Position numbers and translations under genes: made by a program. The notes below the pieces were generated by a model. It ran no database searches, had not been told where the DNA came from, and worked only from the letters and a program-made list of their open reading frames with translations. From the NCBI GenBank assembly GCA_963798085.1, contig CAWCRS010000003.1:992001-1056000 (forward strand): DNA of 64,000 nt, read 5' to 3'. Origin of the DNA: an uncultured Gemmatimonadales bacterium. Its GTDB lineage: Bacteria; Gemmatimonadota; Gemmatimonadetes; Longimicrobiales; RSA9. Shown here one piece after another: positions 1 to 64,000 of the stretch; positions within the stretch are counted from its first letter, which is position 1; each line of letters begins with the position of its first letter.

Positions 1-376
1 GATCTGGATCTGCTGCGGGCACAGCTTCTCCGCCATGGCGTGGATGCCGCGGTACTTGTCCATCGCCTGCGCTTTGGCGCTGTCGTTGCCCGCCGGCGTG
101 CGCGGGCCCTGACCGACATACACGGCGAAGAACGCGACATTCGAGACCGCCCTGGCGCATCTTCGGGATATCCACCTGCCGCCGGTCCATGGACTGGCAG
201 GGATTGGCCTCGGCCGTGCCGAAGTTGCGGGGAATGTCATCGTGCGTGTCCATCGTGATCACACGGCGGTGAATCTCCCTCGCCTTCGCCACCAGGGCCG
301 CATTGTTCTGCGCTACAGCGGGGACGCTGAGGAGCAGCGTCGCGAGCGAAGCGAGCAGCGGAGCACCGATGCGCAT
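1..376 (-). CDS. Membrane dipeptidase (peptidase M19 family), N-terminal part, runs off the window; apparent frameshift near 141
   Basis: Manual translation from ATG 376: signal peptide MRIGAPLLASLATLLLSVPAVAQ, then AREIHRRVITMDTHDD...QVDIPKMRQGGL; continues in a shifted frame as VAFFAVYVGQG. Confidence 0.8.
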   Translation of the reverse strand, partial: MRIGAPLLASLATLLLSVPAVAQNNAALVAKAREIHRRVITMDTHDDIPRNFGTAEANPCQSMDRRQVDIPKMRQGGLECRVLRRVCRSGPAHAGGQRQRQSAGDGQVPRHPRHGGEAVPAADPD

Positions 377-679
377 GGGACCTCCCGAACACTGGGCGCG
401 ATTCGCGGCGGAATGGCCCGGCAAGATTAGGCTGGCGGACGCGGTAGCGGAAGTGCTGCAATGCTCTGCACCGAGGCGTGCGTCGAGCCGGCGGCACGTG
501 GCCGGAGCCGTTGTCACGGAGCCATCGCATCAAAGGCCGGGGTACGAATCGTTGAATTGACACCTGAAGGGCCGGCGAAGCATTTTTCCGGGCGTCCACC
601 CTGCATGCGCGTCCTGCCGACAGGCTTCCCATCCCGGGTTGATGCGTCGTGGCTTTCCCTGCGTGTTGTGGAGGTGTGG

Positions 680-1570
680 GTGAGGGAAGAGGTCCGCCAG
701 ATCCAGGAACTCCTCGAGCGGCAGTCGTACATCGCGGACCCGGCGATTGCGACATCCGTGTGGCTGTCGACCGCACTGGGAAAACCGCTGCTGGTGGAAG
801 GACACGCGGGTGTGGGCAAGACGGAAATCGCGAAGGTGCTGGCGCGCGCGCTCGATGCCGACCTCATCAGATTGCAGTGCTACGAAGGACTGGACGCGGC
901 GGCCGCGCTGTACGAGTGGAATTATGCGCGCCAGATGCTGCACCTCAAGCTGCAGGAGCAGAGCGAGCTGACGGTCGAGCAGCGCGAAGCGTCGATCTTC
1001 TCCGAGTCCTTTCTGCTGAAGCGCCCACTGCTGCAGGCCATCACGCACGAAGGCCGGCCGCCCGTGCTGCTGATCGATGAAGTCGATCGCGCGGACGAGG
1101 AATTCGAGGCCTTCCTGCTCGAGGTGCTGTCCGATTTCCAGGTGACGATTCCGGAGATCGGCACGATTCGCGCGCGGGAACGACCGCGCGTGGTGCTGAC
1201 GTCCAATCGCACGCGCGAACTTTCCGATGCGCTGCGCCGGCGTTGCCTGTTCCTGTGGCTCGACTACCCGACGCTGGAGAAGGAGCTGCGCATTGTGCGC
1301 GCGAAGGTGCCGGGCATTGAGGAGCAGCTGGCGAAGGAGATCACGGCGTTCGTGCAGAGCCTGCGCCGTCTGAGCCTGAGCAAGGTACCGGGCATCGCGG
1401 AAACACTGGATTGGGCGAATGCGCTGGTGTCGCTGCACGCGTCGCACATTGATGAGACGCTGGTGCGTGAAACGCTGGGCTGCCTGCTCAAGGAAGAAGG
1501 CGATGCGCGCCGGCTGGAGAGCGCGCTCGTCGAGCCGGGGCTGACGGTGCTGCTGCAGGCGACGCTGTGA
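680..1570 (+). CDS. coxD: MoxR-family AAA+ ATPase, CoxD-like
   Basis: Walker A GHAGVGKT, RLQCYEGLD, LYEWNY and LLIDEVDRAD motifs; GTG at 680 follows GGAGG. Confidence 0.9.
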   Translation: MREEVRQIQELLERQSYIADPAIATSVWLSTALGKPLLVEGHAGVGKTEIAKVLARALDADLIRLQCYEGLDAAAALYEWNYARQMLHLKLQEQSELTVEQREASIFSESFLLKRPLLQAITHEGRPPVLLIDEVDRADEEFEAFLLEVLSDFQVTIPEIGTIRARERPRVVLTSNRTRELSDALRRRCLFLWLDYPTLEKELRIVRAKVPGIEEQLAKEITAFVQSLRRLSLSKVPGIAETLDWANALVSLHASHIDETLVRETLGCLLKEEGDARRLESALVEPGLTVLLQATL

Positions 1571-1583
1571 GCGGTGGCCGCGC

Positions 1584-2711
1584 GTGACCGGTGCGATGGA
1601 TGCAGGTCAGGATGACCTGGTGACGACAACGATCCGCTTCGGTCGCGCACTGCGCGCGCGGGGCTTCATTGCGTCGCCTGCGGAAACACAGGATGCGGTG
1701 CGCACGCTGGCACTGGTGGATCTGCGTGACCGCGGCGAATTGCGGCTGGCACTGCGTGCGCTGCTCGCGCTGCGGCCCGAGGAGTATCCGGTTTTCGATG
1801 AGCTTTTCCCGCGGTTCTTCGGCGGGGGTGTGCCGGCAGGTGAAGGCGCGAACCCTTCGCAGCGCGGCAAGCCGCAGACGGTGCCCGCACCGGCGCTCGA
1901 GCGCTGGGTGGACCCCGGCACGTACGAAACGGCGGGCGAAGTGAAGCTGGCCTCGTACAGCTCGGAGGAAGCGCGTGGTGTCCGGGACCTCGCACGTTAC
2001 GCGGGCGAGGATGCGGACGAGCTCCGGCGGGTGGCGAGGCAGATGGCAAGGCGACTCGCCACGCGGCGCAGCCGGCGGTGGCGGCCGGCACGACGCGGTC
2101 CGAGAGTGCACGCGCAGCGCACCATGCGCGCGGCACTGCGCGCGGGCGGCACGCCCATTGAGCTGACGTGGCGCCGGCGCCGCATCCGCAAGACGCGGCT
2201 GGTGGTGCTCTGCGATGTTTCCGGATCGATGGAAGTGTATGCACGCTTCCTGCTGCAGTTCCTGTATGCGATGCAGGATGCGTTCGCACGGGTGGAGACG
2301 TTCGTGTTCAGCACGCGACTGGCCAGGGTGACGGACCGCCTGCGAACACGCACGTTCGCAGAGGCATTGCGCGGCCTGTCCGCGGATGCGGGCGGGTTTG
2401 CGGGCGGTACGCGCATTGGCGCTAGCCTGGCCGCGTTCGAGGCGGAGCACGGGCGGCTCGTGAATCGCGACACCGTAGTGGTGATACTGAGTGACGGCTG
2501 GGATACGGGCGAACCGGAACTGCTCGCGGCGGCCATGCGGGGGATCCACCGTCGTGCCGGGAAGGTAATCTGGCTCAATCCGCTGCTGGGCAATCCCGCG
2601 TATCAGCCGCTCACGCGCGGCATGCAGGCGGCATTGCCGCACGTTGACGTCTTCGCACCAGCGCATGACCTGGCGAGTCTGCGCGCGCTGGTGCGGCATC
2701 TCGAGGTGTGA
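1584..2711 (+). CDS. coxE: VWA-domain CoxE-like protein
   Basis: CDVSGSM, FSTRL, GGTRIG, ILSDGWD and WLNPL motifs; directly follows the MoxR ATPase. Confidence 0.9.
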   Translation: MTGAMDAGQDDLVTTTIRFGRALRARGFIASPAETQDAVRTLALVDLRDRGELRLALRALLALRPEEYPVFDELFPRFFGGGVPAGEGANPSQRGKPQTVPAPALERWVDPGTYETAGEVKLASYSSEEARGVRDLARYAGEDADELRRVARQMARRLATRRSRRWRPARRGPRVHAQRTMRAALRAGGTPIELTWRRRRIRKTRLVVLCDVSGSMEVYARFLLQFLYAMQDAFARVETFVFSTRLARVTDRLRTRTFAEALRGLSADAGGFAGGTRIGASLAAFEAEHGRLVNRDTVVVILSDGWDTGEPELLAAAMRGIHRRAGKVIWLNPLLGNPAYQPLTRGMQAALPHVDVFAPAHDLASLRALVRHLEV

Positions 2712-3841
2712 CGCAGAAAATGACAGACGCATTCGATGATCTGGACCGCATCCGGCGGAGCGAGCGGCGCGCGGCTCTGGCCACACTGGTGGCGACACGT
2801 GGCACATCGCCGCGCAAGGAAGGCGCGCGCATGTGGGTGGGCGAAGGTGGGTCCATCCTGGGTAATGTGACGATTGGCGGTTGTGTGGACGCGGAGGTCG
2901 TGCGTGTGGCGGAAGACGTGCTGCGCGCATTGTCGCCCGCCTTGCTTTCGCTCGAGCTGGGCGATGACGACGCGCACGAGCTGGGGCTGACGTGCGCGGG
3001 CGAGGTGGATGTCCTGGTGCAGCAGCTGAACCTGGCCGGCGATGACCCGCTGCTGGAAGCGTGGGACCGCATCCGCGCGCACACGACGCGCGGCGGACGC
3101 GCCGTGATGATCACGCTGCTGCCCGACGGGTCACTGCGCACGCCGGAACGCGGTGCAGGCGTGCTGGTGGTGCAGGATGACGGTGCGCGCTGGGGCACGC
3201 TGGGCAGCGCCGCCCTGGACGCGGCGGCCGTACCCATGGCGGAGGAGCGGCTGGCGCGCGGCGGCGCGCGCACGCTGCAGATCCAGCACGCGGGCCGGTC
3301 ACTGGATGCGTATTTCGAGGTGTACGGCCGCGGGCCATCGCTGGTCATTGTGGGCGCCGGCGCGATCACTGCGCCTCTCGCGACCATGGCCAGGCTGCTG
3401 GGCTACCACGTGACAGTCGTGGACGCACGCGAGCGCTTCGCGGGTCACGAGCGCGTGCCCGATGCGGATGAGATGAAGGTGGGCATGCCCTCGGACATCG
3501 TCGGCGAGATGGAGTTCGATGCGTCCTCGGCCATCGTGCTGGTGGCGCACGACTACAAGTTCGACATCCCGGTGCTGCGCGCGGTACTGGGAACCGATGT
3601 CGGCTACATTGGCATGCTGGGCAGTCGCAAGCGATCGGGCACGATCCTGCAGATGCTCGAAGAAGAGGGCGCAGCAGCCGCCTCGCTGGCGCGCGTGCGC
3701 ACGCCCATCGGCCTGGACATCGGCAGTCAGAGCGCGGCGGAGATCGCGCTCAGCATTCTGGCGGAACTGGTGGCGGTGCGGAACGGCCGGAGCGGCGGTT
3801 CCATGCGCGCGCGCAACGACGCGCGCAGCGCCGGCGCCTGA
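2708..3841 (+). CDS. xdhC: XdhC/CoxF-CoxI family molybdenum-cofactor insertion chaperone
   Basis: GTSPRKEGARM, IGGCVD, GLTCAG, YIGMLGSRKR and PIGLDIG...AEIALSILAE motifs. Confidence 0.9.
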   Translation: MTQKMTDAFDDLDRIRRSERRAALATLVATRGTSPRKEGARMWVGEGGSILGNVTIGGCVDAEVVRVAEDVLRALSPALLSLELGDDDAHELGLTCAGEVDVLVQQLNLAGDDPLLEAWDRIRAHTTRGGRAVMITLLPDGSLRTPERGAGVLVVQDDGARWGTLGSAALDAAAVPMAEERLARGGARTLQIQHAGRSLDAYFEVYGRGPSLVIVGAGAITAPLATMARLLGYHVTVVDARERFAGHERVPDADEMKVGMPSDIVGEMEFDASSAIVLVAHDYKFDIPVLRAVLGTDVGYIGMLGSRKRSGTILQMLEEEGAAAASLARVRTPIGLDIGSQSAAEIALSILAELVAVRNGRSGGSMRARNDARSAGA

Positions 3842-3857
3842 ACTGCCGCCCGGTCCC

Positions 3858-4226
3858 ATGTACAGTGCCATCATCCTCGAACATTTCCGCCATCCGCGGA
3901 ACCGCGGCGAGCTGCCGGGCGCGGACCTGTCCGGCGAGGCGCACAATCCGCTGTGCGGCGACCGGCTGCGGCTGGCGCTGCGCCTGGAGAACGGTGTCAT
4001 ACGGGAAGCGCGCTTCCACGCGGATGCCTGCGCGATCTGCACGGCGGCGGCATCGCTGCTGACAGAGCGCATCAGCGGGCTCGCTCCGGCAGCGGCTGCG
4101 GACCTGGCGGAAGCCGAGCTGATCAACGCACTGGATGCCGAGATCCGACCCGAGCGCCGCCGCTGCGCCACGCTGCCGCTGGAGGCGCTGCGCGCGGCCG
4201 TGGAGGCCGGTGGCACGAGTCATTGA
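3858..4226 (+). CDS. IscU/SufU-like Fe-S or sulfur-transfer scaffold protein
   Basis: MYSAIILEHFRHPRNRG...NPLCGD...ACAICTAAAS...RRRCATLP, with the conserved cysteines. Confidence 0.85.
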   Translation: MYSAIILEHFRHPRNRGELPGADLSGEAHNPLCGDRLRLALRLENGVIREARFHADACAICTAAASLLTERISGLAPAAAADLAEAELINALDAEIRPERRRCATLPLEALRAAVEAGGTSH

Positions 4227-4272
4227 CACGTCGATCTGCGAGAACCCGCATCCCTCAAACAGGAGGTTAGTG

Positions 4273-5059
4273 ATGTCCGATCCCAAGGCAAGAGGCCGCT
4301 TCGTGTGGTACGACCTGCTCACGTCCGACCCCGAGGCGGCGATCCGGTTCTACACGACGGTGGTGGGCTGGGGCACGACGAAGTGGGATGGCGGCGGCGG
4401 CCAGGAATACACCATGTGGACCAACGGCGAGAGTCCGCTGGGCGGGGTGATGCCCATGCCGCCCAATGTCGCCGCAACGGGCGCGCCCCCGCACTGGATC
4501 GCATACATTCGGCACGCCGGACACGGATGCCACGGCGAAGCAGGCGCGGGCGCTGGGCGGCCAGGTGCTCTCGCCGCCCATGGACATTCCCACCGTGGGC
4601 CGCTGGGCCGTACTGTCGGATCCGCAGGGTGCAATGTTCGCCGCGTTCACGTCGGTGGGCGATGCGCCCGGTCACGATGGCGCGCCCGGGCCGGGCGAAT
4701 TCTCCTGGCACGAGCTGGCAACGACGGACGCCGACGCCGCGTTCGACTTCTACCAGCAGCTGTTCGGCTGGGAGAAGACCGACGCGATGGACATGGGTCC
4801 GGACGGCATGTATCAGATGTACGGTCGCAACGGCCTGACCGTCGGCGGCATGTTCCGCAAGCCGGCGCAAATGCCGGGCCCGCCCTCCTGGCTGCATTAC
4901 GCCCTGGTGGATGACGTGCACGCGCGCGTGGAGACCGTGAAGCAGCTGAACGGCCAGGTGCTGAACGGCCCCATGGAGGTGCCGGGTGGCGACTGGATCG
5001 CGCAGCTCATGGATCCGCAGGGCGCGATGTTCGCGATTCACTCGAAGGCGAAGAAGTAG
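4273..5059 (+). CDS. Two-domain VOC/glyoxalase family protein; frameshift near 4510, probably a sequencing error
   Basis: GRFVWYDLLTSDP...PHWIAYI, then a shifted frame GTPD...DPQGA...GEFSWHELAT...DPQGAMFAIH; AGGAGG precedes the ATG. Confidence 0.85.
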
Positions 5060-5113
5060 CAGGTGTACTAACACACAGATTTAGCAGCTGGTCGCGCACC
5101 CGCGCGGCCGCAC

Positions 5114-5148
5114 TGGAGCCCGCGGCGCTCACGCGCGCGCGGGCTCCA
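5114..5148. terminator. GC-rich hairpin after the VOC gene, possible terminator
   Basis: TGGAGCCCGCG...CGCGGGCTCCA inverted repeat; no clear U-tract. Confidence 0.35.
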
Positions 5149-5298
5149 CTGCATCGTCCCGCCATGTTTCTCCCTACACGTGCCCGGCAATTCGCTTACA
5201 GGCGGGCGGGGCATTTTCCTCCACGCGGGTAGTAGCGCGCCCCACGCTGGCAGCGGCAAAGGGCTGATTATGGTGGCGTGCTGAAATCCCATATTTAC

Positions 5299-5313
5299 AT
5301 GTGAGTTTCACAT
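5299..5313. promoter_or_regulatory. Palindromic operator candidate upstream of the Rrf2/nos cluster
   Basis: ATGTGA-GTT-TCACAT inside an AT-rich patch, 15 nt before the Rrf2 start codon. Confidence 0.5.
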
Positions 5314-5328
5314 TTTGCGGAGCAGGAG

Positions 5329-5838
5329 ATGCTGTCACGGACTGGTGAACACGCACTGCGCGCCGTGCTGTACCTGGCGAGGCTGCCCGAGGGAAGCAGT
5401 CTGGCGGCGGCGGAGATTGCCGACGCACTCGGGCTGCCGCGCAACTACCTGTCGAAGACGCTGCACCGGCTGACGCGCATTGGCGTGCTGGTTTCGGAGC
5501 GCGGCCGCAACGGCGGCTTCCGCCTGGGCCGGTCTGCTGCCTCGCTGCCGGTGTCCACAGTGATCGGCGAATTCGAGACCACGATCACGACCGGCGGCCG
5601 CTGCATGCTGGGCGATCGTCCGTGCGACCCGCAGTCTCCCTGTGTGGCGCACGAACGCTGGACAACGCTGACCGGCCAGCTGCTGCGCCTCCTCTCCGAC
5701 ACGACCGTCGCCGGTCTGCTGGGCGCCACGGAAGCGGCGCCTGCAACTGGCCCTGTGACGCGCGGGCACACCAGACGAGCGGGCAAGCCGGCCACGGCCG
5801 GCGCTGGCGCCACGCAATCCTCGAACACGCTGTTATAG
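5329..5838 (+). CDS. Rrf2-family transcriptional regulator, probably Fe-S binding
   Basis: MLSRTGEHALRAVLYLA, YLSKTL, SERGRNGGFRL, and a Cys/His cluster CMLGDRPCDPQSPCVAHERW. Confidence 0.9.
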   Translation: MLSRTGEHALRAVLYLARLPEGSSLAAAEIADALGLPRNYLSKTLHRLTRIGVLVSERGRNGGFRLGRSAASLPVSTVIGEFETTITTGGRCMLGDRPCDPQSPCVAHERWTTLTGQLLRLLSDTTVAGLLGATEAAPATGPVTRGHTRRAGKPATAGAGATQSSNTLL

Positions 5839-5846
5839 ATCAGGAG

Positions 5847-6356
5847 ATGCGTTCCATGACTGGCAGGCAATGGACGGTATGGGTGGGCACGGGACTGGTA
5901 CTGGGCGGAGCGCTGGCGTGCGGCGGTTCACAGAAGGCGCCCGCCACGAACACTGCGGCCTCGCCGCCCGCGGCCGGCGCCACGCTGACGCCGGAGCAGA
6001 TGGAGCACGGCGTAGGCCCGATCACCCATGTGGATCTGGGAACTCTGGATCACGCGCTGGCCGAGAAGGGCCACAACGTGTTCAGCCTGAAGTGCGCGGC
6101 TTGCCACAAGATGGACCAGCGCTACGTGGGCCCGCCCCTGGGCCAGGTGCTGGAGCGGCGCAAGCCGGAGTACGTGATGAACATGATCCTCAATCCCGCG
6201 GAAATGACGGAAAAGCATCCGGCTGCGAAGGAGTTGCTCGCGCAGTTCATGACGCAGATGCCGAATCAGCAGCTGACGCCGGATGACGCGCGCGCAGTGC
6301 TCGAGTATCTGCGTTCGCAGCAGATCCCGGGCAAGCAGGACACGAATGACAGGTAG
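5847..6356 (+). CDS. Lipoprotein monoheme cytochrome c associated with nosZ
   Basis: Lipobox ALAC, CAACH heme motif, VGPPL and MTQMPNQ; AGGAG precedes the ATG. Confidence 0.9.
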   Translation: MRSMTGRQWTVWVGTGLVLGGALACGGSQKAPATNTAASPPAAGATLTPEQMEHGVGPITHVDLGTLDHALAEKGHNVFSLKCAACHKMDQRYVGPPLGQVLERRKPEYVMNMILNPAEMTEKHPAAKELLAQFMTQMPNQQLTPDDARAVLEYLRSQQIPGKQDTNDR

Positions 6357-6427
6357 TCGGACCCGGCCGTAACCCGGGGAACTCACGCGTCGCAACGTGG
6401 CGGCGATGCACGATCTGGAGAAACGCG

Positions 6428-8420
6428 ATGAAACGGACGACGAGCCTGGTTCTGGCGGTGGGCGCAGCGGCTGCGGCCGGCGCAATCGCCTGGGCGTGTC
6501 AGTCGGGAGGCGGAGCGCAGGGCTCCGTCGGATGCGGATGCAGCGAAGGCCGTGTACGTGCCACCCGGCCAGTACGATGAGTTCTACACCTTCTTCTCGG
6601 GCGGCTTCAGCGGCAATCTCACCGTGTACGGACTGCCTTCAGGGCGGCTGCTGCGCACGATTCCGGTATTCTCGCAGTACGCCGAGAACGGCTACGGCTA
6701 TTCGGAGGAGACGAAGGCCATGTTGAGTACGTCCTTCGGCCAGATCCCGTGGGACGACGCGCACCATCCGGAACTGTCGCAGACGGACGGCGTCCCGGAT
6801 GGCCGCTGGATCTTCATCAATGGCAACAACACGCCGCGCATCGCGCGCATCGACCTGACGCGCTTCGAGACGGAAGAGATCCTGCAGATCCCCAATTCGG
6901 CGGGCAACCACGGTTCGCCGTTCATCACTCCTAACAGCGAGTATGTCATTGCGGCGACACGCTTCAGCGTGCCCATTCCCAACCGCGATGTGTCCATCGA
7001 CGACTATCAGAGCCAGTTCAAGGGCACACTTACGTTCGTGCGTGCGAACGAGCCGGGAAAGATGTCGATCGCGTTCCAGATCCTGGTGCCGGGTTTCGAT
7101 TACGACCTGTCGCATGCGGGCAAGGGACCGTCCAATGGCTGGGCCTTCTTCACCTCGTACAACACCGAGCAGGCGCACTCGCTGCTCGAAGTCAACGCCT
7201 CGCAGAAGGACAAGGACTTCATTGCGGCGGTGAACTGGAAGCGCGCGGAGGAGTGCGTGGCGCAGGGCAAGGGCCGGCAGATGCCCGCCGACTATGCCCA
7301 CAACACACTGGGCCAGGACCGCATTGCGCACAGTGAGAAGCTGACCAGCGTGACCGTGCTGGAGGTGGGCGCCTGCTCCGACATGATGTACTTCCTGCCC
7401 ACACCCAAGTCACCGCACGGCGTCAATGTGGATCCCACGGGCGAGTACATCGTGGGCGGTGGCAAACTGGCCACGGTCATACCGGTGCACTCCTTCAGCA
7501 AGATGATCAAGGCCATCGCGAACAAGGATTTCGAGACCACGGTCAATGGCATTCCGGTGCTGAAGTACGAGTCGGTGATGGCGGGCGAAGTGCAGAATCC
7601 GGGACTGGGACCCCTGCACACGGAGTTCGACGGCAAGGGTTACGCGTACACCACCGCGTTCATCTCGTCGGAGATCGTGAAGTGGAAGCTGGGCACGTGG
7701 GAAGTCGTCGACCGGATTCCGGTCTATTACTCGGTGGGCCACCTGATGATTCCGGGTGGTGACAGCCGCCAGCCCGCGGGCAAGTACCTGGTCGCGCTCA
7801 ACAAGATCACCAAGGACCGCTATCTGCCCACCGGTCCGGAACTGGCGCAGGCCGCCCAGCTGATCGACATCAGCGGCGACAAGATGCGGCTGCTCCTCGA
7901 CTTTCCCACCATGGGCGAACCGCACTATGCACAGGGTATCGCGGCCAGTCTGATCAAGGACCGGCAGCTCAAGGTCTACGCGCTCGAGGACAACAAGAAC
8001 CCGGCGGTCACGCTGGGCGAGGATCGCGCGCACGTCGAGCGCAAAGGCAATGAAGTGCACGTCTACATGACGGCGATCCGCTCGCACTTCAATCCGGACA
8101 ACATCGAAGGCATCAAGGTCGGTGACGTTGTCTACTTCCATGTTACGAACCTCGAGCAGGACTGGGATGTGCCGCACGGCTTCGCGGCCATGGGCGCGCA
8201 GAACGCGGAGCTGCTGATCATGCCGGGTGAGACGCGCACGCTGCGCTGGGAGCCGAAGGCGCCGGGTGTGTATCCCTTCTACTGCACTGATTTCTGCTCG
8301 GCACTGCACCAGGAAATGCAGGGCTACGCGCGGGTCTCGGCCGCGGGGTCGAATGTGGCGCTACGCTGGGGCACGGGTGGCAGCTGGACGACCAGCGCGT
8401 CCGTGGCAGGCGGCAACTGA
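6428..8420 (+). CDS. nosZ: Clade II (Sec/lipoprotein-type) nitrous-oxide reductase; frameshift near 6528 after the signal peptide
   Basis: DAHH, GNHG, SPHG, GPLH and EPH CuZ histidine motifs; CuA motif CTDFCSALHQEM; leader MKRTTSLVLAVG...AWAC from ATG 6428 lies in another frame and has no twin-arginine. Confidence 0.95.
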
Positions 8421-8514
8421 CGTTCGAGGGGCGATGTCGTCACACACGACATCGCCCCTCCCGGTTTCCGGCGGCGTGAGCCGCCCACGTTCCCATGAGG
8501 ACAGAGAAAAGACG

Positions 8515-9180
8515 ATGAGGACCGGTTCGAGATGGTTGGCAGGCATCAGCGCGCTGGCTCTGGCGCTGGCTTTCGTGCTGCCCCTGTGGAGCATACGGCT
8601 GAAGGCGCCGCAGTATCCCGAAGGCCTGGGCATGCACATCCGCGTGAACAACATCACCGGTGTCCGACCGAACGACCTGCGCAGCATCAACGGCCTCAAT
8701 CACTACATCGGCATGGCGAAGATCGAACCCGGCTCGATTGCGGAGCTGCGCTACATGCCGTGGATCCTGGGCGGACTGATTGCGCTCGGCCTGATGGCGG
8801 CAATCAGCGGCAAACGGGCCGTGCTCGCGGGCTGGGCGGCGACATTCATGATCGCAGCTGCGCTCGGCCTCGCCGACTTCTACCGCTGGGGCTACGACTA
8901 CGGGCATCACCTGAATCCGGAAGCGGCCATCAAGATCCCCGGCATGGCGTATCAGCCGCCACTCATCGGGTCGAAGAAAATCCTCAACTTCACGGCCAAC
9001 TCGTGGCCCGCGAGCGGCGGCTGGATCATGATCGCGGCATTCCTGACCATCCTCGCTCTTGTGGCGTTCGAGCTGCGTGCACGCGCGCAGCGGCAAACTG
9101 CGCACGTGGGCGATCCGCCGGTGGAGCCCTCCGGCGCATCGCTACGGCGTGGTGCGCCAGGCGCGACAGTCGGGCATTGA
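8515..9180 (+). CDS. nosB: NosB-like membrane protein of clade II nos clusters
   Basis: LPLWSIRLKAPQYPEGL, INGLNHYIGM, YGHHLNP and YQPPLIG motifs; about 4 transmembrane segments; directly after nosZ. Confidence 0.75.
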   Translation: MRTGSRWLAGISALALALAFVLPLWSIRLKAPQYPEGLGMHIRVNNITGVRPNDLRSINGLNHYIGMAKIEPGSIAELRYMPWILGGLIALGLMAAISGKRAVLAGWAATFMIAAALGLADFYRWGYDYGHHLNPEAAIKIPGMAYQPPLIGSKKILNFTANSWPASGGWIMIAAFLTILALVAFELRARAQRQTAHVGDPPVEPSGASLRRGAPGATVGH

Positions 9181-10964
9181 AGGCGACCGTGCGTCTTCCG
9201 CTCTTCGCACTGACCATGAGCGCGCTGCTGGCCGCAGCGTGTTCGAGCGGCCCGCGGCCCATCCGGTTCGGTCAGGACAAATGCGAGTTCTGCCTGATGG
9301 GCAATGCCGAGGAGCGCTTCGCGGCGGAACTCGTCACGCGCACGGGCAAGACGCACATCTTCGATTCCGCCGAGTGCCTGGCGGGCTTCGTCGCTTTCCC
9401 GCTGCAGCACGAGGCGACGCGCTCCCTGTGGGTCACCGATTATGAGAGTCCGCCACGCCTCATTGATGCGCGCAGGGCGTTCTTCCTGGAGAGCGGTGGC
9501 ATCAGCAGCCCGATGGGCCTGGGTATCGCCGCGTTCGCCAGCCGCGAGGCGCGCGACGCGGCCCGGCAGCGGCTGGGCGGGCACGATCTGGACTGGAACG
9601 GGCTGTTAGAGGCGGTGCGACTGGCCTGGCCGAATGGATCACCCCACGGCCTGGCCCACGCCGCGGACGCCATGCAGGCGATGCCGGGCATGAACGCCAT
9701 GCAATCACCACCGCGCGTGCACTCCGCGGCGCAGGCAGTCGCGCGATACCCGGAGCCAGCGAGTCTGCGGACGGAAAGTCTGCCCGCTCGAGCGCCCACG
9801 CTGGCCGAGCTGGTGGCGAGGGCGGCGCCGGGCGAGCGCGTGGTTCTGCCGGCTGGCGTCTACCGCGAACCCACCGTAGTGATCGACAAGCCACTCGAGC
9901 TGCTGGGCAACGGCGACGCGGTGCTGGACGCGGAGAATTCGCGGGCGCTGCTGCTGGTGCAGGCCGACAATGTGACGATACGCGGGCTGGTGCTGCGCAA
10001 CATCGGCACCACCTACACCGAAGATCGAGCCGCCATCCGGGTGCAGCAGTCGCGCAACTGCCGCATCGAGCAGAATCGCATCGAGAACGGCTTTTTTGGC
10101 ATTTACCTGGCCAATGTCAGCGATTGTGTGGTCCGTCACAACACGCTGTCAGCCAACGCCACGCGGGAGAGCGCCGCAGGCAACGGCATCCACCTGTGGC
10201 ATGCGCGGCGGGTCACGCTGGAAGACAACACGGTGCGCGGCTTCCGCGACGGCATCTACTTCGAGTTCACGAAGGACAGCCGCGTGCACGGCAACATCAG
10301 CGAGCACAACCTGCGCTACGGCCTGCACTTCATGTTCTCGGACAGCTGTCATTACGTACGCAACAGCTTCCGCGCGAACGGCGCGGGTGTGGCCGTCATG
10401 TACACGCACTTCGTCGAAATGACGGGCAACGAATTCGCCGACAACCGCGGCTCGTCGACGTACGGGCTGCTCCTCAAGGAGATCCGCGACAGCCGCATCA
10501 CCGGCAACACCTTCACGGGCAACTCGGTGGCACTCTACGCCGAGGGCTCGGACCGGCTGACCGTTGCGGACAACGACTTCCGGGCCAACGGCTGGGCGCT
10601 CAAGCTCATGGCCAATGCCGAGAACAACCGGTTCACGGGCAACAACTTCATCGGGAACACGTTCGACGTGGCCACCAACAGCCGCGCCAACTACAGCCTG
10701 TTCCAGGGCAACTACTGGGACCGGTACCGCGGTTACGACCTGGATCACGACGGCACCGGCGATTCACCGGAGCGGCCCGTGCGGCTGTTCTCCGTGCTCG
10801 TCGAGCGTAATGCGCCGTCGCTCATTCTGCTGCGCAGCTTTCTGGTGAGGCTGCTGGACGCGGCAGAAGCCGTTGTGCCGGCGCTCACACCCGCGACGCT
10901 CGTGGATGCGCGCCCGCTGATGCGCGCCGCGGTGCGCAGGCCGCTGGCGAGGAGCGGCTCATGA
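9177..10964 (+). CDS. nosD: NosL-NosD fusion protein
   Basis: Lipobox LAAAC and NosL motifs CEFCLM, FDSAECL, SPMG; then beta-helix NosD motifs GNGIHLW, RDGIYFEF, LRYGLHFMFS, GNYWDRYRGYDLD. Confidence 0.85.
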   Translation: MKATVRLPLFALTMSALLAAACSSGPRPIRFGQDKCEFCLMGNAEERFAAELVTRTGKTHIFDSAECLAGFVAFPLQHEATRSLWVTDYESPPRLIDARRAFFLESGGISSPMGLGIAAFASREARDAARQRLGGHDLDWNGLLEAVRLAWPNGSPHGLAHAADAMQAMPGMNAMQSPPRVHSAAQAVARYPEPASLRTESLPARAPTLAELVARAAPGERVVLPAGVYREPTVVIDKPLELLGNGDAVLDAENSRALLLVQADNVTIRGLVLRNIGTTYTEDRAAIRVQQSRNCRIEQNRIENGFFGIYLANVSDCVVRHNTLSANATRESAAGNGIHLWHARRVTLEDNTVRGFRDGIYFEFTKDSRVHGNISEHNLRYGLHFMFSDSCHYVRNSFRANGAGVAVMYTHFVEMTGNEFADNRGSSTYGLLLKEIRDSRITGNTFTGNSVALYAEGSDRLTVADNDFRANGWALKLMANAENNRFTGNNFIGNTFDVATNSRANYSLFQGNYWDRYRGYDLDHDGTGDSPERPVRLFSVLVERNAPSLILLRSFLVRLLDAAEAVVPALTPATLVDARPLMRAAVRRPLARSGS

Positions 10965-11737
10965 TCCGCGTGGAAGGGATCCGCAAGCGCTTCGGCGCGC
11001 TCCAGGTTCTGGCTGGCGTGAACCTGCGCATCGAGCGCGGTCGGGTCACCGCGATCGTAGGGCCCAACGGCTCGGGCAAGACCACGCTGATCAAGATGCT
11101 GTTAGGACTGGTCAGACCGGATGCGGGTCGCATTGTCTGGGAAGACCTGCTCGCCGTGCCGCCCCGGGGAGCCGAGGTTGCGCATGATGCGCATCAGGAA
11201 GGGCGCGACCTCGTGCTCAACGGCGACTGCCGCTATCGCGAGCGGGTCGGCTACATGCCGCAGATCGTGCGCTTTCCCGAGAACCTGAGTGGACGCGAGC
11301 TGCTGGCCATGATCACGGACCTGCGCCAGGCCAGCGCCGCACAGGCCGAGCTGGTTGCGCGCTTCGGGCTGGAACGCGATCTGGACAAGCCCTTCCGCAC
11401 GCTGTCCGGCGGCACGCGACAGAAGGTGAATGCTGTGCTGGCATTCGGGTTCCAGCCCGACCTGCTCATCCTCGATGAGCCGACCGGCGGCCTGGATCCG
11501 GTCGCGGCGCGCACCCTGAAGGCGCACGTGCGCGAGCAGCGCGCGCAGGGGCGGACGGTGCTGCTGACCTCGCACGTCATGAGCGAGCTGGAAGCGCTGG
11601 CAGACAATGTGGCATTCCTGCTGGATGGCCAGGTCCGCTACCGCGGCACGCTCGACGAGCTGAAGCGTCTCACCGCGGAGCAGACACTGGAAGGCGCCGT
11701 CGCCAGCCTGATGACGGACGGAATGGCGTCACAATGA
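10961..11737 (+). CDS. nosF: ABC ATPase NosF
   Basis: GPNGSGKTT, LSGG and LILDEPT motifs; position in the nos cluster. Confidence 0.9.
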   Translation: MIRVEGIRKRFGALQVLAGVNLRIERGRVTAIVGPNGSGKTTLIKMLLGLVRPDAGRIVWEDLLAVPPRGAEVAHDAHQEGRDLVLNGDCRYRERVGYMPQIVRFPENLSGRELLAMITDLRQASAAQAELVARFGLERDLDKPFRTLSGGTRQKVNAVLAFGFQPDLLILDEPTGGLDPVAARTLKAHVREQRAQGRTVLLTSHVMSELEALADNVAFLLDGQVRYRGTLDELKRLTAEQTLEGAVASLMTDGMASQ

Positions 11738-12525
11738 ATACCACAGCGAAGATCCTGAAGTATGAACTGCGTGACGTGCTGCGCAGCCGCACACTGCTGC
11801 TGTACGGCGGCTTCTTCCTGCTTGCCTCGGAGCTGCTTTTCCGCTTCAGCAGTGATGGCGGCAAGGCGCTGCTGAGTCTGGCAGACGTCACTCTGCTGAT
11901 CGTGCCGCTGGTGAGCGTGGTTCTGGGGACGATGTTCGTGTACAACGCGCGCGAGTTCAACGAGCTGCTGCTGGCGCAGCCGGTGAACCGGCGCCAGCTG
12001 TTCGGTGGGCTCTACCTCGGTCTCACGCTGCCCCTGACAGCGAGTTATATGCTCGGCATTGGCGCGCCGGCGCTGCTGCACGGCCTGCACGGCGGTGTCG
12101 CCCCGCGCACCGTGCTCCTGCTGCTGCTTGCGGGGACGTTCCTGACGGCGATCTTCACGGCACTGGCATTCGCCGTGGCATTGCGCTTCGAGGACCGCGT
12201 GCGCGGCATGGGCGTAGCGCTGCTGCTCTGGCTGTTTCTCGGCGTGATTTACGATGGGCTCATCCTTCTCGGTGCGAACGTGTTCTACGCCTGGCCGCTC
12301 GAGAAACCGCTGCTCGTACTGACCCTGCTCAACCCGGTGGACCTCGCGCGTGTGCTGCTGCTGCTCGACTTCGACGTATCTGTGCTGATGGGCTACACGG
12401 GCGCCGTCTTCCGCGATTTCTTCGGCGGCCCGCTGGGACTGACCGTCGCCTCCGTCGCGCTCACCGCGTGGCTGGCAGCTCCCCTTGCGGCCGGCATGCG
12501 GGTGTTCGTGCGCAAGGACTTCTGA
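11734..12525 (+). CDS. nosY: ABC permease NosY
   Basis: Multi-TM protein with ELLLAQP and LNPVDLAR motifs; overlaps the nosF stop. Confidence 0.9.
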   Translation: MNTTAKILKYELRDVLRSRTLLLYGGFFLLASELLFRFSSDGGKALLSLADVTLLIVPLVSVVLGTMFVYNAREFNELLLAQPVNRRQLFGGLYLGLTLPLTASYMLGIGAPALLHGLHGGVAPRTVLLLLLAGTFLTAIFTALAFAVALRFEDRVRGMGVALLLWLFLGVIYDGLILLGANVFYAWPLEKPLLVLTLLNPVDLARVLLLLDFDVSVLMGYTGAVFRDFFGGPLGLTVASVALTAWLAAPLAAGMRVFVRKDF

Positions 12526-12553
12526 ACGCTGCGGACAGCGTGTGCACGCGCGT

Positions 12554-15079
12554 TCACTCTTCGCTGAGTGCGAGTGCGCTTTCGATCACGGCAATGTGGC
12601 TGAAGGCCTGGGGCACGTTGCCCAGCGCTTCGCCACTGATGGGATCATGCTCCTCGGACATGAGGCCGGTGGGCCCGGCCACGGACAGCATGCGGTCGAA
12701 CAGCGACTGCGCGTCCCGCCTGCGACCCAGCAGCGCGTAGGCGCGAATGAGCCAGCCCGTGCACAGCGTGAAACCGCCTTCACTGCCCGGCAATCCGTCA
12801 TCGCCCAGGTAGCGGAACACGACCGAGCCACGCAGCAGTCGCTGCTCGATGGCATCGACGGTGCCGAGGAAGCGCGGATCATCCGGCGCCAACAGTCCGC
12901 TGAGGCCGACGTGCAGTGTGGCCGCGTCCGGCTCTTCATCGCCGTAGGCAATGCAGAAGGCGTTGAGCTTGCGGCTGAAGCCGCGCTCGAGGATTTCGGC
13001 GGCAATCCGGTCACGCAGTGCACGCCAGCCGGGCGGCTCCGAGCCGTTGAGCTGCTCAGCCACAGCGATCGCGCGATCCACGGTCAGCCAGCACATGACC
13101 TTGGAGTGCACGTGGTGCCGGCGGGAGCGGCGGATTTCCCAGATGCCGTGGTCCGGCTCTTCCCAGCGGCTCTCCACCGCTTCCACCATGGCGCACACCA
13201 GGCGCCAGTGCTCGCTGGACAGCGGCGCATCACGCTCGGCGAGCAGTGCCAGCAGATCCACGATCGGCCCGAACACGTCCAGCTGCAGCTGCTGCGCGGC
13301 GGCATTGCCCACGCGCACCGGGCGGCTTGCGCGATACCCGGAAAGCTCGGGAATCACCGCTTCCGCACCGAGCTGCCCGCCTGTTACCGTGTACAGCGGC
13401 CGCAGCGCGGCGGGCGAATCATGCGTGTCGACCACAGTCAGAACCCAGTCGAGAAAACGCAGCGCCTCGCGCGTGCTGCCCAGCTTCGCCAGTGCGGTCG
13501 CGGCGAGTGCGCCGTCGCGCAGCCAGCAGTAGCGGTAGTCCCAGTTGCGTACGCCGCCGATTTCCTCCGGCAAACTGGTCGTCGCCGAGGCAATGATCGC
13601 GCCGGTCGGTTCATAACACAGTGCTTTGAGGAGCAGTGCACTGCGGCGCACGCGCGTGGGCGCAATGGCAGGGATCCGCAGACCCGAAGTCCAGTCCGAC
13701 CACCACGCGCGTGTTGCTTCCAGGCGGGCGCCCGCGCGCTGCCCGGGATCCGGAATGCTGCCTGACCCATAGACCAGCTCGAGAACGAGACTGCCACCAT
13801 CCAGGTCAACTTCGGCGCGCGCCGTCTGATGCGGCGCAGCGGCCTCGATGTGCCAGTCGAGTCCCGGCGCACGCAGCGTGATCGGTTCGTGCACGGCACT
13901 GACCACGATGCCGCCCGGCTTCACCTCGAGCCGCGTGTGCTCACGGCCGAAATCGAGACGAGGCGCGAACTCGATCTGCACACGGCCGCGGCCTTCGATG
14001 ATGCGGAACAGCTCGGAACGGCCGGCACGCTGGACGGGCCGACCACCGGAGCAATCCAGAAAGTCGGTGACCGAGAGGTCGGGCCAGTGCGTCTCGACGA
14101 TCATCGTGTCGCTTTCGTAGCGCTGCGTGGGGGTACCCAGGCGCCGGGCCGGACGCACCGCGAAGAACCCCGCTGTCGGGCCACCCACCAGCTCGGCGCA
14201 GATGGCGGGGGAGTCCACGCGTGGCAGGCACAGCCACACGATACGACCCTCGACCGTCAGCAGCGCGACGGCCCGGTGATCGGAGAGCAGCGAGTGCCGT
14301 TCGATCGGCATCGCGGCCTCGCCTTCGAGCCACGCACTGCGCAGCTCAGCCAGGCGGGCGAGCAAGCGGGCGACGTCTTCCGTGCCATCAATGCGGTAGG
14401 GCGCACGCGTCGCGCCGGGACCCACCTTCACGGCCAGATCCGGACCGCACAGCGTGGCGAACACATCTTCATCCGTCAGATCGTCGCCGAGAAAGACCAC
14501 CGCAGTGGCCGCGACGCGGTGGCGCAGTGTCTGCACCGCATCACCCTTGTCCGTGGCGACGACGCCCACATCGAGCACGGACTTGCCGTGGCGCAACGTG
14601 ACGCCCTCGAGCGTTGCCACACGCTCCAGTACCGCAGCCACCGCGCGCCGGGCGGTCTCGGGATCGGCATTGCGGTAGTGAAATGCAATGTTAGCCGGCT
14701 TCGCCTCCACCGCCAGGCCGCGACCCGAGCGCGCAATGTCGTCCAGCTCTTCCAGCACACGCTGGCGCAGCGCGATCTGCCCGGCCGAAAGTGTCTGCGC
14801 GAAATCGAGATCGAACTCACTGCCGTGACTGCCCACCAGGTGCACTTCGGGAGGCAGGCGGGAGAGCGCCGCGAGATCGCGCAGCGCGCGCCCCGAAATC
14901 AGCGCCACGTAGGTGTGTGGCAGATTGGCGAGCGCGCGCAGCGCCACCACGGACTCCCGCTGCGGCAGCGCGTGCGACGGATCGGGTACGATGGGCGCCA
15001 CCGTGCCATCGTAATCGGAAGCCACCAGGAGGACAGGCGTGCGCGCCAGCTCCCGGAGCCTGCTTTCCAGTTCGCTCAT
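12554..15079 (-). CDS. otsB: Trehalose-6-phosphate phosphatase (HAD) fused to a GH15 glycoside hydrolase
   Basis: ASDYDGT, GSHG and GDDLTDE (HAD) followed by [25 protein letters not shown] and GNVPQAFSH (GH15). Confidence 0.85.
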
Positions 15080-16483
15080 GCAGACAGGGCCTGGAGGAAG
15101 GAGTCCGCCCAGTCGTATACCGTGTTGCGACGGACGGTGCGACGCAGATCGCGGACGCGGCGCCTCTGCTCCGCGGCCGACATGGTCAGCGCCGCGTGCA
15201 TGGCGGAATGCCAGCCCGTCAATGTCGTGGGGATTCACCAGCAACGCGGAGCGCAGCTCCACCGCCGCGCCCGTGAATTCACTGAGCAGCAGCACGCCAC
15301 GGTCGTGCGCGCGCGACGCCACCCATTCCTTGGCGACGAGATTCATGCCATCGCGCAGCGGGGTAACCGCCATGACATCCGAGGCCAGGTAAAGAGCGAC
15401 GAGCTGATCCGGCGGGTAGGTACGACGCGCGTAGTGCAGCACCGGCAGACCGATCTCGCCGAATTCGCCATTGATCTGGCCCACCAGCCGCTCGACACGC
15501 TTGCGCATGGTGCGATAGTCCGCCACCCGCTCGCGACTGGGCACCGCGATCTGCACGAACACACACTCCTCGCGGCGCACACGGCCGGAGCGCAGCAGCT
15601 CCGCGAACGCACGCAGCCGGATGTCGATGCCTTTCGTGTAATCCAGACGATCGACACCCAGGATGATGCGCCGCGAGCCGACACTGCGGCGGAACGCGTC
15701 GGCGCGACGCTCCGCTTCCGGCCGACTCGCCAGCTCCTCGAACATCGCGACATCAATGGAAACCGGGAACGCGCCCGACCGCACGGTGCGCCCCTGGTAC
15801 TGCAGTGTGCCATGCGCACCGGTCGCTCCACAGAAACGTTTGCTCAGGTCATCGAAATTGCGCGCCGCCTGCTCCGTCTGGAAGCCGACGACATGCGCAC
15901 CCAGCATGCCGTCCAGAACGGCGCGCCGCCACGGCAGCTTGGCGAACAGCTCGCGCGGCGGAAAGGGAATGTGCAGGAAAAAACCAATGCGCAGGTCAGG
16001 CCGCAGCTGCCGCACGAACGAAGGCACCAGCTGGAGGTGATAGTCATGCACCCAGACCAGAGCGCCGGGCGCCGCCACTTCCGCCACCGCGGCGGCGAAG
16101 CGGCGGTTGACGCGCACGTACGGCTCCCACCAGTCACGGCGGAAACGCGGTGGGCGCAATGCATCGTGATAGAGCGGCCAGAGCGTGCGGTTGCAGAAGC
16201 CTTCGTAGAAGTCGGCTACTTCGCGCGCCTCGAGCGCCACAGGATGCAGCCGCATGTGATCGTGCTCGAAAGGTTGCGGCGCTTCGCCTGGATAGCCGGG
16301 CCAGCCCACCCACACGCCCGTGCGCTCCGCCAGAATCGGCGCGAGGGCGCGCACCAGGCCCCCCGGACTGCTCCGCCAGCCAATGCCCGCACCGAGTCGC
16401 ACACAATGCACCGGTAACCGATTGGCGACGACCACCAGCTCCACATTGCTGGCTGCACCGCCGGCGCGGGTCTCAGCCGCCAC
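15076..16483 (-). CDS. otsA: Trehalose-6-phosphate synthase (GT20); frameshift near 15207 restores its own stop
   Basis: [26 protein letters not shown] and DGMNLVAKE motifs; the alternate frame gives SAMHAALTM...[15 protein letters not shown] overlapping the next ATG (ATGA). Confidence 0.9.
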
Positions 16484-16596
16484 GGCGCGATGTACCGGGT
16501 GCGCTGCCCTTCAGGATCAACCGATTCCCCATGTGTGAGCGCAGCAAAACGCACAGGCGCGTACCCCGCTGTGGCGCCAATGTGCATGACGCTGAG

Positions 16597-16738
16597 CGGA
16601 CCGTCCTGGCATTCTTGCGTTGCGGCCGGTTCGGTCATGGGGCCGACTCGGTTACGTATCGACGGACCACTTTGCATGTCGGAGTGGGTCGCTGGAATGG
16701 GGGAAGAAGCCGAAAGGAAAGAACGCCAAGACGGTCCG
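16597..16738. repeat. 142-bp terminal-inverted-repeat element, copy 1
   Basis: CGGACCGTCCTGGCATTCTTGCGTT ... AAGGAAAGAACGCCAAGACGGTCCG; core CGTATCGACGGACCACTTTGCATG. Confidence 0.9.
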
Positions 16739-16749
16739 ACAGGGGTCTG

Positions 16750-18624
16750 TTAACCCGTGCGTGCGCGCGTGGTGACTCCGGGCGTAATGGGAGGCGAGGG
16801 CGCGAAGAGCGGCAGCGCCAGGGCGGTGGCGGCGCCAATGAGCAGACCGCTGACTGCGCCGATCACGATCGCGGGCACCATGGGTGCGCGAATGAGCGTG
16901 GGCAGGAATGCCTGCGTCGCGCCGACGAACCAGAGGTAGGCGAAGCCCCAGCCCACCACGTTCATGAAGACCCAGGCGAGGCGGCCGACGCCGCGCACGC
17001 GCGCAGCCCACGTCTGCGCCAGCCCGAGGATCACGCCATCGAGCACGCCCTTCATGAAGGCCGCGCCGTTCGAGACGTGCACCACGCCCCAGATGTTCTT
17101 CGAACTCTGCACCGGGATCTGCCAGCGCAGGATGCACGCGGCAATGATGGCGCCCATCCAGAGCTGCGCGGCCGGCGGCACGGATCGCTTGCGCAGGAAC
17201 AGCAGTGTCGCCAGACCCAGGAGCACGCCTTCGACCAGGCCGCCCACGAAGCGCGACGCCAGATTCCACTGCGCGAAACGCAGCAGGCCGCCCGTGATGA
17301 AACCGGACGCGGCGAAGGCCAGCGCATTCGCCGCCACCCACTCGCCGCGTGGCCCCAGACGCGTGAGCCAGTCGTTCACGGGCAGTCGGCTGAGCGATTC
17401 CGAAATCTGTTTCGCGGACGGCAGTGCAGCCAGCGAATCCGCGAGCGGCCGGCCGGCCGGGCCCGGCTGTATCGCCGCGCCGGTGCCATGAGGCGGTGTC
17501 GCCGTCTGTGCTGCGGCCGGCCCCGCGCCTGACAGCATGTTAGGGGCAGGCGACGATGCCAGTTCCGCCGTCGTTCCCGTGGCTGGCGCCACTGCCGCTG
17601 CAGCGGGCGGAACCAGCGGGCCAGCAGGCGGTGCAGCCGCCGACGACGGGCGCACGCTGAGGGGCGAGGCGCGCAACACATCCTCGGCAGCCTGGCGCAC
17701 CTGTTTGCTACGGTCGGCGTCCGCAATGCGCTGCAGCGCAGTACGCGCGGCCACCGCCACGGAAGCATCGGGACTGACGAGCAGCCGCTCCAGCTCGCGC
17801 ACAGCGGTGAGGCGGACGGCCGCCTGCGTGTCTTCCAGCTGGTGGCGCACACCGGAGGGCAGCGAAACCGGCAGCGAGTGCTGGCGTCGCGGATTGCGCG
17901 CGATTACCAGCATGCCCTGCTGGTTGTAGACCCACTTGCGCGGCGTCTGGCTGGGCGTCGAGCTGACGATCTTTCCGTACGCGTAATCGTACAGCGCATC
18001 GAGCGTGATGGTGTCCTCACTCGATGCGGCGCCTGTTACGAGCCCCTCCAGCAGGTAGTGCGTGAACAGCGAAAGCTCGGCCCGTTCGATGACGCGGTCC
18101 CCTTCGAGTGCGTACTGCGTGGCGTCCGATGCGGTGAGTACCACGCGGCCGTAGCCGTTGCCCGCGAACATGTCCGCGGTCACGGCAGTGGGATCGCCTT
18201 TCACGCCGCGCGCGAACGCGCCGCTGTTGCAGCAGTCGAGGATGAGGATCTGGCGCTTGGACCGGCACTCGTCCATGTGCTCGACCACGAAGCCGGAGGA
18301 GATGGCGGTGGCGCTGAGCTGGTGGTAGTCGGTGTCGCGCACCGCGAGGTACAGGCGGCCGCGATCATCCTTCACGCCGTGACCGGAGAAGAAGAACAGC
18401 AGCAGGTCATCGGGATGGCGGCGCGTGAAGAAGTCGGCAATGGCGCGCCGCACGATGGACTCGCTCTGGTCGATCAGCTCCTGGACCTGATCGAACTCGC
18501 CAATGCCGGGATCACGCAACGCTGCGGCCAGCGAGCGCACATCCGCGGCGGGCGCCTTGAGCCGGGTGAGCGTGGCGTCGTCATACGTGCTGTTGCCAAT
18601 GAACAGCGCGAGTCGCTTCGGCAT
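16750..18624 (-). CDS. Caspase-like peptidase C14 (EACC1-associated type) with HEAT-like segment, Pro/Ala linker and C-terminal multi-TM region
   Basis: ALFIGNSTY, SGHG and ILDCCNSG catalytic dyad, SLFTHYLLEGL, QTPRKW; hydrophobic C-terminal ~200 aa. Confidence 0.9.
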   Translation of the reverse strand: MPKRLALFIGNSTYDDATLTRLKAPAADVRSLAAALRDPGIGEFDQVQELIDQSESIVRRAIADFFTRRHPDDLLLFFFSGHGVKDDRGRLYLAVRDTDYHQLSATAISSGFVVEHMDECRSKRQILILDCCNSGAFARGVKGDPTAVTADMFAGNGYGRVVLTASDATQYALEGDRVIERAELSLFTHYLLEGLVTGAASSEDTITLDALYDYAYGKIVSSTPSQTPRKWVYNQQGMLVIARNPRRQHSLPVSLPSGVRHQLEDTQAAVRLTAVRELERLLVSPDASVAVAARTALQRIADADRSKQVRQAAEDVLRASPLSVRPSSAAAPPAGPLVPPAAAAVAPATGTTAELASSPAPNMLSGAGPAAAQTATPPHGTGAAIQPGPAGRPLADSLAALPSAKQISESLSRLPVNDWLTRLGPRGEWVAANALAFAASGFITGGLLRFAQWNLASRFVGGLVEGVLLGLATLLFLRKRSVPPAAQLWMGAIIAACILRWQIPVQSSKNIWGVVHVSNGAAFMKGVLDGVILGLAQTWAARVRGVGRLAWVFMNVVGWGFAYLWFVGATQAFLPTLIRAPMVPAIVIGAVSGLLIGAATALALPLFAPSPPITPGVTTRARTG

Positions 18625-18655
18625 CGTCGCGCGCGCGAACCGGGATCGGAAAGGG

Positions 18656-19030
18656 TCAGGCCTTGGCGGTGGCGCCCGTCTTGAACGAAGCGGCCAGTCG
18701 GGCGAATTCGTCGATGGCGCCCTGGAACTTCACCGGATTGCCGTTCACCTGGCCCTCGAACATGATCGTGCCGCCCGTCTTGTGCAGCCGCTTCTGCAGC
18801 AGTGCCAGCACGATCTCGAGCGCCGTGGCGGACGCCTTTACGAGGAGCACGATCGTGTCCGCGTCGATGCCCTTGGTACCGGGCGGCGCGGTCCCTTCGT
18901 GCACGATTTCGGCGGACTCCACAGGCTGATCGCGCAGCTCGTGCAGCAGATCCCGTGTCAGCAGATCGATCTCTTCGCGGTCACCGTCGGCGGAACCGAC
19001 TTTGATCCTGAACTCGAGCGGTCTGGTCAT
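18656..19030 (-). CDS. EACC1-like effector-associated constant component
   Basis: 124 aa with EIDLLTRDLLHEL...APPGTKG followed by a hydrophobic helix; immediately upstream of the caspase. Confidence 0.75.
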   Translation of the reverse strand: MTRPLEFRIKVGSADGDREEIDLLTRDLLHELRDQPVESAEIVHEGTAPPGTKGIDADTIVLLVKASATALEIVLALLQKRLHKTGGTIMFEGQVNGNPVKFQGAIDEFARLAASFKTGATAKA

Positions 19031-19121
19031 GGCAAGCGCCGGGGAGAGGGGTCAGGCGATGTCGACTTTCGATTATCGCGACGAGCCCGTTCCGCGTCCA
19101 GAGTGCGGCCGCGGGCGCGGC

Positions 19122-19487
19122 TCAGCAGGGCTTGTTCTCCAGAACCTCGATCCGATCCGGCAGGTTGGGAACGACGCAGAGGAATTCGAAGGGTTCGTCG
19201 CCCTCGGCTTCGTACCAGTGGGGCATGCCCGCCGGAATGTAGACCACGTCATTGACCTTGACCTCGAACACGCTGTCGCCAATGCCGACGCGAGCGCGGC
19301 CGCGCAACACGAACTGCTCGTGCTCGACCACGTTCGTGTGGCGAGGCATGCCGCCGCCCGGTTCCATGATGAAGCGGCGCATCGCGAAGTGCGGGCCCTC
19401 GTCCGGCCCGATCAGTACCTGGAAGCGTGCATCCTTGCCGGCCTTCACCACCTGTGCCGGTACCGTTTCCGCCGGTTTCACCGCCAT
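19122..19487 (-). CDS. Cupin-domain protein
   Basis: MPRHTNVVEHEQFVL and IPAGMPHWY cupin motifs. Confidence 0.85.
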   Translation of the reverse strand: MAVKPAETVPAQVVKAGKDARFQVLIGPDEGPHFAMRRFIMEPGGGMPRHTNVVEHEQFVLRGRARVGIGDSVFEVKVNDVVYIPAGMPHWYEAEGDEPFEFLCVVPNLPDRIEVLENKPC

Positions 19488-19501
19488 GGTCGGAGCCCTC
19501 C

Positions 19502-20440
19502 TCAGTCGGCGAACGCGAGCTGGCCGCGCGCCCGTAATTCCTGCGGCAGCAGACTGCCCAGGATGAAGTCGTGGACAGGTGTGGGCACGCCGCTCTGCCG
19601 GCCGAACCGGACGACGGCGCCGCACCAGTCGTCCAGCTCGGAGGCACGACCGGCCGCGATATCGCGCTGCAGCGAGATCGTGCTGGCGGGCGCGAGGCTT
19701 TCGAGGAACTTCCAGGCGCGGCCCACCACCTGGTCGTCCAGAGCGATGCCCAGCGCGCGGGTGACCGCTTCGATTTCCCGGATTGCCTGATCCAGCAGCC
19801 GGCGGGTCTCGGGCAGATCCCGCAGTACGCCGACCGGCGCGCGCGTGATGGCACCGACGCCGCCCGCGGGCACCACATTGAGCAGCTTTTCCCACAAGGC
19901 GAGCCGGATGTCAGGAGAGACGGTCGCCTTGATGCCGGGCACATCGAGCAGGTCACGCACCCGCTGCGCGCGCTCGCTCGGCCGGCCATCACGCTCGCCC
20001 AGCTCGATGGCGGCGGGCCCGCCCACATGGCGGACGTGACCCGGGCCGGCGAGAAAGCTCACAATGCGGGCCGTGCCGCCCAGCACGGGCGGGTCGCCCA
20101 GGACGGCCGCAAGCCGGTCCGGCGCTTCCACGCCGTTCTGCATGGGCAGCACCGACGTGCCCTCACCCACCATCGGACGCATGGCCTCGGCGGCTTCGGT
20201 CACCTGCCAGGTCTTGACGCCCACCAGCACGAGGTCGACGGGACCGACGTCCGACGGCTCCGATGTCGCAGCCGGCCGCACGTGCACATCGCCCAGCACG
20301 CTCTCCAGGCGCAAACCCGACTGGCGCAGTGCCTGGAGATGCGCACCACGCGCGATCAGCGTGACTTCATGCCCCGCCGCAGCCAGCCGGCCCCCGAAAT
20401 AGGCGCCGGTGCCACCCGCGCCGAAAACCGCGATTCGCAT
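19502..20440 (-). CDS. panE: 2-dehydropantoate 2-reductase
   Basis: MRIAVFGAGGTG, VKTWQ, QNGVE, LWEK and SLQRD..AGR.SELD motifs. Confidence 0.9.
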   Translation of the reverse strand: MRIAVFGAGGTGAYFGGRLAAAGHEVTLIARGAHLQALRQSGLRLESVLGDVHVRPAATSEPSDVGPVDLVLVGVKTWQVTEAAEAMRPMVGEGTSVLPMQNGVEAPDRLAAVLGDPPVLGGTARIVSFLAGPGHVRHVGGPAAIELGERDGRPSERAQRVRDLLDVPGIKATVSPDIRLALWEKLLNVVPAGGVGAITRAPVGVLRDLPETRRLLDQAIREIEAVTRALGIALDDQVVGRAWKFLESLAPASTISLQRDIAAGRASELDDWCGAVVRFGRQSGVPTPVHDFILGSLLPQELRARGQLAFAD

Positions 20441-20467
20441 GCGCCACAATACGCCCTCGGCTGGCGC

Positions 20468-20513
20468 AAAAAAAGCCGGGCCCGGCGTCGCGTGAGCGGC
20501 TCCGGGCCTCGGC
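20468..20513 (-). terminator. Intrinsic terminator
   Basis: Minus strand GCCGAGGCCCGG...CCGGGCCCGGC followed by T7. Confidence 0.75.
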
Positions 20514-20576
20514 GGGGGCGAGCGGGTTTCAGGGGAGGCTCGCATCGGTGCGCGACGTCTGGCGTCGCTGGCTGAC
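20468..20576 (-). ncRNA. Candidate ~110-nt small RNA
   Basis: Lies between a sigma54-like promoter and an intrinsic terminator; no credible ORF; contains CCUCCCCU. Confidence 0.45.
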
Positions 20577-20586
20577 ACGTTACTAC

Positions 20587-20603
20587 AGCGATCCGCATGC
20601 CCA
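20587..20603 (-). promoter_or_regulatory. Sigma54-like -24/-12 promoter
   Basis: TGGGCATGCGGATCGCT (GG-N10-GC). Confidence 0.5.
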
Positions 20604-20780
20604 TCGCGCAGGACGGCGCAAGCCGGCGTAATTCGTTGTTATACAAGCGAAAGTCACAATACGGGCCGGCCGTGAAGCGCTGAATTGTCGGCCGGATACC
20701 CCAGAAATCGTTGTGAGGGAGCAACAATGCGGTGAAGCGGAGAGCCTTGCGGAACGGCGCAAGTCGTTACGCGAAGCCGA

Positions 20781-21338
20781 TCAACGCCAGCCGGTGTGCT
20801 TCTGCGGCGATGTGGGAGGACGGCGCCGGAAAGGAATGACGTAGGGCTGCTCCGGCAGCTCGGGCAGGCGGTCGAGCGTGGCGGCAGGCAGGGCATCGCG
20901 GCCCGCGATCCAGCCCTTGCCGCCAAGCACTATGAGGACCGGCACTGCCAGGGTCGCGACCAGCAGGGCGCGCAGCGACGTCGCATCGAACCCGGTCCGA
21001 CTTCCTGCGTCCACGACCGCCCGCACCTGCGCATAGTCGAGCAGGAAGCGTACGATCGAGGCGCCCAGCAACAGTGCGCCAACAAGGGCGAAAGCCGAGA
21101 GCAGCCGCAGCAGGAGCCGGTGGCCCAGCGTGACGGCAACGGTCATCGCGAGAGCCAGCCCGAGCAGCTGCAGGATCACAGCGCTGAAGCCAATGCCCAG
21201 CGAACCGAAGCGCCAGGAGGCTTCAAGCGGGCGAACGGGGAAGGCGGAAACCAGGTCGATGGCCGGACCAACCACGAGGAAGGCTGCCACTGCGTACAGG
21301 CCGGGGAGGAAGCTCCGAACGTCGGCGTTGCGGACCAT
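20781..21338 (-). CDS. Hypothetical 4-TM membrane protein
   Basis: 185-aa ORF with four hydrophobic segments and WRFGSLG; GAAGGA precedes the start. Confidence 0.75.
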   Translation of the reverse strand: MVRNADVRSFLPGLYAVAAFLVVGPAIDLVSAFPVRPLEASWRFGSLGIGFSAVILQLLGLALAMTVAVTLGHRLLLRLLSAFALVGALLLGASIVRFLLDYAQVRAVVDAGSRTGFDATSLRALLVATLAVPVLIVLGGKGWIAGRDALPAATLDRLPELPEQPYVIPFRRRPPTSPQKHTGWR

Positions 21339-21380
21339 GGGCCGTCCTTCGAAAGGGCAAACGCGCTGGTCCGCTGGAAT

Positions 21381-21396
21381 TGCGAAACCCGTGCCC
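21381..21396 (-). promoter_or_regulatory. Sigma54-like -24/-12 promoter
   Basis: GGGCACGGGTTTCGCA, about 43 nt upstream of ATG 21338. Confidence 0.55.
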
Positions 21397-21613
21397 TGGA
21401 CGGTCCGAACACGTAACGCCGTGTCGGCTACTCAGTTGTCACTCGATACATCGGGTGACGAAGGGGCCGGTAGCGGCCACGAGGTGGGGCAGCCGTTCGC
21501 TGGCTGTTGCCCGCCAGCTACAGCGTCACGCGTGGCAAGTCCCGGAAGAGGTGCCGCCTGGGTCCGGCGATGCGGCCGCCGCGCTGACCGGTGTGGCTAG
21601 CGGCTGCTTGACG

Positions 21614-22345
21614 TCAGCCGATCCAGACGACGTCGCGGAACAGCTCATCGAGCCTTGGAACGCCGGACTCGCGACGCCCGGTCACGGTTTCGGGCACGGT
21701 TTCGGTGGGCTCGGGCGAAAGGTGTTCCTCGGCCTCATCGACCAGGAGCGGTTCCGGCTCGGCGGCGGATGGCTGCGCCGCCACGGTGTCGAGGCGCTCG
21801 ACGGCACCGTTCACGGACTCCTCGGTACCCGCCCGGCCGGAATCGAAGTAGACGGCGGCCAGCTTCTGGTCGGCTTCCGGATCGACGAAGTGGAAGCTCT
21901 TGTTCCAGAATCCGGCGGGTGCCCACTCAATGCGGCCATCAGGACCTATGCGACGGCACATCTTGCCTTCGGCGACGGCGACATCGTTCCAGAATGTGCC
22001 GGAGGCCTCGTCACTGGAACTCCAGTCCGCCACCGTGACGCCGCACTTCCACACGCCATTGTCGATGAGGCGGCGGGCGATGCGTGCGACGAAGGGTCGT
22101 TCGTAGCTGGTGCGTCTCGAGAGCGCGTCGATGTTGTGTCCGAACTCGAGTCCGCAAAACAGGAGCACCGCGGCCTTGAAGGTCGGGCTCGACGGCGGCA
22201 GATCCGCGTTGTAGCGGCGGATCTTCGCTTCGATCTCACGCATCGTGGTCCGTGGCCGGCCTCCTCCGGCGCCCAGAAAACAGGAGCCTGGAGGTCCTTC
22301 CTTGACCGGTTCGTGGTCCCAGTGTGCGGTCGGCAGCTCGTGCAC
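21614..22345 (-). CDS. Hypothetical protein with possible HTH segment and acidic tail (start 22345 or 22243)
   Basis: Protein-like composition: FKAAVLLFCGLEFGHNIDALSRRTSYERPFVARIARRLIDNGVW...FWNDVAVAEG. Confidence 0.7.
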   Translation of the reverse strand: MHELPTAHWDHEPVKEGPPGSCFLGAGGGRPRTTMREIEAKIRRYNADLPPSSPTFKAAVLLFCGLEFGHNIDALSRRTSYERPFVARIARRLIDNGVWKCGVTVADWSSSDEASGTFWNDVAVAEGKMCRRIGPDGRIEWAPAGFWNKSFHFVDPEADQKLAAVYFDSGRAGTEESVNGAVERLDTVAAQPSAAEPEPLLVDEAEEHLSPEPTETVPETVTGRRESGVPRLDELFRDVVWIG

Positions 22346-22485
22346 GGATTCTTTCCGTTGAGTCGGAGACGCGGGACACGGCCCCGCCGTGCCCGCGATC
22401 CGACGATACGTTCCCCCGGCGGGGCGCCGCGTCCGGGCGGACGCTGCGGAGCCCACCAACACCCCCCTGGTGCGCAGTACCGAAG

Positions 22486-22501
22486 AGCGAGGAGTATGCC
22501 G
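22486..22501 (-). promoter_or_regulatory. Sigma54-like -24/-12 promoter
   Basis: CGGCATACTCCTCGCT (GG-N10-GC). Confidence 0.45.
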
Positions 22502-22611
22502 AGCAGCGTCCCCCATGGTGGCCTCCGAGTCCAAGCACAAGAATCGCATGATCTTATCCCGCTGGTGGGAATGCGCGGCACGTTTCCCCGACAGGCCAGG
22601 ATCCACCCCTT

Positions 22612-22630
22612 TTGCAACGACCCGTTGCAA
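22612..22630. promoter_or_regulatory. Perfect palindrome, candidate activator-binding site
   Basis: TTGCAACG-ACC-CGTTGCAA in the divergent intergenic region, about 110 bp upstream of the sigma54-like site. Confidence 0.5.
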
Positions 22631-22789
22631 GCTGCACGTCCACTTTTGAAACGCGGTGTCGGATCCGGTGCGGGCTCACTGCCGTCCGGGTGAGCATGGT
22701 TCGCCGCAGCAGTGGCGCGCTGCCGCCTTCCACCGCATCCTCATGACGCTTGCTGCAGTTCATCGTTCCGCCCGGCAAGGAGGCCCACT

Positions 22790-23281
22790 GTGGATACCGT
22801 CCGCATCACCGTGAATGGCACCACGCATTGGAATGCGATCGAGCCGCGTCTGCTGCTCGTGCAGTATCTGCGGGATGTCCTTGGCCTCACCGGAACCCAC
22901 ATCGGTTGCGACACGAGTCAGTGCGGTGCGTGCACCGTGCTGCTCGATGGTCTCGCGGTGAAATCGTGCACCCTGTTCGCCGTGCAGGCCGATGGCGCGA
23001 GCGTGGAAACCGTCGAGGGCCTGGCGAAGAACGGACAGCTGCATCCCGTGCAGGAAGCATTCTGGGAAAAGCACGGCCTGCAATGCGGCTTCTGCACGCC
23101 GGGCATGCTGATGGCCACGGAAGCACTGCTGCGTGAGAACGCGGATCCATCGGAAGCGGAAATCCGTCACGCTCTCGAGGGCAATCTCTGCCGCTGCACC
23201 GGCTACCACAACATCGTGAAAGCCGTGCAGTACGCCGCCGGCGCGCGCAGGGGCGGCGTGCGCGCAGAGTCACCCGCGTGA
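22790..23281 (+). CDS. coxS: Mo-hydroxylase small 2Fe-2S subunit
   Basis: [20 protein letters not shown] and NLCRCTGY motifs; GTG follows AAGGAGG. Confidence 0.92.
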
Positions 23282-23297
23282 TGGAGACGAGGAAACC

Positions 23298-25667
23298 ATG
23301 ACGACGAATTCAGGTCGACTGTTCGGCGCGAGCATCAAGCGGCGCGAAGATCCGCGGCTCATCACGGGCAAGGGCAACTACACCGACGACATCCGTCTGC
23401 CGGGCATGACGCACGCCGCGTTCGTGCGCAGCCCGTACGCGCACGCGCGCATCCGCTCGATCGACTTTGCGGAGGCCGCGAAACAGCCGGGTGTGATTGC
23501 TGTGTACATTGGCAAGGATCTGGCCGATGGCGGAGTGAATCCGATTCCCGTGGGTTGGCTGCTCGATGGACTCAAGATGGGTGAGCGACGGGCGCTGGCC
23601 ATTGATCGCGTGCGTTACGTGGGCGAAGCCGTGGCCATGGTGATCGGGGAAAACGCCCATGCCGCGCGCGACGGTGCAGAACTCGTGGACGTGAGCTACG
23701 AGCCGCTGCCTGCGGTGGCCGATGTGGCGCGCGCCGTGGAGCCGGGTGCACCGCAGCTCTACGCCGATGCGCCGCGCAACATCTGCTTCGAGTGGAGCAT
23801 CGGCGATGCGACCGCGACCGATGCGGCGCTCCGCGGCGCGGCGAAAGTCGTGCGCCAGCGACTCGTGAACAACCGGCTGATTCCCAACGCCATCGAGCCA
23901 CGCGCCTGCGTTGCCAGCTGGAACGCGGCCACGCAGGACATGACGCTCTGGGTGACTTCGCAGAACCCGCACGTGCATCGCCTCATCATGGGCGCATTCG
24001 TGCTGGGCATTCCTGAGCACAAGTTCCGCGTGATCTCGCCGGATGTGGGCGGCGGGTTCGGCTCGAAGATCTTCGTGTATCCCGAGGAAGTGGCGGCGTG
24101 CTTCGCCACGAAGGCCGTGGGCCGGCCCGTGAAATGGACGGCGGAGCGGCGCGAGAGCTTCATGACCGATGCACACGGCCGCGACCACGTCAGCGATGCC
24201 GAGCTGGCCGTATCCGCCGATGGGAAGATCCTGGGACTGCGGGTGCACACACTGGCGAACCTGGGAGCCTGTCTGTCGCTGTTCGCGCCCGTGGTCCCCA
24301 CGTACCTCTACGGCACGCTGCTCTCCGGCCAGTACACGATTCCTGTAATCCATTGTCAGGTAACAGGCGTGTTCACAAACACGGTGCCGCTGGATGCGCT
24401 GCGCGGCGCGGGCAGGCCGGAAGCGACGTTCGTGGTGGAGCGCATGATCGATCTGGCGGCGCTCGAGCTGGGGCTGGATCCGGCGGAGATCCGGCGTCGC
24501 AACATGGTGGGCGCCGACCAGTTCCCCTACCAGACGCCGGTGGCGCTGCAGTATGACAGCGGCAGTTACGAAGTGGCGCTGGACCTGGCCATGAAGCGCA
24601 TCGACTACACGGCCCTGCGCGCACGGCAGAAGCAGCTGCGCGCGGACGGGCGGTACCTGGGCATCGGCTTCTCGTCCTACATCGAGGCGTGCGGCCTCGC
24701 GCCCTCGAAGATCGTGGGCGCACTGGGAGCGCAGGCCGGACTTTACGAAAGCGGACAGGTCCGCGTCCATCCGACGGGCAAGGTGACGGTGTTCACCGGC
24801 TGCCAGAGCCAGGGACAGGGCCACGAGACCACGTACGCGCAGATTGTCGCCGATGAGCTGGGCCTCGCCGTCGAGGACGTCGAGGTGGTCCATGGCGACA
24901 CGGCCACGATCGCGTTCGGCATGGGCACGTACGGCAGCCGCAGCGGGCCGGTGGGCGGATCGGCGCTCTTCCTCAGCGCGCAGAAGGTGAAGAAGAAGGC
25001 GATGAAGATCGCGGCGCACCAGCTCGAGGCTGCGGAAGAAGACATGGTTGCTGAGGGCAACCGCTACCACGTGAAGGGGTCGCCTGACCGCTTCAAGACC
25101 TTCCAGGACATGGCGCTGGGTGCCTACCTCGCGCACAACATCCCGGACGGAATGGAGCCGGGACTCGATGCGACGACGTTCTTCGATCCGCCGAACTGGA
25201 CCTACCCGTACGGCACGCACATCGCCGTCGTGGAAGTGGATGCAGAAACCGGTCACGTGACGCTCGAGCGCTACGTCGCCGTGGATGATGTGGGCAATGT
25301 GATCAATCCCATGATCGTGGACGGCATGCTGCACGGCGGCATCGCGCATGGCGTGGGACAGGCGCTCTGGGAAGAGGCGAGGTACGACGAGAACGCGCAG
25401 CTGATCACGGGCTCGATGATGGAGTACGCGCTGCCCAGGGCGGACCAGCTGCCCAGTTTCGAAACCGAGCGCACGGTCACGCCTTCGCCCAGCAACCCGA
25501 TGGGTGTGAAGGGCGCGGGTGAAGCGGGGGCGATCGCGTCGCCGGCGGCCATTTCTAACGCCGTGTTGGACGCGCTCGCGCCGTTCGGCATCCGGCACCT
25601 GGATATGCCGTACACAGCACAGAAGGTGTGGCAGGCCATTCAGGCGGCTCAGGGAGGAGTGCACTGA
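23298..25667 (+). CDS. coxL: Mo-hydroxylase large subunit, form II CoxL-like
   Basis: [19 protein letters not shown] (form II-like loop), GQGHETT, TYGSRS and KGAGEAG motifs. Confidence 0.9.
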
Positions 25668-25668
25668 C

Positions 25669-26538
25669 ATGTACGCGGCAGGATTCGAGTATCACCGTCC
25701 GGACTCGCTGGCCGAGGCAATCGCACTGCTGGGCGAATTCGGGGACGACGGCAAACTGATCGCGGGCGGGCACAGTCTGGTGCCGCTGCTCAAGCTGCGC
25801 TTTGCGACGCCGCAGCATCTCATCGATATCCGCAAGCTGCCCGGCCTGGCCGGCATCCGGGAAGAGCTTGACGTGCTGATCATTGGCGGTGCCACGACAC
25901 ACGCCATGATCGAGAAGTCGCCGGTGGTGCGGGCGAAGCTCCCGGTACTGAGCGAGACTGCGGGCGGCATTGGCGATCCCGCCGTGCGCAACATGGGCAC
26001 CATTGGCGGCAGCCTGGCGCACGCCGATCCCAATGCCGACTGGCCGGCACTGGTGCTGGCGTTCGGCGCCGACATCGCGGTGGCCAATCCGCATGGCGAG
26101 AAGCGCATTCCCGCAGGCGAGTTCTTCCGCGGCCTGCTGAGCACGGCGCTGGAAGTGTCCGACATCATCACGGCAGTGCGCTTCCCGCTGCAGCCGCCGC
26201 GCACGGGTGGCGCGTATGTGAAGTATCCGCATCCGGCATCGCGCTTTGCGGTGTGCGGCGTCGCCGCGCTGGTCACACTGGATGAGGGCGGGACCGTGAG
26301 TCGCACGCGTGTCGCCGTGACCGGGCTCGGGCCGGTGGCGACGCGCGCGCTGGCGGTCGAGACCGCGCTCACCGGGAAGCGGCCCGATGCCGCAGCCATC
26401 AAGGCAGCGGCGCTGCACGCGCCCGAGGGTCTCGAGCTGCATGGCGACCCCATGGGTTCGGAGGAGTTCAAGAGCAACCTGGCGCGCGTCTTCGCCAGCC
26501 GCGCACTGACCCGGGCACTGGAAAGGGCCGGTCTCTAA
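25669..26538 (+). CDS. coxM: Mo-hydroxylase FAD-binding medium subunit
   Basis: AGGHSLVPLLKLR and VRNMGTIGGSLAHADP motifs. Confidence 0.92.
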   Translation: MYAAGFEYHRPDSLAEAIALLGEFGDDGKLIAGGHSLVPLLKLRFATPQHLIDIRKLPGLAGIREELDVLIIGGATTHAMIEKSPVVRAKLPVLSETAGGIGDPAVRNMGTIGGSLAHADPNADWPALVLAFGADIAVANPHGEKRIPAGEFFRGLLSTALEVSDIITAVRFPLQPPRTGGAYVKYPHPASRFAVCGVAALVTLDEGGTVSRTRVAVTGLGPVATRALAVETALTGKRPDAAAIKAAALHAPEGLELHGDPMGSEEFKSNLARVFASRALTRALERAGL

Positions 26539-26545
26539 CACAGCG

Positions 26546-28159
26546 TTGGTGAACGAAACCAGCCGGCCCGCCCGCATCGCCGCAGTGGTGCTGGCGGCCG
26601 GGCGCTCCAGCCGATTCCCCGCACACAAACTGCTGGCCGACGTGGACGGTGAGCCGCTGGTGCGGCACACCGTCCGTGCGTTGCGGCACGCGGATCTGGC
26701 CGCCATCGTCGTGGTCCTCGGCCACGCGGCCGCCGAAGTGCGCGCGGCCGTCGGGCCGGATCCCGGCCGGGATGGGGCGCCCGCTCTTTCGTTTGTCGAG
26801 AATCCGGACTGGGCGAATGGCTCGGGCGCCTCGATCGCGGCCGGGATCCGCAGTCTGGGTGCCGACTTCGATGCCGCCGTGATCGTGCTGGCAGACCAGC
26901 CCACACTCGACCCCGCGGTGATCGACCGCGTCCTGGCCCGATGGCGCGAATCAGGCAGGCCGGTCGTGACCGCGGACTGGGCCGGCGAGCGCGGGCCGCC
27001 CGTACTGTTCGCACGCGCCGTATTCCCGGAACTGCTGGCCCTGCGCGGCGATCGTGGCGCACGTGACGTGGTGGGCCGGGACCCGGACCGGGTCGCGGTC
27101 CTTGCACTCGGCGAGCCATTCCCGCCTGATATCGACACTCCCGAAGATCACGTCCGGCTCGTGCCCCGGCCGCCCGCGCCCGACGCACCGGCGCGCGCCG
27201 ACGGTTCGGCAGAGGAGAGAACCAGAGAGGCAATGGAGCAACTGAAACAGAACGTCGGCGCCGTGATCGGCCCGGCGATACTCTTCGCGGTGGCATTGCT
27301 GGCTCTCTATTTCGTGCCTCGCCAGATGCCGCCCTTCAGCCTGCTGACCAGCATCGAGTTCCTGTCCTTCGGCTTCATGGTGGGCGCATACGGCACGATG
27401 GTGGGGGCAGGCGGCGGCTTTCTGATCGTGCCGGCGCTGCTGCTCGTGTACCACGCCACACCGCAGCAGGCCGCGGGCACGTCCATAACAGTGGTGTTCC
27501 TCAATGCGCTGTCCGGTTCGACGTCGTACGCGCGGCAGAAGCGCGTGGACTACCGTGCCGGCATGTGGTTCTCCGTGGCGACGCTGCCCGGCGCCGTAAT
27601 CGGCGCATACCTCACGCGCTACTTCTCCGGCCGCTTCTTCGACATCGTGTTCGGCCTCATGCTGCTGGGCATTGCCGCCATGCTCATCATCCGGCCCACC
27701 GTGCAGGAAGAGATCGCCGAGATGGTGAAGGAGGAGGGTCGCCTGCCCTGGTGGCACGTGCAGCGCGTTCTCGTGGACCGCTCGGGCACGACGTTCCAGT
27801 ACCGCTACAATGTCTGGACCGGTGTCACGCTGAGCTTCTTCGTGGGATTCATCTCCAGCATCCTGGGCATCGGCGGCGGCATCATCCACGTTCCGGTGCT
27901 GATCCACGTCATGGGCTTCCCGGCACACATTGCGACCGCCACCTCGCACTTCATCCTGGCGGTTTCCGCAGGCGCCGGGGCATTGAGTCACATTGCACTG
28001 GGAAACGTACTTGCGGGGCCATCGGTATTCATGGGTATTGGTGTGCTGGGCGGGGCGCCGCTGGGCGCCCACCTGGCCAGCGAACTGAAGGGCTCTCGCG
28101 TCATCCGACTGCTCTCACTCGCGCTGATCTTCGTCGGGCTGCGACTCCTGCTGCGCTGA
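26546..28159 (+). CDS. mocA: MocA-like Mo-cofactor nucleotidyltransferase in frame with a TauE/SafE (TSUP) transporter; possibly two genes, the second starting at 27233
   Basis: LAAGRSSRF, LADQP, GDRGAR and DIDTPED, then GAGGGFLIVP, ILGIGGGIIHVP and ATATSHF. Confidence 0.8.
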   Translation: MVNETSRPARIAAVVLAAGRSSRFPAHKLLADVDGEPLVRHTVRALRHADLAAIVVVLGHAAAEVRAAVGPDPGRDGAPALSFVENPDWANGSGASIAAGIRSLGADFDAAVIVLADQPTLDPAVIDRVLARWRESGRPVVTADWAGERGPPVLFARAVFPELLALRGDRGARDVVGRDPDRVAVLALGEPFPPDIDTPEDHVRLVPRPPAPDAPARADGSAEERTREAMEQLKQNVGAVIGPAILFAVALLALYFVPRQMPPFSLLTSIEFLSFGFMVGAYGTMVGAGGGFLIVPALLLVYHATPQQAAGTSITVVFLNALSGSTSYARQKRVDYRAGMWFSVATLPGAVIGAYLTRYFSGRFFDIVFGLMLLGIAAMLIIRPTVQEEIAEMVKEEGRLPWWHVQRVLVDRSGTTFQYRYNVWTGVTLSFFVGFISSILGIGGGIIHVPVLIHVMGFPAHIATATSHFILAVSAGAGALSHIALGNVLAGPSVFMGIGVLGGAPLGAHLASELKGSRVIRLLSLALIFVGLRLLLR

Positions 28160-28319
28160 CGAAGACCCGGGATCAGTGGCGACCCGATAGCATCTCCGGC
28201 GTCGCATTCGCAGCACGAGCATCACAAACGAGCACAGCACAGGGGCGCGTTGCCAGCGCCCATCCCGAACTGCGCGGCAGAGTCGCTGACGACTGCAGGC
28301 GAAGGGAGGTTTGTGAGCA

Positions 28320-28520
28320 GTGCCCAGGCTGAGCTGCAGGGAGCTGGGTGGCGATTGCGATTTTGTCGTGGAAGCAGGTAGCCCCGCAGAGGCGAAACAG
28401 GAACTGCTGCGTCACGTCAGCAGCGCGCACCACGCGCGCCTCGCGCGCATGTCGGAGGATGAGCGCGAGGCACTGGATGTGCGCATCGACCGCATGCTCC
28501 TGAAGCGCCCGGGCTACTGA
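28320..28520 (+). CDS. Small DUF1059-like metal-binding protein
   Basis: LSCRELGGDCDF...LLRHVSSAH; GGGAGG precedes the start. Confidence 0.7.
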   Translation: MPRLSCRELGGDCDFVVEAGSPAEAKQELLRHVSSAHHARLARMSEDEREALDVRIDRMLLKRPGY

Positions 28521-28694
28521 ACGCCGTCCCGACGGCAGCAGACAGAACCGCTCAGGCTCAGATACACCGTCTTGCCGGTGCCGGCTCGAAGCGCGGACAG
28601 CCGCTCCCCGTGGCCATCCGCGCGCAACAATGGGTTAGCCAGATCCCGGCCGCCCGCGCGCCCGCCGGCACCTTGCCGCTGCTGCGGCGGACTC

Positions 28695-29903
28695 TCACCC
28701 GCTCTCGTGCTCCCTCTCCTCCAGCAGCCGGCCAGGCAGGAGCGCGCGCGGCCCGAAGCGGCGGCGCAGCTGATCCGAAGCCTGCGCCAGGCGACGGTCC
28801 CGCTCGGACTCGAGCGCGTCCGCGAAAAGGTCCGCCTGATCACCGCCCCCGGCCTGCAGGTTCGAAGCGGCAATGCCCAGCAGGCGGGCTCCCGTACGCC
28901 GCGCGCGACGCAGGCGGCGCAGCAGCTCGCGTGCGAGCGCGTACAGTGCGCGATCCAATGCCACGCCATCAGGCACGGTGCGCGACGCCTGGCGCGTGCG
29001 GAAATCGGCATCACGCAGTTTCACAGTGACGGTGCGGGCGCGCAGTCCATCGCCTCGCAGATCGGCGCCCAGCCGCACGGCGAGAGCGAGCAGCGCGGTC
29101 TCCAGAGCGTCGTCGCCAAAGAGGTCCTTAGCAAACGTCTCCTCGCGCGACATGGACCTCGCCTCGCGTTCCGGATGCACCCCGCCCGCGTCCTCGCCGC
29201 GCACGCGGTGGTAGAGCCACTGGCCGCGCCCCGGGCCCAGCCACTGCTCGAGCGTGGTCAGCGCATGGCGCAGCGCATCCTCGACCGTGACCAGACCCAG
29301 CCGCTCCAGCGCGGCAGCGAAGACCGGGCCCACGCCAGGAATGTCGGAGAGCCGGAGTCCGCGCATGAAGGCCGCTTCATCACCGGGATCGACGATGCAC
29401 ACGCCGCCCGGTTTTGCACGTCCTGCCGCGAGCTTCGCGATCATGCGCGTGGCTGCGCCGCCGATCGATACATGGATGGCAGCGCCCGCGAGCACGTCCG
29501 CCTGCATACGCAACGCAGTGTCGCGCAGCGATTCGCCGTGGTAGAGCGCTTCTGTGCCGCTCATGTCGATGTAGGCTTCGTCGACGGAGGCCGGCTCGAC
29601 CACAGGACTGAAACGCTCGAGCACGGCGCGCACGTCGCGACTCTTGCGCATGCAGAGCGCGCGCGGCACCGGGACGACTTTCGCCTGCGGACACAGACGC
29701 AGCGCGCGCCCGGTGGGCATGCCGGAGCGCACACCGAACGCACGGGTTTCGTAGGACGCGGAAGTTACCACGCCGCGATGACTCGCCGATCCGCCCACCA
29801 GCAGCAATGGCGTGCGACCCGCGCCCTCCGGATCCGCGATCCGCGCACACTGCACGAAGAACTGATCGCAATCCACATGCAGTATGCGCGCCGGCCTCAT
29901 CAT
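28695..29903 (-). CDS. dinB: DNA polymerase IV
   Basis: ILHVDCDQFF, SASYETR.FGVRSGM, ASVDEAY and VTVKLR motifs. Confidence 0.92.
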   Translation of the reverse strand: MMRPARILHVDCDQFFVQCARIADPEGAGRTPLLLVGGSASHRGVVTSASYETRAFGVRSGMPTGRALRLCPQAKVVPVPRALCMRKSRDVRAVLERFSPVVEPASVDEAYIDMSGTEALYHGESLRDTALRMQADVLAGAAIHVSIGGAATRMIAKLAAGRAKPGGVCIVDPGDEAAFMRGLRLSDIPGVGPVFAAALERLGLVTVEDALRHALTTLEQWLGPGRGQWLYHRVRGEDAGGVHPEREARSMSREETFAKDLFGDDALETALLALAVRLGADLRGDGLRARTVTVKLRDADFRTRQASRTVPDGVALDRALYALARELLRRLRRARRTGARLLGIAASNLQAGGGDQADLFADALESERDRRLAQASDQLRRRFGPRALLPGRLLEEREHESG

Positions 29904-30299
29904 CCCCGCACTCCACCGCAGAGTATCCGCGCACCGGCGTCTCCCGCGCGAATCGCGAGAGCACGCGGTGCCCGGACAGTACCCCGCTTCACGACCCGGG
30001 CATCCCGCGTACAGCACGCAATGGACTGCAACGGTTTGCTGTGAGTCAGAAGCGTCGTTTGACAGGGTTGAATCGCTGATGGCGAAGAGCATTCGATCAA
30101 GCGCTGCGTGCGTCCCGCGAACTGTCGGAAGGCGTATCTCTCACACGCAACGTCACGCACAACGCTCAATTCAGTTTCCGCCAAAACAAGAATCGGATCA
30201 AGGAAGAGACGAGCGATCCGCGACGCGACGGAACCTCAGACTGGCCGGAATTCCCAGCGAAGCACTCTGCGCACGCGCGCTCTCCGCAGTGAGACCGGC

Positions 30300-31896
30300 C
30301 TAGGGTAGCACGCCGTTGGCGGGGTGGAGGTAGACGCGGAAGACGAGGCCGGCGCCCGGGCCGGGCTCGACCGTGATGTGCCCGTTGGAGAGTGTGACGA
30401 GACCGTGCGTCGCGGCCAGGCCCATGCCTGAAGGGAGCAGGTCGGCGAATGGCTCGAAGAAGCGATCCAGCGCGGCTGAGGACACAGGTGAGCGGGTGTC
30501 CCGCAGTTCGAGCAGGATCCACGAGCCGGCGGGCACCTCGGCGTCAGCAGTGTGACGCGTGATCTCGACCGAGGACGTCGCGATCACCAGGCGCCCGCCT
30601 TCCGGCATGGCAGCGCAGCAGTTGGCCGTGAGGTTGAGCAGGATCTGGTCCGCGACGGATCGGTCGATGATCACGGGTCGCACACTCAGATCCAGCTCCG
30701 TCTGGACGTCGATGGCATCGCCGGCCAGCAGGCGGACCGCGGGAAGCCCGCGGTCGATCACGTCGCGCAGATCCGCGAGCACTGGCTGCGGCACCACACC
30801 GCGACCGACGGCGAGCAGCTGCGCGGCGAGCGCGGCCGTCGCATCCACTGTCCGCAACGCATCGTCCAGGTGCATCCTCGCCGGGTCGGCGAGTCCCACG
30901 CGCGACAGTGCGCTGCGGACCGATCCCTCGAGGCGGCCGACACCCGCCCGCAGCTCCTGCGCTACGCCGAGAGCCAGACGCGCCACCGCGGTCATGGCCG
31001 ACGCAGCGGATCGGCGGGCCTCGCGTCGCCGCACATCACGGAGGTCCGTGATGATCGCGACGAATCCGCGGATGACCTCGCCGCCACCCTCGCGCAGCGC
31101 CGAGGCTGTAATGCGAACCGGGAAGGGCTCACCATCGCGCGGCCTGACCTGAACCACGGCAGACCACGGGCGCCGGGCGACCAGCCCGGCAATGATCTCC
31201 GCCGTCTGGCCGGCATCCGTCTCCGTCTGGAGCACTTCACTATCCGTCCGGCCTATGGCTTCCCCGGCCGGCCAGCCCAGCAGTACCTCCGCCAATGCGC
31301 TCCAGTAGACCACGCGATGGTCGGCATCCGTCGCGAAAACTGCCTCACCCATGGCGGCGAGCAGACGGTCTGCGGAGAACGCCGGCTCTGGAACTTCGGG
31401 TGCCGGAGCCTCGGGCGGTGGCTGAAAACGGGCCGGCAGCACGAAGTCGTGACGACCCCGGCGCCAGCGGCGCCGTCGAGCCGGCGAATCGACGGCAGGG
31501 GGAGGAGGTCGTTGCGTAAGGTCGATCATGGCGCCCTGCAGCGCTCGGGCCTTGCCGGCAGCATCGGCAACCGCGCGCACACGATCACGCAGCTGCACGA
31601 CCGAACCGTCCGAGGCAATGGCCCGGTACTCCAGTTCGCAGGGCTGCAACTCACCGAGCGCACGCCAGAATGGCGGCCGCAACGCGCTCGCGGTCTTCCG
31701 GATGGAGAACGCCGATCCAGAAACCGGGCACGTCGCGCCAGCGCTCGAGTGGATACCCGAGCACGGCTTCCGCCCCAGCGCTCACCCGCGTGAACCGGCG
31801 GGTGTGCGCGTCCATTTCCCAGGCGATCAAGCTGCTGCTACCGTCGCTCGATCACCGATTTCCCGGTTGCTTCGCATCCGGGAGGCCACGCCGCAT
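30300..31896 (-). CDS. PAS-PAS histidine-kinase-like protein with degenerate catalytic boxes; in-frame TGA at 31852-31854 and frameshift near 31673
   Basis: PAS_3-like LHPEDRERV and a second PAS domain; H-box reads GVAQELR; N-box LLNLTAN; FFEPF; GMGLA. Confidence 0.7.
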
Positions 31897-31955
31897 CGCG
31901 TCACCTCGACTCCATGGGGGAATGACCACGGTTGCCGTACTCGTGCGCCGGATCG

Positions 31956-31971
31956 GGCAAGTCCTGCGCCG
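31956..31971 (-). promoter_or_regulatory. Sigma54-like promoter candidate
   Basis: CGGCGCAGGACTTGCC, about 60 nt upstream of ATG 31896. Confidence 0.35.
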
Positions 31972-32173
31972 ATTCCGGCCACTTTGCGCCACTTCTCAGA
32001 TTGGCGGTTCTAAGTGGCTGCTGACAAGGGCGTTAGAAGGCGAATTCCAGCTTCAGGCAGACCCGCGGACTCGCTGAGCCCGCCACCTCGGCGTGAGCCC
32101 GGTGTTGCGGCCAGCCCGCAATCCGGACCCCGGCTGGCATTTCGCCTTCTCAAACCTCGAAGTCCGGACCTAA

Positions 32174-32316
32174 CGGACCGTCTTGGCATTCTTGGGTTCC
32201 GGCCGCAACACACACAGGGCCGGCTCCCAACGCCTATCGAGTGACCGATTTCCATGCGAAATCCGGTCCCGTCTCTGTCGGCAGCGGCCGGAAGGAAAGA
32301 ACGCCAGGCTGGTCCG
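32174..32316. repeat. 143-bp terminal-inverted-repeat element, copy 2
   Basis: CGGACCGTCTTGGCATTCTTGGGTT ... AAGGAAAGAACGCCAGGCTGGTCCG. Confidence 0.9.
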
Positions 32317-32401
32317 ACGCGACATATCGGTCAAATCCTGAGGTCGGAGTGCGGACCCGTCACTGGCCGGGCGTCTGACGCTTGTCCGGTTGATACAGCA
32401 C

Positions 32402-32431
32402 TTGACAATACAAAGTACTTGTCGCTATCCT
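32402..32431 (+). promoter_or_regulatory. Sigma70 promoter overlapping a palindromic operator
   Basis: TTGACA-N18-TATCCT, with GACAA...AAGTACTT...TTGTC dyad symmetry across the spacer. Confidence 0.6.
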
Positions 32432-32454
32432 GCGCCATGCAGGAGCCTGCGAAC

Positions 32455-33636
32455 ATGAATGACTGCGATGTGATCGTCGTTGGAGCCGGCCTGGCGGGCC
32501 TGGTCGCGGCCAGAGACCTCGCCGCTCGCGGACACCGCGTGCGCCTGGTCGACGTCAAGCTTGATCCGGGCAGGAACGTGCACACCACGGGCATTTTCGT
32601 ACGCCGCACGCTCGAGGATTTCGCGCTGCCGGCCGAATGCCTGGGTCCTCCGGTGCGACGTGTGGTGCTGCACTCGCCTGCAGGTCGCGAACTCGAGCTG
32701 CTCAGCTCGCAGGACGAGTTCCGTGTCGGTCGCATGGGGGCATTGTATCAGCGACTGCTCGCGGAGGGTGAGGCCGCGGGGGTGGAGGTCTCGCTGGGCA
32801 CGCGCTTCCACTCCGCGGCGCAGGACGCGCGCGGATCGGCGGTCTGGCTGGAGCGCGGCCACCGTCGCTGGCGGGTGCGCACCCGGTTCCTCATCGGGGC
32901 CGATGGTGCGGTGTCCCGCGTCGCCCGACAAATGAACCTCGATCAGAATCACGAGTGGCTGGTGGGTGTCGAGGACGTGTATGAGGGTTCGCTGTACGAA
33001 GGCCCGCCCACCCTGCACTGCTGGCTCGACCCCCGGCTCGCTCCCGGGTACATCGCCTGGGCGACGGACGATGGCGAGACATCGCACGTGGGTGTGGGCG
33101 GATATGCGGGTCGATTCGAGCCGCTGGCGGCGCTGGCGACGCTGCGCAGCCGGCTGCAGGGGCGCTCCCGCCTGCTGTCGCTGCAGCGGGTGGAGCGACG
33201 CGGCGGCCGGATTCCAGTGAACGGCGTGCTGCGGCGAATCGGTAGCCGGCGCGCATTGCTCATCGGAGATGCTGCCGGGGCGGTGTCGCCACTCACAGCA
33301 GGTGGCCTGGACCCCTGCCTGCGTCTGACAGGGGCAGCCGTGATGCTCGTCTCCTCTGTGCTCATGGGCGCGCCGGAGTCCCTGCTCGATGCATATTCGG
33401 GCGTTCCTTTCCAGCGTCATTTTTTCAGGCGACGCATGCTCCGCCGCGCGCTCGCCGCTACTACGCATCCGATCTGGGCAGAGGTCGCCTGCGCCGCCCT
33501 GTCGCTGTGGCCTTTGCGCGAGCTGGCCAGCGGGCTGTTCTTCGGCCGCGGCTCGTTCCCCGACATCGACGTCGCGTTGCCGATCGTGCAGCCGGTGCCT
33601 GCAACGTCGGCAGCGGAGTTGGCGCCGGCCGGCTAG
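32455..33636 (+). CDS. FAD-dependent oxidoreductase, geranylgeranyl reductase-like
   Basis: VVGAGLAG, IGADG and IGDAAGAVSPLTAGG motifs; AGGAG precedes the ATG. Confidence 0.85.
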   Translation: MNDCDVIVVGAGLAGLVAARDLAARGHRVRLVDVKLDPGRNVHTTGIFVRRTLEDFALPAECLGPPVRRVVLHSPAGRELELLSSQDEFRVGRMGALYQRLLAEGEAAGVEVSLGTRFHSAAQDARGSAVWLERGHRRWRVRTRFLIGADGAVSRVARQMNLDQNHEWLVGVEDVYEGSLYEGPPTLHCWLDPRLAPGYIAWATDDGETSHVGVGGYAGRFEPLAALATLRSRLQGRSRLLSLQRVERRGGRIPVNGVLRRIGSRRALLIGDAAGAVSPLTAGGLDPCLRLTGAAVMLVSSVLMGAPESLLDAYSGVPFQRHFFRRRMLRRALAATTHPIWAEVACAALSLWPLRELASGLFFGRGSFPDIDVALPIVQPVPATSAAELAPAG

Positions 33637-33654
33637 GCGGGGTCGTCGGACCAC

Positions 33655-33882
33655 CGGACCGTCTTTGCGTTCTTGGGTTTGGCGGATCTTCCCATGCGCG
33701 CGGACTGCCACGGTCGCGAGCTGCCATACGGCTGGCCCGCACCACCATGGAATCGGGCGCACAACGGTTTATTGTTCGCTGGCTTTCGTCCGGCGGGCAG
33801 CATTGTGCCCGCGCATCGGCAGTCCACCCGGGTCGAGAAGATAGTCGGAAGGAGCACAACCCAAGAACGCCAAGACGGTCCG
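33655..33882. repeat. 228-bp variant of the element with two A-type ends, copy 3
   Basis: CGGACCGTCTTTGCGTTCTTGGGTT ... AACCCAAGAACGCCAAGACGGTCCG. Confidence 0.8.
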
Positions 33883-33942
33883 ATCGCAAGATGCGCATGC
33901 CGCTGCCGATCCTCAGGGACAGCCCCCTCACCGAGGTGCGTC

Positions 33943-35145
33943 ATGCATACCCAGCCCAAACACGCTGTTCGTGCCTCCACGCTGCTCAGCGCCGTTGCCT
34001 GCGCATGCGTTGTCGCGAGCGTCGGATGTACAAAGCAGAAGGCAGCGGCGTCCGAGACTGATCGCGCCACCACATTGCCTGATCCGTCCGGCGCGTGGCG
34101 GCTGACGGCAACCCCGCTCGACATCGGCATTGCCGACGGCGACCCGCACTACCTGCTGCACAACGCCGTCAGTTCTCTGCTGCTGGATGACGGGCGCATC
34201 GTCGTGCTCAACGCGGGCTCACAGGAACTGCGGTTCTACGATACCGGCGGGAAGTTCCTCAACAGCGCCGGGCGCAAGGGGAGCGGCCCGGGAGAATTCC
34301 GCTGGCCCCAGCGCATCTACCTCGCGCATCCGGACACGATCCTGGTGTTCGACGCGGGTACGCAGCGCGAATCGCTGTTCGACACGCAGGGCCGTTTCGT
34401 GCGCGATCAGCCGTGGGTGCCGGCCGACAGCGAGCCCTTCCCGCGCGACGCGTGGCTCTATCGGCACACGCTCGTCGACGGGCCACCCTCACCTGACGCA
34501 CGCGAGTCCGTGCGCCGGCTTCTGAACGCGTTGCCGCCGCTGGAATCGCCGCGGCAGTTCCGGTTCGCGCGCGTGGACACACAGGATCGCGTGTGGGTGC
34601 GGGCGGCCCCGTGGGATCCGCAGCAGAGCACGGGCTGGAGCGTGTATGCGAAGTCGGGCGCGCCGCTCGCGCGTGTCACGACGCCACCGGGCTTCGAGCC
34701 CGAGCACATCGGCCGGGATTTCCTGCTCGGGCGCAGCTACGACTCGGTCAACGTCGAGCACGTCCGGCTGTACCGGCTGAGCGGCCTGCCGGCGAAGGAG
34801 CCGCCGGCCCCCGCGCTCATGGCACAGTCGAGCGCACCGGCGCATCCCGCAGCGGTGCCGGATGCGTTGCGCCGCAACATGCTGAGCGTGGTGCGCAACA
34901 CGATGGCGCAGCAGGAGATCTACTACTCGCTGCCTGAACACGGGTACAGTTACGCCGCGCGCGCGGACCAGCTCGAGTGGCCGGAGGACATGGACGGGCT
35001 GGTACCGAACATCATCGACGGTGGACCCACCGGGTGGACCATGGTGCTGTTTCACGAGCGCGAACCCATCGCCTGCGCCGTCACCGCCGGGATCGCCGGG
35101 CCGGTCGGCTGGCGGCCGGGCATTGCCACCTGCGTGGCCTGGTAA
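33943..35145 (+). CDS. Lipoprotein with 6-bladed beta-propeller-like region and C-terminal pilin-like domain
   Basis: Lipobox SVGC; GRKGSGPGEF; C-terminal NMLSVVRNTMAQQEIYYS...GWT...CAV...C. Confidence 0.7.
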   Translation: MHTQPKHAVRASTLLSAVACACVVASVGCTKQKAAASETDRATTLPDPSGAWRLTATPLDIGIADGDPHYLLHNAVSSLLLDDGRIVVLNAGSQELRFYDTGGKFLNSAGRKGSGPGEFRWPQRIYLAHPDTILVFDAGTQRESLFDTQGRFVRDQPWVPADSEPFPRDAWLYRHTLVDGPPSPDARESVRRLLNALPPLESPRQFRFARVDTQDRVWVRAAPWDPQQSTGWSVYAKSGAPLARVTTPPGFEPEHIGRDFLLGRSYDSVNVEHVRLYRLSGLPAKEPPAPALMAQSSAPAHPAAVPDALRRNMLSVVRNTMAQQEIYYSLPEHGYSYAARADQLEWPEDMDGLVPNIIDGGPTGWTMVLFHEREPIACAVTAGIAGPVGWRPGIATCVAW

Positions 35146-35837
35146 TCGGCTGTTAGAGCGCTGCCGGCTGCGGCGGCGGACGGAGCAGCCCACAACGCAG
35201 TGAAGGGCGCGCGAACGACTGAACTGTGCGCCGGGCCGGACCAGCCGCTGAGCGGCTGCAACGGTGATCCGCTGCTCAGCGGGTCGCTCGCGTGCCGACC
35301 ACCGCCACAAGCAGCCATAATTGGTGGCCGGCCAGAGAACCCGGAACGTGTGCGCCGGCCCGTTCCATCGAACGCGGCCGGGTCGCACCCAGGGGCGGCC
35401 CTGGGGCCAGCCTTCCTTCAACGCTACGCGAGCACGTTCCAACCGAGCAGCGCATTCTGACCCGACTACCGGGTGCACTCCGCCGCAGCTGCAGGCCGTC
35501 GGCATCGCACATCGTCCCAACAGTGCTGTTAACCCTCTGCCGGCGCGTCTGGTCGGAATGCGGCTGCGGCCGCCGTGCGCCACGCTGGAACGCCCGGCAC
35601 ACTGCGGTGTCGTGCCCACGTTGACCATCTCGCCGGAAGCCGTGCGCTACCGTTGTCCAATCACAGTCCACCGCACGCGACGCCGACGGGCGCTGGCTGG
35701 CGACGTGCGGTCTGCGAGGCGCGGGTGGCATGCAGCGGCGTCGTCGCATACACTCCAGACATGGAGCTTGTCTTTGACCGCGGGCCTGCTCCATGGTTGG
35801 CCACTGCAGCGGATCTGACCTGCATTCGACATCGTGG

Positions 35838-37985
35838 ATGGTCCGGATGCTTCTTCTCCTCGTGCGGATTTCCGTATCGCAGCTGCCGGCGCAGACAGTG
35901 GATCCGGGTGCGTTCGAGCGCGAGCTGGCGGCCGTCACGGATCCGGCGGCGCTGTCACGCGTGGCGCAGGAGCGTGTGGCGACGACATCGTCCGCCAGTG
36001 CCGGCGCGCCTATCGCGCTCGGCCTCGTCCATCTGCGCTGGTGGGAACTCACGCGGAACCGCAAGGAAGCGGACCGGGCGAAGGACGAGTTCAGCAAGGC
36101 GAGAGCGATCGAAGCCGACAATGCGTGGGCGGTCTTCGGCTACGGGCTCAGCCTGGCGCACGGGCCGGATGTGCGCTCGGACGGGCCGGCGCTGGCGGCG
36201 ACAGGTCGTTCGTGGGCGAGGGAGCTGGGTCTGGATGCGCGCTCGCGGGCGCGGCGCGCGATGGAGCAGGCGCTGGCGCTGGACGCAGGCTTCAATCGCG
36301 CGGCTGAAGTGCTGGGGAGCTGGCGCTGCAGTCGCGCCGCGCGGACGAGCTCGCGAGAGCGAAGGACGCGTTGCTGGTAGTCCTCGCGCAGCAGCGTGCC
36401 ACGGACGGCACACTGCGCGTACTGTCGCGTGTGGCCAGTTCCCTGGACGATCAGGAGACGGCGCTGCGCGTTGCCCAACTGGCTGTTAGAAGGCATCCCG
36501 GTGCCGCCAACCTGCACGCATTGAGTGTGGCCCTGCTGCGTACGCCCGGGCGCGAGCAATCCCGTGCGGACGGGTACTTCCAGGTGCTGGATGCGCTGAC
36601 ACCCGGTGTGGCGGCGCAGCTGTGGTCGGAGATCGGGCCCATTGCCAATGCGGAAGAACAGAAACGCTGGCAGGCGGGCGATCTCGCTGCGCGAGGCGCG
36701 CTGCTGCGGAAATTCTGGGACCTGCGCGCCGGCCTCGCCGCGGAAGCGGTAGCGGAGCGGCTGGCATAGCATTATCGCCGGCTCGAGGTCGTGCTGCAGA
36801 AGAACGTTCGGGTCGCGGATGGGCTGGCAGCCGGGCATTGGCACGCTCAAGGAGAAGATGCCGGAAGCACCCTTCGACGAGCGCGGTGGTGTGTACCTGC
36901 ACAACGGGCCGCCGGACCGCATCATTCGCACGCTGGACATGAAGTTCGCCACGGAGGCGTGCAGCACAGGCATGGGTCCAGCCGTCTACAACGAGTCGTG
37001 GCTGTATCATTGCCTGGAAGAGCGGCCTCGCCTGATCAACTTCGTGCGCTGCAACGGCCTGCTCGGCTACGTCGTGCCGTACACCACGCCGTGCGGTGCG
37101 TCGGGGGACGCACGCTATCAGACGGATCGTCAATTCATTGACGATGCGCTCTGCAGCTGGCGCACACCGGAGCGCACACTCGAGTTCGCGCGCGAGCACA
37201 TGGCGGTGGACACCGATGCTCCTGATTTTTCCGCCGCGACTCCGTTCGCGTGGGACATGTTCGCGTTCCGCGGCAGCACCGGGCAGAGGGATCTCTCGGT
37301 GCCCGTGGGCGTGGCCGGCGATTCCCTGCACGAAGACGTGCTGGCCGACGGGCGGCGAGGCCATCGCCTGCGGCTCTCGCTCTTCGTGGTCGATACCGCG
37401 GCGCAGCGCGTCTCGCACGCGGACACGGTGGAATCGTTCGTCGGCAGGAGCGCGCGGCGAGCTGGTGATCGCGTACGTGAACCTGTCCGTACCGCCGATG
37501 GCTGATGCTGTGCAGCGCATTGTGGTACGGGAGGCCGGTCGGCCGGAACGCGGCGCACTGCACGGTGAGCACGTGCGGGTGCCCGATTATGGCGGCGACT
37601 CGCTGATGGTGAGCAGCATTGTGCTCGCCCTGCCAGGCGACGGCGGCAACTGGAAGCGTGGTGCAACGACGCTCACCGTGGTGCCCGCAGGCGAATTCGG
37701 CGGTGGTCAGTTCCGCGTCTTCCATGAGGTCTGCAATCTTCCGAAGGACTCGCGGTATGAGACCGAAATCGAGATCCAGCGAATGGATGGCGCCCGTGAG
37801 TCGCTGCGCTTCGTTTCCAGGGCGTGGCGCAGCCCGAGGGCCGCGGCGTAATCCACGAACTGCGCTCGATCGATACCGGCCTCGAATCCGGCCGGTATCG
37901 ACTGCACGTCCGTGTCCGCAATCTCCAGACGAATGCGGTCGCTGCCAGCGAACGGCGGAACGCCGTGACGGCGGCATCCCGCTGA
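35838..37985 (+). pseudogene. GWxTD-like/TPR secreted protein gene broken by about four frameshifts and a TAG; pseudogene or sequencing error
   Basis: Fragments join as signal peptide + TPR, LRKFWDLR..ERLA*HYRRL, DERGGVYLHNGPP, NESWLY and a C-terminal GRYRLHVRV. Confidence 0.6.
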
Positions 37986-38063
37986 CGGGTCCAACCGGGC
38001 AACGGCTTGAGCCGGAGCCCGCGAGGCGCCAGTATGTCGCACCCTTCACGACGGATGGTCGAC

Positions 38064-39392
38064 ATGCGCAATCCCGCAGCCGGTGCGCCCGCGTTCGCTC
38101 TTGCCCTGGCCACGTTGCTCGCCAGCGTGGCAGGTGCGCAGAACTTCCGCCAGACCCAAACAGATGATTACACGCGCTACGAGCTGCTCGCCCCGTCGTC
38201 GCACAGTTTTCACATCGTCTACGATGTGAGCGCCACCACCGGGGGCGCGCCCTTCTACTTCAACGCGATTCGCGCGGGCGCCGAAGAGACCGTGCACGGC
38301 GTGTACGACCTCATGACCGGGCAGCCGCTGAAGTGGCAGGTGGTCGATGGCGATGAAGCGAAGCGCGCGGGCATGCAGAACGCGAGCCCCAATCAGCGTT
38401 ATATCCAGGTGACGCTGGCGCGGCCGGTGCCGGAGGGCGGACAGGGTCGCGTGCGCATCGACAAGACCTACCGGGACACCGCGAGCTATTTCGCGCAGGG
38501 TGATGCCATCGTCTTCGACCGCTCGCTGGGCATCGACCGCAATGCGGTGGTGCTGCCCGCCGGATACGAGCTGGTTTCGGTCAATTATCCATCGCAGGTG
38601 CAGGCGGAGGCGGACGGGCGCATCCGCGTGAGCTTCATGAATCGCGGTCCGGCCGCAGTGCCCTACCGCGTGCAGGCGAAGCCGCTGCCTCGCGGCGCCG
38701 CGGCCATGGCGGGGCCGGGCGATGCGGCCGGTCGCGGCCGCGGCGCCGCCGGCTCAGGCGGGCGAAGCGCGCAGAGCGGACGCGGCGGGGCAGCGGTGGC
38801 TGCGCCGGCACCGGAGGGAGCACGCGTCGACTACCGCTTCGATGAGCGCGCCTTCGAGGACCGTGACATCACCTACTTCCTGGACCAGCCCGGGACGCAT
38901 TCGTTCGACCTGTTCCACGACTACACGGAGAGCCGGCCCGGGATGGACCACTACGTGAACGTCGTGCGTGCCGGCAGCCGCTCAGCGAATCCCAGTGCGA
39001 TCATCCTGGATACAGGCGAGAAACTGCGGGTCGAGACGCTGCGCGGCAGCGAGATCACCGCGAAGCAGCTGGACATTGGCGAGACCGTGACGGCGACCAC
39101 GGAGGCGGTCGTGATCTGGTACCCGCCGGTGCCGAAGGGCGGCTCCACGCGGCTGCGCATCAGTGAGCGCTACACGGATGCGGGCCGCTACCTGGTGTCG
39201 GGCGGCGAACTGCTGTGGGATCGCAGTTTCGGCCGCGCGCGCAACACGGTGATCCTGCCGGCCGGCTGGTTCCTGACAGCCAGTTCGATTCCTGCCGTCA
39301 TCAGCACGCTCGACGATGGCCGCATCCGGCTGCGCTTCATCAACGACCGCCCGGACGAGATCGCCGTGTACCTGCGCGCCCGGCACAGGTAG
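38064..39392 (+). CDS. Secreted hypothetical protein with an internally duplicated domain
   Basis: Signal peptide; two homologous halves (HSFHIVYD/HSFDLFHD, RNAVVLPAGY/RNTVILPAGW, DGRIRVSFMN/DGRIRLRFIN). Confidence 0.8.
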   Translation: MRNPAAGAPAFALALATLLASVAGAQNFRQTQTDDYTRYELLAPSSHSFHIVYDVSATTGGAPFYFNAIRAGAEETVHGVYDLMTGQPLKWQVVDGDEAKRAGMQNASPNQRYIQVTLARPVPEGGQGRVRIDKTYRDTASYFAQGDAIVFDRSLGIDRNAVVLPAGYELVSVNYPSQVQAEADGRIRVSFMNRGPAAVPYRVQAKPLPRGAAAMAGPGDAAGRGRGAAGSGGRSAQSGRGGAAVAAPAPEGARVDYRFDERAFEDRDITYFLDQPGTHSFDLFHDYTESRPGMDHYVNVVRAGSRSANPSAIILDTGEKLRVETLRGSEITAKQLDIGETVTATTEAVVIWYPPVPKGGSTRLRISERYTDAGRYLVSGGELLWDRSFGRARNTVILPAGWFLTASSIPAVISTLDDGRIRLRFINDRPDEIAVYLRARHR

Positions 39393-39500
39393 TACCTGCT
39401 CCGGCCTCGCATAACTGGCTGTTAGAACAGAATCCGGCGTCCCCCGCCGGGTGGGGACGGCCTCAGCAGGAAGGGAGAGGCGCCGCCGCGCGACCCGGCG

Positions 39501-40322
39501 TCAGTCGCGGGCGAAGCGGTAGAGCAGGCAGCGCATGATGCGCAGCGCCGGGATGACGTTCATGGCGCGCACGGCCAGGCGAACCTTGCGGGGCATGCGG
39601 GCAAAGGCGGCGTGGCGCGTGGCGCGCACGTCGGCGACCCGCTCGAGGCGAGGCTCGAGGCGGGTGATGTCGCGGGCATCACCCAGGCCCCACTGGAAGG
39701 TGGCGCCCGTGCCGCGAACATTGAAGTTCGATCGCTGCAGCCAGCGCACGAGCTGTCGCGGGTGCACGTCGAATGCGATCCAGCCTTCGGGGAAGTGCCC
39801 GGTCAGTGCATGGAGCAGAGCCTTCAGCACCCCCTCTGTCAGGTACATCGTCACGCCTTCCGCGACGATCATGGCGGGCCGGTCGCGGGGGATGGCGTCG
39901 AGCCAGTCCAGGTCGGCAAGCGACGTCCCGATCGTGTGGTAGTCCGGGCGCTGCGGATAGAGACGCCGGCGCAGCTCGATCACGTCCGGGTAGTCCACGT
40001 CGAACCAGCGCACGCCCGGTGGCGCGGCGACACGAAACGCGCGGCTGTCCATGCCGCAGCCCAGGTGCAGCACGGTCGCGCCAGGATGCTCCGCAAGGTA
40101 CTCCCGTGTCCAGAGATCGAGCTGTGCGCCCCGGCTGGCGAACAGGAAGGCGGCGCGCGGCCCGACCTTCAGCTTCGCGAAGTCGTAGTCAATGCGCCGG
40201 ATTGCGTCTTCCGCCCATTTGTCGGGCAGAATCGCGTCGGGCGAGCGACTCTGCAGTGCCCGCCCGTACAGCGTGATGAGCATCGTCTCCTTCTCGCGGG
40301 AGAAGCTGACCTTTTCACTCAT
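39501..40322 (-). CDS. Class I SAM-dependent methyltransferase (LCM/TcmP-like)
   Basis: ETMLITLYGRA, VLHLGCGMDSR, DVDYPDVI and AEGVTMYL motifs. Confidence 0.88.
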   Translation of the reverse strand: MSEKVSFSREKETMLITLYGRALQSRSPDAILPDKWAEDAIRRIDYDFAKLKVGPRAAFLFASRGAQLDLWTREYLAEHPGATVLHLGCGMDSRAFRVAAPPGVRWFDVDYPDVIELRRRLYPQRPDYHTIGTSLADLDWLDAIPRDRPAMIVAEGVTMYLTEGVLKALLHALTGHFPEGWIAFDVHPRQLVRWLQRSNFNVRGTGATFQWGLGDARDITRLEPRLERVADVRATRHAAFARMPRKVRLAVRAMNVIPALRIMRCLLYRFARD

Positions 40323-40326
40323 CTGT

Positions 40327-40468
40327 CGGACCGGGTTCGAACTCTTTCCTTCCGGCCGCACCTGCCATGATCATGCGCCTGGCGCGCATGGCAACGCACG
40401 ATCTGCGGTCTGCCCGAGCCAGCGCCATGCGTGTACGTAGCGCAACGCAAGAATGCCAAGACGGTCCG
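40327..40468. repeat. 142-bp element, copy 4 (degenerate left end)
   Basis: CGGACCGGGTTCGAACTCTTTCCTT ... AACGCAAGAATGCCAAGACGGTCCG. Confidence 0.8.
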
Positions 40469-40474
40469 ATTGGC

Positions 40475-41002
40475 TCAGGCGCGCTGGTACTCGAAGACGA
40501 TGACTTCGCCGACTTCCGCGACCTCGGAATTGCCCACCGCTTTCATGCCGATCTTCTGCGCGACGCGGATGGATGGCGTGTTCCAGGGCGGCACGGTGGC
40601 GCGCACGGCGGTGACGCCGGGGCGGGCGATGGCCCACTCGGCAACGGCGGCGGCGGCTTCGGTCGCGTAACCCTGCCGCTCGAAACTCGGAAACACGGCC
40701 CATCCCATGAGGACGTGGCCGTTGCGGTCGGGCACCAGGCCAATGCCGGCGGACCCAACCGCCTCACCCAGCGTGCGGTCCACGGACAGCCACGCGCACC
40801 ATGTTGCCTTCTCCGGATCACCGTGCAGCATCTGGAGCAGCTCTTCCAGATGGTCTTCGAGCAGAGGCGGGACGATTCCGCCGCTGAAACGGGCGGCCAC
40901 CACGTCGAACAAGCGATCGTGGTCGCCCGCCAGCATGGCCTCGACCAGCGGCGCGGAGAACGGAACCAGCTCGAGACGCGCCGACTGCAGCGGGTCGGGC
41001 AC
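40475..41002 (-). CDS. GNAT N-acetyltransferase, RimJ/RimL-like
   Basis: LQSARLEL, RQGYATEAA and NTPSIRVAQKIGM motifs. Confidence 0.88.
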   Translation of the reverse strand: MPDPLQSARLELVPFSAPLVEAMLAGDHDRLFDVVAARFSGGIVPPLLEDHLEELLQMLHGDPEKATWCAWLSVDRTLGEAVGSAGIGLVPDRNGHVLMGWAVFPSFERQGYATEAAAAVAEWAIARPGVTAVRATVPPWNTPSIRVAQKIGMKAVGNSEVAEVGEVIVFEYQRA

Positions 41003-41014
41003 GCGCGCCCCGGG

Positions 41015-44000
41015 TCAGCGACCGAGCGGCCGCGCGGGTGGCGCCCTGAAGCGCGCCGCGTCCGCGGCCGGCATCCAGAAGAACTTCGGCAGCGGCTTCA
41101 GCTCGGGCCACACCTCGGCCATGGACTCAGCGTCGTAGACGAAACCGTTCTTCACGATCCAGTGCTGCTTTTCCATGTTGTGAATGTCCGTGAGCGGATT
41201 GTCGTCCAGCACGATGAAGTCGGCGAGCTTGCCGCTCTCGAGCGAACCCAGGTCGCGGTCGAGGCCGAGCTTCAGCGCGCCGTTGAACGTGCCGGCGCGA
41301 ATGGTTTCGAGCGGCGAGAGCCCGCCCATGGAAAGGCCCCACAGTTCCCAGAGCGCGCCCAGGCCCTGCAGCTGACCGTGCGCGCCCAGCGTTTCCAAGC
41401 CGCCCGCGTGGGTCACGTTCGCCGCGCCCTTCGACACGTCGAGGAAGTGCCACTCGTCGTCGGGGATATGCTGGTAGTGGCGCCACGCATCCAGGCCCGA
41501 TTCCGGCACATAGCGCCTTAACTTGGCGTTATCGTGGTAGTCGCCCTTGTTGTGGAAGTACTGCTCGAGCGTGGGCCCGCCGTAGCCGACAATGAGCGTG
41601 GGCGTGTAGTGCGTGGCGGAGCGGGCATACAGCTGCACGACGTCGTCGTGGATCTCGATGGGCAGTGCGTGCTCGACGGCGGAGTAGCCGTCCAGCACCA
41701 TGGTCATGTCCATGACCCAGTCAGCGCCGCCTTCCGCCGTGATCTCGACGTCGTGCTCGCGCGCGGCCTGCGCCAGCCACTGCCGCTGATCGCGGCGAGG
41801 CTGCATGTACTCCTTGAGCATGATGGGATCGTAGCCCTTGTAGCGGCGCACGATGCGGCGGGCGTCCTCGATGCCGTTGATGGGCTCGTACACGACCGGG
41901 AAAACGCTCTCCGAGCCGTAGATCACATCGCCGGTCGAGAGGATGCGCGGCCCCAGCATTTCGCCGGACTCGACCATTTCGGACTGCGGAAACACATCCA
42001 GATTGTGCGCGGACGGATCGAAGGTCGTCGTCACGCCGTAGGCGAGCTGCGCCACGTACTCCCACTTCTGCTGCGGGTGGAACTCCATGCTCGCGTAGTG
42101 CATGTGCGAGTGTACATCGATCAGGCCGGGCATAATGGTCTTGCCGCCCGCATCGACCACGGTAGTGCCGGAGGGAATCTGCACGCTGGGCGCAGCGCCC
42201 ACGCCGGTGATGCGATTGCGCTCGACGAGCAGTGTGCCGCGCTCGATCACCTCATTGCCTTTCATGGTGACGATGCGTGCGTTGGTGAAGGCCACGCGCC
42301 CTCCCGGTGCGGCGCGCGGCACCGAGATCTCGACCTTCGCGACGGTGTCGGGTGCATTGGCATCGAGCTTCTGCCGGTAGTAGGTGTCGATGAAGCTCCA
42401 GCCCAGCGTAGCGGAATCGAGCCAGTGGACGAACACGCCGCCTTCGAGCGCCAGCTTCTTCACGGGCAGTGCGCCGCCCTCGAAGTTCAGGTCGATGGGC
42501 GTCGTCGAGAACTCGGGCATGTCCACGACCACGACCGTCTCCCGTCGGCCGAAGGCGACGTGTCGGCCGTCAGGCGAGGGAATGACTTCGTCGACGGGCA
42601 CGAAGCGGAAGTGGCTTTTCTTGTCGGTGCCGTCCAGGCGTATCGAGGCCAGTGTCGTGCGCTGGCCGGCGCCGGGCGCTGCGTTGCTGCGCTCCGTGTA
42701 GAACAGCCGTGTGCCATCGGCACTGAAGCTGATAACAGGATAATAGCGGAGCGCGAAGCCGCTGTTGTAGGGCGCGGCCGTGACGAAGTGCGACTCCCCG
42801 CCCTCGACGGGCAGCCATTCGATCTCGACGTACGGTTCGTCATCGCTGAGCCCGCCGCGCAGCTCGGTGCCGCTGCCGCGGACGAAGGCCAGCTTCGTGC
42901 CATCGGGAGACCACACCGGATTCACGTAGCGACCGGGAATGGTGCTGACCGTGCGGCGCTGTTTGCCGTCGGGCGAAATGAGGCGCAGCTGCCCGAACGC
43001 CGAGTCCGACCAGGTGGTGTAGGCGATCCACTTGCCGTCGGGCGAGAACACGGGTGTGTACTCGCGCTCGCTGCTGTTCGTCAGCCGGCGCGCGCCGGTC
43101 ACGGGGGATGCGGCGTGGGCGACGACGCCCGCCGATGGGCCGTGGCCGCTGGCGCCGTTCTTCGAGGCAGGCGCCGGCGGGATCGTGCCCGGCACATCCG
43201 CGATGTACAGCCTGCCGATGGCGCTGAAGACCAGACGCCGCCCGTCGGGCGAGAGCGAGGGCCAGCGCATGATGCGCGCGGCTAACGGGCCGTCATCGAG
43301 CCGCTTCTCGAGGTGCAGCACCTGCGCGAGCTGCTGCGAGACGTGCGCGTGGAAGGGAATCAGATGGTCGCTGCCATCCGCGACATTGACGCGGTGTATG
43401 TGGCCGCCCGCGGCAATGATGACGCTGCGACTGTCGGGTGTGAAGGCATAGCCGGGCAGCTCGTCCTGGTTGCCGCTGGAATGCGGTGTTATCGGGTGCA
43501 GCAGCACGCGATCTTCGCCCGTGCGCAGGTCGCGCAGGTGCAGTGTGGTTTCCGCGTCGTGCAGGCGGCCGTACGCCAGCCAGCGACCGTCCGGTGAGGG
43601 CACCGGTCGCATACCCCCGCCGTTGGATTCCGTGAGGCGCACGGAGCGCCCGGTGTTGCGATCGAGGCGGTACACGCCGTTGGAGGCGAAGTACAGGAAG
43701 CGGCCGTCCGGCGAGAACGCGGGCCCCATGCCGCTCGCGGAATCCACCTTGAAGCCGGAGCCGCCATCGCGGTGGTAGAGGAACAGGCCCGCGGCGCCGG
43801 GACCGGACGCGCTCTTGTGCGCGATCACGTAGAGGCCGTCCGGCGTCCATGCCGGCGACTTCATGCTGTTCACGCGCTCGTGCGTGAGCGCCTTCGGCTG
43901 GGAGCCGTCCGCATTGGCGAGCCAGATGTTCATGTCGCCATCGCGATCGCTCACGAAGGCGATGCGTCTGCCGTCCGGCGAGAAGCGTGGCATGTGGTCC

Positions 44001-44305
44001 CAGTCGCGTCCGCCCAGGATGCGCGTGGCCTGGCCGCCCTCGATGGGCAGCGTGTAGATGTCGCCCAGCAGGTCGAACAGCAGTGTTCGGCCATCGGGCG
44101 ACACGTCGAGGCTCATCCACGTGCCTTCGTCCACGTCGAACTCGATGTTGCGCATCGGTCCGAGATCCGGTTTGCCGCGCGCGGAATCCGGGTGCACGCC
44201 AGCCGTGTCGCGCACCTGCGCCGCGGCCGGACGCGTGCACAAAACAGTGAAGCCGAGTGTGATGAGCGACAGTGGAATGCGAAGCGAGACGCGGATCGCG
44301 TGCAT
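41015..44305 (-). CDS. Secreted PD40/TolB-repeat protein fused to an amidohydrolase
   Basis: Multiple SPDG repeats; MPGLIDVHSH; GSLESGKLAD. Confidence 0.9.
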   Translation of the reverse strand: MHAIRVSLRIPLSLITLGFTVLCTRPAAAQVRDTAGVHPDSARGKPDLGPMRNIEFDVDEGTWMSLDVSPDGRTLLFDLLGDIYTLPIEGGQATRILGGRDWDHMPRFSPDGRRIAFVSDRDGDMNIWLANADGSQPKALTHERVNSMKSPAWTPDGLYVIAHKSASGPGAAGLFLYHRDGGSGFKVDSASGMGPAFSPDGRFLYFASNGVYRLDRNTGRSVRLTESNGGGMRPVPSPDGRWLAYGRLHDAETTLHLRDLRTGEDRVLLHPITPHSSGNQDELPGYAFTPDSRSVIIAAGGHIHRVNVADGSDHLIPFHAHVSQQLAQVLHLEKRLDDGPLAARIMRWPSLSPDGRRLVFSAIGRLYIADVPGTIPPAPASKNGASGHGPSAGVVAHAASPVTGARRLTNSSEREYTPVFSPDGKWIAYTTWSDSAFGQLRLISPDGKQRRTVSTIPGRYVNPVWSPDGTKLAFVRGSGTELRGGLSDDEPYVEIEWLPVEGGESHFVTAAPYNSGFALRYYPVISFSADGTRLFYTERSNAAPGAGQRTTLASIRLDGTDKKSHFRFVPVDEVIPSPDGRHVAFGRRETVVVVDMPEFSTTPIDLNFEGGALPVKKLALEGGVFVHWLDSATLGWSFIDTYYRQKLDANAPDTVAKVEISVPRAAPGGRVAFTNARIVTMKGNEVIERGTLLVERNRITGVGAAPSVQIPSGTTVVDAGGKTIMPGLIDVHSHMHYASMEFHPQQKWEYVAQLAYGVTTTFDPSAHNLDVFPQSEMVESGEMLGPRILSTGDVIYGSESVFPVVYEPINGIEDARRIVRRYKGYDPIMLKEYMQPRRDQRQWLAQAAREHDVEITAEGGADWVMDMTMVLDGYSAVEHALPIEIHDDVVQLYARSATHYTPTLIVGYGGPTLEQYFHNKGDYHDNAKLRRYVPESGLDAWRHYQHIPDDEWHFLDVSKGAANVTHAGGLETLGAHGQLQGLGALWELWGLSMGGLSPLETIRAGTFNGALKLGLDRDLGSLESGKLADFIVLDDNPLTDIHNMEKQHWIVKNGFVYDAESMAEVWPELKPLPKFFWMPAADAARFRAPPARPLGR

Positions 44306-44388
44306 GACGCACCTCCCGAGCGGTGGACCCCCGCGCCAAGATACGCGGCCACGCCCGGTCCGGCGACACTATCGGGACGTGCTGACGG

Positions 44389-45312
44389 CTACGAGAGGCC
44401 CAGGCGGCTCACGGGGATGCGGAAGATGTCGGCGGTACCGCGACGATGACTGGTGAAATAGAGCCAGCGACCATCAGGGGAAAGCGACGGGCCGTACTCG
44501 TACGTGTGCGAGTTGATGGGTGCGCCGAGATTCCGCGGTGCGGTCCACGCGCCATTGACGAAGCGGGAGAGGTAGAGATCGTCGCCGCCCAACCCGCCGG
44601 GCGCATCGGTAACGACGTCGATCATCCAGGTGCCATCGGGACTCACGAGCACATCGGTCTGGGGCAGCGAGTCATCGACGAGCGGAACCCTCTCTGCGCG
44701 CGCGGCCGGGCCATCGGCAAGGCGAACGCGCACGATGTCATCCGTGCCGAAACGATCGGAGGAGAAGTAGAGCACGCCGTCGCGCGTGACCGACGCGTGC
44801 ATGTCCTTCGAGCCGGGCATGCGCACAGGCGAAGGCGCGACTGCGGGTGCGGACCAGGCGCCGTCCGGTCCTCGCTGCACGAGCCACAGGTTGTAGTCCG
44901 TGATCGTGTCCTTCCCGGCGAGCGGTCGATTCGACGAAAACCAGAGCTGGCTGCCATCGGGCGAGAAGCGCGGTGCGCGATCGCCCCAGCGGCCGGAGAA
45001 CGCGACCGGACGTGGTTCCTGCCAGTCACTCTCGCCTTCACCCGCAGCGGCGCGCATGACGGTCTGCCGATTGAAATCCTTGTCGTACACGCTGAACCAG
45101 AGCGAGCCGTCGCGCGGATCGATCGCCGGGAACGTCTCGTTGCGGTCGGTCGAGATCACGCCCGGTTGCACCAGCTCGGGCCCGGCTGCGTCCGACGCTG
45201 CAACCGCAGCAACCGTCGAGACTGTCGACGCAGTGTTCGTGGCGGGAGCGCCGGAACCGCGCGTGCAGGCGAGTGCCAGGAGCAAAGCGAGAACCGGGCG
45301 CCGCAGCGACAT
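44389..45312 (-). CDS. TolB-like PD40-repeat lipoprotein
   Basis: Lipobox ALAC; PGVIST, FSPDG..LWFSSNR and NLGAPINS motifs. Confidence 0.85.
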   Translation of the reverse strand: MSLRRPVLALLLALACTRGSGAPATNTASTVSTVAAVAASDAAGPELVQPGVISTDRNETFPAIDPRDGSLWFSVYDKDFNRQTVMRAAAGEGESDWQEPRPVAFSGRWGDRAPRFSPDGSQLWFSSNRPLAGKDTITDYNLWLVQRGPDGAWSAPAVAPSPVRMPGSKDMHASVTRDGVLYFSSDRFGTDDIVRVRLADGPAARAERVPLVDDSLPQTDVLVSPDGTWMIDVVTDAPGGLGGDDLYLSRFVNGAWTAPRNLGAPINSHTYEYGPSLSPDGRWLYFTSHRRGTADIFRIPVSRLGLS

Positions 45313-45398
45313 CCATGCCTCGCAGCAGAAGGGAGCATCGAGTACACGGAACGCCGCGCGTAGATCCGGCGCGCGTCGCACGACACAGCAGGAACGTT

Positions 45399-45626
45399 CT
45401 AGAACACGCTGCGCAGCAGCAGCAGGAATCCCACGATGATCAGCGGTACGCCAATGGGCAGCAGGATCACCGTGATGGAGAGCAGGAAGCCGACGCAGAG
45501 CAGGGTCAGTCCGAGGACGACCCCGACCAGGCGGCCGGTGAGGCCCAGAATGAAGGCCAGCAGGTCCCAGAGAGCGGCGATGGGCCAGAAGATCCAGGGC
45601 GCCGATGCGCGAGCGCTTCTACTCAT
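45399..45626 (-). CDS. Small hydrophobic membrane protein
   Basis: 75-aa ORF, almost entirely hydrophobic. Confidence 0.7.
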   Translation of the reverse strand: MSRSARASAPWIFWPIAALWDLLAFILGLTGRLVGVVLGLTLLCVGFLLSITVILLPIGVPLIIVGFLLLLRSVF

Positions 45627-45738
45627 CGTTCATCCGTTGCCAGTGTGGCTCCAGCCGCAGGCGGGCAGATGCGCCGCGCCGCCATCGCGGTCACGTCATC
45701 AGTACGCGCGCAGACGGCCGCGGTTTCCGGCGACCGGC

Positions 45739-48402
45739 TCAGTCGGAGCGCAACGCGGCAATGGCCTCCACTTTCGCCGCGCGCAGCGCGGGCAGTGCGC
45801 TCGCCAGCACGGCGGCCAGCAGCAGCAGCAGCGTCACGGTCGCCAGCGTCAGCGGGTCGGTGGCAGTAACACCGAACAGCAGATTATCGAGCACGCGCGT
45901 GCTGGCCAGTGCGGCCAGCGTGCCCAGCGCCACGCCCGCCACAGTCAACCGCACACCCTCACCCACGACCATGCGCACCAGGCCGGCGGCGGTGGCGCCC
46001 AGCGCAGTGCGCACGCCCAGCTCGCGCGTGCGCTGCGCCACCGTGTACGAGACGAGACCGTAGATGCCCACCGCGCCCAGCAGCAGGGCACAGAGCGCAA
46101 GGATGCCGAGCAGCGATGTGGCCGAGCGACGCTGCTCGCCGATGCTGCGTGCGGCCAGATCGGCCAGCGTCGTAACCTGGAATACGGGCAGGTCCGGATC
46201 GAGCGCGTGCACCTGATTGCGCACCAGCGGGAGCATGCGCAGCGGCTCGGCCGCGCGCAGCACGACCGTCAGCTGGCTGATGGGCAGACCCGAAGTCAGG
46301 CCGCCGCTGGCCCAGGGCCAGTAGAGTGTGGGTCGGGACGGGTGTTCCGGCCCGAACTCGCTCAGGTCGCTCACCACGCCCACGATCTCGAACGTCGCGC
46401 CGCCATCAGGGAAGCCCACACGACGGCCCAGTGCATCGCCCTCAGGGAACAGCAGGCGGGCTAACGCCTCGCTAACCACCGCCACACCGGCGCCGCGGCG
46501 CATGTCCGCGTCCTGCAGGAGCCGTCCGGAGCGCAGACGGATGCCGACGGCGGCAAAGAATCCCGGCGTCGCCTCACGCATTTCCACGAGCGTGGGCCGC
46601 ACATCCCGGCCGGGCAGCACGATTTCACCATTGGTGCCGCCGGCCAGCGGCCGCCGGGTGGTCGCACCCACCGCTTCCACGCCCGGTGTCGCGGCCAGGG
46701 AGCCGAGGAGCGAATTGTAAAAGCCTGTTATCGCCTCGGCGGAGCCATAGCGGGCGGCAGGCAGTCCAATGTCGAAGATGAGCGCGCCGCGCGCGCCAAT
46801 GCCGAGGTCGATACGCGACAGCTGGCGCGTCGTGCGCAGCAGCAGGCCGGCGCCCGCAGCCAGCATCACGGCCAACGCGATTTCCGTCACGACCAGCCCC
46901 CGCCGCATGCCCTGCCGGCCGCCCGCAGTACCGCGACCACCGGCGCGCAGGCCGCCGCGCAAAGCGCCGCCACGCAGCTGCAGCGCGGGCAACAGTCCGA
47001 CCAGCAGCCCGGCGAGCAGGGAGAGCAGCGCGGCGAACAGCAGCACGACGCCATCCATGCGGATGGCGTCCGCGCGCGGAATCGTGCGCGGGTACAGGCG
47101 CAGCAACAGGCGAGTTGCCCACAGCGAGAACAGCAATCCACCCAGGCCGCCGGCCAGCGCGAGCACCAGGCTCTCGGCCACGAAGTGGCGCAGGATCCGC
47201 AAACGTCCGGCGCCCAGAGCCGCGCGCACCGCCAGCTCGTGCCGCCGGTCCTGCGTGCGCGCAATGGCCAGGCCCGCAACGTTGACGCACGCAATGAGCA
47301 GCAGCAGCAGTGTGCCGCCCGCGAACAGATTCAGCAGGCGACGACTCCTCGCCACGCTCCACTCGCTGAATGAGCCGACCGCGCTGCTCCAGCCTTCGTT
47401 CGCCTGCGGATAATCCGCCGCCAGCCGTGCGAACAGCGTTTCCAGTTCAGACCTGCCCTGCTCGACCGTCACACCAGGCCGCAGCCGGCCGACACCATTG
47501 ATCCTGCGGGCGCGACGCGTGGACCGCAGCTGCGCATCCCAGTGGAACGGCGTCCAGAGGCGAGGCGACGAGGGAAAGGCGAGGGCGCGCGGTAACACGC
47601 CAATAACAAGGTGCGGCACCTGGTCCACGATGACGCTATGGCCGACCACCGATGCATCCGCACCGAACTGCTCGCGCCACAATTCCTCGCTCAACAGCAC
47701 CACCGGCTGGGCGCCCGGCAGGTCATCGGCGGCAGCGAGGTCACGGCCGAGCAGCGGGTGCACACCGAGCAGCCCGAAGAAGCCGGGCGACACGTTCATG
47801 CCCAGGATTCGCTGCGGGCCGAGCGCGCCGGTCACGTTGTACTGAGTGTAGCCGAACGCTTCCAGACCGGCGAACTGATGCGCACGCTCGCGGAGATCCA
47901 GGAAGTTGGGCACCGACATGGATGAATAGGCGACCGGCGAATCCTTCAGGCCGCGATCGCCGATGCGCACGAGCTGCTCGGGGTGCGCGTACGGCAGCGG
48001 CCGCAGAAGCGCACCCCACAACACCGTGAAGATGGCCGTGCCCGCGCCCGTGCCGAGTGCGAGGGTGCCGGCCGCCGCCAGCGTGTACGCGGGTCGGCGC
48101 AGCAGCGCCCGCGCCGCCTGCCGCGCATCCAGAAGCCACGCGTCCAGCATGATGTCACTCCGTTTGCGTTTTTCGTGCGGCAACACCGCATTGCGGCGCA
48201 GCCAGCGCCAGGCGCGCGCGCCGAGATAACCGGCTGTCAGGCTGATCGCGACGGCGAGGAACCAGAGCGGCCGCAGCGCGAGCGGGCGGAAACGGGTGTA
48301 GTCCTCGTGCAGATCGCCCAGAATGCTGTCCGCGAGTGTCGCATCACGAGGCAGACTCCAGCGCACCAGCGCCAGCAGCCAGCGCGGCGGTCCAGCACTC
48401 AC
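45739..48402 (-). CDS. ADOP-type duplicated MacB/FtsX ABC permease
   Basis: LLRPLPY, LLIACVNVA, ELAVRAALGAGR and RTRELGVRTALGA motifs; N-terminal ILGDLHE. Confidence 0.9.
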   Translation of the reverse strand: MSAGPPRWLLALVRWSLPRDATLADSILGDLHEDYTRFRPLALRPLWFLAVAISLTAGYLGARAWRWLRRNAVLPHEKRKRSDIMLDAWLLDARQAARALLRRPAYTLAAAGTLALGTGAGTAIFTVLWGALLRPLPYAHPEQLVRIGDRGLKDSPVAYSSMSVPNFLDLRERAHQFAGLEAFGYTQYNVTGALGPQRILGMNVSPGFFGLLGVHPLLGRDLAAADDLPGAQPVVLLSEELWREQFGADASVVGHSVIVDQVPHLVIGVLPRALAFPSSPRLWTPFHWDAQLRSTRRARRINGVGRLRPGVTVEQGRSELETLFARLAADYPQANEGWSSAVGSFSEWSVARSRRLLNLFAGGTLLLLLIACVNVAGLAIARTQDRRHELAVRAALGAGRLRILRHFVAESLVLALAGGLGGLLFSLWATRLLLRLYPRTIPRADAIRMDGVVLLFAALLSLLAGLLVGLLPALQLRGGALRGGLRAGGRGTAGGRQGMRRGLVVTEIALAVMLAAGAGLLLRTTRQLSRIDLGIGARGALIFDIGLPAARYGSAEAITGFYNSLLGSLAATPGVEAVGATTRRPLAGGTNGEIVLPGRDVRPTLVEMREATPGFFAAVGIRLRSGRLLQDADMRRGAGVAVVSEALARLLFPEGDALGRRVGFPDGGATFEIVGVVSDLSEFGPEHPSRPTLYWPWASGGLTSGLPISQLTVVLRAAEPLRMLPLVRNQVHALDPDLPVFQVTTLADLAARSIGEQRRSATSLLGILALCALLLGAVGIYGLVSYTVAQRTRELGVRTALGATAAGLVRMVVGEGVRLTVAGVALGTLAALASTRVLDNLLFGVTATDPLTLATVTLLLLLAAVLASALPALRAAKVEAIAALRSD

Positions 48403-48728
48403 TCGAGCACATCCTCCAGCCCTGACCAGAGCTGCTGCAGCATGCGTCGCGATCGGCGCAGGGCCGCGATGCCGCGCGCGCTGACCGTGAACAGCCGCCG
48501 CGCATGCCCGCCGCGTTCCGGCCCGCCCGCTTCAACCGACCAGCGCACATAACCCTTGGTTTCCAATCGCTCGAGCGTGCGATACAAGGCGCCTCGCGCC
48601 ACCCGCCGCCCCGTCACGCGTCCCAGCTCCTCACGCAACGCCAGCGCCTGCGCCGCGTCGCCGAGCCGCAGCAGCGTGAGCAGCACCAGTTGCTCGAATT
48701 CTCCGATAACCGTGTTTCTTGGCATCAA
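48399..48728 (-). CDS. PadR-family transcriptional regulator
   Basis: GEFEQLVLL, GALYRTLERLE.KG and GGHARRLF motifs; overlaps the permease start. Confidence 0.9.
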   Translation of the reverse strand: MMPRNTVIGEFEQLVLLTLLRLGDAAQALALREELGRVTGRRVARGALYRTLERLETKGYVRWSVEAGGPERGGHARRLFTVSARGIAALRRSRRMLQQLWSGLEDVLE

Positions 48729-48900
48729 TGACTACAATAGGGACATCGATGGGCGGCCGAGGGTTGCGGGGCTGGAGGTTGCCCAGGGGTGAGTGGGGGC
48801 CGGGCAGGGGAGGCAGGAGCTGTGGCTCGGGGGGTTGTGGTGGCTGGTATGCGGGGCGCCGCCTTGAGGTGGGGGAGGGAGGGCGCAGAGGAGGACGCGA

Positions 48901-49004
48901 GAGAGTGAGGACGCGAGAGTGAGGACGCGAGAGTGAGGACGCGAGAGTGAGGACGCAAGGAAGCGCGCGGACCAGGGCCCAAAGGCGGGCGAGAGTGAGG
49001 ACGC
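48901..49004 (+). repeat. 14-bp tandem repeat GAGAGTGAGGACGC, four copies plus a detached fifth
   Basis: Exact copies at 48901, 48915, 48929, 48943 and 48991. Confidence 0.95.
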
Positions 49005-49197
49005 GAGGGAGGGTTGGACCAGGGGGTGGCAGTGGAGGGCGCGGAGGAGTCGGAGAACGACTGTTCTCACACGGTGGACACAGGGTCAACGGAGGGGCGT
49101 GTTTCCTTGGAGGGTGAGGGGGAATGAGGTGAGCGGGAATGAGGTGGGGGTCTGGAGGGAGGTCTGTGGTTTCGAGTGTCGGGGCGGATGCCGATAT

Positions 49198-49339
49198 CGG
49201 ACCGTCTTGGCGTTCTTTCCTTATGTCGACTATCGCTATCCAGCGGGCCCGCGCGGGAATCCAAAGTGGCAGGTCGATTGGCAACGGAGTCGGTGTCATG
49301 CTGGAGCACGCCACAACGCAAGAACGCCAAGACGGTCCG
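49198..49339. repeat. 142-bp element, copy 5
   Basis: CGGACCGTCTTGGCGTTCTTTCCTT ... AACGCAAGAACGCCAAGACGGTCCG. Confidence 0.9.
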
Positions 49340-49562
49340 ATAACAGGGCAATTCCTTTCCATACTATATCGCGATCCGTCACAGTTGGCGGGGTGTCCGT
49401 CACGCAGGGGTGTGCAGAATTGCGTGGGCGGGCGAAGTTGGGCACGCGGTGGAGCGGGCCGGCCATTGCGGGGGCTGCGTACGGTGTGGTGGTGATGGGG
49501 TCGGGATCGTCTGGCGGGTTCCTGCAGGGGTGAAGAAACGGCGATCGAATGCGGAGGCAGGC

Positions 49563-52032
49563 ATGGGTGAGTTGCTGGCGGATGTCCGGTATGCGCTGCG
49601 CACGATGCGGCGGAGTCCGGGCTTTGCTGTGGTCGCGGTACTGACGCTGGCGCTGGGCATTGGCGCGAACAGCGCGATCTTCAGTGTGGTGAACGGTGTC
49701 GTGCTGAAGCCGCTGCCGTACGCGGTACCGGACCGGCTGGTATCGCTGGCCACTCAGTTTCCCAGCCTGGGTTTCGATCGCTTCTGGTTTTCGCCGCCGG
49801 AGTATTTCGAGCTGGGGGAGTGGAGCCACTCGCTGGAGACGATCGGCGGGTACCGCACGGGCATTCTCTAGTGTGGGTGGCATTGAGCGGCCGGTGCGCG
49901 TGACATTGGCGATTGCGACGGCGGGGTTCTTCCGCACGCTCGGTGTGAGTGCCGAGCTGGGGCGAGCTTTCACGCGGGAAGAGGACATGCCTAACGCGGC
50001 GCCAGTGGTGGTGCTGTCGCACGAGCTGTGGCAGAGCGCGTTCGCGGGGGACCGCGCGATCGTGGGCCAGAACGCAATGGTGAACGGTGTGCAGCGCCAG
50101 GTCGTGGGCGTGATGCCGCGCGGCTTCGACATTGAGGATGCAGGCGTGCAGCTGTGGGTGCCGACGGGTCTGGATCCGGCGCAGCGCACGAACAATCGCG
50201 GCAGTCATTTCCTGAACGTGGTGGGTCGCCTGCGGGCGGGCAGCAGCCTGGAGCAGGCGAGGACGGAGATGGAGGCGTTGCTGCAGCGGTGGCACAACGA
50301 GCTGGGCGGTACGACGCACGCGCCTGATCCCGAGCGCCACCGCATTGTGATCAATTCGCTGCGCGGCGAGCTGATCGGGCCGGTGCGGCGAGCGCTCTTC
50401 CTGCTGCTGGGCGCAGTGGGCTTTGTGTTGCTCATCGCGTGCGCGAACATGGCGAATCTGCAGCTGGCGAGGGCGGAGTCACGTCAGACGGAGATCGCGG
50501 TGCGCGCGGCCATGGGCGCGGGCCGGCAGCGGCTGGTACGGCAGTTCCTGACGGAAGCGATGTGTTATGCGCTGGTGGGCGGCGCTGTGGGTCTGGGTAT
50601 GGCGGTGCTGGGCACGAAGCTGCTGCTGGCCGGGAGCGCGCACAGTGTGCCGCGCACGGCGGATATCAGCCTGGATGGCCGGGTGGTGCTGTTCACGCTG
50701 GCGGTGTCACTGCTGACCGGCATCCTGTTCGGGCTGGCGCCGCTGCTCAATCTCACGAATCGCAGCACCAACTCGGCATTGCGTGAGGGTGGCGCACGCG
50801 CCACGGCGAGCCGCGGTCGGCAGCGGCTGCGCCGGCTGCTGGTGGTGTCGGAGACTGCGCTCGCTGTGGTGCTGGCGGTGGGCTCGGCGCTGATGCTGCG
50901 CAGTTTTGCGGCGCTGCAGAGCGTGGATCCGGGATTCGACCCGCACAACCTGCTGACATTCGGGTTGTATCTGCCCGGCACCGCCTACCCCCACAACGAG
51001 GAGCAGGCCGGATTCTACACGCGGCTGGAGAGTCAGCTGAAGGCGCTGCCAGCAGTGACCGGTGTGGCCGCCATGAGCGGGCTGCCGCCACGACGGAATG
51101 TGAACGCCAACGACATGGAGTTCGAGGGCTACGTGTTCGTGCCCAACTCGGGCAAGCCCGTGCCCAACGCGGACTACTGGCAGTACATAACAGCGGATTA
51201 TCTGGAGACGATGCAGATCCCGCTGGTGTCGGGTCGTGGGTTCCGCCCGGGCGATGATGCGACGGCGCCGCCGGTGGCGCTCATCAACGAGCGCCTGGCG
51301 AAGCTGTTCTATGCGGGCCAGGATCCCATCGGCCGGCGGCTGCGACCCGGATTCGGTCCCAACAACACGCCGCCGCCCTGGTTCACCATTGTGGGTGTGG
51401 TGAAGGACGTGAAGCAGGGCGGCCTGGAGCAGCAGGCCGGCAGCGAGGTGTATTTCCACTACCCGCAGGTGGGGCCGATCATCGGTATTCCACGCACCAT
51501 GAACGTCGTGGTGCGCACGACACGCCCGCCGCTCGGGCTGCTGGACGCAGTGCGGGCCGAGGTGCGCGCCATCGATCCGCAGCTGCCAATGTCGAGCCCC
51601 GGTGACATGGAATCCGTGCTGGGCGCTTCCATCGCGCGGCCCCGCTTCCTGACACTGCTGTTAGGCATCTTCGCGGCTGTCGCGCTTTCGCTCGCGGCCG
51701 TGGGCACGTACGGCGTGATGTCCTACTCGGTAACGCAGCGCCGGCTGGAGCTGGGCGTGCGCATGGCGCTGGGCGCGGGTGCGCGTGGCGTGCTGGGTCT
51801 CGTTCTGGGACAGGGGCTGGCCGTGGCCGGCGTCGGCCTGCTGCTCGGTGTGGGCGGTTCCTTCGCACTCAGCCGGCTGCTGCGCTCGCTGCTCTTCGAG
51901 GTGAAGACCACGGACGCCATCGCCTTCATCACCGCGCCTGCATTACTGGGCATCGTGGCCCTCGCCGCGTGCGCGATTCCCGCGTTGCGCGCGGCGAGGC
52001 TGGATCCCGCGAAAGTGCTGCGCCGGGAATAG
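49563..52032 (+). CDS. ADOP-type duplicated ABC permease; frameshift near 49865
   Basis: [30 protein letters not shown] continues in ORF 49873-52032 ([21 protein letters not shown]). Confidence 0.88.
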
Positions 52033-52539
52033 GCCCGAGGCCCGGGCGCCCTCATGCGCAGGCGGAGCTTCATTGCGTCGCCCGTTCAGTCGCTGCCTCG
52101 GCGTGTCCTGACCTGAACGGGACGCAACCGGCAGCGCCAGTCCGCCGACGCACAACTCCTCCGGGACCCGGCGTCGGCGCATCGACGGGCATGCGGGTCA
52201 AGACCTTTTGCCCTGACGCTGTGCTTTCCGCCGGACCGGCGATCCGGCGCGAACCATGCGCGCATGCTATAATGCTCACGGCACCACACCTGTTCTCCCG
52301 CGGGTTGCGCAGGGCCGCGAGAGGGCGATCCACCCAGCAGGCAATTCAATCGAGCGCGACGGCACTCACTGCCGCGCGGTGCTTCGAGACGATTCTCGAC
52401 GCGAACCGCGTCGGTGACCCGCTGCTTTGCCATTTTCCGCATTGAGCGTGACTCGTAGCAGGTGATGCAACTGCCGGCCCGGCTCCCCTTGGCAGGCAGT
52501 CCTTTACGCGCCTGATGGCGCTACCCCCATGGAGGCACC

Positions 52540-53358
52540 ATGCGCATGGTTCAACGTCTCTTTCTGGCCCTGCTGTTGCTCGCAATCCCCGGCGGTTCCC
52601 TGCTGGCGCAGGGCATGCCGATCAAGCAGCCGAACCGGCTCATGATCTTCGTCGAGAGCCTGAAGCCGGGGACCGACACGGACCACGCGGTGAACGAGTC
52701 CGGCTGGCCGGCCGCGTACGCCAGAGCCAACTCGCCCTACTATTACCTGGCGCTTTCCTCCATGACCGGGCCCAGCGAGGTCTGGTTCGTGTCACCGTAC
52801 GATTCCTACGCCGCCGAGGCGAAGCAAATGAAGACGGAGGGCGACGATGCCGCGTTGAACGCCGAGTTCGACCGGCTGGCGCGAGCCGACGCGCAGTACC
52901 TCAGTGACACACAGTCGTTCGAGGCCATCGCGCGGCCGGACCTGAGCTACGGTCAATTCCCGGATCTCGGACTGGCGCGCTTCTTCGGCGTCACCCTGCT
53001 CCGCATCCGGATGGGCCATGGGGATGCATTCGAGGCCGCCGCCAAGGTCTACATGACCAACTTCAAGAGAGCGAATCCCAGCGGCAGCTACCGCATGTAC
53101 CAGGTCATCAACGGCATGCCGGGAGTGAATTATCTGGTGTTCTCGACCGTCAATGACTACGCAGCGCTGGACGCGGCCATGGCGGCCGATAACGCCATGT
53201 TCCAGGGCATGAACCCGAAGGACATGGCCATGCTCCAGAAGTCGATGACCGACGACTTCCAGAATATCATCTCGAATCGCTACCGGCTGAGCCCGAGCAT
53301 GTCCTACGTCTCCGCGGAGACGAAGGCGAAGGATCCGGCCTTCTGGAACAAACACTGA
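52540..53358 (+). CDS. Secreted hypothetical protein, possibly two NIPSNAP-like domains
   Basis: Signal peptide, GGAGG ribosome-binding site, strong codon bias. Confidence 0.75.
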   Translation: MRMVQRLFLALLLLAIPGGSLLAQGMPIKQPNRLMIFVESLKPGTDTDHAVNESGWPAAYARANSPYYYLALSSMTGPSEVWFVSPYDSYAAEAKQMKTEGDDAALNAEFDRLARADAQYLSDTQSFEAIARPDLSYGQFPDLGLARFFGVTLLRIRMGHGDAFEAAAKVYMTNFKRANPSGSYRMYQVINGMPGVNYLVFSTVNDYAALDAAMAADNAMFQGMNPKDMAMLQKSMTDDFQNIISNRYRLSPSMSYVSAETKAKDPAFWNKH

Positions 53359-53371
53359 GTCAGTTCTTCGT

Positions 53372-53402
53372 CCGGGGGCCCTTCCACGCGGAGGGCTCCC
53401 GG
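53372..53402 (+). terminator. Hairpin after the stop, putative terminator
   Basis: CCGGGGGCCCTTCC-ACGC-GGAGGGCTCCCGG; no U-tract. Confidence 0.5.
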
Positions 53403-53674
53403 CGGTGGGTGCAAGTCTCTGACTTCCGCGAGCCCAGGGGTCAATGTGTCCGTGCGCAACAAATGTTGGCGAGCGCGCGAGACCTCACGACGGCGGAGCG
53501 ACTGCGGCCGGGCTGCGCGGAAGCCTGAAGGCGTATCGAGCAGACGTAGTCCGCTGCAGCCAAGATGCGCAGGTGGAGGCAGTGCCAGCCCGGCCTCGAC
53601 AGCGTCAGCGCACGCCCGGATGATCGCCCTGGCCAGGCCTGTGGCCGGGTGCTTCTGGCAAGATCCGGTCTGGC

Positions 53675-53690
53675 TGGCACATTACCTGCT
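53675..53690 (+). promoter_or_regulatory. Sigma54-like promoter upstream of the helicase gene
   Basis: TGGCACATTACCTGCT (TGGCAC, GG-N10-GC). Confidence 0.55.
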
Positions 53691-53919
53691 GCTGCGTGTA
53701 GCACAGTTCGCGGCGTTCTGCTGGTTCGATCCGATTTCGTCCCACAACCCCGCCACTATTGAACCGGAGCGACCGCGCGGCAGACCCCACCCGGGTTTCC
53801 TCTCGAGAACATCCGATCAGCGTGGCGACTCGCCGCCCGGTGACAGCGAAATGCGCTGTTACCATGGCACTCGCGCAGGAATGACCTGCGCGTCGCCACA
53901 CCCATGAACAAAGGGAACA

Positions 53920-55170
<1,251 letters not shown>

Positions 55171-55194
55171 GCCACTAACGCGGCGTCAGGCGGG

Positions 55195-56595
55195 TCAGGG
55201 CGTGCCGCCGCCGTTCCCGCCACCGCGGCCGGCGCGTCCCCCGCGATCGCCGCCGCGGCCGACGGGGGGCTGCGGCCCGCCGTGGAAGAACTGGCCGGGC
55301 GTCATGATGCCGTTCTGCTTGAACACCATGCCGTCCTTCATGACGAATTGCACGTTGCGCAGCGCGTCGATGTCAGCGAGCGGATTGCCCTGCACTGCGA
55401 TGAGGTCGGCGAGCAGCCCGGCCCGGATGGGGCCGCGCGTGTTCTCGGTCTGCGCCACGCGGTAGCCGTTCACGGTCATGGCGCGCAGGATATCCACGTT
55501 CGGAATCTTCGCATCCTTCCATGTCGTCAGGAACTCGATCGCCACCTCGCCCCGGGTCCTGCCGGGCACGAAGTAGTCGGCATCCGTGGAGAATGCCAGC
55601 AACACCTTGTTATCGTATGCGTTCTTCAGCAGTTCGACCGTACGCTGGTAGCGCTGCGGACTGGTGTGGCCGGTGAGCGTGATGGGGGTCTCCGTGCCAC
55701 AGCGCCAGATGCCTTTCTGCGCCATCAGCTTGTGGATCTCGTCGGTCATGCCGTTGTCGTGGGCAATGGACCAGATGCCGGCCTCGACCGCGCGCCGGGC
55801 GCCAGCGACGGTCTGCACGTGGCCCTCCACCTTGAGTCCGGCCTTCGCCGCCTCCGCAATGACGAGCCTGATGTCGTCTACCGAGTAGCCCCATGGCTTG
55901 CAGTCGACGCAGATCTTGATGACACGCGCACCGAACAGCTCGTTCTGGCGCACCGCCTTCACGATCTCGTCAGGCGTGTCCGCGTCGAGGTATTCGGGAT
56001 ACACGATGTCGTGCTGCTTCGCCATCTCCGGCGTGGGCGAGAACTGGCCGCCCATGCCGCCGATGATGATGCCGGAGTTGATGATCGTGGGCCCGGGGAT
56101 CCAGCCCTGCTCGATGGCCTGGCGCAGCGCCGTGTCGGCATAGTTGCCGTTGTTGCCCATGTCACGCACGATGGTGAAGCCGGCGGCCAGCATCTGCATG
56201 CCGTTCGATGCCGCCTGGATGGCGCGCAGCGGCGTCGAGTCCAGCACGTACGTCAGGTAGTAGTTGTTGTTCTCGGGCACTTCCTTGTAGGTAAGCGCGA
56301 GATGGTTGTGTGCATCGACGAGCCCGGGCAGCACCGTGAGCTGCGAGAGGTCGATCACCTGCGCGCCCGCGGGAATCGGGACATTGGGTCCGATGGCCGT
56401 GAAGCGCGCGTTCTCGACCACGATCACCTGGTTGCTGAGCACGGTGCCCGCCTCCGGGTCGATCAGGCGACCCGCGCGAATCACGATCGGGGCGGGCGAG
56501 GCCTGAGGCACCGCCTGCGCCGCGAGATGCGACGTCGAAGCGAACAGCAGGACTGCGAGACTGCGCAGCCGTCGACACCACGATGCGAGTTTCAT
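55195..56595 (-). CDS. Secreted amidohydrolase, Xaa-Pro dipeptidase-like
   Basis: LPGLVDAHNH, GFTIVRDMG and ADLIAV.GNPL motifs. Confidence 0.88.
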   Translation of the reverse strand: MKLASWCRRLRSLAVLLFASTSHLAAQAVPQASPAPIVIRAGRLIDPEAGTVLSNQVIVVENARFTAIGPNVPIPAGAQVIDLSQLTVLPGLVDAHNHLALTYKEVPENNNYYLTYVLDSTPLRAIQAASNGMQMLAAGFTIVRDMGNNGNYADTALRQAIEQGWIPGPTIINSGIIIGGMGGQFSPTPEMAKQHDIVYPEYLDADTPDEIVKAVRQNELFGARVIKICVDCKPWGYSVDDIRLVIAEAAKAGLKVEGHVQTVAGARRAVEAGIWSIAHDNGMTDEIHKLMAQKGIWRCGTETPITLTGHTSPQRYQRTVELLKNAYDNKVLLAFSTDADYFVPGRTRGEVAIEFLTTWKDAKIPNVDILRAMTVNGYRVAQTENTRGPIRAGLLADLIAVQGNPLADIDALRNVQFVMKDGMVFKQNGIMTPGQFFHGGPQPPVGRGGDRGGRAGRGGGNGGGTP

Positions 56596-56805
56596 GGGCG
56601 CGCCTCGGCGTGACCGTTGTCGTGAGCGGATCGCCTGTGCGGGTCAGGCGACGATGGGTGGTCCGGGTTGCCTGAGACTATCGAGCCAACGGCCCACCGC
56701 AAGATCGCTGCAGTGGAACGCAGGCGGGGCGCTCACAGCCAGCACCACCGCCGCGAACCGCACGTGGCTGTGTCGCCTGCAACAGGCTGTTCTCCGACGA
56801 GCCGG

Positions 56806-57999
56806 TCAGCGCCTCACGAGGGGGTACAGCGCGACGACCTCACGATCCACGTCATCCTGGGTCACGCCGAGGATGTAATCGGCTCCGATCTCGAGGATGC
56901 GGAGAGCGGGCGTGTGCACGCGGCCGAGCGGCTCTCCGGCCGCCGAGAGGACTTCCCAGATGAGGCGAGCCGCATCGGCAGGATCCTCGCGGCCGACCCA
57001 CACTCTGTTCAGCCGATCCACCTGCAGGGCGGCGAAAGCCGGATGCGTCGGGCGATTCGGCAACTCGGCATAGAATCGCTCCCACATCTGCGCGCGCTCA
57101 CCGCTTCCCATGCGACGCAGGTGGTCCTGTTTCCACGCGCGCAGCTCGGCATCGGTGGTGGCGGGTGCGGGAGCGCGCGAACGGATGATCGTCGTGCGCC
57201 GGCCGGTCGCGTCGAAGGTGGACACCTGCCACGTGTCGCTGGCGCCAATGACAATCGTGTTCGCAGCCGCGGAAGCGAAGACATTGCGCCCGAAGGGAAT
57301 TTCCGAGCGCAGCGCCGCGTCGCCGACGCGGCCGAAGTACTGCTCGCTGCCCGGGAACGCGGCGATGGAGTCGAGGCGGGCACCCCCACGATCGAACAGG
57401 AAGTAGGGCACCGTGTCGCGCCGCTCACCGCGCGTGAAGATGCGATTGAAGCCCGGGACCACGAGCAGGGTCCCGTTGTCCAGCGTACCGACCGGCTCGG
57501 GGTATCCGGCATCGGGACTGGGCGGCTGCATGACGGACGCCCCCGACAGCTGTCCGTCGCCATTGAAGCGCGAGAGGCGGCGCGTCATGACGTCGTAGAC
57601 GAGGCTGGTATCGCCGGGCAGAACCTGCAGCGAGAACATGCCGCGGAATTCACCCGGTCCGCTGCCCGAGCGGCCGGTCGTCAGCGCGAGTGTGCCATCC
57701 GGCCGGAAGAAGCGCAGCTCGCCGCTCGTGCCATTGCCCAGCACCACGCGCCCGTCGGAGAGCACGCCGCCGCCGCGCACGCCGAACAGGTCGTGCCCGG
57801 GCCGCGCGTCCTGCCCACCGATCGTGAGGCGAGGCGAAGCGCCCAGGGTCCAGTCGGGAAGCGGCAGTGTCGCGATGTTCTCGATCTCGACGATGCGCAC
57901 CCCGGCACTGTCGCGCGTGACCGGCCCTGCGGAGGGTCTGGCTGTTTCGCCGCACGCCGCGAGCGAGAGCACGACCACGAGCACACCGGGCATTCGCAT
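56806..57999 (-). CDS. 6-bladed beta-propeller lipoprotein
   Basis: Lipobox LAAC; RDSAGVRIVE; GRSGSGPGEF. Confidence 0.8.
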   Translation of the reverse strand: MRMPGVLVVVLSLAACGETARPSAGPVTRDSAGVRIVEIENIATLPLPDWTLGASPRLTIGGQDARPGHDLFGVRGGGVLSDGRVVLGNGTSGELRFFRPDGTLALTTGRSGSGPGEFRGMFSLQVLPGDTSLVYDVMTRRLSRFNGDGQLSGASVMQPPSPDAGYPEPVGTLDNGTLLVVPGFNRIFTRGERRDTVPYFLFDRGGARLDSIAAFPGSEQYFGRVGDAALRSEIPFGRNVFASAAANTIVIGASDTWQVSTFDATGRRTTIIRSRAPAPATTDAELRAWKQDHLRRMGSGERAQMWERFYAELPNRPTHPAFAALQVDRLNRVWVGREDPADAARLIWEVLSAAGEPLGRVHTPALRILEIGADYILGVTQDDVDREVVALYPLVRR

Positions 58000-58402
58000 G
58001 GTTCGCGTATCGATTGCGCGTTTCACACCGGCCGCCATTTCTCTCGCGCACGGCATGGTAGTCGAACGACGGCACCGAAGGGCGCGCGCTCGCGGACGCG
58101 TGTCATGATCTGCATCGCTGCGTGCCAGCCTCCAGATCAGGTGCATTCGCCGGAGATTACGTGAGCAACTGTGACCCGGGTTTCGCCGAGCCAACCGCGC
58201 CGACATTAGGACAACGCCCGCATCTCGCGCGTTGCTGTCACGAAGAAGGGCTTCGCGTTGATCAAGGCCCAGACTTCCCGTGAAACCCGATCCACTCCGT
58301 ATCCCGGCCCGGTCCCGAACACCCTGGACTGGTACGCTCGGACCGTGCTGGCAAGTGGTCGGACCGACCCGGGCAATGGGCTGACCGACGTGGGCAAGTG
58401 GC

Positions 58403-58543
58403 CGGACCGTCTTGGCGTTCTTTCCTTTCGACCGCACAGGAAATCGGCATGACACATTGTCGCATGAAAAGCGTCAATTGATATCTGAGCGGGTCTACTG
58501 CATGGGTGGACCGGCCGGAACGCAAGAACGCCAACCCGGTCCG
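58403..58543. repeat. 141-bp element, copy 6
   Basis: CGGACCGTCTTGGCGTTCTTTCCTT ... AACGCAAGAACGCCAACCCGGTCCG. Confidence 0.9.
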
Positions 58544-58727
58544 ATACGATATGTCGATGCGTTCAGCATCGGACCGGGCTCTCATTCTGCGATGCGACTC
58601 GCCCAAGGACTTGTGGGCCGCGCCAGCTTCCGGGCCTGAGCTTCCGGACTGCACTGAATCTCCGGATCCTGCCTTGCCGGACTGCTCTGAACTTCCGGAC
58701 CTGAACAGCGGGACTGCTCTGAACCTC

Positions 58728-58869
58728 CGGACCGTGTTGGCATTCTTGCGTTACGGGTCGATCGGCCATGCCCTCGACCCATCATCGCATGCGAAATGGT
58801 CAATCGATACGTCAGCGGGCCGTGAGCATGGGCGGGTGCGCCGAAAGGAAAGAATGCCAAACTGGTCCG
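58728..58869. repeat. 142-bp element, copy 7
   Basis: CGGACCGTGTTGGCATTCTTGCGTT ... core CATGCGAAATGGTCAATCGATACG ... AAGGAAAGAATGCCAAACTGGTCCG. Confidence 0.9.
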
Positions 58870-58957
58870 GAAGCGCATGCCGGGTCCAGTCCAAAGAGCC
58901 GAGCTGCCGGACTGCTCTGAACTTGCGGACCTGAACAGCGGGACTGCTCTGAACCTC

Positions 58958-59099
58958 CGGACCGTGTTGGCATTCTTGCGTTACGGGTCGATCGGCCATG
59001 CCCTCGACCCATCATCGCATGCGAAACGGTCAATCGATACGTCAGCGGGCCGTGAGCATGGGCGGGTGCGCCGAAAGGAAAGAATGCCAAGCTGGTCCG
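58958..59099. repeat. 142-bp element, copy 8 (near-identical to copy 7)
   Basis: Part of a 195-bp direct duplication with a 230-bp offset. Confidence 0.9.
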
Positions 59100-59178
59100 A
59101 CAGGGTCCAATGTGAAAGTGTCGTAAAGCCGGGACGGCGTCCGTTGCCGCTCGGGCTGCCCGGACATAGGGTCGGTGG

Positions 59179-61116
59179 ATGACTCCAGTGCGGATGGGTC
59201 CGGGCGACCGTGCCCGGCAGGGTCGGCTGATCGGTTTCGTGGCGCCGCTCGTGCTGGTGGTGGTCTTTGCGGCGGCGCTCGCGTTCCAGGCGCTGGATGC
59301 GACGCGCTCGCACCGCGAGGCGGTGGCGCATACGCTGCGCGACTACGCTGGCTTCGCGGCGTTCATCGTGACGAACGCGGCGCGCCAGGAGCTGGAGCGA
59401 CGGCTCACGTACGCGTTCAGTCCCATCTTCCGCTATCAGCCGGAGTCGGGCGAGCCGCTGCCACCGGCCTCGGCGCTGGGCCAGGAGCGCGTGGAAGCGC
59501 AGCGTTGTGCGACGGCGGGTGTGCCCGATCCGACCTACTATCGCCTGGATCTTTCGAACAATTCATTAACCACAGCCGGGCCGGCGCCTTCCGCCAGCAC
59601 GCTGCAATGGCTGGCGGACACGCTGCGGGTCGCAGCGCCCGCGTTCCACGGCGATTGGGCGTTCGCACACATCTTCGGCGATGCGCACGCGGCGGCGCTC
59701 ATCGCCTACCGCGTGCTGCACGACTCCGCCGGGCACGCGCTGGCGGTGTACGCCAAGACCAGCTGCTTCGCGCTGCCGCGGCAGTCGCTTTTCGCGGCGG
59801 CGCTGCAGGCGGGACCGGCACTGCCTCCGTTTCTAACGGGCGGGCTGGCTAACGATTCATTGCTATCCGTGCGCGTGACCGATCCGCACGGAGACTCCAT
59901 CTGGGCATCCTCCCCGCAATACCAGGGCGGGCCCTCGGGCGAGGCAGGTTCGGCGTGGCCGCAGTCGGGTGGGCTGCGGCTGGCTGTGACCATCCGGCCC
60001 GACATCGCCAAACAGCTGGTTATCGGCGGCATGCCGCCGTCGCGGCTGCCCATGGCGGTGCTGCTGCTGGCGCTCAGCATTCTGTTTGCAGGCTACGCGG
60101 TATTGCAGTTGCGCCGGGAGCAGGAGCTGCTGCGGCTGCGTGAGCAGTTCGTGTCCAACGTCTCGCACGAGTTGCGCACGCCGCTGCAGCAGATCCTCAT
60201 GTTCGCCGAGCTGCTGAACATGGACGCCCTGCCCTCCGATGCGGAGCGCAGGCACTCAATGCAGGTAGTGGAGAGGGAGACGCGTCGTCTCATCCAGCTG
60301 GTGGAGAATGTGCTCCAGTTTTCGCGCGCGACGCAGGGCGAGGACACACTGTCCGAGCAGGTGGTGGCGCTCGAGCCGCTGGCGAGGGAGACCCTGCAGG
60401 CGTTCGCGCCACTGGCCCGTGCGGGCAATGCGCGGCTCACACTGCGCATCGAGCGCGACCACTCCCGGCGAGACAACCGCACTAACGATTGCGTTAGAGA
60501 CATTCCGATGACAGTGACGCTGCGCGACAGCGACGCTGCGGGGCACGACGCAGCTCGATCCGCGACCGTGAACAAACAGCAGGTTGCCGCGGATCACGGC
60601 GCTGAACAGGCGGCAGCCGGAGGAGGCGCCGAGGCGGAATCGTCGCCTGCCAGATTCGTTGCCGGGCGTGAGGCCTCGAGCCCGCGAAGTGATCAGGCGG
60701 GATCCGCCGCGGACCAGGACACCGCGGCTCTGGTGGCAGCGGGCCCGTTCGCGATTGCCGATGCAGCGGCCTTGCGACGCGTGCTGCTAAATCTGCTGGA
60801 CAATGCGGTGAAGTACGGACCTGCGAATCAGACCGTAACGGTAACGCTGACAGCGAATGCCGAGCACGCGACACTGATTGTTGATGACGAAGGTCCGGGA
60901 ATCCCGGCGTCCGAGCGCGAGCGCGTGTGGCAGGCGTTCCAGCGGCTGGCGCGCGAGGAAGGCGCGGCCATTGCCGGCAGCGGCATGGGCCTGGCCATTG
61001 TGCACGACCTGGTGCAGCGCATGGGCGGCGCGGCGCGCATTGAGCAGGCACCCGCAGGCGGGGCGCGTTTCATTGTCGAGCTGCGAGCGGCAGCCGGCGG
61101 CGGTGCAACGCCATGA
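59179..61116 (+). CDS. Membrane sensor histidine kinase
   Basis: Two TM segments; VSHELRTPL, NLLDNAVKY, DDEGPGI and GSGMGLA motifs. Confidence 0.9.
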   Translation: MTPVRMGPGDRARQGRLIGFVAPLVLVVVFAAALAFQALDATRSHREAVAHTLRDYAGFAAFIVTNAARQELERRLTYAFSPIFRYQPESGEPLPPASALGQERVEAQRCATAGVPDPTYYRLDLSNNSLTTAGPAPSASTLQWLADTLRVAAPAFHGDWAFAHIFGDAHAAALIAYRVLHDSAGHALAVYAKTSCFALPRQSLFAAALQAGPALPPFLTGGLANDSLLSVRVTDPHGDSIWASSPQYQGGPSGEAGSAWPQSGGLRLAVTIRPDIAKQLVIGGMPPSRLPMAVLLLALSILFAGYAVLQLRREQELLRLREQFVSNVSHELRTPLQQILMFAELLNMDALPSDAERRHSMQVVERETRRLIQLVENVLQFSRATQGEDTLSEQVVALEPLARETLQAFAPLARAGNARLTLRIERDHSRRDNRTNDCVRDIPMTVTLRDSDAAGHDAARSATVNKQQVAADHGAEQAAAGGGAEAESSPARFVAGREASSPRSDQAGSAADQDTAALVAAGPFAIADAAALRRVLLNLLDNAVKYGPANQTVTVTLTANAEHATLIVDDEGPGIPASERERVWQAFQRLAREEGAAIAGSGMGLAIVHDLVQRMGGAARIEQAPAGGARFIVELRAAAGGGATP

Positions 61117-61844
61117 GCGTGCGCATTCTGCTCATCGAAGACAACGCCGATCTCGCACTCGGGCTGCGTCGCAGCCTGGAGCTGGAGGGCTACGATGTGC
61201 ACGTGTCGCCCGAGGGCGGGGGCGCGCTCGAGCGGTTGCGGCGCGAGGCGTGGGACCTCGTCGTGCTCGATCTGATGCTGCCGGGAATCAGCGGGTTCCA
61301 GGTGTTGCGCGCCATGCGTGCCGAAGGCAACGAGACGCCGGTGCTGATCCTCAGTGCCCGTGGCGAAGAAGCCGACAAGGTACAAGGCTTCCGCCTGGGC
61401 GCGGACAACTACGCGGTCAAGCCTATCGGCGTGTTAGAGCTGCTGGCGCGCGTGGAAGCCATGCTGCGCCGCGCGCGCCTGGCAGAAGCGAGCCAGCCCG
61501 TGAGGCAGGTATTCCGCTTCGGCGATGTGCGCGTCGACACCGGCACGCGTTCCGTGCAGCGCGACGGTGCACTGCTCGAGCTGAGTCCCAAGGAGTTCGA
61601 CCTGCTGCTCTACCTGCTGCGCAGTGGTGGCGTGGTCGTGAGCCGCGGCGAGCTGCTGCGCGAGGTGTGGGGCTACAAGCGCGCCGTGCCCACGCGGACG
61701 GTCGACGCGCACATCGCGCTGCTGCGCGGCAAGCTGGAAGCCGACCCATCCCGCCCGAAGTACCTGCTGACCGCACGCAAGGCCGGCTACCGGCTGGACG
61801 TTTCCGCCGCCCAGACTGACAGCACGTTGCGGCTCCCGGGCTGA
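61113..61844 (+). CDS. OmpR-family response regulator
   Basis: ILLIED, LDLMLP, KEFDLL and RTVDAHI motifs. Confidence 0.92.
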   Translation: MSVRILLIEDNADLALGLRRSLELEGYDVHVSPEGGGALERLRREAWDLVVLDLMLPGISGFQVLRAMRAEGNETPVLILSARGEEADKVQGFRLGADNYAVKPIGVLELLARVEAMLRRARLAEASQPVRQVFRFGDVRVDTGTRSVQRDGALLELSPKEFDLLLYLLRSGGVVVSRGELLREVWGYKRAVPTRTVDAHIALLRGKLEADPSRPKYLLTARKAGYRLDVSAAQTDSTLRLPG

Positions 61845-61910
61845 CAGGTTACACCGGACCGGGACGTTCGCTGCACCCGGTTCGTGTGGTGTGGTTTGGC
61901 CAGCTTTCGT

Positions 61911-62052
61911 CGGACCGTCCTGGCATTCTTGGGTTCCGGCCGCAACGGCAATGGTCGCGACCCAGACACGCATGAATTGTGGTCAATCGATACGTGCCTG
62001 ATGTGCCGGCATTGGTGCCTGGGACGAAACGAAAGAATGCCAAGACGGTCCG
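61911..62052. repeat. 142-bp element, copy 9
   Basis: CGGACCGTCCTGGCATTCTTGGGTT ... AACGAAAGAATGCCAAGACGGTCCG. Confidence 0.9.
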
Positions 62053-62235
62053 AAAGCGATCCCCCCAACCCCGGGCGCAGCGCCGTCGCCGAGCCCGCGC
62101 CTCGGGCAAGGCACAGGTGGCAGGCCCGTGCCCAAGCCCGGCGGGGTGCCCGGCGCCTACCCCGGTCCGGCGCGGTCGCCGAGCCCGTGCCGCGCCATTC
62201 GACATCGCCAGGCCAGCCGCACTTCATCAGCGGAT

Positions 62236-62377
62236 CGGACCGTCCTGGCATTCTTGGGTTCCGGCCGCTACCGCCATGGCGGTGACCCGCGCAGGTATGA
62301 AAAGTGGTCAATCAATGCCTGGCTGCGCCGTCGGCATATGCGCGCGTGACGGAAGGAAAGAATGCCAAGACGGTCCG
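62236..62377. repeat. 142-bp element, copy 10
   Basis: CGGACCGTCCTGGCATTCTTGGGTT ... AAGGAAAGAATGCCAAGACGGTCCG. Confidence 0.9.
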
Positions 62378-63375
62378 ATAGAGTCCTTCCCACCCCTCCG
62401 CTTCTTCAGTTCCGCAATCTTCTGCGCGGCGTTGGTGCTGGAGGGATCGAGCTGCAGCGCGTGCTGGTAGCTGGCAATCGCCAGATCGACCTTGCCATTC
62501 GCGGCATAGCCCTCGCCCAGCGAATCCCACGTGTTGGCAAGCTGCGGGAACGCCTCTGTAGCCAGCTTGAACACTTCAATGGCAACGGCCGGCGTGCGCC
62601 CACCGAGGAACTGATAGCCAATGTCGTTGAGCAGCCCTGCGCCCACAGGCGGTGCGCCATACTGTTTCTGCAGCTCGGCGTAGCGGCGACGGCCCGCTGC
62701 CGGATCCTGGCGGAAGAGCGCCATCAGGATCTGCGTGGCGTGCTGCTGTTTGGCAAACACTGAGTTGGGATTCATCTCGACGTTGAGCGCGTAGAGGCGT
62801 TCGGCATCATCCATGCGCCCCTGGCGCAGGAGCTGGGTCGCGACATTGACGAGCGGCACTTCGCCGAAGTCGTACGTGAAGCGACCGTAATAGCGGGATC
62901 GCAGGTTGTTGTAGGTGCTGAGGGTGGAGTCAATGCCGCCGGCCCGCCATGCAGCCAGCAGCACATCCTGGATCATGCGCGGCTGCGTGGTGCCGCGGTG
63001 GCAGGTGGCGCACTCGACGGCGAGGGGCGGCGTGATGCGGGACTCGAGCGACTGCAAGGCTGTGTCATTGATGACGGCCAGCATGCGCAGCATGGTGCGA
63101 GCCTTGCGCTTGGGCAGTTTCTCATCGGACGCGAAGTCGTACGTCTCCAGCGGCTTGCTTTCTTCGCCCACATGGCAGTACGTGCAGCGCACGCCCAGCG
63201 CGCGGGTGAAGCTGGCCATCAGGGGCACCAGGGAATCCGCGCGGATGTTGCGGGGCAGCACCTTGAGGTTGGTGAAGGAGTCGGGCGGAAACTGCGCGGC
63301 GGCAGGTCGCGGCAGGAGCGGCAGCAGCGCCAGGGCAGCGACTAACGGGCGGTTAAACAGACGCAGCACGGTCAC
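62308..63375 (-). CDS. Secreted diheme c-type cytochrome (reaction-centre cytochrome-like N-terminus) with C-terminal TPR
   Basis: NLKVLP, ALGVRCTYCH and ECATCHRG; TPR NTWDSLGEGY; GTG start follows GGAGG. Confidence 0.85.
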   Translation of the reverse strand: MTVLRLFNRPLVAALALLPLLPRPAAAQFPPDSFTNLKVLPRNIRADSLVPLMASFTRALGVRCTYCHVGEESKPLETYDFASDEKLPKRKARTMLRMLAVINDTALQSLESRITPPLAVECATCHRGTTQPRMIQDVLLAAWRAGGIDSTLSTYNNLRSRYYGRFTYDFGEVPLVNVATQLLRQGRMDDAERLYALNVEMNPNSVFAKQQHATQILMALFRQDPAAGRRRYAELQKQYGAPPVGAGLLNDIGYQFLGGRTPAVAIEVFKLATEAFPQLANTWDSLGEGYAANGKVDLAIASYQHALQLDPSSTNAAQKIAELKKRRGGKDSIGPSWHSFLPSRAHMPTAQPGID

Positions 63376-63688
63376 GGAGGCCTCCGGTTGAGTTGCCTCC
63401 GACAGTAACACGCCGCCGGGGCAGGCAGCGTCAAACCGGCGTCCGGGATTCGTCAAGGATTCGTGAACTCGCCGGGAACATTGCCCGCCGGGCAACCGGT
63501 GCGTTCGCGCGGATGTCAGCCGTTCGGCGATTCTGCCCATGGGCGGTGCTGCGTAATGGCGCCGGGTGTCGGGCGCCCGGGCGGGAGGTCCCACCGGGTG
63601 ACTCGCAGTGGCGGTGGACGCGGGATCGTCCAGCTTGACGGACCAGAGGGGTCGACAAACCGCGCAGGGCGCGGAGGAGCGTCGTTGC

Positions 63689-64000
63689 ATGGAATCCGGA
63701 TCGATGGAGAAGCGGGAGCTGCTGCGCCACACGGTAGCGACGGTGGCGTACCGGGGGGCGAAGGCGGTACGCGGTGCGCCGCCCGCGTTCGCTGCATTCG
63801 GCGGCGGCACCGGGGGTGGCGGCACGCGCACACCTGCGCAGATCCTGGCGCACGTAGGCGATCTGTTCGACTGGGCGCTGAGCCTGGCGCTGGGAGCACA
63901 GGCGTGGCAGGACTCGACGCCGCTGGCGTGGGACGATGAAGTCGCGCGCTTTTTCGCGAGTGTCGCACGTTTCGATCAGCGGCTCGCGTTGGCTGAACCG
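63689..64000 (+). CDS. DinB/YfiT-like helical protein, truncated by the window end
   Basis: MESGSMEKRELLRHTVATVAYRG...RTPAQILAHVGDLFDW; GGAGGA precedes the start. Confidence 0.7.
   Translation, partial: MESGSMEKRELLRHTVATVAYRGAKAVRGAPPAFAAFGGGTGGGGTRTPAQILAHVGDLFDWALSLALGAQAWQDSTPLAWDDEVARFFASVARFDQRLALAEP

Follow-up and report, generated by a model that had tools for sequence, protein, structure and literature searches.

The window, by which we mean the whole 64,000-nucleotide stretch of DNA analysed, carries ten short elements bounded by terminal inverted repeats (TIRs), some with tandem units or palindromes in their flanks (Table 1). The ten starts given in a preliminary description of this DNA were all correct, and nine of the copies are 141-143 bp long as it stated, the exception being the 228-bp copy at 33655 (lengths measured from CGGAC to GTCCG). 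According to our own gene calls, the elements lie between genes except for copy 10, which overlaps a gene end by 70 bp, and there is no transposase among the called genes of the window, both as first described. Two copies belong to a tandem duplication (58675-59099) whose 230-bp unit is 98% alike and includes the flank.

Table 1 Elements and associated flank features in the window (positions of the whole stretch).
Feature	Position	Strand	Remarks
TIR element, 142 bp	16597..16738	.	modal class
TIR element, 143 bp	32174..32316	.	modal class
Flank palindrome	32320..32329	.	CGAYATRKCG-type, begins 13 bp beyond element end
TIR element, 228 bp	33655..33882	.	modal length + 8 helical turns, without modal core
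TIR element, 142 bp	40327..40468	.	degenerate left TIR, occupies almost entire gap between two genes
TIR element, 142 bp	49198..49339	.	
End stutter	58338..58402	+	21-bp tandem units (flank + first TIR bases), outward from 58403 copy
TIR element, 141 bp	58403..58543	.	
Flank palindrome	58547..58556	.	CGAYATRKCG-type, begins 13 bp beyond element end
End stutter	58629..58727	+	~32-bp tandem units with terminal CGGAC, outward from 58728 copy
TIR element, 142 bp	58728..58869	.	unit 1 of tandem duplication
TIR element, 142 bp	58958..59099	.	unit 2 of tandem duplication
TIR element, 142 bp	61911..62052	.	
TIR element, 142 bp	62236..62377	.	overlaps final ~70 bp of minus-strand ORF ending at 62308

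The element family across the genome

Across the genome, which probably belongs to the Longimicrobiales, 94 short paired elements and one long gene-bearing element were found (95 in all), and 231 TIR ends scored above 14 bits. No end in a shuffled 1.1-Mb contig exceeded 13 bits, so that chance is far from explaining the family. The TIRs (about 26 bp; about 25 bp had been estimated) are 83-85% identical across 22 non-redundant copies of 142 bp; the CATG-like sites already pointed out, at offsets of about 39 and 100, are 60-67% kept and the central core 62%, against 47-51% for the stretches between these motifs. The fixed length and core first attributed to the family apply to about half of it (49 of the 95 paired elements, a modal class of 141-144 bp), and fail for 45 non-modal copies of 125-309 bp, which lack that core.

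Element ends read YCGGACCG, with the terminal CGGAC invariant, and the end logo shows no conserved palindrome or tetranucleotide tag; the TIRs are T-rich at their inner end. No target-site duplication had been seen in the window, and duplications of 3-8 bp were found at no more than one of the 95 elements, whatever boundary was tried. The neighbouring genes showed no favoured arrangement (48 tandem, 24 convergent, 22 divergent). A palindrome of the CGAYATRKCG type stands at a 13-bp offset from 14 of 186 ends (one at most at any other offset), and end stutters are present at 15 of 190 ends (0.9% in the control). Dispersal to new sites is rare: one dispersed near-identical relationship was detected among 1156 distant pairs. 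Fourteen long copies share an internal module resembling CCATGG-N~19-TAGAAT, 5, 6 or 7 turns from the sub-terminal box and with no consistent orientation toward the neighbouring gene. A metagenome search with an exact 20-base TIR gave five matches, which we read as chance because none had a partner end or a Y1 gene.

A Y1-HUH transposase gene between the same ends

Identical ends bracket a Y1-HUH transposase gene on another contig, C8, in a long element of 1054 bp (C8:104626-105681); the REPIN/MITE-like affinity listed among the first suggestions, and the search for a Y1/RAYT gene proposed with it, were both borne out by these shared ends. Its ORF gives the genome's sole match to Y1_Tnp (single copy), and a search of genome contigs with this one transposase protein returned one weak, unrelated locus. 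The protein matches NF047646 (80.9 bits, cut-off 80), falls far under the cut-off of NF033573, and carries the class 2 motifs NHFH and YVHLNP (class: NH[VYF]H, Y[IV]HLNP); residues H59/H61/Y118/N122 are invariant in 13 of 13 aligned proteins, and the closest structural match of its predicted model is TnpA-REP 4ER8. The C-terminal domain is helical in the model (pLDDT 80-93) and matches HTH_23, HTH_28 and HTH_29 at E 0.01-0.05, under the Pfam cut-offs; it is likely a helix-turn-helix.

The C8 element is a TIRtron, a kind already described, encoding a TIRYT (Di Nocera et al. 2013, PMC3733652), which corresponds, in the descriptions available, to TnpA-Y1 subclass 2.1 (Quentin et al. 2018, PMC6006769) and RAYT Group 1 (Bertels et al. 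2017, PMC5581495). The short elements are gene-less pairs of its inverted ends, so that a family first reported as not recognised is recognisable as TIRtron-associated (PMC3733652). As described for TIRtrons, a RAYT-like gene with Y1-HUH core motifs (NHFH and YVHLNP) lies between long TIRs unrelated to REPs and at a set distance from the ORF, gene copy number is low, and the TIRs are dispersed, often as dimers (here the 94 short paired elements). TIRYTs are further described with a C-terminal HTH (Bac_DnaA_C, HTH_23 or HTH_28-like), which is likely present here. Unlike the TIRtrons as described, the terminal motif is CGGAC(C/G): the GGGGWSAS consensus, reported for some TIRs only (PMC3733652), agrees with the YCGGACCG ends in its GGWS part alone, while the TIR ends of two relatives, G031 and G344, begin GGGGC. 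The protein is also longer (300-340 aa versus a described median of 238). Like the REPIN-RAYT system (10.1101/2021.07.10.451892), these are non-autonomous inverted doublets with a variable spacer between conserved ends, and a low-copy, vertically kept, non-duplicating transposase accompanies a diverse population of elements that persists and rarely duplicates. They differ from REPINs, as far as those are described there, in having ends other than short palindromic REP hairpins bearing a GTAG-type tag, a helically quantised spacer and an enzyme of Group 1, a group described as co-opted and single copy, REPINs being assigned to Groups 2 and 3.

The pairing of gene and ends recurs in relatives. 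Homologous genes are preceded, 73-87 bp ahead of the start, by TIRs of their own in 21 of 25 loci (the C8 locus included), a partner end was found at 16 or more of 24 bases in 25 of 29 further loci, and each TIR class is dispersed mainly in genomes with the cognate gene; the TIR of this genome was absent from 60 of 60 relatives. Across 21 proteins, TIR similarity correlated with catalytic-domain identity (rho 0.37) and not with HTH identity (0.05), a comparison that spans related proteins and, for the HTH, a short segment. At E<=1e-40 the clade had one other holder, of the same family, in 300 genomes of the phylum sample.

Element lengths, interiors and orthologous sites

The 45 non-modal lengths fall on a ladder of 10.5-10.6 bp. 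With related copies collapsed, ladder R was 0.78, 0.70 and 0.72 on 27, 42 and 44 sequence clusters (0 of 5000 nulls) and 0.65 on 33 unique lengths, compared to 0.03 for 1129 intergenic gaps and 0.12 for 308 chance motif pairs. Element length is quantised in DNA helical turns, not fixed; of the constrained site first proposed, the constrained spacing and free intervening sequence stand, and the single length gives way to whole turns. The chromosome-organising role that was also suggested may hold. The ladder and the mode of about 143 bp recur in eight related genomes whose TIR families have different end sequences. For 41 non-modal lengths of held-out relatives, the mean cosine at the period and phase of this genome was 0.49 (0 of 20000 nulls); 32 lay within 2.5 bp of the ladder (47% expected) and nine off it, and in relative G008 the fit was poor, with 4 of 10 lengths off by 3.6-5.2 bp. 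Slippage of 10-11-bp units was rejected as the source of the ladder, the interior autocorrelation being flat (0.27-0.30 at lags 5-25); short, scattered tandem repeats were present in at least 8 of 154 interiors. Taken alone, the ladder shows no more than a constraint on duplex geometry by some protein complex.

We found no report of helical phasing of bacterial TIR, REP or MITE lengths in a search largely of literature outside subscription journals. Neither the length periodicity, nor the shared sub-terminal box, nor a mechanism appears in the TIRtron descriptions available, and the words 'helical' and 'periodic' do not occur in PMC3733652. The nearest precedent for the phasing is found in the internal eliminated sequences of Paramecium (Arnaiz et al. 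2012, PMC3464196), which have a natural length periodicity (about 10.2 bp), read there as selection via a looped excision complex, and unique interiors. These are described as eukaryotic, with a minimum of 26 bp, and removed by programmed excision with a domesticated piggyBac DDE enzyme, whereas the elements here are bacterial and have an HUH enzyme, long conserved TIRs, a shortest length seen of 122 bp and a mode of 143 bp. The activity of IS1 and IS50 ends likewise depends on end-to-end phase at short distances (as cited in PMC3464196), in that case with engineered spacers and DDE transposases as opposed to natural populations of an HUH system.

The 142-bp class of this genome shares ancestry, but same-length copies in relative G016 have interiors no more alike than shuffles (0.36 versus 0.34), as do most long length classes here. 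Long interiors of this genome show end-phased AA/TT and GC periodicity (AA/TT at 10.55 bp, Z 6.8, n=40); the AA/TT periodicity was absent from the long copies of relatives (Z 0.17, n=25). Compared with the rest of the genome, the long interiors here gave nearly no match (7 weak or local hits); captured host DNA may still be their source, since a unique host sequence would lack matches too. Mismatches in the TIRs lack compensation here (own-TIR complementarity excess p=0.61); there was no excess complementarity at positions 27-45, and between the arms no covariation at positions 1-45 and a small excess at positions 46-60 (p=0.015). Single TIRs, as 55-mers, fold into weak hairpins (-5 to -9 kcal/mol). 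In G016, the two TIRs of a copy match each other better than the TIRs of other copies (p<0.001), a likeness that a hairpin mechanism would also produce.

Across species, both elements and TIRtrons are retained at orthologous sites. Congeneric species often keep the pair of ends around a barely alignable interior (z 0.5-3.9 over shuffles; flanking genes 77-91% alike), and the length differences (0, +10, -1, +11, -22, +53, +1 and +13 bp) were whole turns in seven of eight cases. Ends at orthologous sites resembled the resident TIRtron better in two of seven elements, tied in four, and resembled that of another species better in one. Interior mutation faster than neutral was not supported, other intergenic DNA being unalignable too at this distance (site G), a comparison in which third positions are possibly near saturation at this G+C. 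Many orthologous sites have no element, including sites in G357 and G359, and none of those compared gave a readable clean empty site; G001, the one congeneric genome of the window's species, is about 70% alike and rearranged, and therefore offered none. Among the matches listed for one DNA run with a small share and two sister runs, no read joint skipped an element; no RNA run containing this DNA was listed.

A proposed phased duplex loop and its alternatives

From the ends common to elements and gene, the gene-repeat pairing in relatives, the 10.5-bp ladder and the orthologous retention, all observed directly, we infer that these are REPIN-like elements whose two ends would have to come together in a loop of duplex DNA, with the TIRYT as the likely synapsing protein. 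We give a probability of roughly 0.6 to the reading that they are gene-less TIRtron end pairs whose lengths come in helical turns, likely because the transposase must join both ends on one face of the duplex loop. Each end would be a complex of about 55 bp formed by the family-specific 26-bp TIR and a sub-terminal box (YATS at about 39, GMCCC at about 50) that appears common to many families. The catalytic domain would read the TIR and nick at or near the invariant terminal CGGAC, and the HTH would bind the shared box, which seems to overlap the probable leaderless promoter of the TIRYT gene itself (the host promoter consensus from leaderless genes comprised 44 genes, too few to judge YATS as a -35 element). 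Because synapsis would need an in-phase loop, out-of-phase indels would block recognition, copying or refreshing, and such copies would decay; deletion bias may then favour survivors whose loops are as short as still works (122-143 bp). The stutters and tandem copies could arise through nick-primed re-synthesis at the ends, and dispersal to new sites would be rare and without target duplication.

Alternatively, the TIR pairs may have been domesticated as sites for a looping or wrapping protein (gyrase, a nucleoid protein of the host, or the TIRYT in a non-catalytic role); the phase would then be kept through host selection for small loops in the chromosome and not through mobility. Persistence at orthologous sites, rare dispersal, the end-phased periodicity of the long interiors and the turn-spaced internal module agree with this, but we regard it as unlikely in view of the invariant catalytic residues, the many orthologous sites lacking an element, the indifference to gene context, a module that does not point consistently at the neighbouring gene, and TIR sequences that differ freely from family to family and yet follow the transposase.

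Less probable again, and already disfavoured, are ordinary REPIN-like hairpins handled as single-stranded DNA, their length classes being inherited from a few founders. In favour of this, the enzyme family is said to process single strands (PMC6006769), the two TIRs can form a long stem by pairing, REPINs are described with a variable spacer and conserved ends (10.1101/2021.07.10.451892), and the 142-bp class has common ancestry; a flexible single-stranded loop, however, gives no basis for a 10.5-bp ladder that holds among sequence-unrelated copies, families with different TIRs and orthologous copies, and the uncompensated TIR mismatches and weak folding of a single TIR also speak against it.

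A structured RNA or terminator-like element, the former among the first suggestions, is very improbable: 23 of 92 non-modal ends lie within 10 bp of a stop codon and the inner TIR end is T-rich, but there was no Rfam match at gathering score (0 in the window), the arms show no covariation at positions 1-45 and a small excess at 46-60, interiors are unrelated, and helical quantisation is a duplex property. Harder still to credit is a DDE insertion sequence that happens to share its ends with the TIRtron and has these elements as its classical MITEs. The TIR architecture would fit, as would the helical dependence that PMC3464196 cites as established for the ends of DDE transposons, but the cognate TIRtron largely refutes this reading: there is no target-site duplication, the one long element that has these ends codes for a Y1 enzyme, and the gene-TIR pairing is repeated in dozens of loci.

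Returning to the duplex-loop reading, the length steps of one helical turn, here and in related bacteria, suggest that both ends are likely held by the enzyme in a loop of double-stranded DNA, though the family is described as working on single strands. IS200/IS605 TnpA shares the Y1-HUH fold and the lack of target duplication, and differs in using sub-terminal hairpins and single-stranded circles, without TIRs or an HTH tail (PMC6006769). Tentatively, and with somewhat less than even confidence, this Y1-HUH clade may have left the single-stranded hairpin mechanism for TIR synapsis across a phased duplex loop, like a cut-and-paste transpososome or a looping repressor, its elements being refreshed or overwritten at fixed chromosomal sites over species divergence times.

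Subclass 2.1 is reported as the second-largest TnpA-Y1 group (14.9% of species sampled; PMC6006769), and the descriptions available give it no substrate or mechanism. The ladder predicts activity oscillating with spacer length, with a period of 10.5 bp and peaks at 132, 143 and 153 bp, and the relatives provide dozens of natural enzyme-end pairs with differing specificities. If the duplex-loop reading is true, these genomes record a natural helical-twist experiment for this enzyme class; the pairing of two duplex ends by an HUH enzyme, with insertion that duplicates no target, would then add a new route of transposition and possibly a tool.

Composition of the element family and its transposase gene

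All ten copies that the preliminary description had located in the window were recovered at the same starts, nine of them with the reported length of 141-143 bp and the other one of 228 bp (CGGAC to GTCCG). Scanned with a weight matrix of the ends, the 6.23-Mb genome gave 231 terminal inverted repeat (TIR) ends scoring over 14 bits; in a shuffled contig no score exceeded 13 bits. Joining each right end to its nearest left end defined 95 paired elements: 49 of 141-144 bp, in agreement with the fixed length first proposed; 45 spread over 125-309 bp, which depart from it; and one of 1054 bp. The ends outside these pairs are solo or stuttered partial ends. Identity among 22 non-redundant 142-bp copies was 83-85% in the TIRs, 60-67% at the CATG sites and in the core, and 47-51% elsewhere. 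As described before, there was no target-site duplication (3-8 bp, every boundary tried); the 2-bp flank matches in 10-13 of the 95 elements at two offsets (about 5 expected) are attributed to a weak T-R-T bias directly outside the element ends. The Rfam search proposed earlier gave no match. A CGAYATRKCG-type palindrome, possibly a target determinant or a host-factor site, lies in the flank on one side of elements of several length classes, starting in each case 13 bp beyond the terminal CGGAC (14/186 non-redundant ends genome-wide). The modal-class copies are clustered, 30 of 49 being on contig C3 (1.1 Mb, 18% of the genome), which suggests local spread; other lengths are spread more evenly.

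The search for copies bracketing a Y1 gene, also proposed in the preliminary description, found the 1054-bp element, whose TIRs are those of the short elements and whose protein product, of 338 aa, gave the genome's sole Y1_Tnp match. This protein passes the REP-associated tyrosine transposase model. It has the motifs NHFH and YVHLNP, weak C-terminal HTH matches that fall below the cut-offs, and a predicted TnpA-REP-like fold (pLDDT 81.9). These features, the HTH tentatively, are the marks of subclass 2.1 in PMC6006769, a subclass equated there with the TIRYTs of PMC3733652, placing the protein with the TIRYTs, the enzymes of TIRtrons (a Y1-HUH transposase gene between long TIRs). The elements very probably belong to a TIRtron family.

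Close homologues of the protein carry the source label Longimicrobiales. The transposase clade was found in 34 of 73 genomes of the family, the gene lying between TIRs in 21/25 loci first examined and 25/29 later loci. Most gene-flanking TIRs begin with CGGAC, about 75 bp upstream of the start codon. The TIR body varies among families; common to the left ends are a sub-terminal YATS..GCCCC box and, 6-7 bp upstream of the ATG, a hexamer resembling a -10 element, read here as a probable leaderless promoter. Each TIR class is dispersed mainly in genomes with its gene, and the TIR of this genome was absent from 60 of 60 relatives. TIRtrons are a known kind of element, to which this work adds a new family, the clade in Longimicrobiales and, as a new detail, the box common to the left ends.

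Coordinates of the transposase locus, flank palindromes and other features (G000, genome of the window; G361, G356, related genomes; L277, L289, L290, sites in relatives)
Location	Positions	Strand	Feature
G000, contig C8	104626-105681		1054-bp element with transposase gene
G000, contig C8	104703-105719		Transposase ORF; runs through the right TIR, stop 38 bp beyond the element; tail low-confidence in the model
Window	32320-32329		CGAYATRKCG-type flank palindrome
Window	58547-58556		CGAYATRKCG-type flank palindrome
Window	5365-12525	+	Gene cluster reminiscent, by its translations, of a nitrous-oxide reductase operon, including putative cytochrome c and ABC genes
Window	12554-16483	-	1309-aa fusion ORF of trehalose-6-phosphate synthase (GT20), a trehalose phosphatase and a GH15 trehalase-like hydrolase; a single chain with domains for both making and degrading trehalose
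Window	16750-19030	-	Peptidase_C14 (caspase-like) protein; the 124-aa ORF ahead of it has no Pfam match and may resemble the small genes that accompany caspases in conflict systems
Window	48875-48956		Tandem repeat of a 14-bp unit (about six copies) located upstream of the element at 49198; unrelated to the TIR
L277, G361, contig C163	~4980-5370		Long inverted-repeat element of another type, its repeated ends GC-rich, where G005 (a relative) has a 153-bp TIR element
L289, G361, contig C1			Long outward stutter array (partial TIR and flank) beside orthologous element; window-like
L290, G356, contig C366			Long outward stutter array (partial TIR and flank) beside orthologous element; window-like

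Helical ladder of element lengths

With copies clustered by interior similarity, the modal class counted once and periods of 5-20 bp scanned, the best length period was 10.5-10.6 bp (R 0.78, 0.70 and 0.72 for 27, 42 and 44 clusters; reached in 0/5000 jittered nulls), R being 0.65 for 33 unique lengths. Forty of the 45 non-modal copies fell within 2.5 bp of a ladder peak; the controls showed no ladder, R being 0.03 for intergenic gaps and 0.12 for chance motif pairs. Slippage of 10-11-bp units does not account for it. The relatives' sample comprised 60 elements of ten TIR groups from eight genomes, their inward-facing ends paired by eye from coordinates and unpaired ends omitted. The 41 outside 141-146 bp matched the period and phase of this genome (mean cosine 0.49, 0/20000 nulls), 32 being at most 2.5 bp from a peak; the poorest fit was that of one relative, G008. 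Families whose TIR bodies are unrelated again show the mode of about 143 bp, and the interiors of eleven such copies in another relative (G016) are as dissimilar as shuffled sequences. The shortest element seen measures 122 bp, roughly the length of two end complexes.

In fourteen long copies (C1, C3, C5, C7, C8, C9) an internal module resembling CCATGG-N~19-TAGAAT lies at an offset of about 90, 101 or 111, which puts 5, 6 or 7 turns between it and the sub-terminal box; its spacing equals that in the probable promoter of TIRtron left ends, and in these copies it has no consistent orientation toward the adjacent gene. End-phased AA/TT periodicity is present in the long interiors of this genome and absent in the relatives.

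Elements at orthologous sites

Ten sites and the TIRtron loci were traced in one genus (g5) and in a pair of related genomes (G027/G343). At five sites an element was retained among congeners (143/143/153/142/154, 154/132, 173/226, 174/175 and 143/156 bp), 7/8 length differences from the anchor being within 1 bp of whole turns; the interiors were scarcely alignable, and the flanking genes 77-91% alike. The remaining congeners had no TIR pair at these or the other sites, two keeping a one-sided remnant, and gave no base-level empty junction. TIRtrons, too, have stayed at their sites in two genus pairs. The ends of one orthologous element were 24/24 identical to those of a TIRtron from its own species, versus at most 21 elsewhere; of the others, one leaned to the own-species TIRtron, four tied and one leaned away, so these mixed matches suggest that the resident enzyme may refresh the elements. 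Nearly all near-identical copies in this genome lie in tandem, 1156 distant pairs having yielded one dispersed relationship. Junction stutters occur at 15/190 ends.

Proposed phased looping of the element ends

The helical ladder, which is repeated from family to family and holds between orthologues, was unexpected: no report of it was found in the literature searched, and neither "helical" nor "periodic" occurs in the text of PMC3733652. A need for phasing between two sites 120-300 bp apart is the signature of protein-mediated duplex looping, by the argument that PMC3464196 makes for Paramecium IESs and helical-twist experiments. We favour, with a probability of about 0.62, a reading in which the two element ends are held in a phased duplex DNA loop, likely by the TIRYT. 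This enzyme would be the simplest looping agent, being the only protein linked with the ends and having a likely HTH, absent from its hairpin-binding relatives; domesticated loops maintained by the host would give the same phasing a different keeper, and seem rather unlikely. Hairpin processing with inherited lengths is improbable, since a single-stranded hairpin imposes no phase requirement and the TIR mismatches in this genome are uncompensated. In the TIRYT-held loop, the HTH may bind the common sub-terminal box; TIR similarity tracks the catalytic domain and not the HTH, which is consistent with such binding within the limits that kinship sets on this comparison.
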